From: Octopus sinensis
Lineage: Eukaryota
DNA: 64,000 bases
Direction: 5' to 3'
NCBI RefSeq assembly: GCF_006345805.1
Contig: NC_043004.1
Span: 4,464,001-4,528,000 of the forward strand
Shown: positions 1-64,000 of the stretch, piece by piece
Layout of the letters: each line of letters opens with the position of its first letter
How positions within the stretch are numbered: the stretch's first letter is position 1
The notes under the pieces: generated by a model
What the model saw: the letters and a program-made list of their open reading frames with translations, nothing else
The model's database searches: none
What the model was told of the DNA's origin: nothing
Translations under genes and position numbers: made by a program

Positions 1-198
1 CCAAAACTGACCTCGCCTGTGCTTGTGCCACATAAAAAGCACTCTGCTGAGTGGTTGGTGTTAGGAAGGGCGTCCAACTGTAAAAATCCTGCCATAACAA
101 TCACAGAAATCTGGTGCAGGCTTCAGCATGGCCAGCTCTTGTGGTATTGTCCCACCCATGCTAGTATAGAACACGGACATATGATGATGATAATATAT

Positions 199-236
<38 letters not shown>

Positions 237-617
237 CATATGTGTGTATGTGTGTGTGTAATGGATATATATATATATATATACATATATATTACAAGAA
301 GCTGAGACAAGGTGCAGGCATGGCTGAGTGGCTTAAAAGTTTGTTTCCTAATCATGTTGTATTGGGTTCAGTCCCACTTCATAAGCAAGTGCCTTCTACT
401 ATAATACTGAATAGTGCGTGTGAGTGCGTATATGTTTATGTCTGTCTGTCTTGACATGGCATGACAGTTGTAAATGAGTGTCACTGTCATACAAGCAGTG
501 TCATTTGTTTTCAAAATTATGCCAAAGCATATCTATCTATGGAGAAATATTACCTTGCATGGAAACAGGTGAGTGCTGACAATATGAAGGTTATAAAAAT
601 TCTGCCTCAATAAATAT

Positions 618-686
<69 letters not shown>

Positions 687-1719
687 TCATCATCATCATT
701 GTTTAATGTCCACCTTCCATGCATGCATGGGGGGGGTAGGATGGTTCACAGGAGCTGGCCAGGTAGAAAAGCTACACCAAGCTACGGTGTCTGTTTTGGC
801 AGGGTTTTTACAGTGGATGCCCTTCCTAACACCAACCACTCTGCAAAATGGACACAGTGCTTGTTACATGGCACTAGCACAGACAAGGCTAATTTTGACA
901 TGGCTTTTACAGCTGGATGCCCTTCCAAATGTCAACCACTTCACAGTGTCAACTGGGTGCTTTTTACACACACACATACAGAGTCAAAAGGTGAGCGCTA
1001 GAGATGCTAAATACAGAAAACATGTGCTGGTGCTCAAATGATTTGAACTTAAACTCTGAAGTTATAGAGGACTAGGTCCAAAGGGTAAAGAGTGGTTATA
1101 AGAGAAACCCAGGTGAGCTGATAACGGAGATAGTGATGTAGATAAACACAATAAGGCTTGATATATATAAATATACATACATATACTCATATATAGGGAT
1201 ATATATATATATACATAGATACAAAAACTAAATATATTCAGAAGATAAACACATATGTACAAGCATCATCATCTTCCTTTAGCATCCATTTGTCCATGCT
1301 GACATGGGTTGGACGGTTTGACCAGGGCTGGCAAGCTGAGGGGCTGCACCAGACTCCTGTCTGACTTGGCATGGTTTCTACAGCTGGATGCCCTTCCTAA
1401 TGCCAACCATTCCGAGAGTGTAATGGGTGCTTTTACGTGCCACCGGCATGGGTGCCAGTTGTGTGATACCAGTATCTGCCACGAGTACGATTTCACTTGG
1501 TTTGATGGGTCTTCTTTCTCAAGCACAGCGTATTGCCAAAGGTCTCGGTCGTTTGTCATTGTCTCTGTGAGGCCCAGTGCTTGAAAGGGGCTTTTTACGT
1601 ACCACTGGCATGAGTGCTAGTTACACGGCACTGGCATCGACATTGACAAATATATCTGATTTTAAATCGAGTATAAAAAATATAAGAAACTACAGAGAGA
1701 ATGCATAGTTTTTTTAACA

Positions 1720-2560
1720 GTATTGCTAGAATAAGAATGGGCTGGGAAAAGTTCAGAAAGATTCTATATTTGTTGGTAACAAAGGGCCTCTCTCTCAGAG
1801 ACTGTGTATGAATAGCTATTCTACATGGCAGTGAAACATGGGCTGTGACTGCAGAGAACATGTCATGGCTTAAAAGAAACAGAACTGATATACTCCGCTG
1901 GATGTGCAATGTCAGTGTGAAGGTATGACAGAGTGCAAGTGCTTTAACAGAGAAAGATTGGGCATAAGTGACATCAGATGTGGCATGCAAGAGAGATGAC
2001 TATGCTGGTATGGTCATGTGATACGTATGAGTGAAAACAAGGACAACTGCGTAAAAAAAGTGCCAATCTCTAACTTTGAAGGGAACCTGTTGAAGAGGTA
2101 GATCAAGGAAGACGTGGAATGAGGTTGAGAAATAGGACCTTCAGATGTTGAGTCTCACAGAGGTGATGACAAGTGACTGAGATTATTGGCAAATTGCTGT
2201 ACTTGAGAAGACATATCAAGTTAAGTGAAACCATAGTTGTGGCCATTGCCTGTGACACTTGAAAGGCATCCGTGCCGGTGACACAAAAAGGCACCCATGC
2301 TGGTGACACACAAAAGGCACCCATGTCGGTGACACACAAAAGGCACCCATGCCGGTGACACATTGAAGACACCAGTGCTTTTGACATGCAAATGACACCT
2401 AGTACACTCTATGGAGTGGTTGGCATTAGGAAGGGCATCCAGTCATAGAAACCAAGCCAAAACAGACTGGAGCCAGATACAGCTTACCAGTTCCAGTCAA
2501 ACCATCTTATCCATGCCAGTTGGAAAATAGATGCTGAATGATGACAATGATGATGATGTG
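1720..2560 (+). mobile_element. Degenerate RTE-type LINE 3' fragment with (GAT)n tail
   Basis: ARIRMGWEKFR, HGSETWAVT, WYGHVIRMSE and GRSRKTWNEV-like motifs broken by stops and frameshifts; followed by the abundant 3' tail ...ggaagggcatccagc...(gat)n. Confidence 0.8.
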
Positions 2561-2866
2561 TATAGATGTGTATATGTATGTGCATGTGTATGTATATTTA
2601 TGCATTTGTGTGTATTTATGCACATGTGTGTGGGGATGAGTGGATGTATGTTTGTGTTTCTTTGCAAGTACCTGATCTCATTAGTGCTGGTGCTATAAAA
2701 AAAAAGCCCCCAGTACTCTCTGTAAAATAGTTAGCATGAGGAAGGGCATCTAGCAGTAGAAACCATGCCAAAATAGACACTGGAGCTTGCTGCATCCCTC
2801 TGCCTTGTTTCCTGTTGAATTGGCCAACCTATGCCAGCAAAGGAAAAAGGGATGCTAAATGATGCA

Positions 2867-2907
<41 letters not shown>

Positions 2908-3395
2908 ACGTGTGAAGGCTTGTGGCTTAGTGGTTAGAGTGTTCAGCTCATGATCATAAGGTTGTGAGTTCAATTGCTTGCGGCGCATCTCCTTGAGCAA
3001 AACACTTTATTTCACATTGTTCCAGCCCACTCAGCTGGCAAAAATGAGGTGTAGTTGTATTTCAAAAGGGCCAGCCATATCACACTTTGTGTCATGCTGA
3101 ATCTCCCTGAGAATTACATTAAGGGTTTGCGTGTTTGCAGAGTGCTCAGCCATTTGCATGCTAATTTCATGAGCAGGCTGTTCTGTTGATCAGATTCCTC
3201 ATTGTTGTCACCGACAGAGTATCAGATGTTCAGAGTATACATTGTTTGCTTTCCAGACATTTTTACATTACTGCATGTACTTTATATGCACTTTCTGACA
3301 AGCTGTGGTGCACCTGAGCAATGTATACAATAATTTCATTATTATTATCATGTATGTGTATATTTACAATTAAAAAAAATAATGAGACAACTTAC

Positions 3396-3466
3396 TCAGC
3401 ACTTCTTTTCTCCGTAAATTGGCTATTTCTTCATACCTCACAATGTAATATTGGTCTTGTTCATCC
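3396..3466 (-). CDS. LRSAM1: LRSAM1 exon 14 (KDEQDQYYIVRYEEIANLRRKEVL)
   Basis: tgtgttgtag / gtaagt, 71 nt, phase 2-1; resembles EETESLRRRDV. Confidence 0.86.
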
Positions 3467-6400
3467 CTACAACACAGTATTGACAAAAATGAGAAATGCA
3501 ATTTCAGATTGTAACATACTTCAGACTGGATAACTTTTATAAGACATAGCAGATTATAATATGCTTTTAATAAAATATAATCAAACAACAACAAAAGTTG
3601 AATCGTACTCATAATTAAAGAAGTATATTTGATATAGTTATTTATTATTTATTATTACTGTTTTATATCCATTCTTTCTATGAGATAGTGTTTTTTGGGA
3701 CCTCTTCGAAACTTCTAGCCACTGTACTTCTCTTTCATGAACTAGGAGTGGAGTTTGTTGGACAATCAGGTAAACTGGAGCAAATACATTTGTATCATCA
3801 TCATTTAAAATCCATTTTCCATGCTGGTATGGGTTGGACAGTTTGACAGGATCTAGTGAACAGTAGGGCAGCTTCAGACCACAATGTCAGCTTCAGCTTG
3901 GTTTCAACAGCTGAATACCCTTCCTAATGCCAAGCAACATACAGTGCTTTTTTCCATGGTACCAGCCCTAGTGAGGTTGCTAAGTTACTAGCAAGAAAAA
4001 GAAAGGAAAAGGCAAAAGCTCCCTCAAGTAAGTGGGAGTGTATTTGAATGGGGGTGAGGGTGGCTTCATACTAAGTATTGAAGGCTAAAGTATGACAGAT
4101 GGAGAACAACATTGGCTTAATCATTAAGCAAAATAAGCATGTGCTCAGGGCATCAAGATGTGGGCTGAACCACAGAAAAGGTAAATGGTTTATGGTACAA
4201 AAGAAATCACTTTAAAATTACTAAAATAACACTCAGAATGTCAATTTGTGATATGATATCCTAAAACCACCTTAGTAATGCTGATATCTTAAAACCACCT
4301 CATGAAGGGTGCTGGCACCACATAAAAAGCACCCAATGCACTCTGTAAAGTAGTTGTCATTAGGAAGGGCATCCAGCTGTATAAACCAAGCCAAAAAAGA
4401 CTATGGAAAACGGACACTAAATGTTAATGATGATGTGCAGGTGTTAAACCAGCCTTGAAATATAGCAAGTATTTATAGATGATTATAGATGGTTACAATC
4501 CTACTCATGAATAACAACTGCATACAATATCAATATGTTTTCCATGCCAGCATGGACTGGATGGTTCAACAGGAGCTGGCAAACAAGAGGACTGCACCAA
4601 GCTCTAATGTCTACATGGCATGGTTTCAAGGCTGGATGCCCTTCCTAATGCCAACCACTTTTACAGAGTGTACTGGGTGCTTTTTATATGGCACCAGCAG
4701 TAGTGTAGTCACCAAGTAACTTGCAAGACGAGACCCCTCAGCTGAGTGGAGCATAGTATTGAGATAGGTGTCTTTATGCCAGGTGATGAGAGGATAAAGT
4801 ATGAAAGAGGAATGGGAAAAGATGTCTTGCAATAGGTGAGATACCTGGTTACCCTAGTTGGAAAAGAGAGAAGATGGTGAAGATGATGTGTCAGCATATG
4901 TCCTCAAGTTACAGGACGATGAATATGAAAGGAGTGGTAGAGAGGGTTGGTCCAGTTGGCAGGTAGGTAAGTAAATTCGCAAGAGTGTGTAAGGAGAGTG
5001 GATACATTAAAATGAAACGTGATTGCAGTTCTCAATATTCAGCCAAAACAGCATTGTTTCCTTTCTAACTGTAGTTGCACAAACTACCACTCAACCATCT
5101 CAACTGCATCAAATGTTGATTAGATTTGATGCAACCAAAAAGAAGTCACATGATGAAGACACTGGGCCTCAGTTTGACCCTTTAGCATTCAGATTACTCT
5201 GACAAATGTAATGCATATTTACTCACATTGCTTTTAATTAATCATGCATATCAAATGGCTTTGAGATTACAATGATGTGATTATTTATCTTTAGAATGAC
5301 ATTGTAGGGTAGGTGCAAGAGGTTGGAGTTGGCCAGTCTGAACATAAAACAAGTAGAATATTAGGACCAGACATGACCAGTTTAAATGTTAAAGAGTTAA
5401 AGTCTACTGTTGACCAGAGCCTGCAATCTCCATACTGTATCGGCTTCAAATTCATGACATTTCTTAAACACAGATAGCAGAGGCTCATAAACATATGGTG
5501 TAACAATGACATGCCATGTGTCTGAGTATTATGCAATGTCTAAACACATACACTGCCAGATACACATTGACATATAGACATACATAGACACACAGATACA
5601 CTTACATGTTGACGGACAGATGCAAATACAGGTAGATAGACACATAAACATAGATAAGCAGATGAAACACAGACACACATATACATAGACAAACCTCTCT
5701 TCCTCCACCACAGACCTTCTGATAAATACTGTATGTTAAGATGAAAACCACATGAGACAATGAAATATAAGATTAAATAGAGCAGACAAACTACTTACTT
5801 CTCTTTCTCAATGGCTTCCATTAATTCCTCTTGTTTTCTGGCTTTTTCATTCATTTGCATGAGGTTATTGAGTAACCTGTTGGTCCTCTCTTCAACTGGA
5901 ACACAACAGAAGGTTTTTAAACCACAACATATAAACAATAACACCTGATAGTCTTTGACAGTGTATATAATAACATTGAGTATATACAATAATAACGGCA
6001 AAACAGTAAATAAGTTTTTCTATAACCTTCTGTTGATATCTCACAAAGTTTTCTATGAAATGTCATCACCAAGCTCTGAGGAAAACATTTACAAACCTGC
6101 AATATCATCATAAACTGCTACAAAGGCAGAGGGGATGTGTCAGAGAGAGGAAATTATAGGGAAATCAAAATACTGCATCAGACTATAATGGTCATGTAGA
6201 GAGTTGTCAAGTCACAGCACAATTGATCTGTGGCCAAGAAGAGATGCAGTTTAGCCTCATGTGCAAAAGAACTACCAAGGATGCAATCTTCCCAGTGAGG
6301 CAGCAGCAGGAGAAATACTTGGCTGAAAGTAAACTACCATTCCTCAAATTTGTTGACTTGGTGAAGGCATTTGACATTGTACTGTGTTCAGTAATTTGGT

Positions 6401-9400
6401 GGTCACTAAAGAAGCTCGTGTTGACAAATGGTTTGTGAGGTTTGTACAAGCTATGTACAAAGATGCAATAAGTAAAGTGAGAGTCAACAAAAAATGCAGT
6501 GAGAAATTTAGGGTGAAGGTAAGGGTCCATCAAGGTTAATTCAATAAACCAACTTACTGTCCTCTAGACATGTGACCAAATTCTGCCGGTCAAGTTCCTT
6601 TTTGTTGCTGAGTTCTGCCAGGTCTTCATTAAGTTTGATCTGTTCCTTGAAGGAGGAGAAAGTGATAAAGAAAGCTTTGAATTTTCTGAAAAATACATAG
6701 CATGGACTTCGTTGATTTGTCATAAGGTGACATAATTCAAGTTGGACTGTTTTACAACCATGTGGTTCCAGGTTTAGACCCACTGCAAAGCACCTTGTAC
6801 AAGTGTATTCTATTACAGTTCTGGGTCAACGAAAGCCTTGTAAGTGGGTGTGATAAACAGTCCACTCTGTAAGGTGGTTGGTATTGGGAAGAGTATCTAG
6901 CTGTAAAAATCCTGCCAAAACACACAGTGAAACCTGGTGCAGTCTTCTGCTTAGCCAGCCTTTGTTAAACCATCAAACCCATGCCAGCAAGAAAAAATGA
7001 TGATGATGATAAAGCACACATCTGTATATGTACAGTTGTCTAGACTATACATATGCAATTAGATGAATGGTGCAGGTGTGGCTGTGTGGTAAGAAATTCG
7101 CTTCCCAACCACATGGTTCAAGGTTCAGTCCCACTGTGTGGCACCTTGGGCAAGTGTCTTCTATTACAGGCTTGGGCCAATCAAAGCCTCTAGATTGTAT
7201 TTGGTAGATAGAAACTGAAAAAAGCCTGTCATATATATATATATATATATATATATTAATGTCTTTGTGTCTGTGTTTGTTCCCCCATCAGTGCTTGACA
7301 ACTGGCGTTGGTATGCTTATGTTCCTCTAACTTAGCAGTTCATCAAAAGAGACTGATAGAATAAGTACTAGGCTTTAAAAAAATAAGTTCAGGGGTCAAT
7401 TTGTTCAACTAAAAAAAAGCCCTTCAAGGCGATGCTCCCACATGGCTGCAGTCAAATGACTGAAATGAGTAAAAGAATAAAAGAATGACCATTTAAGAAA
7501 TGTTAAGGACAAATGAGACCTACTTGTGCAATAGTTGATACTAAATGGTCTTTCTCTTTTAGTGCTGAAGCTGCCATCTTGGCATATTTCTTCTCGTCCT
7601 CCTCATACTGGCGATTAAATGCCATTCGTTCTTGACGTTTCTTTTCCTGTAGCAAAGAGAAAATTCATCAATGTCATTTTTAGTGTTTGTCCTTTCACAA
7701 AATATCAAAATTTATTGAACATATTCAATAGATGTATACAAGAGTGAGGATTAGATGACTATAGATGGGTACCCTGATGTAGAGCAGAGCATTGAATGAA
7801 GGGGATAGTTTAGGTTACTGGTGGGAAGTGTGTATAACAGACAAATCAGGATATATTGGGTCATACCATAAGTGATGCAGTTTTTTTATACTTCTTTTAT
7901 TTTGCAAAATTAAGATAAACAAAGTTCTTTTTTAATCTAAAATATACTCTCCTTCATTTTCTACAATGCTCTTCCATCTATCCAATAGACCTGCAAGGCA
8001 CCTTTTCCAAAGTTAACTTGTCCGTGATGGAAAATACTCTTCCAATACTGTTCTGACCTTGTCTACAGAATTCATATTTTTCCCGTTGAAATGATTTTGA
8101 AGACTGCAGGATAAATGATAATCAGATGGGGCAATGTCCAGTGAATATAGTGGGTGGGGCATTGTTTTTCACTCAAACTGCTCCAGTCTTTGGAATGTCA
8201 TCTTCGCTGTATGTGGCTGAGCATTATCCTAATGAAAGAACACCTTTCATCTTGAAACCAAAGATGGTCGTTTTTCTTCTAGTGCTGACTTAAGCTGCTT
8301 AAGTTACTCACAGTAGATCTCCTTTGTTATTTGGCTTGGGTTTAAAAGTTCAAAGTGGACTAAATCTTTCATATTTCACCAGATAACAACACCTTACGTG
8401 GGTGAAGACCTTCTTTAACCTGGGGTGTTGGTGCTTTTTCTTTCCCTACACACTGTCTTTGGCACTTGACATTTTTATAGAGAACACATTTCTCGTCACC
8501 AGTTACTATTCAGTCCAAAAAAGGTTCATTCTTGAGACGCAACAACAAAGAAGAGCACACATTCACTCTCTATGCATGATTAGACTTGGGAAGTTTGTAA
8601 GGAACCCATTGACCTAATTTGCTGACTTTTCTGATGGCACACAGGTGTCAATGAATGGTTGAATGACCAAATCGAAGATTCTCTGCTAGTTCCTCAACAG
8701 TTATAATGGGATTTTGTTCCACGAGAGTTTGCAGGACATTCTCATCAAGCTCTATAGATCTTCCAGGACGAGGCTTGTGTTCTGGGCTGTAGTTTCCAGT
8801 TCAAAATTTCTGGAACCACCATTGACTCTGGCTTACACTTATTGTCCAATCTCCATATACTGCATTAATATTCCTTGCACTTCCCATTGCGCTGTTGCCT
8901 TTATTGAACTCATAAAGCAAAATATGCTGAATATGCTCCTTTGTCACTTCCATTATAGCTTTGAAAAAAATAACTGCTAAAATCGAACAGCATGCTTCAA
9001 AACTTGCACTAAGAATAAGGGAAAAGTAAAATTACTACCTAATTTTATAACAAGTTGATGTAGGTAGTTTGTCCCATTCCCCTTCAACTTTTAGTTCATG
9101 AAATTGAAACAAACACATTATTTATGGGACGACCTAATAGTTAGGAGACTCCTGACAAAATTGCTGAAAGGCTGTACTGAAGACCTAAGAAAAATGTTGC
9201 TGCTAACAATCTTTCCTTTATTGGCTACAAGGGCTGAACTTTTGCTAACAATAATAATGAAAATAGTGTGATGATTATGATGAGCATCACCGTTGTTGTC
9301 TTCATCATCTTTATGTGATTAGTGAAACAAAGAAGATAAAGTTAACAGACATGGGGCTGCATGGTTAAAAAGCTCACTTTGCAACCACAAGGTTTCAGGT

Positions 9401-12400
9401 TCAGCCCCACTACATGATACTTAGGGCAAGTGTCTTGTATAGTCCTAGACAGACCAATGTCTAGTGCAGGGCTAGCCAACCTGAGGCCTGCGAGCTGCAG
9501 ACTTTTATCTTGCGGCCCGCTTGATACTTTCTTGAAATGGGTTTATTTAAACAAACATTTTAAAAATTTAATCAAAAATTGAAGATTGTAACGAAAAGTA
9601 AAAAAGAAAGATACTACAGGTGCAAGAGTGGCTGTGTGGTAAGTAGCTTGCTTACCAACCACATGGTTCTGGTTCATTCCCACTGTGCGGCACCTTGGGC
9701 CTTCTACTATAGCCTTGGGCAGACCAAAGCCTTGTGAGTGGATTTGGTAGACGGAAACTGGACGAAGCCCGTCGTATATATGTATGTATATATGTAAGTA
9801 AATAGAATATGTACCAGACTTGAAACTTAGTGTTTCAGCCAAAAGAGAGCAGCAGGATCCACAGGTCACTCAAGGAAAGGCCCAGAATCTGGTCAAGACC
9901 ACGTTGGAGACCAACTCCAAGGACTTCCTGACAGATGCTGCCTTCATAAGTGAGCAAGTGTTAGTGGACTTGTTCATCAAGTTTAACACAGCCAACCCCT
10001 CCAGTGCTGCAGTGGAGCGTTTGCTCTCTGTGGGTAAGGACATCTTGAGGGTCAAGAGGGTCTGGTGAAAAACTTTGACATGCTAATTTTCATGAAGAGC
10101 AACATGCATCTCATGAACAAAATGGAGAATGAGAAGAGAAAAAATTAAATTATGTAGATATTGTGTTTTTCAAATTTAAAAAAAAATTTTAGTTTAATAC
10201 TAATAGTGATTTATTTGAGTTTCTTTTTTTACCCTTTTCTGACTCTAAAAGCCTGTAAAAACCTAAAAAGGGGCCCAAACTATGAAATTAGCCTTTTTTA
10301 GGTCTTTTAAAAGTTAAAACTATAAAATCAGCATTTTAAACTCTAAGACAAAACAAAACAATAATTTTTGGGTTCTAAAGCTCTTAAAAACACCAAAAAA
10401 AGGCTGATTTTATAGTTTTGGCACTTTTTAAAGGTGTTTTTAGAGCAAAAACTCATTTTTTGTTTTTTTTCTATAATAAAAATTAATGATAACAGTTTAT
10501 CGATAACTTCCATTACATTTTTAAAGAATTAACAGTTATTGTAGTTAACTTTTTGGTTAATGGTTTAATGGTTAACAAAGTTAAATTTTCAATTAACAGT
10601 GCCCACCTTTGCTCTTAGATACATTATCTAAAGTGTCCTTCTTTTTTCAAACAATATGATGTGGCTTGAGAGTGAGAGATTTGTCCGCCATATCTACCAA
10701 GTCTAGTCATCACGTAGATGACCAAACTCACCCACTCACATCAGCTTGTCATTCAGTAAGTGATTCAGTTATCAGTGGCTCGTAAATAATACAAATAGAA
10801 GTAACTTTTTACTCACCTGTAAGTTAGCATATTTCTCAATATCTTGCTGTAAGTAAAAGAAACCACAGAATGAGATGAATTCAAGCAATGTCAAGAAGAT
10901 GGAACAAGTCTCTACTAATATTATAAGTTTAATACAAAAAAACATACATCAAAGTTAATAAATGATCAACAGTTATTTATCCAATGCAAATGTAGGAGAG
11001 ACAGCATCAGCAGCTAAACCGTTTATGATAAGAAAAAAATATAAATTGGCGACTAGACAGAGTGTAGAAATGGCTGTGTTGTTCAGAAATTCACATATGA
11101 AGTGAAATATTAAAAGACAGAAATGAAATTGAGTTGCAGAATCTAGTACAGAAACACGGTGCTACTCAATGGTGCTTAAAATATATATTTGTTTTACCAA
11201 CTGATTTATGCCTCAGCTTAACACAAGCACAAAACATATGTCTAATATATAGAAAGTATATTCAGATGTTGAATTTTGACAAACAAATGAGGAAAATGGA
11301 AAATAGAGAGAGAGGTGTGAGTACATACAGAATATGTGTGTATTACAGTTCTATATTTAAGAGATGAGGAATTATGTATATTATTTACATTTGACAGATA
11401 TTTGTCCTCATCTTGTTTGCTGTTAATATGTTTTGGCTGATATACCGTCCAGCCTTCATCAGGTGTCTTGGGGAAATTTCGAACCTGGTTTCTTATTCCT
11501 AACATATTTTTTGATGTAATTATTATTTTTATTATTAACGTTGTGTTAACAGCAAACAAGATGACAAATATCCATCAAATGTATATAATGTATGTGTGTA
11601 TTATTTATTTATTTTATATAGCATTTTGAGAACAACAACATTGTTGGGTACATGTTTCCAGTGGATCAATCACTGCTTCTCTGAATTTACAACATATCAC
11701 AAAAGTAACAAGGATTGGCAATGTAACTCTGGTAAAACAAAAGCGAAAAAGGCATTTTTGTTCAAAGGCATCAGTTTGTGTCTTCTTTTTGTAATGTTTG
11801 TATTTTTTGCTTTAAAATATGCTCATATATACCCATATACATTTATAATACACACACACACACACAAATCAAGAGAACTTAAATACTGACCATCATCAAT
11901 GCATCTTCTTGTAAAAGTTTTACAGAATGGTCACTAAATGTACTGGACATTTGGTGTTTCTTTTCTGAGGAATCCAACACTTGGAGTAGAAACTGTGATG
12001 GAGGTATGTATTCTTCTCCAGATTCTGATGAAAGTGGAAATAACAGATTAGGTTAGATAATATTTCAAGAGGAATAGATATTCTCACTTCAACCCTAAAT
12101 TTGTTTCAATTAATTTTGAAAATAATGAAGAATTTAGTAAACTAACCTTGTCATTGGTGTTTGGAACATAAATTAACATTGAAGGCTCTAATTTATACCA
12201 CTTAAAGAGTATTATCATACAACCATGAGGTGATCTGCTGGTATCAAAAAGATTAAGCAATACATTTCTCTATATGATATTTAAAGGGCACCTTTTTGGC
12301 TAGCAGTTGTTCTCATAGTGACAGCAGCTTCTATTTTGCAGTTAATCCTGTAGTTTCTTTTCAAAATCATTCTGGTAACTATGACCACTTCTACAAACAC

Positions 12401-12947
12401 AGTCTCTCACATGTTAACCACTCATCTTATTAAGACGAGTATGACACTGTTGCTCTCATATAGCAAATGCTAACAAAATTAATTATAAACTAGTACTGAA
12501 AACAGTAGAAAGAGTTCAAATCTTTGTTTGCATGATAAAAGAATTTACTATTAATGAGCCAAGAGGTGGGCTGTGACACTGCATCTCCTTGTCTATATCA
12601 ATTCTTTATTTGAAATTATAAACTGAAATTTAGAAAAAGAAAATGAGAAAAAAAAAATGAAGATTAGTCTCACCTGAGCAAAGGAATTTCATAATTGCTT
12701 CAGTACCTTGGGAACAAACCTCTGTAAAATGAAATAAAAAATAATGATAATAATGATAATAATCCTTTCTACTATAGGCACAAGACCTGAAATTTGGAGG
12801 GAGGAGACTAGTCAATTACATCAACCCCAGTGCATAACTGGCACTTATTTCATCGACCCTGAAAAGACGAAAGGTAAAGTCAACCCCCATGGAATACCAC
12901 TAAGCATTTTGCCTGGCGTGCTAATGATTCTACAAACTCACTGCCTC

Positions 12948-12984
<37 letters not shown>

Positions 12985-12994
12985 GTAATAGTAA

Positions 12995-13026
<32 letters not shown>

Positions 13027-16000
13027 ATAATAATAATAATAATAATAATAAACGCCCTGATGCAGTACCATGCAGTAGCTTTCATGGCTTCTGATCTTAA
13101 ATGATTGGAAGTGTTATCATGTACATTATTTTGTCTTGGTATAAAAGATGGGCTATAGCAAATACTCTGCTCAATACTACAGATTTGCTTGTCAGTTGTT
13201 TGACCATAACCAGTTGAGCATGTCCCTTAGTGGCTGACGATATGTGCATCTCTGATCTAGAGCAGAAGTAGTGGGGGAGGCATCATAGCCATGTGTTGAG
13301 AGGAATTCTTTGGGGTTTGAATAATTCACCTCTGGAAACATGCATGTTTTGTTCATCATCCTCAAACAACCCTTATTCAGGGACCTTTTGAATGGGATGG
13401 GCTACTCAACCTGAAGATAATTCTAACTGGGTCCCATCTGCAAGGTTATGCGCCATTAATCTTGATATGAGATAGCCATGTCGCACATATGTGGCTGTGA
13501 TGCATGTGCCTGGTGTACCCTTATCAGACGGGTAGTCATGATGGGTATACTGGGCTTCGTATAGTTTACTCACTTTCACTGCACTAATAATAATGAGAAG
13601 AAGAAGAAGAAGAAGAAGAAGAAGAAGAAGAAGAAGAAGAAGAAGAAGAAGAAGAAGAAAGAAGAAGAAGAAGAAGAAGAAGAAGAAGAAGAAGAAGAAG
13701 AAGAAGAAGAAGAAGAAGAAGAAGAAGAAGAAGAAGCTGGTGGTGGTGGTGATGGTGACAGTGATGATGATGATGATGATGATGATTTCCTAACGTTGGA
13801 TAAGGTAATGTATTTTCTGGGAACGAACAGTAAATGAAATCAATCTCAACATTTGGCTGGTTCTTATTTCATTGATCCTAAAAGGATGTAGTTGATGTCT
13901 TACCTGCAGGTGGATGGACCATATTTGCGGCATCCACAAGCAAGTTCTCTAAAGCACGCAATTTCCACAATTCAGTTGGCAGATTAGTTAATTGGTTGTT
14001 GGAGAGGTCAAGAGTTCGGAGGGACGATAAATTGCATAGACTGGTGGGGATTTCTTTTAATTTATTTCCTGCAATACATAAGAAAACATGCATTTGTTAG
14101 AACCATTGACCTAACCAGCAGAAAAACAATACAACATACAATATAATCAATACAGATGCTAACAACTAACTTAGCAATGAGCCTAAAGACTTAGCAATGA
14201 TAGAGACACTAATTAAATTTTTCACAAATCACACCCTGCCATCTTAAAAAAAAAATGTATCACATAAAAAAGAATATGTATACTCTTTACTCTTACTCTT
14301 TTACTTGTTTCAGTCATTTGACTGTGGCCATGCTGGAGCACCGCCTTTAGTCAAGCATATTGACCCCAGGACTTATTCTTTGTAAGCCTAGTACTTATTC
14401 TATCGGTCTCTTTTGCCAAACCGCTATGTTATGGGGATGTAAACACACCAGCATCGGTTGTCAAGCGATGTTGGGGGACAAACACACATATATATACATA
14501 GAAGGGGCTTCTTTCAGTTTCCATTTACCAAATCCACTCATAAGGCTTTGGTCGGCCCAAGGCTATAGTAGAAGACACTTGCCCAAGGTACCATGCAGTG
14601 GGACTGAACCGGGAACCATGTGGTCGGTAAGGAAGCTACTTACCACACAGCCACTCCTATGCCTATATATAACAATATTCCTTTAATATATTTGTGTTTT
14701 AATAATAAATCCATATATACAGCAGTAACATCTATATAAACATATAAAACAGAGTGTTTCATGCAACAACACACACACATGTGAGTATATTCAGAAGCAT
14801 ATTCATCATATCACACAATATACACATTCATAAAAATACATACACCCATGTTTGAGTACACATCTACAAACACACCACATACATCAACTCTTTACCGCAA
14901 ACATAGTTTTCTCTAAAACTCTTAATAAGTAATATTATGTTAAACTCTTTACAGCTGTTTCTGAGGTAGGTGTTCACTAGTTGTAGTTTTGCGCATTGTA
15001 TTTACATAAGCATAAGGTACATTGGTGCAAGTTACTGTATATGAACAACATAAATCAATGAAAATTTTTTAATCACAAAACAAAAATAAAAAAATTAATA
15101 ACAACCAACAAGAAAAATTACCTTTGAGATTTAAAGACTGTAAAAACTTTAAATTTCCAATGGACTCTGGGATTTTCTTCAACTTGTTGCCTTCTAAATT
15201 TAAAACCTAGAAGAGAGTGAGAAAGAAATATGATTTAGTAGATTATTTCAGAGCAAGACCAAATAAATAAATGAAATTCTATGCTCTATGGTGTGTTCAG
15301 GTCTGCCTCAAAGCAACAGAGTCAACCATTATACAGCAGAAGTTCTTTTTCAGATTTTCTTTCAAGTTAGATTTCTATATAATGCTACCATAGCTTTATG
15401 TATATGTAGCTTCAGGTGATGAGATGGCAGAATCTATAGCATGCTGGGAAAAAATGCTTAGTGGCATTTTGTCTGTATTTATGTTCTGATTTCAAATTCT
15501 GCTGAGGTTGACTTTGTCTTTCAACCTTTCAGGGTTGATAAAATAAGTACCAGTTGAACATTGGGGTCGATGTAATTGACTTAAGCCCTCCACTGCGCTT
15601 GCTGGCCTTGTGCCAAATTTTGAAGCTAATATGTATAAGTAGCTTAATTTCTGCCTTTGTAATTAAGCAACTAAGTAAATGAAAAAAATTGCTGATTATA
15701 TCAAGTTTCCCAATAATGAGGCCATTTTTCTAGCACTAACACACAAACCAATGCCAACTGCAGCACCTTCCAGACTGTGAAGTATGGTATTAGCCTCAGC
15801 ATTTGTATCTCACATTAAGACTAATTCATGAGCATATTTATTCTGCATCTGTTATTGTGAAGGCTGGATATCTGGAACTTCTTGATTTTGTGAGGGTAAA
15901 GCCATATTCCTTGTATTCTACTGAGCTGCAGAGGACAGTTAAGAGAATAAAAAGAAAAGTGCAAGGTTGTCTCTTTGTAAAACATCAATAAGTAGATAGT

Positions 16001-19000
16001 TAGAAAATTCTGTGGCCCCATCAGGTAAGTGCATTTTAGCTCAAGTGTTTTTGTAGAACATCACTACTGTATCTCCCCTTTCTCAGAGGATTCCGTAGGC
16101 TAGCCAAAATATTTTGCACTTTATCTCTGATTCTTTCAACTGAACACTAACCAAAAGCTTTGAAACTATGTTGGGGTGGCACCAACATGTGTACACTACA
16201 TTATCATCGTTTAACATCCGCTTTCCATGCTGGCATGGGTTGGATGGTTTGACTGATGACTGGTGAGCCAGAGGCTGCACCAGGCTCAATCTGATCTGGC
16301 AAAGTTTCTACAGCTTGATGCCCTTCCTAATGTCAACCACTCTGAGAGTGTAGTGGGTGCTTTTACATGTCACCGGCATGAGGGCCAGTCAGGCAGTTCT
16401 GACAACAACCATGCTCAAAAGGTGTTTTTTACATGCTACCTGCATGGGATCCAGTTCAGCGGCACTGGCAATGACCACGCTCAAATGTTGTCTTTCACAT
16501 GCCACCGACATATGTGCTGGTAAGGCAACGCTGGCAACGATCACACTTGAATGGTGCTTTCCATGTGCCACCAGCATGGGAGCCAATCTGTGGTGCTATT
16601 TATAATGTACCTAGGAAAGAAAACATCACCAAGGGAAGATACAATAAACTTCTTAAAGTAGCAAACATCATTAGAAAAAAACAGAGGTGACTTTGCTGAG
16701 CAGTGCTGGACACATAAGGAGGAGTTACTAAGTTGAGAACTTCCAATGGACACCTCAAAATAGTCATATATGCAATGACCAACTTGCAAAAACGTATGTC
16801 AATTAGTTTACATATGATACAGGATGTCACTGAGAAAAGCCACCATATGGCATGGAAGACAAGAGATGGGTGGAGGATCAGAAGCATGAGAACGCAAGCA
16901 AGCTCAACCTGATCCCAGTGATGATTATTGTGTGTTACATAATTTTTTAGTAAAAACTACTTGCTAAATCTATGCCACCAGATGATTTAACCTGGATATC
17001 AACTAAAGCATAAATAATGTAAATGAGAAATGGCATGCATGGTCCTCATTTCACTGGAGCTGTTGAAATCCAATTAGACTGAAATTGTCACCTGTATGTA
17101 TTTGGACTAACACCAAAATTATTTTGGAACAATGCTGAATATACTCTCTTACACCTGAATACCAAACTATTTGAGTAAACCTTCTATATGATTTAGTTTG
17201 TGTGCATGACACAAATTTCTCAAATGGCACAATGCCAATTTTGTAAACCGACCTTATGTGTTACAATAACACTATTATGATAAATACAGCTGCTCAAGAA
17301 GCTAGAAATACCAGCCAAATCTCTTTTTAATTATATCCTGCCATCTAATGAACACATTAGATAAAGAAGTACTAGATATCTTTAAAAGGATGGGATGGTC
17401 ACAGCTGAAATACTTTTTGATTATAGGTCTGTTCTGTTACAGTTCACCTGGGGCTTAACAGCAACATAAAGAATATTATAATGTAATCATTCATATTCCT
17501 TAAAAGACAACAGCAACATTTCTATTTACCTGTAAGCTGCGGACCTGGTCAATATTTTCTGGTAGATGTTTGATAGAATTATTGTGTGCATCAAGTACCT
17601 GGGAGTAAATGGCAAAGAAGATAAACAATTAGATACACATATGATATATATATATGAACAATTCAAACATTCAAATCAATGATGGAACCTTTACATGGTC
17701 ATTCAATCTGTTTGAAAAAGCAAAGAAATTCCCTCAAATCATATCCGGCTATCTATTTTTTTAAAAAAAGGAAGAAAACTGAGAACATTGTAGTGAAGGA
17801 TATATATACCCTTTTACTCTTTTACTTGTTTCAGTCATTGACTGTGGCCATACTGGAGCACCGCCTTTAGTCAAGCAAATCAACCCCAGAACTTATTCTT
17901 CGTAAGTCTAGTACTTATTCTATCAGTCTCTTTTGCCGAACCGCTAAGTTACGGGGACGTAAACACACCAGCATTGGTTGTCAAGCGATGTTGGAGGGAC
18001 AAACATAGATACACACATACATATATATACATATATACGACAGGCTTCTTTCAGTTTCTGCCTACCAAATCCACTCACAAGGCTTTGGTCAGCCCGAGGC
18101 TATAGTAGAAGACACTTGCCCGGAACCATGTGGTTGGTAAGCAAGCTACTTACCACACAGCCACTCCTGCGCCTATGTATAAATGTATAAAATAGATGGT
18201 TATTGTTAGAATATTTTTGACCATAGATCCACTTGATCAGGACTGACTCGGGGCTAAACAACAACAATTTAAACATAGCTCTTCACTTAAACATGCTTGG
18301 CTAAATCCAAAATTTCTGAGAGCTTGTCATGTTAGCGAAAGAAAGGGATGTACAATTTTTCCCTTCAAAATGCAGAGTAGTTCTTGTGGAATGTTAGAGA
18401 ATTAGTTACGAGTGAATGAGCATTAAGGAAATAGATCTCTCTATTTGTGTGTCAGGATGTTGACAGAAGTAAAGTGTTGAGTGAAAGATCACATGAGAGC
18501 CAGCATCACTACATAATGTTATGGATGATGGCAGGAGAGAATCATCATCATCATCATTTGATGTCTGCTTTCCCTGTTGGCATGGGTTGAACAGTTTGAC
18601 AAGATCTGGTGAGCCACAGGGCCATGTCAAGCTTCAATGAAAGCTCTGGCATGTTTTCTACAGTTGGATACCCTTCCCAATGTCGACCACCCTACAATGT
18701 GTATACTGGGTGCTTTGTTTTTATGCCACCAGCACAAGTGGGATCACTAAGTTGCAAAACAATAAAAGAATAGAAAAGGAAAAAAGATCTTATGATTTAA
18801 GTGAGGAAGGAGTATTAGAAATGGGGAAGGGGCTGAATGTCAGGTTTGAGAGACTAAAATATAATAGAGGGACACACAGAGGTATCTTGCTATAGAAGAG
18901 ATACATGGCTACCCCACATCATATAAGGCTGAGTAATGGTAAGTGTAGTAGAAGTGTGTTGGATATCTATCCAGTCATACTGCTTGCACAGATTCCCATG

Positions 19001-19674
19001 ACTCTCTGTTGTGATTCATCCAATTTTATTATTTGAATTGGGAGCTTGAGTCACAATGAGTCTTTCATTAGCTGATTACACAACCATGGATGCCACCCCT
19101 ATATATGCACTGCAGTTATTCTCTTGATAGAGCTTGGTCTTCTAGGATTCCTCTGCTCAGCATCAATATAAGAATGAATCAGTTTATCTCTTTCACTGCC
19201 TCTTCACAATCTACAGTGCTGCAGTCCCATGACTTCACTGTACCCTTGGCAGGATAGCTGAATGAGTGCTATGTTATACCAAAGGGCAGCCTATAAGTAT
19301 GTAGGACATGGTTGTGACTCTGGTGGGTATTTTCAAAGTACCCACGTTGGATATTAAATAGATGCAATGTGTAGGTGTGTTTTTTATTTTTATCGGATGG
19401 TGCACGTAAAAAGCACCATCCGATCGTGGCTGTTGCCAGCCTCGCCTGGCCCCCATGCCGGTGGCACATAAAAAGCACCATCCGATCGTGGCCGTTTGCC
19501 AGCCTTGTCTGGCACATAAAAAGCACCCACTACACTCACGGAGTGGTTGGCGTTAGGAAGGGCATCCAGCCGCAGAAACATTGCCAGATCAGACTGGGCC
19601 TAGTTGCTGCCTTCTGGCTTCCCAGACCCCAGTTGAACCGTCCAACCCATGCTAGCATGGAAAGCGGATGCTAA

Positions 19675-19706
<32 letters not shown>

Positions 19707-22700
19707 ATTTCCCTGAGCCCTATTTCAATGTGCTTCCTGTACATGTATTTGACAAGCTGTTTTACTCAAGGAATGGTGGAAATCCTTGACATTTCTAACC
19801 AACAATCAAAGTCATGTAACTTTCCATCACTTTGTGCCAAGTTATGGGAAGTTAGAGTATGAATACAGGGTCAGAAATAGGTGTCATGGAGTAAAGGAGA
19901 TACATGGTTATATCTTTTAATATTATTTTTAGTAGTAGTACAATACGGTTTTCTTAAGCTACAAACTATATCACAAGTATTGTACACTAAAAATTAATTG
20001 ATATGGATTATGAATTTCAAGAATTGCAAGTTATTAAAACTGGCGTTAGGAAGGGCATTGGCGTTAGGAAGGACATCCAGCCGTAGAAACACTGCCAGAT
20101 TTGACTGGGCCTGATGAAGCCTTCTGGCTTCACAGACCCCAGTAGAACCGTCCAACCCATGCTAGCATGGAAAACGGACGCTAAACGATGATGATGATGA
20201 TGAAAATGTGAAGGTATAGAAATTCAGTTGGATTCACAGAAACTCTAGGCCAAGAGCTACAGTACACATACACTCTCTCTCTCTCTCACCACATACATTA
20301 TAAACAAAAGATATGAAAGTATGACTTACCCGAATTTTTACCAAATCACTCATTCCACAATCACCAGCTTTTAGAGACGTTAACCAATTATCATGAAGCA
20401 ACAAAATCTGAAGTGATAAAAATATTCTTTTAGAAAGTAAAAACAAAAAAAAATCTAAATACAACTTGGGAAATGCATCAATACAATAAAGTTTTTTTTT
20501 TCATTCAATCTATAACTGACACTCAAAGCAAGATAATGAGGGAAGTTCAATGCATGAAATAGCAGCCAAGTCTCCTGCAAATTACACTCTACTATGCAAA
20601 AAAAAAGGGAGGACACATTGAACAGTAGTTTTGATAGCACTGTGGAATGGTCAGAGGCAGAATGTCTCTAATCATACATCAACTAAATCAGGGCTGACAA
20701 AAGATTAAAACAACAACTAAATCCAAATTGACATATTCTAATGATTACTTAAGCTCTGCCTCAGTATTGAACCTCTGGCTATTGAAGGAAAGTCGACCTT
20801 GCAGCTTTTTCTCAGATTTTGCTACATCATGTCATATGCTTCCCTAAGGGGAATGCCTTACCCTCCCAGGTCTTGTCGATTTTTTGCAACCTTATATTTT
20901 TCTAAGTAGCGGTGTTGGCCCTATGCAAACCCACTTTTGGTGGTCCATAGTGGTTTGGCCTACATTCTTTAACCTGTCCAGCATGGGAAGCCCTACCAAG
21001 ATCTTGCCCTCTGCTAGTATAGCTCTCATGAAGGACATGCCACCACAACCACAACAAAGATGTTCGCTGGGAATGTAAACATGATGACATTGGGGGTTTT
21101 TTTGTGGCTCAGATGGTATCTTGAGAAAGAGCAGGAATGACAACTTCCTGCACACTCACAAATACACAGACACACACACATATAAATAACAGGCTTCCAT
21201 ACAGTTTTTATCTATGAATCCCACTCACAAGGCATCAGTTGGTCCAAAGCTTTTGTAGAAGACAACAACCCAAAGTGCTATTCAGTCTAACTGAACATGA
21301 GTCTTAGACATTTATCTTCCACTTGTTTCAGTCATTGAACTATGGCCATGCTGGAGCATTGCCCTAAAGGTTTTAGTTCAGTAGTTCTCAACCACTTTTT
21401 TGCCGATAGACCCACTCCCCCCGATCCTTATTTTACTCAGCAGGACTTCCAAAATCATTTGATGTATATAGAAAAAAATCCGACTGTATTTTTATAATTA
21501 AATATAACTCATTTACTCTTTTATGTGTTTCAGTCATTTGACTGTGGCCATGCTGGAGCACTGCCTTGAAGGGTTTTAGTTGAACAAATCAACCACAGAA
21601 CTTATTTTTTAAGCCTAGTACTTATTCTTTCAGTCTCTTTTGCTGAACTGCTAAATTACGGGGACATAAACACACCAACACCAGTTGTCAAGCAGTTATA
21701 GGAGAGGGACAAATACAGACACATAATGACAGGCTTCTTTCAGTTTTCGTCTACCAAAAGCTTTGGTTGGCTCAAGGCTATAGTAGAAGGCACTTGCCTG
21801 AGGTACCACACAGTGGGACTGAACTTGGAACCATGTGGTTGGGAAGCAAGTTTCTTACCACACAGCCACGCCTGCACCTATTATTAGGAATTGCATAAAA
21901 AGTCATATATTGTAGAATTATTACCAATTTATTGCACATAAATTTTAACAACAACATCATATGTGGACCTTGATTGAGAATCACTACACTCCCAGTACTT
22001 ATTTGAAGTTTGGCACTTATTCTATCAGTCTCTTTTGCTGAACTGCTAAGTTACAGGGACATAAAAGGAAACCAGTTATTAAGTGATGATGGAGAATAAA
22101 CAAACAGACACACACACACACACATATATATATGATGAGCTTCCACATAGTTTCCATCAGCCAAAATCACTTGCTAGGCATTGGTTGATCCAGTGCTATA
22201 GTAGAAGACACTAGCCCGTGGTGCTGCACAGAAGGGCTGAACCCAAAATTATATAGTGGCAAAGCAAGCGTCTTAACCACACAGCCATGCCTGTACCTAT
22301 ATTAAAAGGGTTGAGAAAGGACAGTAAAACGGACACATTGGACAATGTGTCCTAGATACACATAGCCTAAAAATTCTACCTGTTTCATATTCAAACCAAC
22401 CAGATCCATGTCATTCTAAAAATAAACAATCACACTGTGGAAATCACAAAGCTATGAGACAATGCATGTGTCTAACACACGTGGGCATGTCTACAAAGTC
22501 AGAAAACAGCACAGCTCCCATGACTCAGAGACACGTTTTCACATTCAGAGTTGCTGAAGCATGGAACAAACTACCTGCATCAGTTGTCAGTTGCCCAGAC
22601 ACTGCATCCTCTAAAATCTCCAAGCTTCCTGAAATTCACTCATGCTACACTTGATATCTCCACTCTATATGCATACACACGTGTATATCATGACTCATAC

Positions 22701-22994
22701 TCTGTTCACTTTCCTGATTTTTGTATGTAATTCTATGTACTGTACATCTACCTTTGATGAGTGTAGCGCACCTGAGCACTATATTGTTTTATTTGTTTCA
22801 GTCATTTGACTGTGGCCATGCTGGTGTACTGCCTTTAGTCGAGCAAATTGACCCCAGGACTTATTCTTTGTAAGCCTAGTACCTATTCTATTGGTTTCTC
22901 TTGCTGAACCACTAAGTGACAGGGACATAAGCACACCAGCATCAGTTGTCAAGCGATGTTGGGGGTACAAACACAGATACACAAACATATACAT

Positions 22995-23044
<50 letters not shown>

Positions 23045-26000
23045 GACGGGCTTCTTTCAGTTTCCGTCTACCAAATCCACTCACAAGGCTTTGGTCAGCC
23101 CGAGGCTATAGTAGAAGACACTTGCCCAAGGTGCCGCGCAGTGGGACTGAACCCGGAACCATGTGGTTGGTAAGCAAGCTACTTACCACACAGCCACTCC
23201 TGCGCCTATACACAGTAATTTCATTATTATATAATTAATTAAAAAGAATAGTAATAAATAAGTATTACGTTTGACAGAGTAATCTGAATGCTGAAGGCCT
23301 AGTCATAGGTCAGCTGAAAGCAGGGCTGATCTGAGCTAAACAGCAATAGCAAATATAGTAACAACTTTACTCAATATTTCTTTAAGCTGATCAAATCATG
23401 TCTTACCTCTTTGTTCAGGACTTTACAGAGAGAGAACACATTGGAAGGGATCTGGAAATAGACATTATAAGAATCAGAATGGTGTTTTATTATTATTATA
23501 ATTATTATCATTGCTAATTTTTTTATCATTTACACTAGGCAGCAGGCCCGAAATTCTTGGGAAGAAGGCCAGTCGATTAGATCGACCCCAGTATGAAACT
23601 GGTACTTAATTTATCGATCGTGAAAGGAATGAAAAGCAAAGTTGGATGGTGAGGAGAAGGAGAAAGAAGGGGAAAGGGGGAAGAGGGGAGAAAGAAGTGG
23701 AGGAAGAAGGGGAGAAAGAAGAGGAGGAAGAGTGGAGGGGGTTGAAAAAGAGGGGACAAAGAAGAAAAAGAGGAGAGGATGAAAAGGAGGGGACAAAACA
23801 GAAGAGGAGGAGATGAAAAAGAAGAAGGGGGAACATAGAAGAGGGGAGAAAGAAGGAGGGGAACGAAGAAGACTAGGTAGGGATGTAGAAGAGGACAAAG
23901 AAAAGGAGGAGATATAGAAGAGGAGGAGGGAATGAAGAAAAGAAGGAAGGAGAAAGAGGGGAGGCAAAAGAGGAGACGAAGAGGAGGGAATTAAAAAGAT
24001 AAGGAAGGAGAAAGAGGAGGAGGAGAAGTAACCATTGTTGCTGTCACATTTTTTCTATCATCATTACTGTTATCCCTATTGTCACTACCAACATATTTGC
24101 ACATAATCTTCATCATCATCATAACTATACTCATCACCATTATCTTCAAAGTCATAGTTACCACTGCCACCACCGCCACTGCCACCACCATCACCATCAT
24201 CACTGTCCTTATTAATATCACCCATCATCAGATAATGTTTATTTCTGTTCACATTGATTTTTTTTTTTTATGCTACTGAATTCCTGCTAGTATTAATAGT
24301 CACCATAGCAACCAACTGTAACATGAAATGTCATTATAACAGCCTAGGCCACTGCAACAAAAACAACAACAGTACAAACTTTTTGCCTGTAAACTCAAAG
24401 TGACATTAATAACTGGACAATTGTCAGTAATGAAGTTATCATCATCATCACTATTTCAGTGGTGCCAGATAATGTGTTTACTATATTCATCAGTTCACTT
24501 ATTATTATTTTCCCAACATCTGACACCTCTGTATGCCTTAAGAAATATTAGAACATTGCCTTACACATTTTTACATTATTGGTTAATATTGTTGTGTAGA
24601 CCCACTTGAAATCATCAGTGGTTTTCAGTTGGTGCCTCATGGTGCATTAGTGTGCCACAAGGGGTATATAGGTATAATTTAGATTTTTAAAAACATCATT
24701 TAAGGCTTTGGAAAAATCTGTACTTGAACGTCTTGAAAAATATAATATTCATAATTTTGTTACATGCAAGTATCTTTTATCTTTTACTTGTTTCAGTCAT
24801 TAAACTGTGGCCATGGTGGGTAGTTATTGCCTCCGTGAGGCCCAACATTCCTTTTGATTGTTGGGCCTCATGGAGGCAATAGCCAAGACCTTTGGCATTA
24901 TGTCGTGCTTGAGAAGAAGACCCATGAAGCCAAGCAAAATCGCAGTCATGGCAGATACCAGTGTCATGCAAATTGGTACGTAAACACACCCATTACACTC
25001 TCGGAAATCCATGCCAAATCAGACTGGAGACTGGTGCAGCTTTCCAGTGTACCAGCCCAGTCAAACCGTCCAACCCATGCCAGCATGGACAACAGATGTT
25101 GGGCAAAAGCCTCATGTTATTATCATTATCATATCATCATCATCATTTAACATCCGTTTTCCATGATAGCATGGGTTGGATGGTTTGATCGGGATCTGGG
25201 AAGCTAGGAGGCTGCACCAGGCTCCAGTCTGATCTGGCAGTGTTTCTACAGCTGGATGCCCTTCCTAATGCCAAGCACTCTGAGAGTGTAGTAGGTGCTT
25301 TTTATGTGCCAACGGCCACGGAAGTCACTCAAGGCGGCGCTGGCATATATATATATATATATATACGGCAGACTTCTTTCAGTTTCCCTCTCTATCAAAT
25401 CCACTCCAAGGCTATACTAGAAGACACTTGCCCAAGCTGCCATGCGGTGGGACTGAACCCAGAACCATGTGGTTGGAAAGAAAGCTTCTTAACCTCACAG
25501 TCACACCTGTGCCTATAATTAACAAAATAAAGATAAGCGATAGTTTTGAACATCTTTTCTAAATTTTGAATTTTAAAATAGTTTACTATAGGAAAAGTAT
25601 CAATAGTTTTTGTTTGGTCTAAGGTATGTCATGTAGTCCAAAAAAAAAAAAAGTTGATGGAAAATGATTCATATCAAGTAAATTTAGAGCACAAAGGTAA
25701 CTGATCAGATAAATTGCTTTCTTCTGGCAGCAGATCTTAGTTTGTACAGCTACATGCGGTGATTTATCATATTGGAGATATGTGTGTGACAGTTTGAGCA
25801 TTTTCCTTTCTCGCTGTCAGTTATTTACTGGAGCAGAACAGTGGTTATTTTAGCAGGCAAAGTATTTTATGGAATTCAATGTGTTTCGACATAAATAGTA
25901 GCTTGTCATGGTACAGATTGTATCAAAGACAACAGTTTCAATGCTTGGTGCTGTTCCTATTCTTATGAATCATCATTATCATTTATCATCTGTTTTCCAT

Positions 26001-27616
26001 GCTAGCATGGGTTGGACAGTTCAATAGTAGCTGGTGAACCAGAGGACTACACCTAATTCCAATGTCTGCTTTCGCCTGGTTTCTACAGTTGGATGTGTAT
26101 CATAGACAGAAATATCACCAGTGTAACAGGTCAGGAAATAGAAAGACAATACCACATTGGCTAGGATAGTGTGTATCGGATATAAGTGTTTACGTGGATG
26201 TAAGAAATATCAGAAAGCAATATCTTTTCTTTTATAAACATAACAATTTATTTGTTGATGGTAAATCACACACATGTGGTAGTAGAAAAAAAACAAAACA
26301 TTATTAAGTATTAAGTATTCAAGTTAAACAAGGAGTTGTTGGCAAGAAAATATGCTCAAGGTCACAAAATACAGATTAATTCTAAGTTAGTTAAATATCA
26401 GCGATGACACAAGAAAAAGGGAATGACATTTTCAAGCAATAACAATAACATGAAAATCTTCCTTTACCTCACTAATTTGACTGTTGGAAATATCAAAGAT
26501 AGGTTCTGGATTATCTTCTGCCTATGAAAAGAAGAGATTTGCAGGTTACAAACACCTATAAAAATTTTAATACATATACACACATTTTGATATTTAACTT
26601 GACCGAGTATTACAGTGGGTGAAGTATCAGACTAAACACTTTACAGAATTTAGTCCTTTACTCCTATGTACTGAGTTCAAATCCTTTTGGAATCAAATTT
26701 TGCTTTTCTGCACCCATGGCCAATAAAATAAGTACAAGATATTTTAGTACAGTGTCAGTTTAATGTAGAAATTTCAGGACTTGTTTATGCCAGCATAAAA
26801 AAAATTGTTATTGAGGAACAATCTTCCTTTCTTATAATTGTTTCTAATAATCCATACATCTTCCCCACCTGCTATTCTTGAGGGTGTCATGGAAGTAGAC
26901 TCCTTAGGCATCTCCACTGTAGGGTCCTGTCAGAAGCAACTGTCATTAGACCTTCTGGCTGGCTTCCAAAGCATGACCAACTGAAACGCTGGTTAGTATC
27001 CAAACACCTCATTCTTGATCTACCCTTATGTCTGTTGCTGGTTGGCTCACCTTGAAGAATCTGTCATACAATTCCTTCCCATGGCACTATAATCACCTGG
27101 CCACAGTATTGGAGCTATGACCTTTCAATGTGGAGCAATAGCAGCTTGCTCTAGAGAGACCTGCAGAGACTCTCTGATCTCCGAGCTTTGCAACTTGTCA
27201 AGTAATTTTGCTCTAGAGATCCTTTGGGAGAACCCCAATTCAGCCACTGGTCTTCATGATCATACTCTTTCAGACATTACCCAACGTTCATGACCATAAT
27301 GAAGACAGGCACGAAAACCAAAACCATTTAATTCTATTAGTTAAATGAACATCACTGATAACAAGGTAAAAGGTCAAAGAAGTAAAGATAGCAAAGTGTC
27401 AAAAATACTCACTAAATGCATCTGATATTCGAACCGCCGCTTTGCTTCATCACTTTGCTTCCGGAAGAAAGACATCTTTTTATCAGTTGGGGAAGGAAGA
27501 GAGGATTTCGATTGTTTCCGAGAACTGCTTGAAGCACCTGTGTCAGTATCAAGGTCACTATCTGATGAAGAATTTTGCAAACGATCTGGTGCACATTTAC
27601 TGCGTCTCTGGCCCAT
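3396..27616 (-). CDS. LRSAM1: LRSAM1 (E3 ubiquitin ligase with LRR, coiled coil, SAM, RING); 5' part, 14 coding exons, 3'-partial (continues beyond window start)
   Basis: join(complement) 27413-27616,26468-26521,23407-23451,20330-20407,17530-17598,15122-15206,13904-14068,12674-12721,11891-12024,10817-10846,7524-7646,6558-6645,5799-5895,3396-3466 = 1291 nt, all GT-AG with compatible phases and no stop. Translation MSFFRKQSDEAKRRFEYQMHLAEDNPEPIFDISNSQISEIPSNVFSLCKVLNKEILLLHDNWLTSL... follows the recalled vertebrate LRSAM1 N-terminus ([25 protein letters not shown]...DIS..E.SEIP...CKVLQK), then LRRs, PP.EVC..GT.AI..FLC.ESG.EY.PPSQ and coiled coil. Confidence 0.93.
5174..5400. mobile_element. piggyBac-type MITE (second copy 30881-31114)
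   Basis: TIR ccctttagcatt...aatgttaaagag flanked by ttga/ttaa; similar copy at 30881-31114. Confidence 0.6.
5799..5895 (-). CDS. LRSAM1: LRSAM1 exon 13 (IEERTNRLLNNLMQMNEKARKQEELMEAIEKE)
   Basis: tgtgttccag / gtaagt, 97 nt, phase 1-2. Confidence 0.88.
6170..6540 (+). mobile_element. RTE LINE reverse-transcriptase fragment
   Basis: QFSLM..RTTKDAIF.VRQQQEKY....FVDLVKAFD..SVIWWSL (RT motif FVDLxKAFD). Confidence 0.8.
6558..6645 (-). CDS. LRSAM1: LRSAM1 exon 12, coiled coil (EQIKLNEDLAELSNKKELDRQNLVTCLED)
   Basis: ctccttcaag / gtaagt, 88 nt, phase 0-1. Confidence 0.87.
7069..7486 (+). mobile_element. tRNA-derived SINE family 1 (~400 bp, internal (TA)n)
   Basis: Head ggctgtgtggtaag...ggttcagtccc (A/B boxes), tail gaaacaagtaaaagag; >10 copies in the window. 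Confidence 0.85.
7524..7646 (-). CDS. LRSAM1: LRSAM1 exon 11, coiled coil (EKKRQERMAFNRQYEEDEKKYAKMAASALKEKDHLVSTIAQ)
   Basis: ctttgctacag / gtaggt, 123 nt, phase 0-0. Confidence 0.88.
7856..9137 (-). mobile_element. Near full-length degenerate mariner transposon in an LRSAM1 intron; transposase pseudogene 7932-8953
   Basis: TA-flanked TIRs (ttgggtcataccataagtgatg / ttaggtcgtcccataaataatg); MEVTKEHIQHILLYEFNKG, WVPYKL and YSLDIAPSDYHL motifs with in-frame stops. Confidence 0.92.
9467..9616 (+). mobile_element. hAT (Charlie-like) MITE, 5' part, truncated by a SINE
   Basis: cagggctagccaac TIR after gtctagtg; homologous to 54366-54771. Confidence 0.75.
9820..10610 (+). mobile_element. hAT transposon 3' fragment (dimerisation domain plus 3' end)
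   Basis: LFIKFNTANPSSAAVERLLSVGKDIL is the hAT C-terminal motif; subterminal gttaac repeats ending gtgcccacctttg. Confidence 0.75.
10817..10846 (-). CDS. LRSAM1: LRSAM1 exon 10, 30-nt microexon (QDIEKYANLQ)
   Basis: cttttacttacag / gtgagt, phase 0-0. Confidence 0.8.
11346..11590 (-). mobile_element. Hammerhead-SINE family A, truncated inverted copy
   Basis: Same body as 29458-29951; TSD tatgtgtgtatt(a) at 11333-11345 / 11591-11603. Confidence 0.75.
11891..12024 (-). CDS. LRSAM1: LRSAM1 exon 9 (ESGEEYIPPSQFLLQVLDSSEKK...LLQEDALMM)
   Basis: ctttcatcag / gtcagt, 134 nt, phase 1-0; resembles ESGLEYYPPSQYLL of vertebrate LRSAM1. Confidence 0.88.
12674..12721 (-). CDS. LRSAM1: LRSAM1 exon 8 (EVCSQGTEAIMKFLCS)
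   Basis: cattttacag / gtgaga, 48 nt, LRR C-cap motif. Confidence 0.9.
12948..13050. repeat. (AAT)n/(ACT)n microsatellite
   Basis: Direct reading. Confidence 0.95.
13596..13736. repeat. (GAA)n microsatellite, ~140 bp
   Basis: Direct reading. Confidence 0.97.
13904..14068 (-). CDS. LRSAM1: LRSAM1 exon 7, LRRs (GNKLKEIPTSLCNLSSLRTLDLSNNQLTNLPTELWKLRALENLLVDAANMVHPPA)
   Basis: tattgcag / gtaaga, 165 nt, phase 1-1; overlaps ORF 13878..14093. Confidence 0.94.
14281..14665 (-). mobile_element. SINE family 1
   Basis: Reverse complement of the 7069-7486 family. Confidence 0.85.
15122..15206 (-). CDS. LRSAM1: LRSAM1 exon 6, LRR (VLNLEGNKLKKIPESIGNLKFLQSLNLK)
   Basis: ctctcttctag / gtaatt, 85 nt, phase 0-1. 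Confidence 0.92.
17530..17598 (-). CDS. LRSAM1: LRSAM1 exon 5, LRR (VLDAHNNSIKHLPENIDQVRSLQ)
   Basis: tttactcccag / gtaaat, 69 nt = one 23-aa LRR. Confidence 0.92.
17812..18175 (-). mobile_element. SINE family 1
   Basis: Same family, with an internal deletion. Confidence 0.85.
20330..20407 (-). CDS. LRSAM1: LRSAM1 exon 4, LRR (ILLLHDNWLTSLKAGDCGMSDLVKIR)
   Basis: tcacttcag / gtaagt, 78 nt, LxLxxNxL motif. Confidence 0.92.
21512..21880 (-). mobile_element. SINE family 1
   Basis: Same family. Confidence 0.8.
22475..22785 (+). mobile_element. CR1-type LINE 3' fragment
   Basis: TRGHVYKV...FTFRVAEAWNKLPASVV matches the CR1 ORF2 C-terminal motif; related 3' tail also at ~3230-3350. Confidence 0.75.
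22790..23209 (-). mobile_element. SINE family 1 (young copy)
   Basis: Same family, CpGs intact. Confidence 0.88.
23407..23451 (-). CDS. LRSAM1: LRSAM1 exon 3 (IPSNVFSLCKVLNKE)
   Basis: tatttccag / gtaaga, 45 nt, phase 0-0. Confidence 0.9.
23651..24028. repeat. Polypurine low-complexity tract
   Basis: Almost pure G/A on the + strand. Confidence 0.9.
26468..26521 (-). CDS. LRSAM1: LRSAM1 exon 2 (AEDNPEPIFDISNSQISE)
   Basis: cttttcatag / gtaaag, 54 nt, phase 0-0. Confidence 0.9.
27413..27616 (-). CDS. LRSAM1: LRSAM1 coding exon 1 (MGQRRSK...FEYQMHL); exon acceptor boundary at 27631, 15 nt 5' UTR
   Basis: Acceptor cttttacgcag, in-frame TGA 9 nt upstream of ATG (aagagtATGG), donor gtgagt, phase 0. 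Confidence 0.88.
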
Positions 27617-28067
27617 ACTCTTTCACAGCAACTGCGTAAAAGACATGTAAAAAATAAATACACTAAAATAACATTGAGATACACTAAACTAATTACTCAA
27701 TGTAAATGATTGGCTTAAAAGAATGCCTTTGGTTAAAAAAAAAACCCAAAAGACAACAAAACAATTAATGTATCTTGGGAACAGGATTTCTTTCATTTCT
27801 TTTAGTTGTTTCAGTCGTTGGACTGTGGCCATGCTGGAGCACCACCTTGAATAGTTTTGTCAAAAAAAAAAAAAGCCTGATACTTATGCTATCAGTCACA
27901 TTTGCTGAACAGCTAAATTATAGGGATATAAATAAGCCAACAGCAAGTGTCAAGTGGTGGAGCAGTGAGAGGACAAACACACACATGGACATCTATCTAT
28001 CTCTATATATATTATATATAACAAAGTAAAGTTGTAAGGTACCGCACAAGTGGGAATATATATGCAA

Positions 28068-28338
28068 GAAGGTTTGAAAATGCAATTTTAAAGATGTTTA
28101 TTGACTTGACCGGTTTCAATTTTTTAGAAAAAGATCGTCAAAAGTAAAATGTAAAGCTTTGTATGATCTTTGTTGTGTTAAGTACTGGTTATCACAAAAG
28201 TATCAAAATACGGTTATACATTCTTTGATAATAATAATAAAATACAAAGCTTTACATTTTACTTTTGACAATCTTTTTCTCAAAAAGTGAAACCAATCAA
28301 GTCAATAAACATCTTTAAAATTGAATTTTCAAACCTTC
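28068..28338. repeat. Inverted repeat (arms 28068-28164 / 28242-28338) with degenerate hammerhead-like motifs (family B)
   Basis: Arms are reverse-complementary; minus arm reads ACTT-TTGACGA-T-CTTTTT..AAAAA-TT-GAAACCGGTC-AAGT. Confidence 0.6.
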
Positions 28339-29538
28339 CTTCTTTCCTTCTTTCTTTCTTTCATTCATTCATTCATACATACATACATTACATACATACA
28401 TACATTCATACATACATGGATGTATATATGATAGGTGCATAGTTCAGTGCTTAGAACATTGGGTTTACAATCACAAGGTAGTGAGTTCAATTCCTGGACC
28501 AGGTTGTGAGTTGTGCTCTTGAACAAGACACTTTATTTCATGTTGCTCCACTTCACTCAGCTGCAGGAATGAGTTGTGACTTCACCAGTGCCAAGCTGAA
28601 TCAGCATTTGCCTTTCCCCTGGATAACATTGGTGGCATGGAGAGGGTAAGGCCGGGTTGCATGGGCAATTGCTGGTTTTCCATAAACAACCTTGCCTGGA
28701 TTTGTACATCGGTGGGGAACTTTCTAGGTGCAATCCTATGTTCATTCATGACTGAAGAGGGGAGGAGGGGTCTTTACTCTTTACCCCATATGATAGGCTT
28801 CCACACAGTTTCCATCTACCAAATTCACTCATCATAAGTCATCAGTCAGCCTAGGGCTACAACAGAAGACACTAGCTCAAGGTGCCACATAGTAAGACTG
28901 AACCTGAAACAACATGGTTACAAAGCAAACTTCTTAATGACACAGCCATGCCTGCACCTACAATAGTCATGAACACATTTTTATGTAATTGGAATAGTTG
29001 TGACCAATGAACCAAATGTTATATATTTTACCTGAATCCCAGGTGTGGCATATAAGCACATTGCTGTCATACAAAAGACATACAAATGTGTTTATAAACT
29101 TCCTTTTAGTATAGATGTAGTAAACAAGTAGCATTACATAACTTGTGAAATTACTGAATAAGGAGGACTTTCCATCAGTGTGATGAGATTTTGTTAATAG
29201 AGTAACTACAACGTATAAATAACTGCAGCAGGCCTTGACCTTATGTGGCTTGTCTTGGCTTGACTTAATGAGAAAAAAAAACGCCAGTAGGAAGTAGCTA
29301 AAGATAACAGTAGATAAGGGACTGAATTAACTGATAGACAGCAAGCCAAGAGTTAATTACTAGATGACCTCTTTTACAAACAGTGACAAGTGATATAGTA
29401 TATAGTTTCTTGCTTCAAGTAATTTCTCTGATAGCTTCTAGAAGGAAAATAAATCATACGGTTCTATATTTAAGAGATGAGGAATTATGTACATTATTTA
29501 CATTCAACGGATATTTTGTCCTCATCTTGTTTGTTGTT

Positions 29539-29584
29539 AACACAACGTTTCGGCTGATATACTCTCCAGCCTTCATCAGGTGTC
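29539..29584 (-). ncRNA. Minimal type-I hammerhead ribozyme motif
   Basis: GACAC CUGAUGA A GGCUG(GAGAGUAUAU)CAGCC GAAAC GUU GUGUU: stem I GACAC/GUGUU, 5-bp stem II, palindromic AACGUU stem III. Confidence 0.8.
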
Positions 29585-29851
29585 TTGGGGAAATTTCGAA
29601 CCTGGGTTCTCATTCCTAACGTATTTTTCGATGTTATCATCATTATTATTATTATTATTATTATTGTTAAGGTCACTGCTTGGAATTGAACTCGGAATCT
29701 TAGGGTTAGTATCCCGTGCTCTTAACAACTATGCCATATGCGTTCAATTCCAAGTAGTGACCTGGACAATAACAATAACAACAACAACAACAATAATAAT
29801 AACATCGAAAAATACCTTAGGAATGAGAACCCAGGTTCGAAATTTCCCCAA

Positions 29852-29897
29852 GACACCTGAAGAAGGCCGGAGGGTATATCAGCCGAAACGTTGTGTT
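29852..29897 (+). ncRNA. Minimal type-I hammerhead ribozyme motif
   Basis: GACAC CUGAAGA A GGCCG(GAGGGUAUAU)CAGCC GAAAC GUU GUGUU. Confidence 0.75.
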
Positions 29898-32800
29898 AAC
29901 AACAAACAAGATGAGGACAAATATCCATTGAATGTAAATAATGTAAATAATGAAAATAAATCATGTTCACCATTTTCATGCCAGTTTTTAGCACTGGATT
30001 TTCCCACTCCTATTTATGAAAGCTTCATGCTACCACAGTTGATTAAGCACCTAATCAGTCCTAACTGAACAGATCTATGATCAATCTAGCCTTGACCATC
30101 TTGTCTCTTGATTTCTTGTTGGCCCACGCCTCACACAATGTCTTCAAAAGGTACCAACCAAAGAATATTCATCGAAGATACTGGGCCCCACAGAATTTTG
30201 TATAAATATTACACTGACTCCTCCAACAAGGCCCTCAATCAATTTTCCTTACCTTATTTAAGAAAAAAAAAGGAAAGAAAATGGCTCCAATCCACTTGGG
30301 AGAAGTCAACCTGCAAAAGATTGGCAATGTATGTATGGGGTTAAGGAAATTTAATCACTCAGCCACTCAATACAATGAATATCAAGACAACCAGTGAGCA
30401 TGGCCTTCTGAGGCCCTTCAGACCGGCGGTGATTGTGGTGGTGGTGGCGGTGGCAGTGAGGTTATGAGAGTCATCATCACAATAACTGAATAGTCAATTT
30501 AGTTGATATTAAATTAAAGATACAGGTGAAAAATAAGCAAAAAAAACCAAAAAAACCCAGAAATATTCAAACCTGGAAAGCTAGGATTGAAGAGCGTTTA
30601 CTCTGGAGTGACGTAAGTGATCAATGTATTGATTCTGTTTAAGGTGAAATTGATAAACTCATGGCAGTAGAGGTCATTTTAGCTACAGTAGAAGCAGCAG
30701 ATGGAAGAGCTAATAATCAGGTGGGCATTCTCCATCTGCCCTTTCTGCTGGAAATACCTAATGGACTATGACTTCCCAAGCTGTTTCGACGTGGAACCAT
30801 TTCACAATTTTCCAAAGATTATGGAAAAACCATGCCTATATTTTATGGAAAACACTACTACTCTAATTTTAATAATTGCTGTAATCCTTTAGCCTTCAGG
30901 TTACTCTGTCAAATGTAAATACTTATTTATCCACATTGTTTTGAATTAATTGTGCATATGTTATCTTGTAACTTTGAGATTTTGGTGATGTGATTGTGTA
31001 CTTTTAGACTGACATTGTAAGGTAGGTGGGAGAGGTTGGATCTGATCAATTTGAGCATAAAAACAAGTAGAATATTTGGACTGGATATGACTGGTTTAAA
31101 TTCTAATGGGTTAAAGAGAAAATTTATTTACATAAAAAGACATATGATAACATTATTTTGACAATGGTGAATATGAATTTCTTACAAAATAAATTTTTAT
31201 TAAATTTCAGTAAAGTCTGAATTTTTTTATGGAATCCATTTTGGGAAACACTATACCAGTCTATTAGTTGTTCCATCTGCATGTTCTTCTGAAACTAAAA
31301 TGACCTCTACTTCGCTGTTTAGGTAAGGGCTTTTTTTTTTTTTGATGAATTTGAATATGTGTGTATGAAGTAGGTGCATTACTTCCAACAATTAATCATG
31401 CAAATTTACTATTTTTTTCAGAGTCACTCAACAAATGTAAGCATCTAAATATGTACAAAAAACAAATAAGCACTGTTCATGTTGGGAATTATAAAACAGC
31501 AGAAGACTACAATAACAGCAACAACAACAACACATCAAACAAAGTATTGTTAGGTAGTCACTAATTGTAACAACAAAAACCAACACGGCAGGAAAGAAAT
31601 TAATAGTTAAGAAAAATTATTCAGTTTCTCCTTTTGTTTTTATTTACCATTTAGTTAGGAAAAGGACAACAGCTCTGAAGCCTTTATTTAAAATTTTTTT
31701 TAGGCCCTCCATGATAAGAAGGATGAACGTAGTCAGCTATCATCAAACTGGACACTTGGCCTAAATTCTTGCAGTGGAGAGAACTCTGCTAAAAGCACAT
31801 AAAAGGACCCAAAGTGGTAATATTAAATTCACAGAGGGATTAAACTAAAAACTCAAAATAAATACCACGATGCATCCTATCTAACAATTCCACTTATCCA
31901 CTGCCCTGGATTTGGAGGGACTTTATTTTATTAAACTCATAAAGACAAATGGCAAATGTATGCATCTGTATATTAGATTTCTGTTAGCTCCAACAAGTGT
32001 GACTGATTGAGTGGTTTGGTAAATAAGGGCTGACATGGGACTCAGCAACAACCTATAATAGAGCTTAGTTGAAGCTATGATAGCCCCTGGATTTGAACCC
32101 AGAATTGTCAGGTAACTAGCAACATATCAATTAACTAGTAAAAATCACCAGTGAACTGTTTCTTATGCTTTATAAATAATTTTTGTTATGTAGACCAAGG
32201 TTAGAAATGGCACTGCCTATGGTCAAATGTCACTCAAATACCTCACCTTCAAATTGCTGGACCAGTTCCTTTCTTCTAAAGGTACAAGGCCTGAAATTTG
32301 AGGAGAGGGGACTAGTTGATTATATTGAGCCCAGTGTTTCACTGGTACTTAATTTATCGACTCCAAAAGGATGAAAGGCAAAGTCAATCTTGGCAGAATT
32401 TGAACTTGCTGGACTGGTTCCTTATCCGTTCAGACATTAAGATTATAATGTAAGCCAACAAGAACAAAAGCATTTTAAACAAAACAACAATTTCTGGGAG
32501 GCTTTATTTTTATTGTAAGCAATATTCTGGAACAGACAATTGCTGACACAATGACTACAACAGTTATACCAATTAAATTTTATAGTGAAACATCTGAGAG
32601 GAGGACAGCACTTTCATTATTGTGACAGAAATTACATGGAAAGTCCTAATTCTGAAAGCTTTCATAAGAAACGTATTAACATTCAACTATTCATTAGATG
32701 TTTGTGGTCAATTAAGAAATGGTAATTAGAAATAAATGGTAACTAAGTTGTTTTTTACAGTAGAGAGAAATCGTCATTCATTAAGAACTGTAACTTAGTA

Positions 32801-34507
32801 ACACAATCTGCATGAAAAAACAAATGGTCAAGTTATTGTAAACACATTTAATATGTGCAGTATAAAAATTTTAACAATAAATTAAGTACTATTTTTTATG
32901 TTGATAGCATATCTGAATTATTCTCCACACAATTCTGTATATTTTTATGTTAATCATTGTACAATATGGTATGTTTATTTAGTGACACATCAGTAGCAAG
33001 CAGCATATAATGCCCCATATTCCATGCTAGCATGGCTTGGACAATACGACAGAGAGCTATGCTGAGCTCCGATGTCTGTTTTGCCATGGTTTTTACACCT
33101 GGATGTCCTTCCTAACACCAGCCACTTTACAAAGTGCACTGAGTGCTTTTCATGTGGTGCCTGCACAAGTGAGGTCACCAAGTACTCACAAGAGAAGACC
33201 CCACCCACACTCAGTTGAGAGGGGTATAGTAATGAGGGATGTGAAAGTATGATAGCACAGGAGCAGGTGTCTTGCTGAAGAAGTGAATACATAGCTTCCT
33301 CAGCTAGAGAGAGAGAGAGAGGGGGGAGGAGAGAAGGAAATGAGAGTGTACCTTCGAGGTACAAGATGAATATGAGAGAGAGAGAATAGAGAGGAACAGG
33401 TAAGTTGGATGGGTAGGTAAGTACACTCGAGTGTGACAAATCATCATATAACCAACTGGTACTCTGTTGGTTACAACAACGAAGGTCCCAGTTGATACAA
33501 TAAAAGGAACAGCTAGCTTGCAAAATGTGTAAGTGGCATTTGGGGGGGCATCTAACTGTAAAAACCATGCCAAAACTGACCTCGCTCGTGCTGGTGCCAT
33601 GTAAAAAGCACTCAGTGGTGTGTGTTAGGAAGGGCATCCAGCCATAAAAATCTGGCCAAAACAGACACAGTAGCCTGGGACAGTCTCCTATCTGGCCAGC
33701 TCCTGTCAACCACCCTACCTATGCATGCATAGAAGATGGATGTTAAATGATGATGATGATGATGATGATTATCATCATCATTTAACAACCGTTTTCCATG
33801 CTATGGTTTGACAAAACCAGAAGCTCTTATGTCTGCTGTGGCATGGTTTCTACAGCTGGATGGCCTTCCTAAAGCTGATTACTTCAAAGAATGCACTAGA
33901 TGCTTTTTATGAGGCACCAGCTCCAGTGAACTCACCAAGTAAGTTGCAAGACAATTCCCCTCAACTATTGAGGGAGGTTAAGAAATGTATTGGCATCTTG
34001 CAGAAGAGGAGATACATGGAACAGAAAGAAGATAGTGGCGAAGAGATGTCAGGAAGATGAACATTAGAGAAGTGGTCCAGAGAACTGGGTAGAGTGAATG
34101 GGTACGTAAGATTGTGAGAATGTGAAAGAAAAGTGGCATATGGATAGAGACGGACATAGAAGTGAATGCAGTGAATGGTGAACACAATAAATAAAGTCAG
34201 TGTTTGGTTCCATACAACATAAGCTACAAACCATGATATGGAAGTGTTGCCTTCACTAAAATGTTATGATGAGGAAAAAAGTTGACATTCATTCTTGTGG
34301 TCAATTGTCCAGTTTCAATCTTCAAAAACAATAGACGTTTCAATCTTTTTGTAACTGATTTTAACAAGAACAAACTGTGTCTTTGTTTCAATTAAGTTTC
34401 AAAATAACCAAATAGTTAAAGATTTTTAGTAAAATAACGGTAACAGTGTTTTTATTTACTGGTTAAACTAAGTTGCTGTCAAGAACAATTTATGAAAAGG
34501 TTCTTAT

Positions 34508-34910
34508 AGGTGCAGGAATGGCTGTGTGGTAAGTAGCTTGCTTTCCAACCACATGGTTCCGGGTTTGGTCCCACTGTGTGGCATTTTGGGCAAGTGTCTT
34601 CTACTATAGCCTTGGGCTGACCAAAGCCTTGTGAGTGGATTTGGTAGACAGAAACTGAAAGAAGCCTGTCGTATATATACATATACATATATGTGTGGTT
34701 GTGTGTCTGTGTTTGTCCCCCCAACATCGCTTAACAGCCGATGGTGGTGTGTTTATGTCCCCGTAACTTAGCGGTTCGGCAAAAGAGACTGATAGAATAA
34801 GTACTGGGCTTACAAAGAATAAGTCCTGGGGTTGATTTGCCCGACTAAAGGCGGTGCTCCAGCATGGCCGCAGTCAAATGACTGAAACAAGTAAAAGAGT
34901 AAAAGAGAGT
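34508..34910 (+). mobile_element. SINE family 1
   Basis: Same family, full length. Confidence 0.88.
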
Positions 34911-36183
34911 ATATGAGAACCAGTGAGAGAGATTCTATTCAGTTGCTTGGCTTGTTAGAAATAGCAACTAAACCACCTTCAACTAACACACTCTCTCTCT
35001 TTAAAAACAAAAAGGATACATTCAATAATGTAGTGCCAGATATATTATGTTCACACACACACACACACACACACAATCAAAATCTATGGATGGAACATTT
35101 TTGATCAGAAGGGCATGGTTGATCTGGGACTAAATGACAATAACAATAGCCCTCACATGGAAAAAAAAACTGGGATGGATTCTTTAACTATTGATATATC
35201 TGTTCCCACTCATATAAATAAAATTTTGGTTGATATTTCAAATTCAAATAAAAACCCTTCAATACTAGTCAATTTGAGTAGATCACTAACACTGAAATAG
35301 GGACAGTATTGAGCAGGTTTAAGTATCAAAAGGGTTAAAGCAATTATTGAGGTCTAACTGACTCCTAGACATTGGTCTTTGTCTGTTAGAAGCAAGTAAA
35401 CATTCAATATACAGAAACAAGACAATATATAGGCACAGATAATATGCTAGAAACAATATTCTATTATATTATTGTAGATATCCTGATGTTAGCAGGATGA
35501 AACTTCAAAAACAATATGAGCAAATGAGGGAGCCTCTGTTCAGTCTGTTGATCTGCTAGAAATAGCAGCCAAATACCACTCAAAAAGTATCAGTAAAAAT
35601 ACCTTTTATTATAGGTCTGCTAGACGGGAATAGGCCTAGGGTGAAACAACAGTCCAAAGCATTAGGGGAAATGTCTAAATTTTTCAAATAAGTTACAACT
35701 GGTCAGAAAATATGGGGATAAGAATAGTTCAGCCTGCTACAAACAGAATGGGTATAACTGGATATTTTTGATGATAGGTCCACTGGATAAGAACTGATCT
35801 GGAGTTAAATAATAACAACAAGACTAATGTCATCAACCACTACAATCACAAAGCAATGAAAGTGACCTTTATGAGATCACTCGGCCTGATAAAAATAGCA
35901 GCTAAATACCTCGAAATCTTACTCTATCATCTTAAAAAATGGAAAAGAGACTTTGGATAATGACAACCACAGTTGGTGAGTCGGTCATCATAGGTCTGCT
36001 TGATAAGAGGTGACACCTGGTGCTAAAGAACCACAACAATAACACCATGAAGATAAAAGTAAATGTAAAATAGATCTAAAAAACACAATACATACAAATC
36101 AAAAATACAACTTTGAGATAAGAAAATTTGTTAAGAAAGTAACATAGAGGTATTAGTGGCTAATTAATATTTTGTAAAAGGCA

Positions 36184-36221
<38 letters not shown>

Positions 36222-36234
36222 TGATGATGATAAT

Positions 36235-36892
36235 GGTTTCAAATTTTGCTACAAGGGTAGCAATTTTAGGGGAGGGGATGAGTCTATCATATCAACCCCA
36301 GTGTTCAACTGGTACTTATTTTATCAATCCCTAAAGGACGAAAGGTAAAGTTGACCGTGGCAGAATTTGAACTCAGAAAGTAGCAATGGGCAAAATACTT
36401 CTAAGCATTTTGTCCAGCATGCTAACAATTCAGCCAGCTTAATAATAATAATAATCCTTTCTAATATAGGCACAAGGCCTTAAATTTTGGGAGGAGGGGT
36501 TAGTCGATTACATCAACCCCAGCACTCAACTGGTACTTGATCACAAAAAGATGAAAGGCAAAGTCATCCCAGACAGAATTTGAAACTAGAACGTAAAGAT
36601 GGACCAAATGCCACGAAGCATTTTACCTGATGTACTAACGATTCTGCCAGCTTGTTACCTTAATAAAAACAACAATAATAATAATGATGACAAAAAGGCC
36701 AGCAAATTTGGGGAGAAGAAAAACCCGATTACATCGACCCTAATGTTCAATTGGTACTTATTTTATTGACCCTGATAGGATGAAAGGCAAAGTCGGCCTC
36801 AGCAGAATTTGAACTCAGAATGTAAAGACAGATGATATGCTACTAAGCATCTTGTCTGGTGTGCTAATGATTCTGCCAGCTATGCTGCCTTA
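36235..36892 (-). mobile_element. Three tandem copies of an (ATT)n-tailed SINE family separated by (AAT)n; further copies at 37318-37530, 39030-39246, 12762-12947, 15413-15630(+), 60492-60708(+)
   Basis: Repeated unit ggcacaaggcc..aaattttgg...ggtactta...gaaaggcaaagtc...gcagaatttgaactcag...ctgccagct. Confidence 0.8.
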
Positions 36893-36918
36893 ATAATAAT
36901 AATAATAATAATAATAAT

Positions 36919-37255
36919 AGGAGGGACAAACAAGAGTGCCTAATAATCGATGTGGCAGTGGCAGGAGATCAACATATTATCATGAAAGAAGTAGAAAACA
37001 TTGATAAATATGGAATTTTATCAGTGAGAATTGAGATTGCTAAGATGTGGCAGCTTCGAGGGTCAAACATAAAGGCTGTCCCTATTGTCATTGGAGCATT
37101 TGGTTCAACACCACCCAACATGAGAAAATATCTTGAAAATTTAGAAATACCCTACAATATAAGTGTATTGCAAGAATCAGCATTACTTAGAACTGTACAC
37201 ACATTGCGTAAAGTACTGCCTGAGGTCCTTGTTATCTTCAATCAACAATCTCGCG
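36919..37255 (+). mobile_element. R4/Dong-clade non-LTR retrotransposon 3' fragment (restriction-like endonuclease) within (AAT)n
   Basis: CLIIDVAVAGD...KEVENIDKY..IEIAKMWQL...VPIVIGAFGSTP...LQESALLRTVHTLRKVL; flanked by AAT repeats on both sides. Confidence 0.8.
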
Positions 37256-37287
37256 ATATAATAATATCAATAACAATAATAATAATG

Positions 37288-37319
<32 letters not shown>

Positions 37320-40300
37320 CCTTTCTACTAAAGGCACAAGGCCTGAAATTTTGAGGGAGGGGACCAGTCGATTACATCGACCGCAGTGTTTCACTGGTAC
37401 TTAATTTAACGACCCTGAAAGGATGAAAGGCAAAGCAACCCTCAGCGATATTTGAACTCAGAATGTAAGGACAGATGAAATGCCACAAAGAATTTCGCTT
37501 GGCTAATGATTCTACCAGCTTGCCGCCTTAGTAGTAGTAATAATAATAATAATAATAACAACAACATAAAAGTATTTAGTCTAATTAAGCAATAATTCTT
37601 TTAGAGATTCTCAAGATGCTGAAACCAAAGAATTTAAAGAAAGAATAACAGAAAATTACCTTGATAAACAACAACCAATGTTTGATAAAAATTAGATTTT
37701 AAATTGGAACCATATGAAAACCTTAAAATTGAGAGTACTGAATTTCACATATAGCAATCTGGTTGGGAGCCACATGAAGCGGGCGAACAGTGGACCCATC
37801 TGCAATTTTGTGTTGATTTCGCTCGTTTGTAAGTTAAGAACCATATGTCAGGTAATTCTATAGAACTCATCTGCTGAGCTTCCTTTAGTTAGTTGCAAAG
37901 ATAGAATGGTGCCAAAGAAGATACAGCTGCCAATATTTACAGATTATTTATGGAGCAAGAGAAGGCGGGGTAAAACCTAAATAGACACACACACACACAC
38001 ACACATAGAAACACACATGTATGTGTGTGTGTGTGTTTGAGAGTGTATGCGTGTGTTCACTCTTGAAGTGAAATATTTAAAATAGATTTGTAAAAAGAAA
38101 GAGGAAAAGAAAAAGGTATAAAAAGAGATAGGAAAATGAGAAAAACAAAGAAAATGAGAGAAAGGGAAAGAGAGGGGAAAACAGAGAGAGAGAGAGGAAA
38201 CAAAAGATAGATAGTGGTGGGGGTAGGGAAAGAAAGAGAAAGAAGACGAAATGTGAGGAAAACATGAAAAAATAAAGCAAAGAAAAAAATGGAAGGAGAT
38301 AGAAAGAGCGACCAACCAACAAACCAGCCAACCAAATGTGAGAGAAACCGAAAAAGAAAGAGAACCAAGTTGTTACAAGTTCTTGAAATAAGATGCAGGG
38401 AAGATTGATGATGTTGAATCTGTTAAACATACAAGAGTTAAGTCAATCAACCATTGAAATAATAATTGTCCCAGCTGATCGTACATTTGCCTGATCAGGG
38501 CTAAAAAACAACAATTGTTCAAGCCAAACAATAAAAACTATACACACAAATAAGAGAGCCTCTATGCAGTTGTTTGAACTGCTAGAAACAGCAGCCAAAT
38601 CTCCCTCAAGTTATACCCTATCACAATAACAACAAACAACTGCACTTCTCATTAAATAAGTAGAGGGGAGGACAGGATGAAGAGAGTACAATGATGTTCC
38701 TTTATGTGTTCTGGGTTAGCTTTGCCTTTCATCCTTATGGTGTCAATTAACATAAATATCAGACAAGTCCCGAAAAGGATTTAACCAACTATATATCCTC
38801 CTCTCTCACAAAATGTGACATTCTGCTTGTGGTAGAAATCATCCCTTTTCATTCTGAATTCAAATCTTGCTAGGGTCCAGTTTTGCCCTTCATCATCTGG
38901 AACCTATAAAATACAGAATTTACCCATGTATCTGTTGCACTCCTAATTTAATGTTAAATCTTGGTACCAAAGTTTTAGATTTGCCCCTTGTATAAGTCAC
39001 ACCCCAGTTTGTTCAGTTAAAATCAATTATTGCTTTCAAATTTTGGCACAAGGCCAGCAGATTCTGGGGAGTGGGCAAGTCACTTACATCAACCACAGTA
39101 CTTAAGTGGTACTTATTTTATTGACTCCGAAAATATGAAAGGCAAAGTCGACCTTAGCAGAATTTGAACTCCGAACATATAGACGGATGAAATGCTGCTA
39201 AGCATTTTGCCCGGTGCAGTAACAATTCTACCAGCTCACCACTTTAGTAAATAGTGCAACTTATACATGAGGAAATATGTCAAGTACTAGTCAAGTACTG
39301 AGAACTAATCTAACCAACTATACTCCAGTTACAAAAATGTGTAACTTTGTATCTATGCTTGAAAGTAAACCTTTCATTGACAGTGACAAACCTACATCAA
39401 TCATAAGCAACCCTAGAAACAAAAGGTGAAGCTGTTAATTTTCAGGTTTTTTCATTATTTACACTCTTGTTTTTTTTCTACTAAGGTTGTTATTTACCCT
39501 AACTCAGCACCGATAGTGTAAACATATAAGATGAAAGATGTCTAAATACTACTTTATCTTATATGACCTTCCCTTTTTTTTTTTTCAAGGTTTGGCTGCT
39601 ATTCTAGTCAGTTTCAATCATTACCTAGAGGCTCCCTCGGCTTGTTTCATTACTGTTGATGGTGATGATGTTATTTTGTTTATAGTCAAACTTTAAAACT
39701 AAAAACTGTTAGTTATAAATAACAGGCAACAAAACGCGATGTGGGAAGAAAAATACAAAAATATCAGAGGAACTCACCAATGGTTCTTTTAGTCTTCCCC
39801 AGCATGTTGACTGCTGAAAAATGTCCAACAAGGTTTAGCAACTCTCTTGTTAAACAGGGCAGAGTAAGAGACGAGAGCAATTTCAATACAAGAAACACCC
39901 AATCCATATAGAATGACTAATAGCAGTCAACAGGGAGAAAGAAATCATTTCAGTGGAATTCAATCAAGAACAGAAGAAAATTACCATTTTAACAGTTAAA
40001 TACCAAATGAACATACCAATCTTGGTTTGTTCCAAATACAAACACACCAAGATTGATGTAGCAGAGTTGTGTGTACATGTGAACATGTGTTTTGTTGACG
40101 CCCAGGATTAAGGGGGGAAAAAAAAAAAACCTGGGCCCAGGTTAGACTGACCTTGTACAACATGGTTGACTGATCAATATCAGAAAAGGACTATCTCACT
40201 GTTAAAATGATGACATTACTTCTGGTAACAAATCGTGAAAATATCCAAAATTGCAAATGCTATCCAACCCACGCTAGCATAAAAAAAAATCAACAACACA

Positions 40301-40814
40301 GAAACAAACAGACCAAATATGAAAACATTAAACAATGATAACCCAAAGCAACAGCAACAAAAACAAATACATATCTTGGGCAACATTGATTTCTGTACAT
40401 GAAATAGAAACAATAAATGCAAGAATTAAAATGGAATTGTTAAGTGCACTTCAAGAATAAAAATTCAATGAAACCTACCACTCCAAGTTCTTTACTGAAA
40501 GTAGTCATCAAGCAATCTCCTTCAAGACTGCAGCAGACAAGAAACTCATAACAGTAAGTTACACTGAATATCTCAGTTCTCTCTTTCTCTCTCTCTAAAA
40601 CTCACATACAATAATCATGGTTTAACATCCGCTTTTCCATGCATGCATGGGTCAAAAGGAATTTGTTGAGACATACATTCTATGGCTGGATGCTCTTCTG
40701 CTTACCAACCCTCACTTCTTTCCAAACCATGTATTATTTCTCCATTGCCAGACATGTTTTTTTTTTTTATGGAAGAATGGAAATGAACAATATCGTTTGT
40801 ATGACAGTGATTAC

Positions 40815-40916
40815 CACCTGCTTTTATAGCAAGTTGATGCAAGTAGTTCATCCCGTCCCCCCTCCAACTTCTAGTTCATGCAATTGAAAAAAACCCACAT
40901 TATTTATGGGATGACC

Positions 40917-40922
<6 letters not shown>
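40815..40922 (-). mobile_element. Solo end of the mariner family at 7856-9137
   Basis: Aligns by eye with 9036-9139, including the TIR. Confidence 0.75.
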
Positions 40923-40984
<62 letters not shown>

Positions 40985-41023
40985 TCATCATTTAACGTCC
41001 GCTTTCCATGCTAGCATGGATTA

Positions 41024-41265
41024 TATATGTAAGGATGAGCAAATTAGACAGATCATTATATAAAGTATATTAAATACATGAAATACAAAAAATGTATATA
41101 TGTATATGTATAAAAAGGTCCAACTTACACAGAGTACAATATATATCATTTGTACCTGTGTAAGTTAGACTTTTTTATACGTGTAGATATATACAATTTT
41201 TTGTATTTCATGTATTTAATATATTTTATATATTGATCTGTCTAATTCGCTTATCCTTACATATA
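41024..41265. repeat. Long palindrome (~115-bp arms, ~10-nt spacer)
   Basis: tatatgtaaggatgagcaaattagacagatc... / ...gatctgtctaattcgcttatccttacatata. Confidence 0.85.
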
Positions 41266-42059
41266 CTTCTATACCTGGTCAAGTCTAAATCTCTTGAGCA
41301 CTACTAAGTGTATTCTATATGGAGAATATCTGAATCTCATCTATGAACCGTGTGTGTATATTCATCAATATCATCATTTAGCATCATGCCCACATGCTAA
41401 CATGGGTCAGACGGAATTTGCTGAGGCAGATTTTCTATGGTGAGATGCCCTACCTGTCACTGTGCAGCACCTTGGGTAAGTGACTTCTATGATAGCTTTG
41501 GGACAACCAAAACCATGTGAGTGGATTTGCTAGATGGAAACTGAAAAAAGCTCTTCGTATGTGTGTGTGTGTCTTTGTGATTGGGTTGGTTCCCAGCACT
41601 GCTTGACAACCAGTATTGGTTTGGACAACAAAAAGACCCAAAAAGCAAGTACCAGGTTTAAAAAGAAAATAAATACTAGGATCAATTAGTTTGACCAAAC
41701 ACTTCCAGGTGCTTCCCCAGCATAGCTGCAGTCAAATGACTGTAACAAGAACCAAGTAAGAAGATTAAAAAAAAAAAAGGTACAAAGGGCTTTCACACAG
41801 TTCCCAGCTACCAAATTCACTCACAGAGGCATTAAACCCAAAACCATGTAGCAGAAAAGCAAGCTTCTTAACCTTGCAGCCATGCTTGTCCCTATATATT
41901 TTTATTTAAGACATAGTACTACAATGTAAGGTATTATTAAGTGCACTTTATAAAATCTTGTGTCAAATCCTGTGTGCACATACACAGGCACTTGTGTGTG
42001 TATGTGTACTGAGTAACAACATCCTTTGCTAAATATGTCAATTAGGTAACAGAATCAAT

Positions 42060-42830
42060 TGATTACTTCAAGTGAGCCAACCAACAATTTAAGTGAGTCT
42101 CATTTCCAGAATGCTCAAAGTGCATATTGCTCCACTGCGTCAACCACATACAAAGCTTCCACTATATCTCTTGTGTAACGTTAACTTACATTGGGTACAG
42201 CATATGGAGTTTATACCTACTTCTTTTCTGCATACGGAGCAAAGCCATTTCTTTTATGATACATTGGTCTTATCTTCTTTCCTATTTCTTAATGTATTAC
42301 TCTTTGCTAAGTTTACTTTCAGGTCTTTTGATTCTAAGTTTTGCTTCCATGCTCAGAATTTCTTCTCTAATTCCAATATAGATTCAGCTATAAGAACTAG
42401 GTCATCACCATTTGTGATGATCTACAGGGCTATGATGAATACAAGAGGGCTGAGAACTGAACCTTGATGGACCCCGTGCTTTCAAGCTAAATTCATCACT
42501 GAAATCATGACCTTCACTTTACTTGTTACACTTTTGTACAAAATTGGTACAATCTTCAGACGCCAATCCTCTATGCCCAGCTTCTTTAGTGACCGCCCAG
42601 ACAAAGGCCATCCTAAACTCTCCAAATGCCAGATATGGTTTCACCTAGAGTACTTCTTATGAGTATGAAGCCAAACTACATTCATTTAAGCTGACTCAGT
42701 TCCTGATAAATTCTGTTATGCCTCTCTGTGACTTTCATGGTTACAGAGACAATATGATACCTCTATACTTAACCCACACTAAAGCATCTTCATACCTTTA
42801 TAGCAGTTTGCAATGATACTATTTTGCCAA
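42060..42830 (-). mobile_element. Degenerate RTE LINE reverse-transcriptase fragment
   Basis: Minus strand HQGSVLSPLVFIIAL and DDLVLIAESILELEKKF-like RT motifs. Confidence 0.65.
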
Positions 42831-44132
42831 AATGCAGCAGTCTTTTGCACAGTTTCCTTCTATCAATTTCACTTACAAGGCATCAATCAACCTGAGGCTA
42901 TAGTAGAAGACACTTGACCAAGATATCACACAATGAGGCTGTACCTGGAACTATGAGACTATTAAGCAAACTCCCGAGCCACACAGCTATGCCTGAACCT
43001 ATTCACTCAACTAATTTAGTAATGAGTTCTGTCTTCTTTGTTCATATCAAGCTTGCCGGTGCTGGTGCCACATAAAAAGTGCAGTCCACTCCGTATAGTG
43101 GTTAGCATTAGAAAGGACAGTCAGCTGTAAAAACAGTGCCAGACAGACAGTGAAGCCGGATGCAGTCTTCTGCCTAGTCAGCTCCTGTCAAACCATCTAA
43201 CTCATGCCAGCATGGAAAGCGGACGTTAAATGACGATGATATATACATATATACATCAAAAGGCCCTTCTGAGTTATAAGTTCATACGACTGGTTTTCCA
43301 GATTCAGAGAAAAGTATGTCCAACCATCACTGGATAGAATGCCAATCCATCATGGGATTACTCATTTTTACCGTCTGTATGGATTGGAGCAATGTGAAAT
43401 GAAGTGTCTTAAGAACATAATGATCTAAAGCATCACCCAGTCCAGGAAATGAAACCACAATCTTATGACCATGAGTGCAACATCATAACCATTATACTAC
43501 ATTCATATACATATATCTCATCATCAAGATGAACGTTAGACGATGATATTATATATATATATATATATATGTCATTGTGACTCTATGGCACGAAGCAAAG
43601 CAAGCTTTGACTTCAACTCAAGAAAACACATGGTAAATGATTCCCTTTGCCGAAAGGTTTGCAAAGCACCACCAGGCCCCAAGAAAACATTCAGGAAAGA
43701 CTTCTACCACCACCATTTATATTTCCAATTTTTTTACTTTTCTTTTTTTTTTTTTGCTAAAAACCCACATTCGTGTCCATAGAACAAAATTACCGCTTTA
43801 TTTTACTGAACCTTTTTTTGTCGTTCACAACGAGAGAATCCATCATATGTGTGTGTAAATATGCACACACACACACACACACGTGTGTGTGTATATATAA
43901 ATACACGTGTGTGCATGATGAATATAATTTTTATTCCAGATGGTTGGCAGTATCTATGCTGGGACAGAAAGAAAAGTTGTCTTTCTTTTCCAATATCAAT
44001 TTCCTGTTAAAATTATATCCTCGTGTTTTCTTACATTGTTTGTAACAAAGCGTTCACTCAAATGATATCATAACGAAGTATTTCTGTACACAACGGCACC
44101 CTCTCACCTACCCCACAACAACTACTATTTTT

Positions 44133-44205
44133 ACAATTTTGTTTTCACAAGTAACGAATGGCATGTACTTGTACATGCCATTCGTTACTGTGAAAACAAA
44201 ATTGT
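44133..44205. repeat. Near-perfect 73-nt hairpin
   Basis: acaattttgttttcacaagtaacgaatggcatgtac-tt-gtacatgccattcgttactgtgaaaacaaaattgt; one bulged A. Confidence 0.92.
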
Positions 44206-44931
44206 CATGTTACCACTACTAATAGACTTCATACATGCCGTAATGTACTGGAACTACTACACAGCAGTTCAAAACTGTTCGCAGACGAACCAACGAAAGA
44301 GACTCTACGCCGTCGCTCAACCCGCTAGAAATAGCAGCCAGATAATCTCCCTCAACTTTCAACCTTTCGTTTTAAAAAGGGACAGATACATTGGATAATG
44401 TTATCTTGGGTGTAATGTATGAGAGCAAAACAAAACAAAGAATACTGACAGCTAAAATGGTCTGAATCCAGTGTAAAACAATAACAACACTCATTGCCTT
44501 TAGATTTAACAGGATCCTAGTAAAATAGTAACGTTTTAATTTCTGCTGATAAAATTTCCTTCAACGCATTCTTTAAGAGACATGGTGTTCCAGTTCTCAC
44601 AAAATTTCTTTTTGTTACAATTAATTGACACTGCTGAAACTTTCACTTTTTACACAATCAAACTTAACGTATTCACATATACGTGTAGGCATGGCCGTTG
44701 TAGTCAAGAAGCTCACTTTGTAAATATGTGGTTTCGGGTTCAGTCTCACTGCGCAGCACCTTGGACAAATTCCGTTTACTATAACCCTGGGCGAACCAAT
44801 GCCTTGAGAATGAATTTGGTAGATGAAAATCGTGTGGAAGCTTGTCATGTATATATATATATATAAATTAGAAAAAAAAACCCACCTTTTATATATTCAA
44901 AATGAAAAATTAAATTACACCATCTAGAAAC

Positions 44932-44990
<59 letters not shown>

Positions 44991-44993
<3 letters not shown>

Positions 44994-46046
44994 TAACAAG
45001 GATGTCATGGTATTAGTGTATTACGGCCGTTTCAGGCGACTCCATTTAATCGATGAATGCAAGCATTAAATCAATTTGAAATACACTGCCTTCCTCGGTG
45101 CATAAGACCATATAGGTTTTCAAAATACAAGATACTCCTCTTTTACTCGTTTCAGTCATTTGACTGCGGCCATGCTGGAACACCGCCTTTAGTCGAGCAA
45201 ATCGACCCCGGGATTTATTCTTTGTAAGCCCAGTACTTATTCTATAGGTCTCTTTTGCCGAACCGCTAAGTGACGGGGACGTAAACACACCAGCATCGGT
45301 TGTCAAGCAATGCTAGAGGGACAAACACAGACACACAAACATATACACACACACTTATATCTATATACATATATACGACAGGCTTCTTTCAGTTTCTGTC
45401 TACCAAATCCACTCACAAGGCATTGGTCGGCCCGGGGCTATAGCAGAAGACACTTGCTCAAGATGCCACGCAGTGGGACTGAACCCGGAAACATGTGGTT
45501 GGTTAGCAAGCTACTTACCACACAGCCACTCCTGCGCCTATAACTCCGTTATAATTTTTTAACAAATTTTTCATCAGAACTAGAGACTAAAAGAATTACA
45601 TGCTTATTGCTATTATTGTAGTAGAACAAACTTAAGGAGAAAATACCTAAAGCCTACTATAATTTGTAGTAGCAGAAGAGATTGACAAAGTGGAGGGTCA
45701 TGAGATGATAATATAGCTACATTTATCTATCTCGTTATCACCATCGAAAGATCTAAAGCAGCTACTATTCTATGTCCACTAAGAATTAAAAACCACTGGG
45801 AATCTACAGTTAGGTTCTAGCTGCTGATGATAAATTGATTAATGTCAGATACACTTCCCTACCCCTAATTTATTTGCTGAAATATTATGATGATGTATCC
45901 TGTATGTTGAAAACTTTTATGGTCTTATGCTTCCGAGGAAGGGGAAGGCGGTGTATTTCAAACTGATGTAATGCTTCCATTCATCAATTAAACGGAGCCG
46001 CCTGAAACAGCCGTAAGGCACTTGCACCTTGACATCCTTGTTACTT
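44991..46046. mobile_element. Inverted-repeat element (arms 44991-45129 / 45901-46046) with hammerhead-like motifs (family D); SINE family 1 inserted at 45133-45540
   Basis: Arms are reverse-complementary; each contains CCGAGGA..AGGC..GCCT GAAAC [G/A]GCC GTA. Confidence 0.65.
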
Positions 46047-46211
46047 ATTTGCTCCTTATTCACCTTTTTGAGTGGTGTGGATAATACTGGACTGACTTGG
46101 TGCTTCAACCTAAGTACCTAATATATATATATATATATATATATAAAACTTTTTTTGTAATGAAATAAAAAACCAAGGCTGTGTAGATTTTAGAACATTT
46201 ATAAATAGAAG

Positions 46212-46259
46212 GTCTTACAGCTGTTTCCAGGATATTTATTATATCCCTTCATCGGAGAC
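46212..46259 (-). ncRNA. Minimal hammerhead-like motif (family E, C at core position 4)
   Basis: GUCU CCGAUGA A GGGAUAU(AAUAA)AUAUCCU G GAAAC AGCU GUA AGAC; stem I GUCU/AGAC, palindromic ACAGCUGU. Confidence 0.65.
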
Positions 46260-46397
46260 GGTGTGAGAAGATGGTTCAGTAATAGTTAATTTAGATAAGA
46301 TACGAAATAGAGAGTGAGGTGGACGAATGAAAATATATGTAAGATATGCAGGGATATTGTATTTGTAGATCCATTATTTAGTCAGAAATGCCACAAT

Positions 46398-46486
<89 letters not shown>

Positions 46487-48896
46487 CATGCATATGTCTT
46501 TGTATATGCAACTGTCCCCACTACTATCATTTGACAACTGGAGTTGGTTTGTTTACATCCCTTTTCAGTTTAGCAAAAGAGAATGCTTTAAAAAACAGTA
46601 CTGAGGTCAAAGCAGTGCCCCAGCATGGCCACAATCCAACAACTGAAACAGTAAAAGATAAAAAGAAATATCTACTCTGCCACATACCCCCCACCACAGT
46701 CACACACAAACAACCACAGCAACATATTTCCATGAACTTAACTTTGCAATCACAGAGTTCAGAAATTAGATCATCTCAACATAATTATGGGTTGACCCTT
46801 GTGAGTGACAGTGAAAAATAAACTGATGGGTAGAAGCTCATTAAATGGGGCTGTATTTATTCTTGGAGAATAGGTTTAATCCGTTACTCAGTTTAACCCC
46901 ATCACCTTGTCACAGGCTTCTTTTGGTATAATCCACTCTCTTGGAAGTATTCAGAGAGGTTTCTGGTTTGAGACGATGTGCTGCTATTACTGGAATGAAC
47001 CAATAATTATTTCTACCTTTTTTCCACCAATCCTTAGACACCCTGTAAAAGGTCATGGGTACTGATCTTCCTCACCTGACTAAGTCAGAGGAAGTAAAAT
47101 CCCAACATATATTATCCTTATGGAATACAAGTTACCATAACTACCACTGCAGACTGATGTATGCCCTCTTAGAATTCTGAAAGCAAAACTATATATAATT
47201 AAATTAAAACATGCTGTAACCAGAAATTTGACATTTCATTGAACATTATTATAATAATGTTATAAAGGCCAACTTCTGAATCACTGACTGAAGGCTCCTT
47301 AATCTATTTAACCTTTTCTCGAATACAATATTCCAAATGCGGAAGCCTCTGTGGAAGTATTAGAACTGCTAGAAATAGAAGAAAAATTCCCCATAATAAA
47401 GGAAGTCACATTATATTGTAGTGAGAACCCAGCTGAAATTTGAGGCATAGTTCTCATACTTTCCTGATATAAAATCACAGCTTAAAATGTTCCCATAACA
47501 GGAAAAGTCACAATAAAAGATATCAATGCCTACTCAAATATGGCTTGGCTAATTGGCACTGGCTGACTGATTTATGTTAAGGCAACAACTTCATAGGAAG
47601 TGTACAAGTTTTCCTGCCAAATGGATTCTACAACCTTCTTAGCTGTCAGTTATTTAAGCTAATTCAAATTAAGAGTTACCCCAGGTTTATATTCCAGGTC
47701 ATGTTGTCCCCCTTCCCATGTAATTGTCTCTCATCTCTTTTACTTACTCTCAGCCTAAAGGGAGAGTTAGTTTGGATTTGCGTGAGTCAGTTGTTTTTCC
47801 TGTTTGGTAATCTGTCTCGCTTATCTTTCTCTCCTATTCACAAGCCTTAAATTAGTAGTATCAATTAACAAATATTCATTATATGCACGGATTCATATGT
47901 CTTGTATTTCTTACGCAATATTAATTTATTGACTAATCCTATAATTTAACGACTAGCCCTATAATAGTGTAATTGGCTAATAAAATATTTGGAAACTTAA
48001 ATGAATCTAAGAGTGGTTATTGTTAAGAGACAGCTCAACAGCCCATCTCATATGAGAATAGCTAGAAAAAAGAGGACTAACAATTGCACCAAGATATAAT
48101 GTAGTCCTAGATACTACTAGCACTCCATCGGTTATGATGACGAGTGTGTTCCATCCAGGGTGGCCCTTCCATTTGCTGGCCCCAGACACCACAAAAACAT
48201 ATTGCCTACAGCAGACCCAAAATTACTGCCACTTTAAAAGTGATGCCCGGGATGGACAGCCCCTACCATGACCCCCTAGCTACACAAGTAGTTCCCGTTG
48301 ATTTAATCAATGGAACAACCTACTTCTGAGATTAACGTGCAAGTGGCTGAGCACTCCACAGACATACATACCCGTAACATAGTTCTTAGGGAGATACAGC
48401 ATTACATGGATTGTGACACGGCTAGCTCTTTGAATTACAGGTGCTATGCATTTTCACCTGCTGAGTCAAATGGAGCAACGTGAAATAAAGTGTCTTGCTC
48501 AAATATTGAACTCACAACCTTATGATCATGAGCCAAATACCCTAACCACTAAGCCATATGTCTTCTAGATAAACTATGTCAGATAAAAAAGTGGGGTTGT
48601 TATGGATGGAATATATCTGAACAACTGGGGTTATAATATTCAAAAATATTCAGGAAATGCCAACATTTTACAGATAAATTATAAAAGAAAGACTAAGTTT
48701 ATAGTCTGAAAAATTATGCCATCAATATTGAAGGAAATGTTGTCTGTTTTACAGACAGACACACTATCAAAGATGCTAAGAAGCAAGCCAAACAAGGTAA
48801 CTGCTGTATGGTTAGTCTACCTAATAGAAATAATAACCAAGTCTCCCTTGTATCATACTTTACAACCTTAGATCAGGAAGGACAGAAGGATGTATG

Positions 48897-49160
48897 TATG
48901 CACATGAGCAGACAATTCTTTGACAGACAATTTGCCGACAAACATTTCACCAACAGACAGTTCCCACACAGCCTCAGACACAACACGGAGGCCTACATCA
49001 AGTACGTGGGGAGGTTGTGCTGTCCTGGGTCAAGAAGACGGCTGCTGGAACACCCTGTATCTGGCAACAGGACGCTGTGCCATACCACACAATTGTCCGG
49101 TTTGTAAGTTGTTTGTCGACCAACAATCTGTCAACAAATTGTCCGTCTACCCGTATGCAT
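48897..49160. mobile_element. MITE-like element with repeated subterminal gacaa/ttgtc motifs
   Basis: gcagacaattctttgacagacaatttgccgacaaac ... gtttgtcgaccaacaatctgtcaacaaattgtccgtc. Confidence 0.5.
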
Positions 49161-49528
49161 TCATTTGACAAAAATATTTAGTCCACCAGTTTGTGTGCTT
49201 TAGGCAGGCCTAGCAATTGACAAAGTGAAATTGATAAAATGAGTACCAGACCAAGTACTAAGGTTGATGATCCCAGCATGACCACAGCCATTCAACTAAA
49301 TCCAGTAAGATAATAAAAACTAACAAGAAGACTTCTATAAGGATCCATTGAACTTGCATGTAGTCCCAGTTTCTTCTTATCCAGAAGAAAATATATTTCT
49401 TCTGAACAAGAAATGTTTTCTTCTATGACAATGAAACACTGGGCTATCAAGACAGCTGCAAGAAATAGCGACTAAATTTCCCTCAAACCACACTTTACTG
49501 GGAAGGTAGACATTAAGATGATGATATA

Positions 49529-49745
49529 TGAGGGGGTGCTGAAAAGTCCCTGGCTTTAAAGATATCATGAAAAGCCTGGTTAGAGGCCCAACCTTTCAAG
49601 CTTTTTTACAGGGCTTAGAAAAACTGAAGGACCGCTGCAATAAGTGTGTGAATTTGAGAGGGGAATATGTTGGATAAAATCATAATTAACTGATCTTCTG
49701 GTCTTTACTTTTACTCAAAGCCTGGAACTTTTCAACAACCCCTTG
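49529..49745 (+). mobile_element. Mariner-derived MITE (second copy, opposite orientation, 61348-61565)
   Basis: TIR tgagggggtgctgaaaagt; interior encodes GLEKLKDRCNKCVNLRGEYV*, a mariner transposase C-terminus. Confidence 0.75.
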
Positions 49746-49755
49746 TGTGTGTATG

Positions 49756-49844
<89 letters not shown>

Positions 49845-50268
49845 GCTATTATGTTAAACTGTTGTATGTCCAAATTTGGTCAAATGCACTTTTTTCAGTT
49901 TTTTTTTTTTTTTTTTTTTTTTTTGCTTACAATAGCTGTTCTTTTGGTCAAACTGTCATATCTCCAGCTACTTCAGGTGCCAAAATAGCAAAAATTGTCA
50001 AAGTGTAGTACAACAGTTTTGCTATGGAATGGTGAAACTATTTTTTTGTTTTCTGAAATAGCAATGATATATATATATATATAATCATCATCATCATCAT
50101 CATTTAACGTCCGATTTCCATGCTGGCTTGGGTTGGACAGTTTGACTGAAGTTTGGCAAGCCAGTGGGCTGCACCAGGCTCTAATCTAATCTGGCAATGT
50201 TTCTACAGCTGGACGCCCATCCCAATGCCAACCACTCCATGAGTGTAATAGGTGCTTTTTATGTGCCA

Positions 50269-50300
<32 letters not shown>

Positions 50301-50303
<3 letters not shown>

Positions 50304-50716
50304 CGCAGGAGTGGCTGTGTGGTAAGTAGCTTGCTAACCAACCACATGGTTCCGGGTTCAGTCCCACTGCGTGGCATCTTGGGCAAGTGTCTTCTGCTAT
50401 AGCCCCGGGTCGACCAATGCCCTGTGAGTGGATTTGGTAGACAGAAACTGAAAGAAGCCTGTCGTATATATGTATGTATATATATGTATGTGTGTGTTTG
50501 TGTGTCTGTGTTTGTCCCCCTAGCATTGCTTGACCACCGATGCTGGTGTGTTTACGTCCCCGTCACTTAGCGGTTCGGCAAAAGAGACCGATAGAATAAG
50601 TACTGGGCTTACAAAGAATAAGTCCCGGGGTCGATTTGCTCGACTAAAAAAAGGCGGTGCTCCAGCATGGCCGCAGTCAAATGACTGAAACAAGTAAAAG
50701 AGCAAAAGAGCAAAGA

Positions 50717-50718
<2 letters not shown>
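50301..50718 (+). mobile_element. SINE family 1 (young full-length copy)
   Basis: aggcgcaggagtggctgtgtggtaag...gggttcagtccc...gaaacaagtaaaagag. Confidence 0.9.
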
Positions 50719-50768
<50 letters not shown>

Positions 50769-50769
50769 A

Positions 50770-51769
50770 TAAATTGTGTATCACGCTTTATTGCAGGTCA
50801 AATTTTTATTGATGTTTTGATTATTAAATATTGTACAAATGTGAAACTTGGTCCACTGAAAGATCCTAGGTAGGTACGTACACAGTGAACATTTCAATTG
50901 TATTGATAAGCTACATACAAAGTTATGTTGAGGTATGTAATTTGAAGTGCTTTCAACTGTGTCATGCTTTATTACAGGTGTACAAAAATGTCTCTGAAAC
51001 GACATCTGACAGCTACAGAGAAGATGCAGATTGTTGCAGGTCTCGCAGAAGGTTTACCTGTGGGAGAATTAGCCCAAGAGCTTGGTCGGGATACAAGAAC
51101 ATTGAAGGCGTATGTGGAAAACCTCATCCCCAAACCAAGGCAAGATAAAGGTACAAGAAGAAGTGTATCTCAGAGTGACATCCAAAAAATAGGTAGACAA
51201 GTAAGAAAAGACCTCAATAGCACAAGTGCTGCCATATTTGAAAGTGCTGGGGTTGCTCTTTTGTCCAGAAGCACCTGGTGTAGCATCCTTAAAGAGATGG
51301 CCAGAAGTGTTAAGTGCATTGCTAGACCCATCCTAAGCAAGAACCACAAAGAGAAGTGTATTGATTAGGCATGGAAGTACATGAAAATCAATTTCCAAGA
51401 TGTCTTCTTCATGGATGAGGCCAGAGCTACTCTGGATGTCCCCGACAGATGGACCAAAGTTTGGGTACCTCTTGGAGCTTCTCACCTGCAATGCATTTGG
51501 CGTCAACAAGGAGGTGGTGGTGTAATGTTCTGAGCTGGAATTATAGGAAATGAACTTGTCAGGCCTTTCAAGTGCCAGAAGTTATCAAACTCACCAGCAA
51601 CTCCTACACTGCATTTCTGGAGGAGCATTTTCCAGCATGGTTAGATGATCTGCCACTCTCATGTTGATGGCGATTGATTTTTATACATGACAATGCTACT
51701 TCGCAATCAGTCAAGCCTACAATTTCATACCTCGCAACTTTGGGAATCACAGGCCAATCACTCATGGCT
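50770..51769 (+). mobile_element. Degenerate Tc1-like transposon (HTH and DDE fragments), truncated by a SINE at 51770-52118
   Basis: ORF 50964..51368 has an HTH (ELAQELGRDTRTLK), then VFFMDEARATLD, RQQGGGGVMF*AGI and HDNAT motifs with stops and frameshifts. Confidence 0.85.
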
Positions 51770-52359
51770 TGGTCGAGCAAATCGACCCCAGGACTTATTC
51801 TTTGTAAGCCTAGTACTTATTCTATCGGTCTCTTTGGCTGAACCGCTAAGTTACGGGGACGTAAACACACCAGCATCAGTTGTCAAGCGATGTTTGCGGG
51901 ACAAACACAGACACACAAATGCATACACACACACATACATATATACATATACATGACGGGCTTCTTTCAGTTTCCATCTACCAAATCTACTCACAAGGCT
52001 TTGGTTAGCCCAAGGCAATAGTAGAAGATACTTGCCCAAGGTGCCACGCAGTGGGACTGAACCCGGAACCATGTGGTTGGTAAGCAAGCTACTTACCACA
52101 CAGCCACTCCTATGCCTATCTGAGGCTAAATTACAAGCAACAGTAACAACAACTAAATTATCATTGATAAATCTTTCCCTATACTGTGATGTTACTGTAA
52201 CTGAATACTTACATCGTGGTGCCTGGTTGCAACTATGTGGACTTAGCTGTTGAGAGTTTGGTGTCTTTGGCAAGGATGTAATGTGGTAGTGGGGGAACAG
52301 GATATGAATTACCAATCTCTTTTTCACACACACACTGAATTAAGTATGGCAATGTCAGT

Positions 52360-53230
52360 GGTGATGAGCCGATAATTATCCTGATGAAAGCACCACTGGT
52401 GATGAGATGATGATAGTGATAAGGAGATGTTGACAACAATGTGAAGATGATCATGAAAATAGCACAGTTGAGAATGATATGAATGATGATGGATGGTAGC
52501 ACTGATGATGATGATGGGATGATCGCAGTGGTGATGGGATGATTATGATGATGATTATGGGATGACCATAGTGGTGATGGGATGACCATAGTGATGATGA
52601 TGATAATGACAATGACAGTAGTGGTGAAGGTGATGATGATGGCCGTGATGATAATGATGATGACAATGGCAGTGGTGATGGTGTGATGATGATGATGATG
52701 ACGTGGTGGTTGCTATGGTGATGGAAAGATGATGATGATGATAGCATTTGTAACAGAATGATGATGTTAACTGGGTTTTTTTTTTACCCCCTGGTTATAT
52801 CAATCAGCGACATGAGCTCAGACGACTTCTGGTACAGAGAAGCCGGTCATCAAAATATTGTTGAACACCACCACATCGGCCTCTATCAGTAGACTACATT
52901 AATGAAGTGTGGGTAGGGGTAGGGTGGGTTAGATCAAATAGATCTAACAACTGCCTCGCCTCTCCTACTGTTGCTCTCATCACTACCATCTCCAATGCTA
53001 TCATTACCACCACTGCTGTTATCATTACCACTGTAGCTGTCACTATTCCTATCACCACCACCACCACCACCACCACCACTGTATCTGTCATCTCTACCAC
53101 TGCTGCCACACTGCAGTTGTCATCACTACCACTACAGCTGCAACTGTCGCCACTCCCACCAACACTGTTGCTGTCATCACAAACCACCACAACAAAAAAC
53201 AACTGCTATTGCCACAACCGTCCCTTTCAT
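52360..53230. repeat. Degenerate (GAT/GGT)n and (CAC/CAT)n simple repeats
   Basis: Direct reading. Confidence 0.85.
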
Positions 53231-54365
53231 CACAACAAATCGATACCTTAATGGACTTTTAGAATAGAACAATGTTTTACATTTTCTGATTTAGTTGATG
53301 TGGACATATTTTATCCATTACAATAGTTGGCGTGGAGGAAAAAGCTGGGTAGGAAGAGGCATAAAAACAAAGCGAGGTGGAGAGATATGTAGTGTGTGTG
53401 AGAGAGAGAGAGAGAGAGACCAAGAGAAAACCAAAGAGAAGGACAGTGGAAGTGTGAGAGAGAGGGAGAGAGAAAGAGAGAGGGAAAGAAAGATAGAGAG
53501 GAGGAGAGCAAAAGAGAGAGAGAGAGTGCGAGAGATATATATTACAAATGTGATCCAGAAGATATTAAAAGATGGTCTCCCAGTCCCCCACTCTCTCATA
53601 CATACATATCCACAGATGATGATAATAGTGATAAGAGGAGGTGAAATGGGTACTACAACATGCAACTGAGATGGTAGCAAAGTCATTAATTAAGATTAAA
53701 TTACCAGGCAAAATAATAAAGATCAGTAAGCTGTTGGAAGATAAACAAACCACCAACTTAACCAAGCACACAGCATGACAAGCAAGTCCAGATGAACACA
53801 GCACAAAACAACCCAGTCTACTTCAGTATAAGTCAATACAGAACAGTACAGCTCAGACCAGCGTGACTCACCACATCACAATACAGCGCGGCTCAACCCA
53901 GCGAAGAACAGCTCAACCAAGCTAAGCACATCACAACATAGTTGAGTCTGGATGGACATGGCTCAAGACAACCCAGTTAAGTTCAGTACAGCATAGCACA
54001 GTTTAACACAGTACAGCATAGCCAAGTTCAACAAAGCTACATTCTGAAGATAACTTCTCTTTCCACACCAATCTCAGTTCCTCCTTAAATAAGCCATAAT
54101 TTTTTTTTTTTAAATTTGAAAATTTCTAGACTATTTATCTCTTATTTACTTTATCAGTATTCTACACAATATTTCAATCTGTCCATTTCTAAGAATCTTC
54201 AGGTATCTTCAGAGAGAGAAAATAAAAAGACAATCTCTCTGGAGCTGGTGTCGCAATATAATGTGCTCAATATCCTCTCTAACATGGTCAGTGTTGTGAT
54301 GGGCATCCAACAGTAGAAACCAAATCAAAAATTAATCATACAAGTGGTCTCCCAACCATCTAGGA

Positions 54366-54771
54366 CAAGGCAGGACAACCTGAGGCCTGCGGCCCACAGA
54401 CTTTTTAACTTGTGGCCTGCTCGATACTTTCTAGAAATGGGTTTATTTAAACAAACATTTTAAAACTTTTATCAAAAATTAAAGATTGTAATGACAAGTA
54501 AAGAGAAAGATACTACTGTTTTTGCAACGATAATATTTCATGCTAAATCAACAATCATTCAATCGTTATTTTCAAAATAAATTTAAAATTTATAAGTGGC
54601 AATAAAGCAACAGCCTACAATTTTATAATTTTAAACAAACGAAAAGTATGAAAAATTCTTGATTCTGTAATTGGATTATTTGACTTGAAGTGCATAAAGT
54701 ATACAAGCGGCCCTCAAAAGACTTTCTGTGATTCAAGTGGCCTGCAATGTAATTCGAGTTGGCCAGGCCTG
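54366..54771 (+). mobile_element. Complete hAT (Charlie-like) MITE with 8-bp TSD
   Basis: TIRs caaggcaggacaac / gttggccaggcctg; TSD atctagga at 54358-65 and 54772-79. Confidence 0.88.
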
Positions 54772-56009
54772 ATCTAGGAAAACAGTAACACCAAATAAGA
54801 ATCAACAAGGAATATGACAACTTGTCCAATCTATGCCAGTATGGAAAGTGGATGTGAAATGAAAATGTTATATGGTACCTTGGTTAAGTGTCTTTTACTA
54901 TAGCACAGGATCAACCAAAGCCTTGCGAGTAGATTTGGTAGATGGAAACTGAAAGAAGCCTACAGTGTGTGTGTCTTTGTCTTGACATCACATGTTAGTT
55001 ATAACTGATTGGTACTGTCATATAAGCAGTGCCATTCATTTTCAATATTCTGCAGGAACATATCTGATCACAGAAAAATATTGTTTTGCTCAGAAACAGG
55101 TGAATGTTAGTGAAAAGAAAAGCAGAAGGCTGTAGAAAATCCATCTGAACAAATTCTGTCCAACCCATGCAAGCATGGGAAAGTGGATATTCATAACAAT
55201 GATGATGATACACACACACATACAACACATATGCAACTCATATTATTTGAAACTTGTAATTTTTATTTCTCATACAACAAATCAACACTCTTCACCAACC
55301 CCGCCTCAAAATAGTACCAGATTAGTGAAGGGTGTTGATGTTTTTAGCTTGAAATAAAGGCTCCAATTTGGTCCCAATCTCAGTTTACGTGAATGTGTAT
55401 GAATAGGACACTTAAAGATGATCAACGAATAAGCTGATCAATACACAGTAAAGGAAGCATGAACACTTGCAAGCAAGAGAACTTTACTTGATCAAGATCC
55501 TACCCATACCGAGGATCAATGTAAACCCTTGATCAATGCTTAAATCTAACAACAAATCCAAATATCAAAAATATTTAAATGGATTGGCTGTAGACTTTAC
55601 CAAAATCCTAATAAAAAACAGAATAAAAAACAAAAAAAAAAATTGCAAATAATTTAGATCTTTTATATCAAACTAAGAATTTCATGAGTCAGCAAGGTAG
55701 CTTCTATATGGCCATTCGATCTGCTAGAAATAGCAGCCAAATCTTTCTTAAATTACAACCAACCAATTTCAGCAACACATTAAATAATGTAATTGTAAAT
55801 ACTCCTAAAGTAAAGACACAAGGCCTGGTAATAAAAGTGTTACGCTCAGGATCGTAAGATTCTGGATTCAATTCCTGAATCAGGTGTTCTTGAGCAAAAT
55901 ACTTCATTTTATATTGCTCCAGTCCACTCTGTTGTATAAGAGTCCCAGCAATAACTAGGAAGTCAACACGGCAACAGACTGACATCCCAGTAAAGGAAAG
56001 AGGTGCCAT

Positions 56010-56515
56010 AATCTCAGTCATGCACAATTCCTCTGCTAAAATGGAATGCACCAATCCTGTGCTTGTTCCCACTTCATGAGCAATTTCCATGAGTTGTACA
56101 ACAGTCATCTATGAATATTTGCCAGACCTTCTCAATCAGTTCCTTATTTCAGCTTGTGGACGGCCAGCTTGAGTGTCCCTTACTCTCCACTGAGATACAG
56201 CTATGTTTGAAGTGGTTATACTACTCCTTGATCTGAGTTTTGTTCATGGCATCTTTGTCAAAAGCCTGATGAATCTTCTGGATGGTTTGAGTTTGAGTAT
56301 CACTGAGTCTTTGGAAAAACCTGGTGCAAATCTCTGCCCAATGCGTTCAGTGGAAACAAAAATCCAGCAAGTGCACACTTGTACTCTCGGTGTAACAACT
56401 GGGAACTGACACAGCCTACTGGCATAAAAATTTTCATGCATGCATGCATAAGGGTGGAGTCACTAATTTTGGGTGGGAGAAAATAAGTTGGATACTTTTT
56501 TTAACATATTTCGTA
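56010..56515 (-). mobile_element. Mariner transposon 5' fragment
   Basis: TERIGQR..., EIAHEVGTSTGLVHSILAEELCM (mariner HTH); end tacgaaatatgttaaaaaaagtatccaac. Confidence 0.7.
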
Positions 56516-58362
56516 AACATTGCAATCCTTCTGCATAATTACATCCCTGTGAAAGTTGCTACCACTTCATGACACATAGTAATTATATATAAGTAAATCA
56601 TGATTGAAAAGATGTGATCAATCCTGATCAAGAGAACTCTATGAAGACTAGGACATTGCCCTCATTCAATAACTAATGAAAAGAGAATGCAATAAATTCA
56701 TTTTATTTTAGCAAATGACCCAGAACTTCCTTTAGGTGAATGCTTTGTTTACACTTTTAGTTTTTTTCTTCCCTTTTTTACCTCAGTAGCACAGCAAAAA
56801 AAAAAAAGCCATAAATAGTAAATAAATAAATAGAACAAATAAAAGAACACTTCTTTATAGCAAGATGGACTCATAAGGTAGAAAAAAAAAAACTGTACAG
56901 AAAATCATCAATATCAATTAACGATGTATTTGAAACCTCTCAGGCCAGGCAAAACCGGACACCAATGCAAAACCTTTTAAGACAAATTAGTATGTTTGGC
57001 CTTGTTGAAGGAAATGTACAGTAACAATATCACTGCATTAAAAGTTAATGTATATGACAAGCGACAGTGTGAGAAGATAAAGATTGGATGTGGTCAGTAG
57101 GTGGCGTAACCATTAGCAACTGGTAATGAATATGATAACAGTAATGGTCATGGGAAGGGGGGACGGGGCCTAGATCAACAAAGTAGGCGGCTTTATTACT
57201 TAAATTATCTGCTTAGTATCAGAAAAGGAGAACAGAACGCTAAAACCTAAAGAGCTTTCGTTAGCCATGTAATTTATTAACAAAGTACTTTTGCAACAAC
57301 AACAGGCATAAATGAATGAGCTACAAAGCAGCATCTGTGTAACAAATCATTTATTAAATAAGATCAGTAATCAACTGCACTAGAGTGCATTTGTGCATGC
57401 AGAATGCATAAACACCACTGTAAACAAGATAATAGCCAGTTTATATTTGTTTTGGCAACTTATGTAGACCATTCAGTCAAGTACATAAAGACTATTAATA
57501 GCTGCATGTTGAGCTAATTGTAGATGAACAGTAATAGCACCTGACATTGAAAGACAACATAAAAACAGTTTCAAGTTTTTATAAAGGGAGTGGATGCGAA
57601 CCAAATATAACACTAATCATAAGATCATCTCTTTGTGTAAAGCTGTCCCTGCTCCCATCCCGCCCCAGAATTTATAGTCTTGTAAGCTGCCTGGTGACCA
57701 CAATAGTGCTGGTAGCACAAAAACAAATAAAAAGCACCCAGGGTATGCTGTAAAGTGGTTGGTGTTAAGAAGGGCATACAGTCATAGAAATCATGCCAAA
57801 GCAGATACTGAGGCACAATGCAGTCCTTGGACCCACCCGATCCTGTCAAACTGTCTTACCTATGCCACCATGGAACATGGACGTTAAATGATGATGATGA
57901 TGATGATTAAAGGACTTCCAGTCTTGAGATATTTCATTTTTCTTTCTTTTAGACATAGAGTATCTAAGTGGCCTTATTCAATGCATCCTTTGTTATTTGA
58001 GATAGTGAGATGTGCTTTGGGGAACATTTCACTCTCGTTTCTTTGAGGTCAAGTGACAGCATTGATGGCTCACAATAGAGAAGGTTGTCACAAATAAATA
58101 TTTTCGCAAGAACCAAACTAAAAGGCAACCTGCACATTTTTCCTTCAAGGGATTCTATTAGTTTGCTCCTGAAGTAACAAAGCTCATTGATTTACACTAA
58201 AGAAGAAAAGACAACTCTTCTCACAATATACAAAAAGAATTAGTGTTATTTAGAATTTTGTCAAAATATATACCTGAATCTTTCACTTCTATATTTAAAA
58301 GATGAGGAATTATGTACATTATTTACATTCGATGGATATTTGTCCTCATCTTGTTTGTTGTT

Positions 58363-58408
58363 AACACAACGTTTCGGCTGATATACCCTCCAGCCTTCAT
58401 CAGGTGTC
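58363..58408 (-). ncRNA. Minimal type-I hammerhead ribozyme motif
   Basis: GACAC CUGAUGA A GGCUG(GAGGGUAUAU)CAGCC GAAAC GUU GUGUU. Confidence 0.8.
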
Positions 58409-58614
58409 TTGGGGAAATTTCAAACCTGAGTTCTCATTCCTAAGGTATTTTTCTATGTTGTTATTGTTGTTATTATTATTATTATTGTTCAGGTCACTGC
58501 TTGGAATCAAACTCAGAATCTTGGGATTAGTAGCCCACACTCTTAACCACTACGCCAAGATTCCAAGTGCGATTCCAAGCAGTGACCTGAACAATAACAA
58601 TGGTAATAATAATG

Positions 58615-58645
<31 letters not shown>

Positions 58646-58705
58646 CAACAACAACAACATCGAAAATACCTTAGGAATGAGAACCCAGGATCAAAATTTC
58701 CCCAA

Positions 58706-58751
58706 GACACCTGAAGAAGGCTGGAGAGTGTATCAGCCGAAACATTGTGTT
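58706..58751 (+). ncRNA. Hammerhead motif, stem III mutated
   Basis: GACAC CUGAAGA A GGCUG(GAGAGUGUAU)CAGCC GAAAC AUU GUGUU. Confidence 0.6.
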
Positions 58752-59169
58752 AACAATAAACAAGATGAGGACAAATATCCGTCAAATGTAAATAACGTAC
58801 CTGAATCTTTGTTGTCAATAAGAAACAAACATTCTTTATTAGGCTGACCCAGTGTTCTTTCTATGACAGACCAGTAAATTGGTTCACTCATTTTCAAAGG
58901 GTTAAGTAAAGCTGGCACTCCAACAGTTATCTCAAGTGTTCCAGTTGATGTGATCAACAGAACAACCTGTTCATGAAATTCAAGTGCAAGTGGCAGAGCA
59001 CTCCACAGACATGTGTTTCCTCAACATACTTCTGAGAGAGATTCAGTGTGACAAAATGCAACAAGGCTGGCCTTTTGAAATACAGGTACAATTTATTTTT
59101 GCCAGCTGAGTGGACTGGAGCTCAAGTACACAAAATATGAGGATGATGATGACGATGTAAGTCAAAATA

Positions 59170-59520
59170 AATAGTGAGTAAAATCCCAGCTAGTGCTGCT
59201 GGATGGCAGACTCTAGTGACAATGTTATTCTGCACTTTCCAATCCATGGTGCAGGCCTTAGCATGCTTGAGGTCAAGGTACTGCTACTTCAGGTCTTGCT
59301 CAGTTTGTTTTGCCCATGTCTTCTTTGGTGCACTGCACTGGATTCTCCAGTGCGTGGGTTGTTACCGTCACAAATGTTAGTGTGGTAGTCTTCTGGTGAT
59401 GTGACAAAACCACTGTAGCCCGCACCGCAGGACTTGGTTTTCAATGGTCGGCTGCTGGTGGCACTGTTCTCAGATGATGATGACTTCTTGCAACACAATG
59501 CCTCACAAAAAAGACTTTCT
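59170..59520 (-). mobile_element. Degenerate LINE (RTE-like) ORF2 3' fragment
   Basis: TIENQVLRCGLQWFCHITR and PKKTWAKQTEQDLK motifs. Confidence 0.6.
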
Positions 59521-59604
59521 AGTTATCGCTGCAATCAGTTTGATCTGAAGTCTGCTTGATCAGGCTGATCTCATAAGTAGCAGCAACAGCAAACAACAAC
59601 TGAG

Positions 59605-59790
59605 GTGGAGGTGCAATGGCCCAGTGGAGAGGGCAGCAGACTCGCGGTCGTAAGAACGCGGTTTCGATTCCCAGACCGGGTATTGTGAGTGTTTATTGAG
59701 AAAAACCACCTAAGCTCCATGAGGTTCCAGCGGAGGTGGGGGCTGAACCCCGCTGTACTCTTTCACCACAACTTTCACTCTTTCTTCCTA
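59605..59790 (+). mobile_element. tRNA-derived SINE (distinct family)
   Basis: tggcccagtgg A box, ggtttcgattccc B box, non-tRNA body. Confidence 0.65.
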
Positions 59791-60707
59791 CTTCTTGCCA
59801 CAAAGCAGAGGAATCATGGTGTAACCCCCTATGGTGTGGTAAACTTTCAGACCCTAGTCTAGATTGCAAATCCTCTGTACCCCAGGATAGTTCAGCTCTC
59901 TACCCGTTAAAAGTCACCGTTTACGGAATGAGGATAACAACGTAGATTTCGTGCCTGTGCAACCGCCAGTCTATCGCGTGTGGTGGGTGGATCTTCAAGT
60001 TGTCACACACATTCTTAGTAGCTTAGAGTAGGCTTGAATGAGAGATTATTCTTTGTGGCTAATGGTGTGAGTCCTGATTGGAAGAAGAAGAAGACAACAA
60101 CTGAGTGAGGTCAAGCGGACCAATGAGCAAGGGTCAACTAATCAATAAAAATAAGATTAGTAATATCACAAAGTTGGCTGTCATGTACCAAGAGTGCAGT
60201 CAATCATCAACGGTTATGCTATCAAAAACAATAACAAGCGAAAGAAAAGTTAAAAGACGCAAAGATAGGAGAAAGTGGGAACAAAATCTAAAACAAAAAT
60301 TGTAATTCCAAACATCAATTTATGTGTGTGTGTGTGGGGGGGCAAAGATATTGATTTGTGTTCTTTCAGGCAAGTCAACAAGTCTGATTCCATTTTCAAA
60401 ATCTCATTATGGTAGCATCATTGTAATAGCAAAGACAGATGCGAAAGGGAGATTTTTAGAACTTCATAATCTTTGCATTATTTTATTTTGTTAAGGCGGC
60501 AAGCTGGTAGAAATGTTAGCATGCCAGGCAAAATGCTTAGTGGTATTTCGTCTGTCTTTACGTTTTGAGTTCAATTTCCACCAAGGTCGACATTGCCTTT
60601 CATCCTTTTGGAGTTGATAATTTAAGTACCAGTTGCATACTAGGATCGATCTAATGGACTGGCTCCCTCCCCCAAAATTTCAGGCCTTGTGCCCAGAGTA
60701 GAAAAGA

Positions 60708-61076
60708 TTATTACCACTGCCTTAGCAAAGGTGGAGGTATTGTTTTCAGTCATGTTTATTTGTCCATGGACAAGATATCTCAAGAACTGGTGGATGGATT
60801 TGGATGAAATTTTCAGAGATATTTGACCTCGTGACTGGTACAAATTGATTAGGTTTTGGGATCAATCCAGTACTGGACAAGGATTCTTGACTATTTTTTC
60901 CTGTTTTTCTTTTACTTAATTTTTGAGAGCGGTCAGGTTCATTTTCAGTATTCTCGTTTGTGAGAGCAGTCGAGTTTATTTCAGATATTTTCATTTTAAA
61001 AATCATTTCTGGCTAATCGTTGAGAGGACATTGGAGTTGTCTTGGTGGAGGTTTGTGCTCTCTGAGTGCTCTTGTT
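60708..61076 (+). mobile_element. Non-autonomous Helentron-type (HINE/DINE-like) element
   Basis: 5' ttattaccactgcc..ggtggaggtattgttttc, gatatctc..ggatggatt..gatgaaattt core, 3' ttggtggaggt plus hairpin gtgctctctgagtgc. Confidence 0.65.
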
Positions 61077-62627
61077 TTATTCTTTTTTTTCTTGATTGTT
61101 TTTTGAAACATCATAATCAACATTCATAATAATTAGAAAAAAAAAGCTTTGATATTACAACTCTAGTGCTAGTAGATTGCAATAATTGGAAAGCTTGCAA
61201 ATTACAATAATGGCTAACGAGTTCAACAGCAGTGTAAGGAAGTGTTTTAAGATGAAAACATAACTTCTGAAGGTGCATAGAAAATACAGTGATCAAAGCT
61301 GAGAATAAAAATTTATGTGTGCTTGCGCATGTTTGCGTGTGTGTGTATGAAAGGGTGCTGAAAAGTTCTTAGCTTTGGATAAAAGAAAATACAGGAGGAT
61401 CAGTTAATTATGATTTTATTCAACATATTCCCCTGTCAGATTCACACACTTATTGCAGCAGTCCTTCAGTTTTTCTAAGCCTTGTAAAAGAACTTGGAAG
61501 GTTGGACCTCCAAACAGGCCTTTCACAATACCCTTAAAACCAAGAATTTTCCGGAACCCCCTATGTATATATATATATAGGTGCAGGTGTTGCTGTTTGG
61601 TAAGAAGCTTGCTTCCCAACCACATGGTTCCAGGTTCAGTCCAACTGAACCTGGAACCATGTGTTTTCTACTATAGCACCATGCTGACCAAAACATTGTG
61701 AGTGGATGTTGTAGATGGAAACAGAAAGAAGCCTATTGTATATGTGTGTGTGTGTGCTTATGCATGTGTTTGTCTTCCACCACCACCTGACAACCGATGT
61801 TGGTTTGTTTACATTCCTGTAACTCAGTAGCTCAGCAAGAGAAACTGACACAATAAGTACCAGGCTTTGTTTGACTAAATACTTCAAAGAGGTGTCCCAA
61901 CATGGCCACAGTCAAATGAATGAAACAAGCAGAAGGTAAAAGATATATATATATATTTATATGTAGGTGGATAGACAATGGAAAGTGGCACTCAATTATA
62001 TGCCTGATGAGTTAGATTCATTCCACGAGCCTATAAATTGCATGAAGCACACACAGAACATACATTTATATATGTATGTATGTATGTATGTATATATATA
62101 TATCGTCTAACCCATGCTAGCATGGAAAACGGACGTTAAACGATAATGATGAGGATATGTATATATATATATATATATATATATTTACGTATCCAACCCA
62201 TGCTAGCATGGAAAGCGGACGTTAAAGGATGATGATGATATATAAATATATATATGTGCTAGGAAGGGCATCCAGCCGTAGAAACACTGCCAGATCAGAC
62301 TGGGCCTGATGCAGCCTTCTGGCTTCACAGACCCCAGTTGAACTGTCCAACCCATGCTAGCATGTAAAACTGACGCTAAATGATGATGATGATGAAATAT
62401 ATATACACATATGTATATACATATATAAACATATATATTTATGTATATACACACACACACACGTGTGTGTGTGTATGTATGTATGTATGTATGTATAACT
62501 CCCACATATACCAAATGTCAATTTCTAAAAAGAATTAGTGAAGTAAAATTATGTAGCAACACCAAATGGTGGTGCAACAGCTCATGAGCTGAAACTAGAT
62601 CAAATAAAAAATAAAAATATGTATATG

Positions 62628-62688
<61 letters not shown>

Positions 62689-62862
62689 ACATATCATCAT
62701 CATCATCATCGTCGTTTAACGTCCGTTCTCCATGCTAGCATGGGTATATATGTATATGTGTGTGTGTACATATATATATGTGTGTGTGTATGTATATATC
62801 ATCAGTAAATCATAAATCAAAAAAAGAAGCACACTCTAAGTTATAAAGCAGTAGAGTATATA

Positions 62863-63104
62863 TAGATAAAGATAGATATGGCCAGTCTATGGGGTTAACT
62901 AGTGTTTCACGTCCAAAAAATGCTTAGCTTTAAAGCATTTCTTCAGACCCTAAACCCTATGGCCTCACTAGATAATTTTGTAGGGAGACCACTTACTATA
63001 GAGGCCATAGGGTTTAGGGTCTGAAGAAACACTGTAAAGCTAAGTGCTTTATGGATGTGAAACCCAGGGTAACCCCATAGACCAGCCATATCCATCTTTA
63101 TCTA
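62863..63104. repeat. Inverted repeat (arms 62863-62966 / 63001-63104) with hammerhead motifs (family C)
   Basis: Arms are reverse-complementary around a 34-nt spacer. Confidence 0.8.
63017..63075 (+). ncRNA. Type-I hammerhead ribozyme motif (family C)
   Basis: GGGU CUGAAGA AACACUGUAAAGC(UAAGU)GCUUUAUGGAUGU GAAA CCCAGGG UA ACCC; stem I GGGU/ACCC, near-palindromic stem III, GUA cleavage triplet; mirror copy 62892-62950(-). Confidence 0.65.
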
Positions 63105-63664
63105 CACAAACACACACACACACATCATCATTCTTATGTTCATACTTTCCATGTTAGCATGGTTTAAATGAGACTTAGCGGGGGGGGGGGCAGTATACTA
63201 CAGCTGGATGATCTTCTGGTTACGAAACCTTATTAAAAAAAAAGAAAAAAGTAAGAGTTGGTGAGAGGAAGATTATTTATATTTTTATTCCACTTGTTTT
63301 CACAGAAAATAAAAAGCAATGAAAGCATGAAGCCGTTGAATGTACTATCATGAAGCCAACATGAACAAACACACAACTGCTGATTATGTCAATGTACGTT
63401 AATGTGGAACAACCTCCCCCCCACACACACACACACACATATACCAAATGCAGGAATATAATTGTTATTTTCAGTTTTATACAACATATGTACTTTCTCT
63501 GCAAGCTAAATGTCACTAATATGTAAGCTGATTGGCCTGTTATGCAATCTTATTGTGCATTTTTTTTTTTTTTTTGCAGATAACCAAAAGGAGTGAGCCT
63601 GTCAGCAAGAGGCTATAATAGAAGAGACCTGACCAAAGTACTATGCTGTGGGAAAAATACATAT

Positions 63665-63798
63665 ATTTATTATTCTTAAACAAGAATATTATTGACAATG
63701 ACTTTGAAGGTTCAGCTAGTTAGGCTACTGTCAGACAATGGCCTGAATGGCTGAAACTTCAAGGCCACTCTCAATATTCTTGTTTAAGAATAATAAAT
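63665..63798. repeat. Palindrome with degenerate hammerhead-like centre
   Basis: atttattattcttaaacaagaatatt / aatattcttgtttaagaataataaat arms; centre ..tgtcagacaatggcctgaatggctgaaacttc.. Confidence 0.65.
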
Positions 63799-64000
63799 TT
63801 GTGCTTCACAAAAGTAAAGAGTAACCCATCAGATTAATGTTAAATTCTTCTGTTATAACTGATTATAAAAGCAAACATTAATATATATGCATATATACAC
63901 ACTATGGGTATTCTGAATTTTAGAATAAGAACATTAAATCCCTGGAAGTTGTAAGAAGTGACTAAAAGGTTTGCATTAGGAAAGGCATCCAGCCATAAAA

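What the first reader, a model, noticed from the sequence alone, without database searches (positions are those of the whole stretch)
11346..63798. About five to six unrelated hammerhead families in 64 kb, mostly in inverted-repeat pairs
Seen: families A (11425-11468, 29539/29852, 58363/58706), B (28104/28261), C (62892/63017), D (45017/45928), E (46212) and possibly F (63665-63798) share no obvious sequence beyond the catalytic core. Yet their best-preserved copies have a self-complementary stem III (AACGUU, ACCGGU, ACCCAGGGU, ACGGCCGU, ACAGCUGU) and a short stem I. Established: palindromic stem III is typical of PLE-associated minimal hammerheads acting as dimers. Inference: this genome may hold a very large, under-annotated population of PLE-derived ribozyme elements.
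Basis: partly seen in the sequence, partly recalled or inferred. Interest (0 to 1): 0.7.

Follow-up and report, generated by a model that had tools for sequence, protein, structure and literature searches.

The report
Octopus Penelope hammerhead stubs, one tRNA-headed
Most of these small ribozyme motifs in octopus DNA are likely ordinary decayed ends of Penelope-type jumping genes, but the commonest family is a 285-base non-coding element with a tRNA-like head that inserts as a folded-back pair, so it is likely a SINE-like parasite of Penelope elements rather than of LINEs.

Summary
The window is Octopus DNA, in and upstream of LRSAM1. Hammerhead motifs exceed chance: 4 perfect-core hits against 0.01 per shuffle. 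Only families A, C and E pass a descriptor. B is supported by majority letters in public contigs (a U3-A8 core); D is unverified; F is cut inside the core. Each inverted pair looks like one insertion, not two copies. All three A loci have an exact 13-nt target duplication and a one-sided 26-31-nt tail, and a contig from another run shows the empty site of A2. This is the published Penelope-like (PLE) architecture. Sequence-diverse minimal hammerheads on opposite strands were reported in 2014, and PLEs are already annotated at 6.8% of O. vulgaris (these insertions are 5.0% of the window). The arms lie on opposite strands, so they cannot be each other's dimer partner. The head moved inside the insertion, and rough estimates give about 10^5 copies. 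It is likely a pol III SINE mobilised by a PLE. No autonomous partner, transcript or cleavage was shown.

The parts
29458..29951 (.). Family A insertion A2: long arm on - (29458 to about 29744, about 285 nt, probably full length) joined head-to-head to a short arm on + (about 29743-29951) that lacks the tail
   Evidence: empty site in one contig of run X10 (table 8, record 13)
29445..29457 (+). Left copy of the exact 13-nt target-site duplication of A2 (right copy 29952-29964)
29670..29744 (-). tRNA-like head of A2: A box 29736-29726, 34-nt gap, B box 29691-29682; followed by an (AAT)n run (about 29632-29668)
   Evidence: box consensus recalled; no ARAGORN or Rfam tRNA hit
29539..29584 (-). 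Minimal type-I hammerhead, perfect core, stem I 5 bp, unpaired A after A9, stem II 6 bp, stem III ACGU with no loop; predicted cut after 29544
29852..29897 (+). Hammerhead of the short A2 arm, perfect core, one stem II change (29868; the majority letter in contigs restores the pair)
58284..58797 (.). Family A insertion A3: long arm on - (58284-58557, head A box at 58557, hammerhead 58363-58408 intact), short arm on + (58555-58797, starts 5' of the B box, hammerhead 58706-58751 with stem III broken); exact 13-nt duplication 58271-58283 / 58798-58810
11346..11590 (.). Family A insertion A1, in an LRSAM1 intron: long arm on - (11346-11536, cut in the (AAT)n run, hammerhead broken by G12>A and a 3-nt deletion), short arm on + (11537-11590, starts at the stem III palindrome); exact 13-nt duplication 11333-11345 / 11591-11603
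28025..28338 (.). Family B insertion: long arm on - (28241 to about 28030 or further left, end not fixed), short arm on + (28242-28338); U3-A8-type hammerhead remnants at 28104-28145 (-) and 28261-28302 (+); microsatellites on both sides, no duplication found
62856..63111 (.). Family C inverted pair; hammerhead 63017-63075 (+) has a perfect core and long stem II; 62892-62950 (-) is decayed; no duplication found
44989..46120 (.). Family D inverted pair between two (TA)n runs; the - arm is split by a SINE (about 45138-45541); the + arm runs on about 70 nt further; hammerhead-like at 45017-45103 (-) and 45928-46020 (+), unverified
46147..46398 (-). Family E single arm between microsatellites, tail-to-tail with D; hammerhead 46212-46259 with one core change (U4>C); ends approximate
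63660..63803 (.). Family F inverted pair whose arms meet at 63733, inside what would be the core; remnant only
41024..41308 (.).
3388..27616 (-). Host gene context: coding exons of E3 ligase LRSAM1 (first 433 residues; most exon matches 85-100% identical to the O. bimaculoides protein)

Best explanation
The motifs are hammerhead-shaped sequences in short folded-back insertions that likely come from several Penelope-like retroelement (PLE) families, and family A, which carries a tRNA-like A/B-box head inside the inserted unit, is likely an RNA-polymerase-III SINE copied by a PLE protein. Shown: the layout head, (AAT)n, hammerhead, 85-nt 3' end; the 13-nt duplications; the one-sided tail; the empty site. 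Inferred mechanism: (1) pol III transcribes a master copy of A from its internal boxes. (2) A PLE reverse transcriptase/GIY-YIG protein binds the region 3' of the hammerhead and nicks both strands of an AT-rich target 13 nt apart. (3) Both DNA ends prime copying of uncleaved RNA from two start sites about 30 nt apart, giving a long arm with the tail and a short arm without it. (4) The two cDNAs are joined head-to-head at a few shared bases. The ribozyme is carried along because it sits next to the protein-binding and priming region; it did not cut the RNAs that were inserted. B-G are 5'-truncated stubs made the same way, mostly decayed. A read-through transcript would bury the ribozyme in a long hairpin.
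For: Exact 13-nt duplications at 3 of 3 A loci, against 0.5% of 561 control flank pairs (561 kept of 1500 after dropping simple-sequence matches). One contig of run X10 passes from 29444 straight to 29952, which removes both arms, the head and one duplication copy. Tails of 26-31 nt on one side only, and 299-381 contigs in each of three runs have unrelated loose ends before 29461, a fixed 3' end. Inverted 5'-truncated copy plus 30-40-bp one-sided tail is the described PLE structure (PMC8557442 section 6). The long arm ends 84-86 nt past the predicted cut site; the anole PLE starts reverse transcription 111-118 nt into an ORF whose cut site is at nt 26, i.e. 85-92 nt by my subtraction, uses two start sites that bound the tail, extends both target strands and uses uncleaved RNA (PMC11167929). 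A's hammerhead has the published min-HHR traits. The head-(AAT)n-body junction is the same in 4 of 4 arms long enough to hold it. The A/B boxes are 34 nt apart, as in 11 other box pairs in the window (32-34 nt), with 0.3 hits expected per 64 kb. Five of six A arms lack a T4 run on the sense strand; the sixth has one 17 nt from the end.
Against: No autonomous PLE ORF was tied to any family. The head is seen at only two window loci; the read tool skipped 29628-29809, so its genome-wide frequency is unmeasured. ARAGORN, Rfam and phage-tRNA comparisons do not call the head a tRNA, though Rfam also misses a control SINE head. Absence of T4 is weak: 17% of 285-nt control windows also lack it. No target duplication was found for B, C, D or F. 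No compensatory change in 11 pairs across 5 A copies. Single-strand folding z-scores of the motifs are only -2.1 to +0.3. No transcript or cleavage was observed.
Confidence: 0.7

Rival explanations
1. All families, A included, are plain 5'-truncated PLE ends. The tRNA-like head is a passenger: one source PLE copy landed in the (AAT)n tail of an unrelated SINE, and read-through pol II transcripts of that locus were copied. The boxes do not drive transcription.
For: PLEs are described as biased to microsatellite targets. D and E sit in (TA)n. Only two loci show the head. A1 is cut within the (AAT)n run.
Against: This head occurs nowhere else in the window without the A body. Both long arms with a head stop within 8 nt of the A box, where a pol III start would lie, with no further upstream DNA. 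One X10 contig carries A-box letters between the A body and a short inverted arm at what seems another locus (table 5c; one row only).
Confidence: 0.2
2. The pairs are foldback or MITE-type DNA transposons, or LINE twin-priming products, and the hammerhead matches are incidental.
For: Long inverted arms and fixed-length duplications fit DNA transposons. B, D and F fail the descriptors. Rfam finds no hammerhead.
Against: The arms are unequal, the tail is on one side only, and the junction differs at each A locus. Both arms hold the 3' end, an inverted duplication rather than an inversion (twin-priming geometry recalled). Perfect cores exceed shuffles about 400-fold. B's majority letters move toward a published core variant.
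Confidence: 0.04
3. Family A is a non-LTR retrozyme or SM-alpha-type element that spreads through self-cleaved, circularised RNA from tandem copies.
For: Size near 300 nt, type-I hammerhead, pol III boxes as in the Schistosoma SINE-like elements (PMC6765202 passages). Retrozymes are proposed PLE parasites.
Against: No tandem hammerhead arrays among the 21 TRF rows. Copies are head-to-head, begin at or within the head and run through an intact cut site. A circular template would give permuted or head-to-tail copies (inference).
Confidence: 0.06

Closest known systems
Minimal hammerheads of metazoan Penelope-like elements (Cervera and De la Pena 2014, PMC4209133; parts 1-2 of 4 read)
   Same: Stem I 4-5 bp, larger stem II, unpaired base after A9, palindromic or absent stem III, many unrelated consensus families per genome, U3-A8 core variant, pairs on opposite strands 100-700 bp apart.
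   Different: No tRNA-like head is described in the parts read. Here no family could be tied to a PLE ORF. C, D and E have 3-4-bp palindromic stem III, like the paper's atypical variants.
Insertion unit of endonuclease-positive PLEs (Craig et al. 2021, PMC8557442, section 6 and passages; Frangieh et al. 2024, PMC11167929, parts 1-2 of 4)
   Same: Inverted 5'-truncated copy at the 5' end, one-sided tail, AT-rich or microsatellite targets, uncleaved template, similar distance from cut site to 3' end.
   Different: A is 285 nt and non-coding, its tail is 26-31 nt rather than 30-40, and it has a fixed 13-nt duplication, which the passages read do not mention.
SM-alpha / Sj-alpha SINE-like elements of Schistosoma (seen second-hand in PMC6765202 and PMC6155905 passages; Ferbeyre 1998 not read)
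   Same: Pol III promoter plus type-I hammerhead in a short non-autonomous retroelement.
   Different: SM-alpha has a canonical fast hammerhead and needs tandem copies because cleavage separates the promoter. A has a minimal PLE-type hammerhead, keeps head and ribozyme in one uncleaved unit, and inserts as a PLE-type fold-back.
Animal non-LTR retrozymes (PMC7229834 passages; bioRxiv 10.64898/2026.07.22.740005, part 1 of 5 and passages)
   Same: About 300 nt, type-I hammerhead, proposed non-autonomous derivatives of PLEs.
   Different: Defined by head-to-tail tandem units and circular RNA; 'tRNA' and 'promoter' occur 0 times in the 2026 preprint. A is not tandem here.
tRNA-derived SINEs of octopus (OK, OR1, OR2; Ohshima and Okada 1994, seen only as a reference listing) and the 1317 SINE families of O. 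vulgaris (PMC13282606 Table S1)
   Same: A/B-box head with the same spacing as other SINE heads in the window.
   Different: A ends in a hammerhead and PLE-type tail. I could not compare A with these libraries, so it may already be catalogued as a SINE or a Penelope family.

Membership tests
PLE minimal type-I hammerhead | Conserved core with stems I and II, above chance | tested here: met
   A, C, E. Not met by any window arm of B, D, F.
PLE minimal type-I hammerhead | Palindromic or absent stem III; unpaired base after A9 | tested here: met
   A, B-, D-, E palindromic; C+ has an unpaired centre.
PLE minimal type-I hammerhead | Core conserved across independent copies (families B-F) | tested here: inconclusive
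   Each of B-F is one insertion in the window. Only B was checked in contigs: majority letters at three shown sites fit a U3-A8 hammerhead.
PLE minimal type-I hammerhead | Self-cleavage as a dimer or with protein help | not testable with these tools
   Folding model does not favour the A dimer but lacks tertiary contacts.
Penelope-like element insertion | Inverted 5'-truncated arm plus one-sided tail in one insertion | tested here: met
   A at 3 of 3 loci; B by contig cover; D and G by sequence; not settled for C and F; E is a single arm.
Penelope-like element insertion | RT plus GIY-YIG ORF, or homology to an autonomous PLE pLTR | tested here: inconclusive
   No PLE domain in 147 of 209 candidate ORFs scanned, nor in six read-through frames beside D and E; no hit. 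No PLE DNA library was available.
tRNA-derived SINE | Internal A and B boxes at tRNA spacing at the 5' end | tested here: met
   both heads, gap 34, each box within one mismatch of a recalled consensus.
tRNA-derived SINE | Homology of the head to a named tRNA | tested here: inconclusive
   No hit; a control SINE head also gave no Rfam tRNA hit.
tRNA-derived SINE | 3' end shared with a partner LINE, or a simple-repeat/poly(A) tail | tested here: not met
   The 3' end is a fixed non-repetitive sequence behind a hammerhead; the (AAT)n run is internal. No LINE library was searched.
tRNA-derived SINE | Transcription by RNA polymerase III | not testable with these tools
   Only contigs were available.
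Non-LTR retrozyme | Head-to-tail tandem units each with a hammerhead | tested here: not met
   none in the window; the rest of the genome was not available.

The most novel reading that the evidence does not exclude
Family A is a true SINE of the Penelope class: a tRNA-derived pol III head fused to the hammerhead-and-tail end of a PLE, amplified to about 10^5 copies across several octopus species by PLE reverse transcriptase. It would extend SINE parasitism from LINEs to PLEs in a non-tandem form. Its fixed 13-nt duplication and two fixed 3' ends would record double-strand, two-site priming at a scale that allows the PLE integration mechanism and the ribozyme's role to be read from one genome.
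Probability: 0.5. Interest if true: 0.62.

Novelty: new variant of a known kind. Interest (0 to 1): 0.42.

Why it matters
The headline (many unrelated hammerheads in inverted pairs) is expected in a PLE-rich genome and was described in 2014. Family A matters more. SINEs are classically partners of LINEs; a pol III-headed element that inserts with PLE marks would be a clean case of a PLE-dependent SINE. A 285-nt natural substrate with about 10^5 insertions gives a minimal template for the in vitro PLE system and a large natural data set on nick spacing, priming sites and whether the hammerhead is under selection. The fold-backs would also make long double-stranded RNA when transcribed through, in an animal known for heavy A-to-I editing (recalled; not tested).

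Tried and rejected
Whole-genome scan: no assembly held. Rfam: no hammerhead or tRNA match in the window or sub-regions. Descriptor at <=2 core mismatches: not above shuffles; its extra hits at 45870, 43339 and 28790 were dropped as chance. Target duplications for B, C, D, F and inverted repeats at 10257, 25012, 44133: longest exact match 4-8 nt, background level. Autonomous partner: Pfam on 147 ORFs, on six read-through frames, a 50-residue frame of A against longer proteins (one hit, an O. sinensis host protein with an A piece at its start, no PLE domain), and a 68-residue frame upstream of D against 1.84 billion representatives (0 hits). tRNA source of the head in phage genomes: chance hits only. 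Expression: no RNA holder listed; run X16 is only guessed to be RNA, and its contigs cover A, B and SINEs but not unique flanks, which cannot show own transcription, ends or strand. Covariation within A: none, copies too alike. Idea that the arms of a pair are dimer partners: rejected, opposite strands, and 43-44 of 46 hammerhead bases pair with the other arm in a read-through fold. Lunse et al. 2017 was not held. Paper searches for a tRNA-headed PLE-dependent SINE, or for octopus hammerheads, found no such description; subscription journals, Repbase and Dfam were not searched, and bioRxiv supplements are closed.
Full report
Host. The window is 37% GC and rich in microsatellites and short repeats. 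An ORF at 13881-14096 (-) is 93% identical to Octopus bimaculoides LRSAM1, and tblastn places the first 433 residues of that protein on minus-strand exons from 27616 down to 3388. So the host is an Octopus species; which one was not established. No whole genome was held.

Observation. A type-I hammerhead descriptor found 4 perfect-core motifs (three of family A, one of C) against 0.01 per shuffle, and 5 with one core mismatch (adding E) against 0.22, in 100 shuffles. With two mismatches it found 9 against 3.5, which is not informative. A second descriptor allowing the U3-A8 core found only two A copies and E. Rfam has no hammerhead hit. Part-by-part annotation shows that B, D and F are hammerhead-like only when both arms are combined. 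B has a UUGAC(G/A)A core. D has C at position 4 in both arms and a long stem II insert. F's arms meet inside the core. For B, contigs from four public runs carry majority letters that give A8 opposite U3 (28136) and restore the closing pair of stem II (28119) (40 of 201 difference rows shown). U3-A8 is a published PLE variant. Pairwise alignment finds no clear kinship among families: 18 of 21 pairs lie within shuffles, three are borderline. The count is therefore three families shown by descriptor (A, C, E), one by population data (B), one doubtful (D) and one remnant (F).

The pairs are single insertions. At all three A loci the inverted pair is flanked by an exact 13-nt direct repeat; 0.5% of 561 control flank pairs reach 13 nt (561 kept of 1500 after dropping simple-sequence matches). 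On one side, 26-31 nt of element lie between the duplication and the inverted part; on the other side none do. In run X10, a relative about 5% diverged on unique DNA to judge by its listed differences, one 874-nt contig covers 29108-29444 and continues directly at 29952-30182. That is the empty site: 507 nt are missing, the 494-nt insertion plus one duplication copy. In each of three runs 299-381 contigs have unrelated loose ends before 29461, so the long arm has a fixed 3' end. For B, contig cover shows a long minus arm with extra sequence left of the inverted part and a short plus arm. D lies between two (TA)n runs, with a longer plus arm and a SINE inserted in its minus arm. A further pair at 41024-41308 has a one-sided 43-nt extension and a 13-nt duplication with two mismatches but no hammerhead. 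No duplication was found for B, C, D or F.

This is known PLE anatomy. Craig et al. 2021 describe an inverted 5'-truncated copy at the 5' end and a 30-40-bp tail at one end. Cervera and De la Pena 2014 report thousands of minimal hammerheads per genome, many unrelated consensus families, and pairs on opposite strands 100-700 bp apart. Frangieh et al. 2024 show that a lizard PLE protein cuts and extends both target strands, starts reverse transcription at two internal sites that bound the tail, and uses uncleaved RNA. One start region lies 85-92 nt past the ribozyme cut site by my subtraction; A's long arms end 84-86 nt past it and its short arms 48-59 nt. O. vulgaris is annotated with 190 Penelope-like families covering 6.83% of the genome. 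The insertions described here cover 3227 bp, 5.0% of the window. The density is thus what the annotation predicts.

Abundance. Summed contig depth on the A arms is 37,000-132,000 times the unique flank in runs X2 and X10, and on B 770-3,650 times. The tool warns that this is not a copy number. Scaling 3 loci per 64 kb to the 2.8-Gb O. vulgaris assembly gives about 130,000. Both rough figures point to about 10^5 copies of A. Five organism labels hold the stretch.

The head of family A. Read in the hammerhead's sense, A is a tRNA-like head, an (AAT)n run, about 45 nt of body, the hammerhead and 85 nt of 3' end. Both heads have A and B boxes 34 nt apart. Eleven other such box pairs in the window, in other short repeats, have gaps of 32-34 nt, and 0.3 are expected per 64 kb in 200 shuffles (box consensus recalled). 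Between the boxes lies a 7-base loop closed by GGG/CCC, as in an anticodon arm (seen in the sequence). This head is found only with the A body. The head-(AAT)n-body junction is the same in the four arms long enough to hold it, and the empty site shows that the head entered with the insertion. Five of six A arms have no run of four T on the sense strand, which is weak support because 17% of control windows also lack one. Against: only two loci show the head, the read tool skipped that stretch, and no tRNA finder recognises it, although Rfam also misses a control SINE head. One contig of run X10 has A-box letters between the A body and a short inverted arm (table 5c), a single-row hint of a further locus.

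Mechanism. Shown: layout, duplications, tail, empty site, fixed end. Inferred: pol III transcription from the head; binding by a PLE protein in trans; nicks 13 nt apart; priming from both DNA ends at two RNA sites about 30 nt apart; head-to-head joining of the two cDNAs at short shared sequences (junctions). The inserted RNAs were uncleaved, since the copies run through the cut site. The arms of a pair cannot form the dimer, because they lie on opposite strands; in a read-through fold 43-44 of 46 hammerhead bases of A pair with the other arm, and 40-50 of 45-59 for B and C. A trans dimer of A is not favoured by the nearest-neighbour model (-22.3 against 2 x -12.0 kcal/mol), which lacks tertiary contacts, so activity stays open. 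No autonomous partner was found.

Comparison and novelty. Pol III promoter plus hammerhead is known from Schistosoma SM-alpha, which is tandem and cleavage-dependent (passages). Retrozymes are proposed PLE parasites and have been called a possible kind of SINE; they are tandem, and no tandem hammerhead array occurs here. Nine paper searches found no description of a tRNA-headed element with PLE insertion marks, nor of octopus hammerheads beyond 235 Rfam hits in giant squid. Repbase, Dfam, Lunse 2017 and Ohshima and Okada 1994 were not seen, so A may be catalogued already. Earlier notes of this scan describe the same fold-back architecture in other genomes and one ribozyme-free tRNA-like unit with PLE-type ends; they are unchecked leads.

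What I read. PMC4209133 parts 1-2 of 4; PMC11167929 parts 1-2 of 4; PMC8557442 section 6 and passages; PMC13282606 part 1 of 3 and its whole supplement; bioRxiv 10.64898/2026.07.22.740005 part 1 of 5 and passages (supplements closed); passages only of PMC6765202, PMC7229834, PMC6155905, PMC8969392, PMC8967140, PMC6962438, PMC4758252 and PMC10886601.

Verdict. The finding as written is mostly real and mostly known. Family A, as a likely PLE-dependent SINE, is a new variant worth a genome-wide check. Interest 0.42.

Noticed in passing
P0111 (O. sinensis LOC115224785 isoform X2), residues 1-36, against window 29823-29927: A family A piece, hammerhead included and in sense, is annotated as the first 36 codons of a cysteine-rich membrane protein isoform in O. 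sinensis (91% identical). It suggests an A copy spliced in as a 5' exon.
   Followed up: partly
window 11422-11467 (-): The only A hammerhead known to lie in sense within the LRSAM1 pre-mRNA is the one that is broken (G12>A plus a 3-nt deletion at the cut site). One case only.
   Followed up: no
window 41024-41308: Seventh fold-back family (G) with tail and decayed 13-nt duplication but no hammerhead, probably truncated 3' of it.
   Followed up: partly
window 46120-46146: Families D and E end tail-to-tail at the same (TA)n run.
   Followed up: partly
window 63733 and 11537: Fold-back junctions fall inside the hammerhead: in the core for F, and at the stem III palindrome for the short arm of A1.
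   Followed up: no
window 28025-28338: Insertion B lies about 410-720 nt upstream of the LRSAM1 start codon region (27616).
   Followed up: no
window 36871-37404 (+), 50946-51368 (+), 8804-9031 (-): Transposon protein remnants: a stretch that looks by eye like the end of a restriction-like endonuclease LINE (recalled, no Pfam hit), a helix-turn-helix ORF, and a Mos1-type HTH_48 domain.
   Followed up: no
window 24800-25240, 33727-33801, 44133-44205, 61618-61666, 10236-10451: Other local inverted repeats without hammerhead motifs; several are made of SINE pieces joined back-to-back.
   Followed up: no
window 321-59671: Eleven other A/B-box heads mark at least three further SINE-like families.
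   Followed up: no

Follow-up and report, generated by a model that had tools for sequence, protein, structure and literature searches.

A repeat of Octopus sinensis with a tRNA-like head, a predicted minimal hammerhead and Penelope-type inverted ends

EN+ Penelope-like elements (PLEs) carry in their pseudo-LTRs (pLTRs) a minimal hammerhead with a palindromic stem III and, on one end, an optional tail of ∼30 nt, and they occur with an inverted, 5′-truncated partner between target duplications of 8–10 bp (PMC4209133, PMC3846280, PMC8557442, PMC11167929). The repeat family described here shares these traits, but it has no RT or endonuclease ORF, and a putative tRNA-type internal promoter replaces the pLTR promoter. 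Non-LTR retrozymes and non-autonomous PLE derivatives (MRC1) are also short, non-coding hammerhead elements that have been proposed to use PLE enzymes (bioRxiv 10.64898/2026.07.22.740005; PMC7229834; PMC8557442). Retrozymes, however, are arrayed head to tail and give rise to circular RNA, whereas the octopus family is dispersed, inverted, and tRNA-headed. A tRNA-derived head followed by a hammerhead is likewise described for Sm-alpha and Sj-alpha of Schistosoma, which are thought to be transcribed by Pol III; for Sm-alpha, the available text of these descriptions (PMC2770079, PMC6765202) gives neither a PLE tail nor inverted long/short pairs nor a PLE partner. According to the same text, the hammerhead of Sm-alpha is canonical and acts from tandem repeats, whereas the octopus family has a minimal hammerhead and few tandem copies. 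The combination of tRNA head and hammerhead, which an earlier note on this DNA had pointed out, is already known from Schistosoma. Three families of tRNA-derived SINEs from octopus, probably the same animal group, were reportedly described by Ohshima and Okada in 1994, and the present family may be one of them. That work is cited in PMC10886601.

The window is the whole stretch of 64,000 nucleotides that was analyzed. It contains the focal unit (29445–29964) and two further inverted pairs:

29445..29457, plus strand: target-site duplication, left copy, 13 bp (direct read)
29458..29483, minus strand: long-tail extension (the PLE "tail"), confined to the left arm and ending at the putative distal reverse-transcription start
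29484..29538, minus strand: tail core, common to both arms; pairs with the long tail as a hairpin
29539..29584, minus strand: minimal type-I hammerhead of the left arm (motif and fold); predicted cut 29544/29543
29585..29636, minus strand: body of the left arm, 52 nt (sequence read)
29637..29669, minus strand: (AAT/AAC)n spacer of the left arm (sequence read)
29670..29741, minus strand: tRNA-like head; A box 29726–29736, B box 29682–29691
29742..29763, plus strand: right-arm head, 5′-truncated, from the B box onward; meets the left arm head to head
29764..29851, plus strand: (AAC/AAT)n spacer and body of the right arm (sequence read)
29852..29897, plus strand: minimal hammerhead of the right arm (motif); N7 = A variant, one stem II mismatch
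29898..29951, plus strand: right-arm short tail, ending at the putative proximal reverse-transcription start
29952..29964, plus strand: target-site duplication, right copy (direct read)
58287..58800, no strand assigned: another inverted pair of this family, with one long and one short tail and a 13-bp duplication
11344..11592, no strand assigned: third inverted pair of the same family, truncated; 13-bp duplication, 3 nt at the cut site missing from the long arm

The head-to-head inverted dimer with a 13-bp target-site duplication that the earlier note had recognized was borne out by the inverted arms (29515–29668/29768–29921, 92%; 29484–29516/29919–29951, 94%) and by the direct repeat, which is exact and flanks the whole unit. 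Contig matches from two other labelled organisms ended at 29457 and 29459, like an empty site, and loose contig ends from four sequencing runs clustered at 29456, 29457, and 29461. An extra tail of 26–27 nt was present on the left arm only, and no T4 run was found in the left monomer, both as had been claimed. The two monomers said to meet are not equivalent: the left one is full, but the right one starts only at about nucleotide 55 of the head (29742), keeping the B box and lacking the A box. The short end sits in the loop of the hairpin made by the tail core and the long tail.

Counting copies genome-wide, as the earlier note had suggested, yielded at least 7,505 exact-motif arms of a dispersed family. 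Its 290-nt monomer consists of a tRNA-like head, (AAC/AAT)n, the 52-nt body, a minimal hammerhead, and a tail; being short, non-coding, dispersed at high copy, and flanked by target duplications, the family displays the traits of a SINE. One long and one short tail were found in 57 of 58 scored inverted pairs, among them 16/16 retrieved with a query that contained neither the long tail nor the second arm. Adjacent target duplications of at least 8 bp accompanied 43/58 pairs, compared with 14/600 in a control with mismatched flanks; they were mostly 9–13 bp long and 74% AT. Among the 100 matches listed, close pairs were tail-out inverted in 7/7 cases in each of two lists; same-strand (tandem) close pairs numbered zero in two lists and one in a third, again among the matches listed. 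Hammerhead units were therefore not arranged in head-to-tail tandem like those of retrozymes. Tails end at two fixed, complex points, with neither poly(A) nor a simple-repeat 3′ end, and, judged from the tail ends alone, are not of the LINE type. Four hammerhead-bearing loci sampled at random contained no full inverted pair (0/4); a short inverted stub with a 13-bp duplication was present at one of them.

The genome also holds intact PLE ORFs (775–781 aa) with RT and GIY-YIG. These resident PLEs bear a minimal hammerhead and a tail of their own, (AAC/AAT)n is abundant in their 3′-UTRs, and one locus (L044) is a GIY-YIG-bearing tail-out pair. The hammerhead, tail, or 3′ end of the family was found in 0/66 PLE loci examined (drawn from 5,029 GIY-YIG candidates and mostly of one family); because none of these loci shares the 3′ end, the PLE partner is a putative one. 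A pattern search for a partner that left out the SINE body returned only an older sister subfamily, which carries the same head (2 copies read). The rule of one long and one short tail, the target duplications, ends free of poly(A), and the presence in the genome of coding PLEs of the same layout strongly support a PLE-type insertion mechanism, in agreement with the earlier proposal.

The tRNA-derived nature of the head, also proposed earlier, holds at the level of the family. A and B boxes stand at tRNA spacing in 45 aligned heads, and when the head was aligned with the animal's own tRNA genes, the best of 20 scored 64 (shuffled maximum, 43); a tRNA origin is thus supported for the family as a whole. 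At the focal unit, both boxes carry point changes relative to the family majority, and neither ARAGORN nor Rfam called a tRNA there. The acceptor stem of the head does not pair.

Both focal copies of the hammerhead contain the core CUGANGA...GAAA, the palindrome AACGUU, and the triplet GUU. Every element by which PMC4209133 describes the minimal type I was found, namely the CUGANGA/GAAA/NUH core, stems I and II, an unpaired base before stem II, and a palindromic 15.2–16.2. The left copy folds with a stem I of 5 bp and a stem II of 6 bp (z −2.7; 2/200 shuffles equally stable), and the right copy has a C-A mismatch in stem II. Scanning 20 simulated 64-kb sequences for the motif gave no match with a stem II of at least 5 bp, and core and triplet were intact in 68/110 arms of the family. 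A covariance-model search with Rfam, on the other hand, returned no hammerhead at the focal unit at E values up to 10. As neither the Rfam nor the ARAGORN library gave a match, the hammerhead and tRNA labels are based on motif, fold, and alignment. The earlier note had also held that a lack of covariation in stems I and II across copies would count against its reading. None was found: 7 rows contained no double changes, and the three seen among 116 arms fell on the same CpG-affected pair, with nothing compensatory beyond CpG decay. Formally, this result goes against the ribozyme, but absent covariation is hardly informative where copies of few source genes decay neutrally. An apparent constraint on the core (2.0% substitution, compared with 3.3% in the body) was set aside as too weak and selection-biased. 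As an inverted pair cannot form a ribozyme dimer in cis, any dimer must join two RNA molecules.

Taken at its most probable (∼0.8), the family is a non-coding repeat with a tRNA-like head, a minimal hammerhead motif, and a two-ended tail; it is likely SINE-like, transcribed by Pol III, and carried as a passenger by a Penelope-like RT/GIY-YIG enzyme. Pol III would start at the A/B-box head and, because no T4 run lies inside, would read through into the flank. If PLE biochemistry applies, a PLE protein would nick both strands of AT-rich DNA ∼11–13 bp apart, and each nick would prime synthesis within the tail of the RNA, on one strand from the distal site and on its partner from the proximal site, which lies 27 nt upstream. 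In PLEs, the two start sites of the RT lie one tail length apart (PMC11167929), and the same inverted layout is known for them (PMC3846280, PMC8557442). Synthesis of each cDNA would then stop, at the latest on reaching the 5′ end and in many cases on a different RNA molecule, and the two cDNAs would be joined head to head, a step that the comparison of arms below partly documents.

Three other explanations have to be weighed against this reading. That the family is a conventional LINE-dependent SINE, inverted by twin priming of the L1 type, is highly improbable. The tRNA head, the microsatellite, and target duplications of 9–15 bp would be ordinary for such a SINE, but poly(A) or simple-repeat 3′ ends are absent, and both arms span the same sequence and end at the two fixed points. 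Twin priming inverts non-overlapping parts. Somewhat better placed, yet still quite unlikely, is the idea that the copies are 5′-truncated PLE ends (solo pLTRs) from a longer Pol II unit, the head being a SINE piece captured in the 3′-UTR. It draws on the (AAC/AAT)n of resident PLE 3′-UTRs, on the ability of pLTRs to carry unrelated sequence in trans (PMC3846280), and on the putative status of Pol III use in this family. However, full arms begin within a few bases of one another, immediately 5′ to the A box, the 45 aligned heads share no sequence further 5′, and the older sister subfamily has kept the same head. The remaining option is fold-back, the self-priming route put forward for PLEs (PMC3846280), in which one molecule would serve as the template and both arms would be its copies. 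Rare variants are indeed common to both arms more often than expected (20 versus 4.7, in 18/58 pairs), so that some pairs share a template or underwent gene conversion, and junctions are near-palindromic where both heads are complete, although junction calls are partly confounded by self-complementarity and were used only qualitatively. At the N7 source-gene variant, in contrast, the arms are discordant in 15/55 pairs, the focal pair among them, which is far above the background divergence of 3.5% per site; TCG/TTG/TCA differences in the tail, being partly due to CpG decay, were left out of this test. In addition, either arm may be the longer one at the 5′ end. This discordance, a new observation, argues against fold-back copying as the sole route, and we regard it as improbable that all pairs arose in this way.

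Also new is a 3-nt deletion at the predicted cut, present in 15/114 arms. Six other sites with equal or longer microhomology were deleted in 0–4 arms each; as another 3-nt deletion, in the tail, reaches 4/116, other hot-spots do exist. Genome-wide, the cut-site deletion numbered ∼800, compared with 216 at a slippage-prone neighbor. In four other sequencing runs it stayed below the 10% listing threshold. Copies that begin at the cut site were not in excess; the search for them gave 881 matches, and 91/100 of those listed were the deletion variant. The deletion fits, without proving it, a reverse transcriptase jumping across self-cleaved RNA: the hammerhead would cut some templates, and the enzyme would cross the break via a 2-nt GU match. 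This is the least certain step of the proposed mechanism, with a probability somewhat short of even. We give an even chance to the alternative that the deletion stems from polymerase slippage at a hot-spot of the CpG/palindrome kind, or was inherited from a small number of deleted source genes, and that the hammerhead is an inert RNA signal. CpG decay is slightly higher in deleted arms (0.27 versus 0.21, p = 0.048; non-CpG, p = 0.48), as this alternative would have it, and minimal hammerheads of PLEs show weak cleavage in vitro (PMC4209133). Cleavage is not required in vitro, and in Anolis the cut coincides with no read ends (PMC11167929). Both arms are deleted in one of 13 affected pairs, with which template inheritance remains compatible. 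Harder to accommodate are the presence of the deletion on both N7 backgrounds (8/77 and 6/36) and on both arm types, and the fact that the neighbor, which lies 8 nt away and is a perfect AAC repeat offering 5-nt homology, is deleted ∼4 times less often. The sister subfamily, in which stem I is broken, has the same local sequence and more CpG decay, yet the deletion occurs in 3/100. Joined into one picture, a Pol III SINE with a Penelope helper would send out RNAs that pair in twos via the palindromic hammerhead stem, and a dimeric RT-endonuclease would copy both, from two fixed starts, as a single inverted pair. Now and then the RNAs would cut one another, and the 3-nt scars, about a thousand in number, would record cleavage by the minimal hammerhead in the germ line. 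As a whole, this picture is tentative and rather doubtful.

SINEs are defined as passengers of LINEs; if a tRNA-headed family has PLE ends, helpers of a third kind would join the list. Two questions about PLEs can be tested on short natural products that number in the thousands: whether inverted long/short pairs arise via two templates or by self-priming, and whether the minimal hammerhead cuts in vivo, on which the PLE literature reviewed reports no evidence from living cells. At 290 nt, the monomer offers a compact, ready-made substrate. If transcribed, the thousands of preformed inverted repeats could feed double-stranded RNA to editing. An open frame runs through the body, and a frame of 25 codons begins at the ATG of the hammerhead.

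The focal unit in the window consists of two inverted arms with their tails pointing outward:

29445-29457 and 29952-29964: 13-bp exact direct repeats bounding the unit (direct reading)
Left arm, minus strand: in order, tRNA-like head, (AAT/AAC)n, 52-nt body, minimal hammerhead, tail core and 26-27 nt extension

The earlier note's head-to-head inverted dimer with a 13-bp target site duplication was thus confirmed, as was its extra tail on one monomer only, because the right arm lacks the 26-27 nt extension. Its two complete monomers held for the left arm but not for the right, which begins at ~nt 55 of the head and therefore has no A box. The proposed hammerhead is supported by a motif scan, which picked up the left copy (no comparable matches in 20 simulated windows), and by folding, where stems I and II form (z -2.7), but Rfam gave no match; neither Rfam nor ARAGORN called a hammerhead or tRNA in the focal unit. 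An ATG within the hammerhead core opens ∼25 codons across the tail (window 29576-29499, minus), resembling an Anolis Penelope-like element (PLE) whose ORF begins in the hammerhead; the frame may be a relic of a donor N-terminus, or chance.

Across 45 near-complete heads, the most common A box (TGGCGTAGTGG) and B box (GTTCGATTCC) lie at tRNA spacing. The family is probably transcribed by Pol III. When the head was compared with 20 of the 46 listed tRNA genes, covering six amino acids, tRNA-Arg(TCT) was closest (score 64; shuffled maximum 43), with Cys so near (60) that the parent tRNA is not fixed. A weak Rfam tRNA match at window 28433-28502 (plus; 20 bits, below cut-off) is probably the head of a different SINE family.

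After removal of 24 duplicate rows, the insertion signature was examined at 73 distinct loci (27 from one genome search, 39 from dimer queries, 4 random and 3 from the window). Inverted pairs occurred at 60 of them, and of 58 scorable pairs, 57 combined one long with one short tail; this rule also held for all 16 pairs found by a query lacking the long tail or second arm. Adjacent duplications of at least 8 bp flanked 43/58 pairs versus 14/600 mismatched flanks, the focal pair being scored as a miss despite its exact repeats because the script took part of its repeat into the element. The duplications are mostly 9-13 bp and 74% AT. Close pairs were tail-out in 7/7 cases in each of two lists of 100 pattern matches; one same-strand close pair came from a further list. 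Speaking against a general rule, none of the four random loci scored as a full inverted pair, though one (L123) contained a short inverted stub with a 13-bp duplication. In the predicted fold, the short tail end falls in a hairpin loop and the long end lies 3′ of the hairpin. PLEs share this layout: an inverted truncated partner, a 30-40 nt tail at one end, and 8-10 bp duplications (PMC3846280, PMC8557442). Their tail is described as the stretch that separates two internal sites of RT initiation, with the enzyme nicking and extending both strands (PMC11167929). The PLE-type insertion architecture first read from one unit recurs in the family, and the element works, with a probability of about 0.8, as a PLE pseudo-LTR would if given the promoter of a SINE. 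The short end of the tail core carries a 9-nt unit present one to four times among copies (e.g., window 29930-29951), which suggests that the proximal start site was primed repeatedly or that slippage took place there.

Whether both arms derive from one template can be read from N7, a free hammerhead core position that is U or A in the source genes (A in 36/113 arms; C is also present in one other organism's contigs). The arms disagreed at N7 in 15/55 pairs, where random pairing predicts 24 (p 0.007) and copying of one molecule ∼3; rare variants were common to both arms 20 times versus 4.7 expected. The pairs are therefore a mixture: judging from these variants, roughly half look like products of two templates, and the others resemble copies of a single template or pairs altered by subsequent gene conversion. 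Self-priming, as proposed for PLE inverted pairs (PMC3846280), cannot then be the sole route.

In 15/114 arms (6 long, 9 short; one arm in 12 pairs, both in 1), the 3 nt directly 5′ of the predicted scissile bond are missing, on both N7 backgrounds. On cleaved RNA, a cDNA copied up to the 5′ terminus of the 3′ product would end in AC, which could anneal to the GU ending the 5′ product and yield exactly this deletion; it may, tentatively, be a scar of reverse transcription across self-cleaved RNA. Slippage, or propagation from deleted source genes, would give the same letters. Six control positions with equal or longer microhomology had 0, 0, 0, 1, 1 and 4 deletions. Genome-wide, exact copies with the deletion number ∼800 (91/100 among the matches listed, of 881), and 216 have lost one unit from a nearby perfect AAC repeat, with 7,505 intact. 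A sister subfamily, in which the local sequence at the cut is unchanged and CpG decay is greater (hand count), has the deletion in 3/100 among the matches listed, some perhaps mutated main-family copies. Against a scar, deleted arms show greater CpG decay (p 0.048), the deletion falls below the 10% listing threshold in four other organisms' contig sets, and genome pattern counts gave no excess of copies beginning at the cut site. Covariation in the hammerhead stems across copies, raised in the earlier note, was absent among the arms compared, which also counts against a scar. For minimal motifs, the available text of PMC4209133 describes weak activity in vitro and gives no evidence of activity in vivo.

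The genome contains intact RT + GIY-YIG ORFs (775-781 aa; RVT_1 score just under its cut-off), and resident PLEs carry minimal hammerheads and tails of their own; one locus (L044) is a tail-out inverted pair bearing GIY-YIG. The envisaged PLE with a matching hammerhead/tail 3′ end was absent from 66 PLE loci, a small sample dominated by one family, so that a partner may well lie outside it. Apparently intact Penelope-like ORFs at L062, L063, L065-L067 and L069 represent at least two families and are near-identical within one, suggesting recent activity. Two other loci (L080, L094) contain ∼2-kb inverted PLE repeats.

Among known systems, Sm-alpha already combines a tRNA-derived head with a hammerhead (PMC2770079, PMC6765202), and Schistosoma has minimal hammerheads on opposite strands 100-700 bp apart (PMC4209133). 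Retrozymes have been proposed as PLE passengers (bioRxiv 10.64898/2026.07.22.740005; PMC7229834); the octopus family differs from them in lacking a tandem arrangement, and from SINEs in lacking a LINE-type 3′ end. Full-text literature searches turned up neither a tRNA-headed element with PLE ends nor a hammerhead SINE in octopus, and they yielded no report of a scar at the cut site, which was not a target of any of them; ribozymes are not mentioned in the available part of a 2026 octopus repeat annotation (PMC13282606). The family's sequence may already be named in repeat databases or in Ohshima and Okada 1994.

The window holds three loci of the family. An exact 24-mer occurs 7,505 times in the 2.72-Gb genome (reversed control 0), and 40 evenly chosen 10-kb stretches contained 4 hammerhead-bearing loci and 2 head-only matches, which extrapolates to ∼27,000 loci (Poisson range ∼7,000-70,000). 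Arms diverge from the majority sequence by 4.7% (3.5% with CpG sites set aside), as measured on a sample that favours good matches. In each of the four other organisms' contig sets, 12,000-19,000 contigs aligned to the element. In flank contigs from two of them, the match ends at 29457 or 29459, followed by 500 and 18 letters, as would be expected of an empty site. The older-looking sister subfamily (344 pattern matches) shares the tRNA-like head but differs in loop II, and its stem I is interrupted by a mismatch; two copies were read:

G000:C7:63674249-63674473: sister subfamily copy L217
C12:79366429-79366653: sister subfamily copy L218

The focal pair recurs ∼111 kb upstream at G000:C8:4382005-4382494 (100% identity), as does the second family pair (window 58287-58800) at G000:C8:4410888-4411403 (98%), reflecting either a segmental duplication or an uncollapsed haplotype.

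A second, unrelated hammerhead family is represented at window 62800-63104, within TA/CA repeats, by an inverted pair whose outward-pointing tails are again one long and one short; no tRNA head was seen. It also appears in 2/40 random stretches (L110, L121); at L121, stem I is longer and re-paired, and N7 varies U/A as in the main family. Further distinct minimal hammerheads with palindromic stem III lie at L034, L063, L075, L114, L117, L135 and L136, several adjoining (TA)n and none preceded by A/B boxes. Many short PLE-derived families thus seem to be present in the genome. An open frame at window 50946-51368 (plus) resembles, by eye, an N-terminal fragment of a Tc1/mariner transposase.
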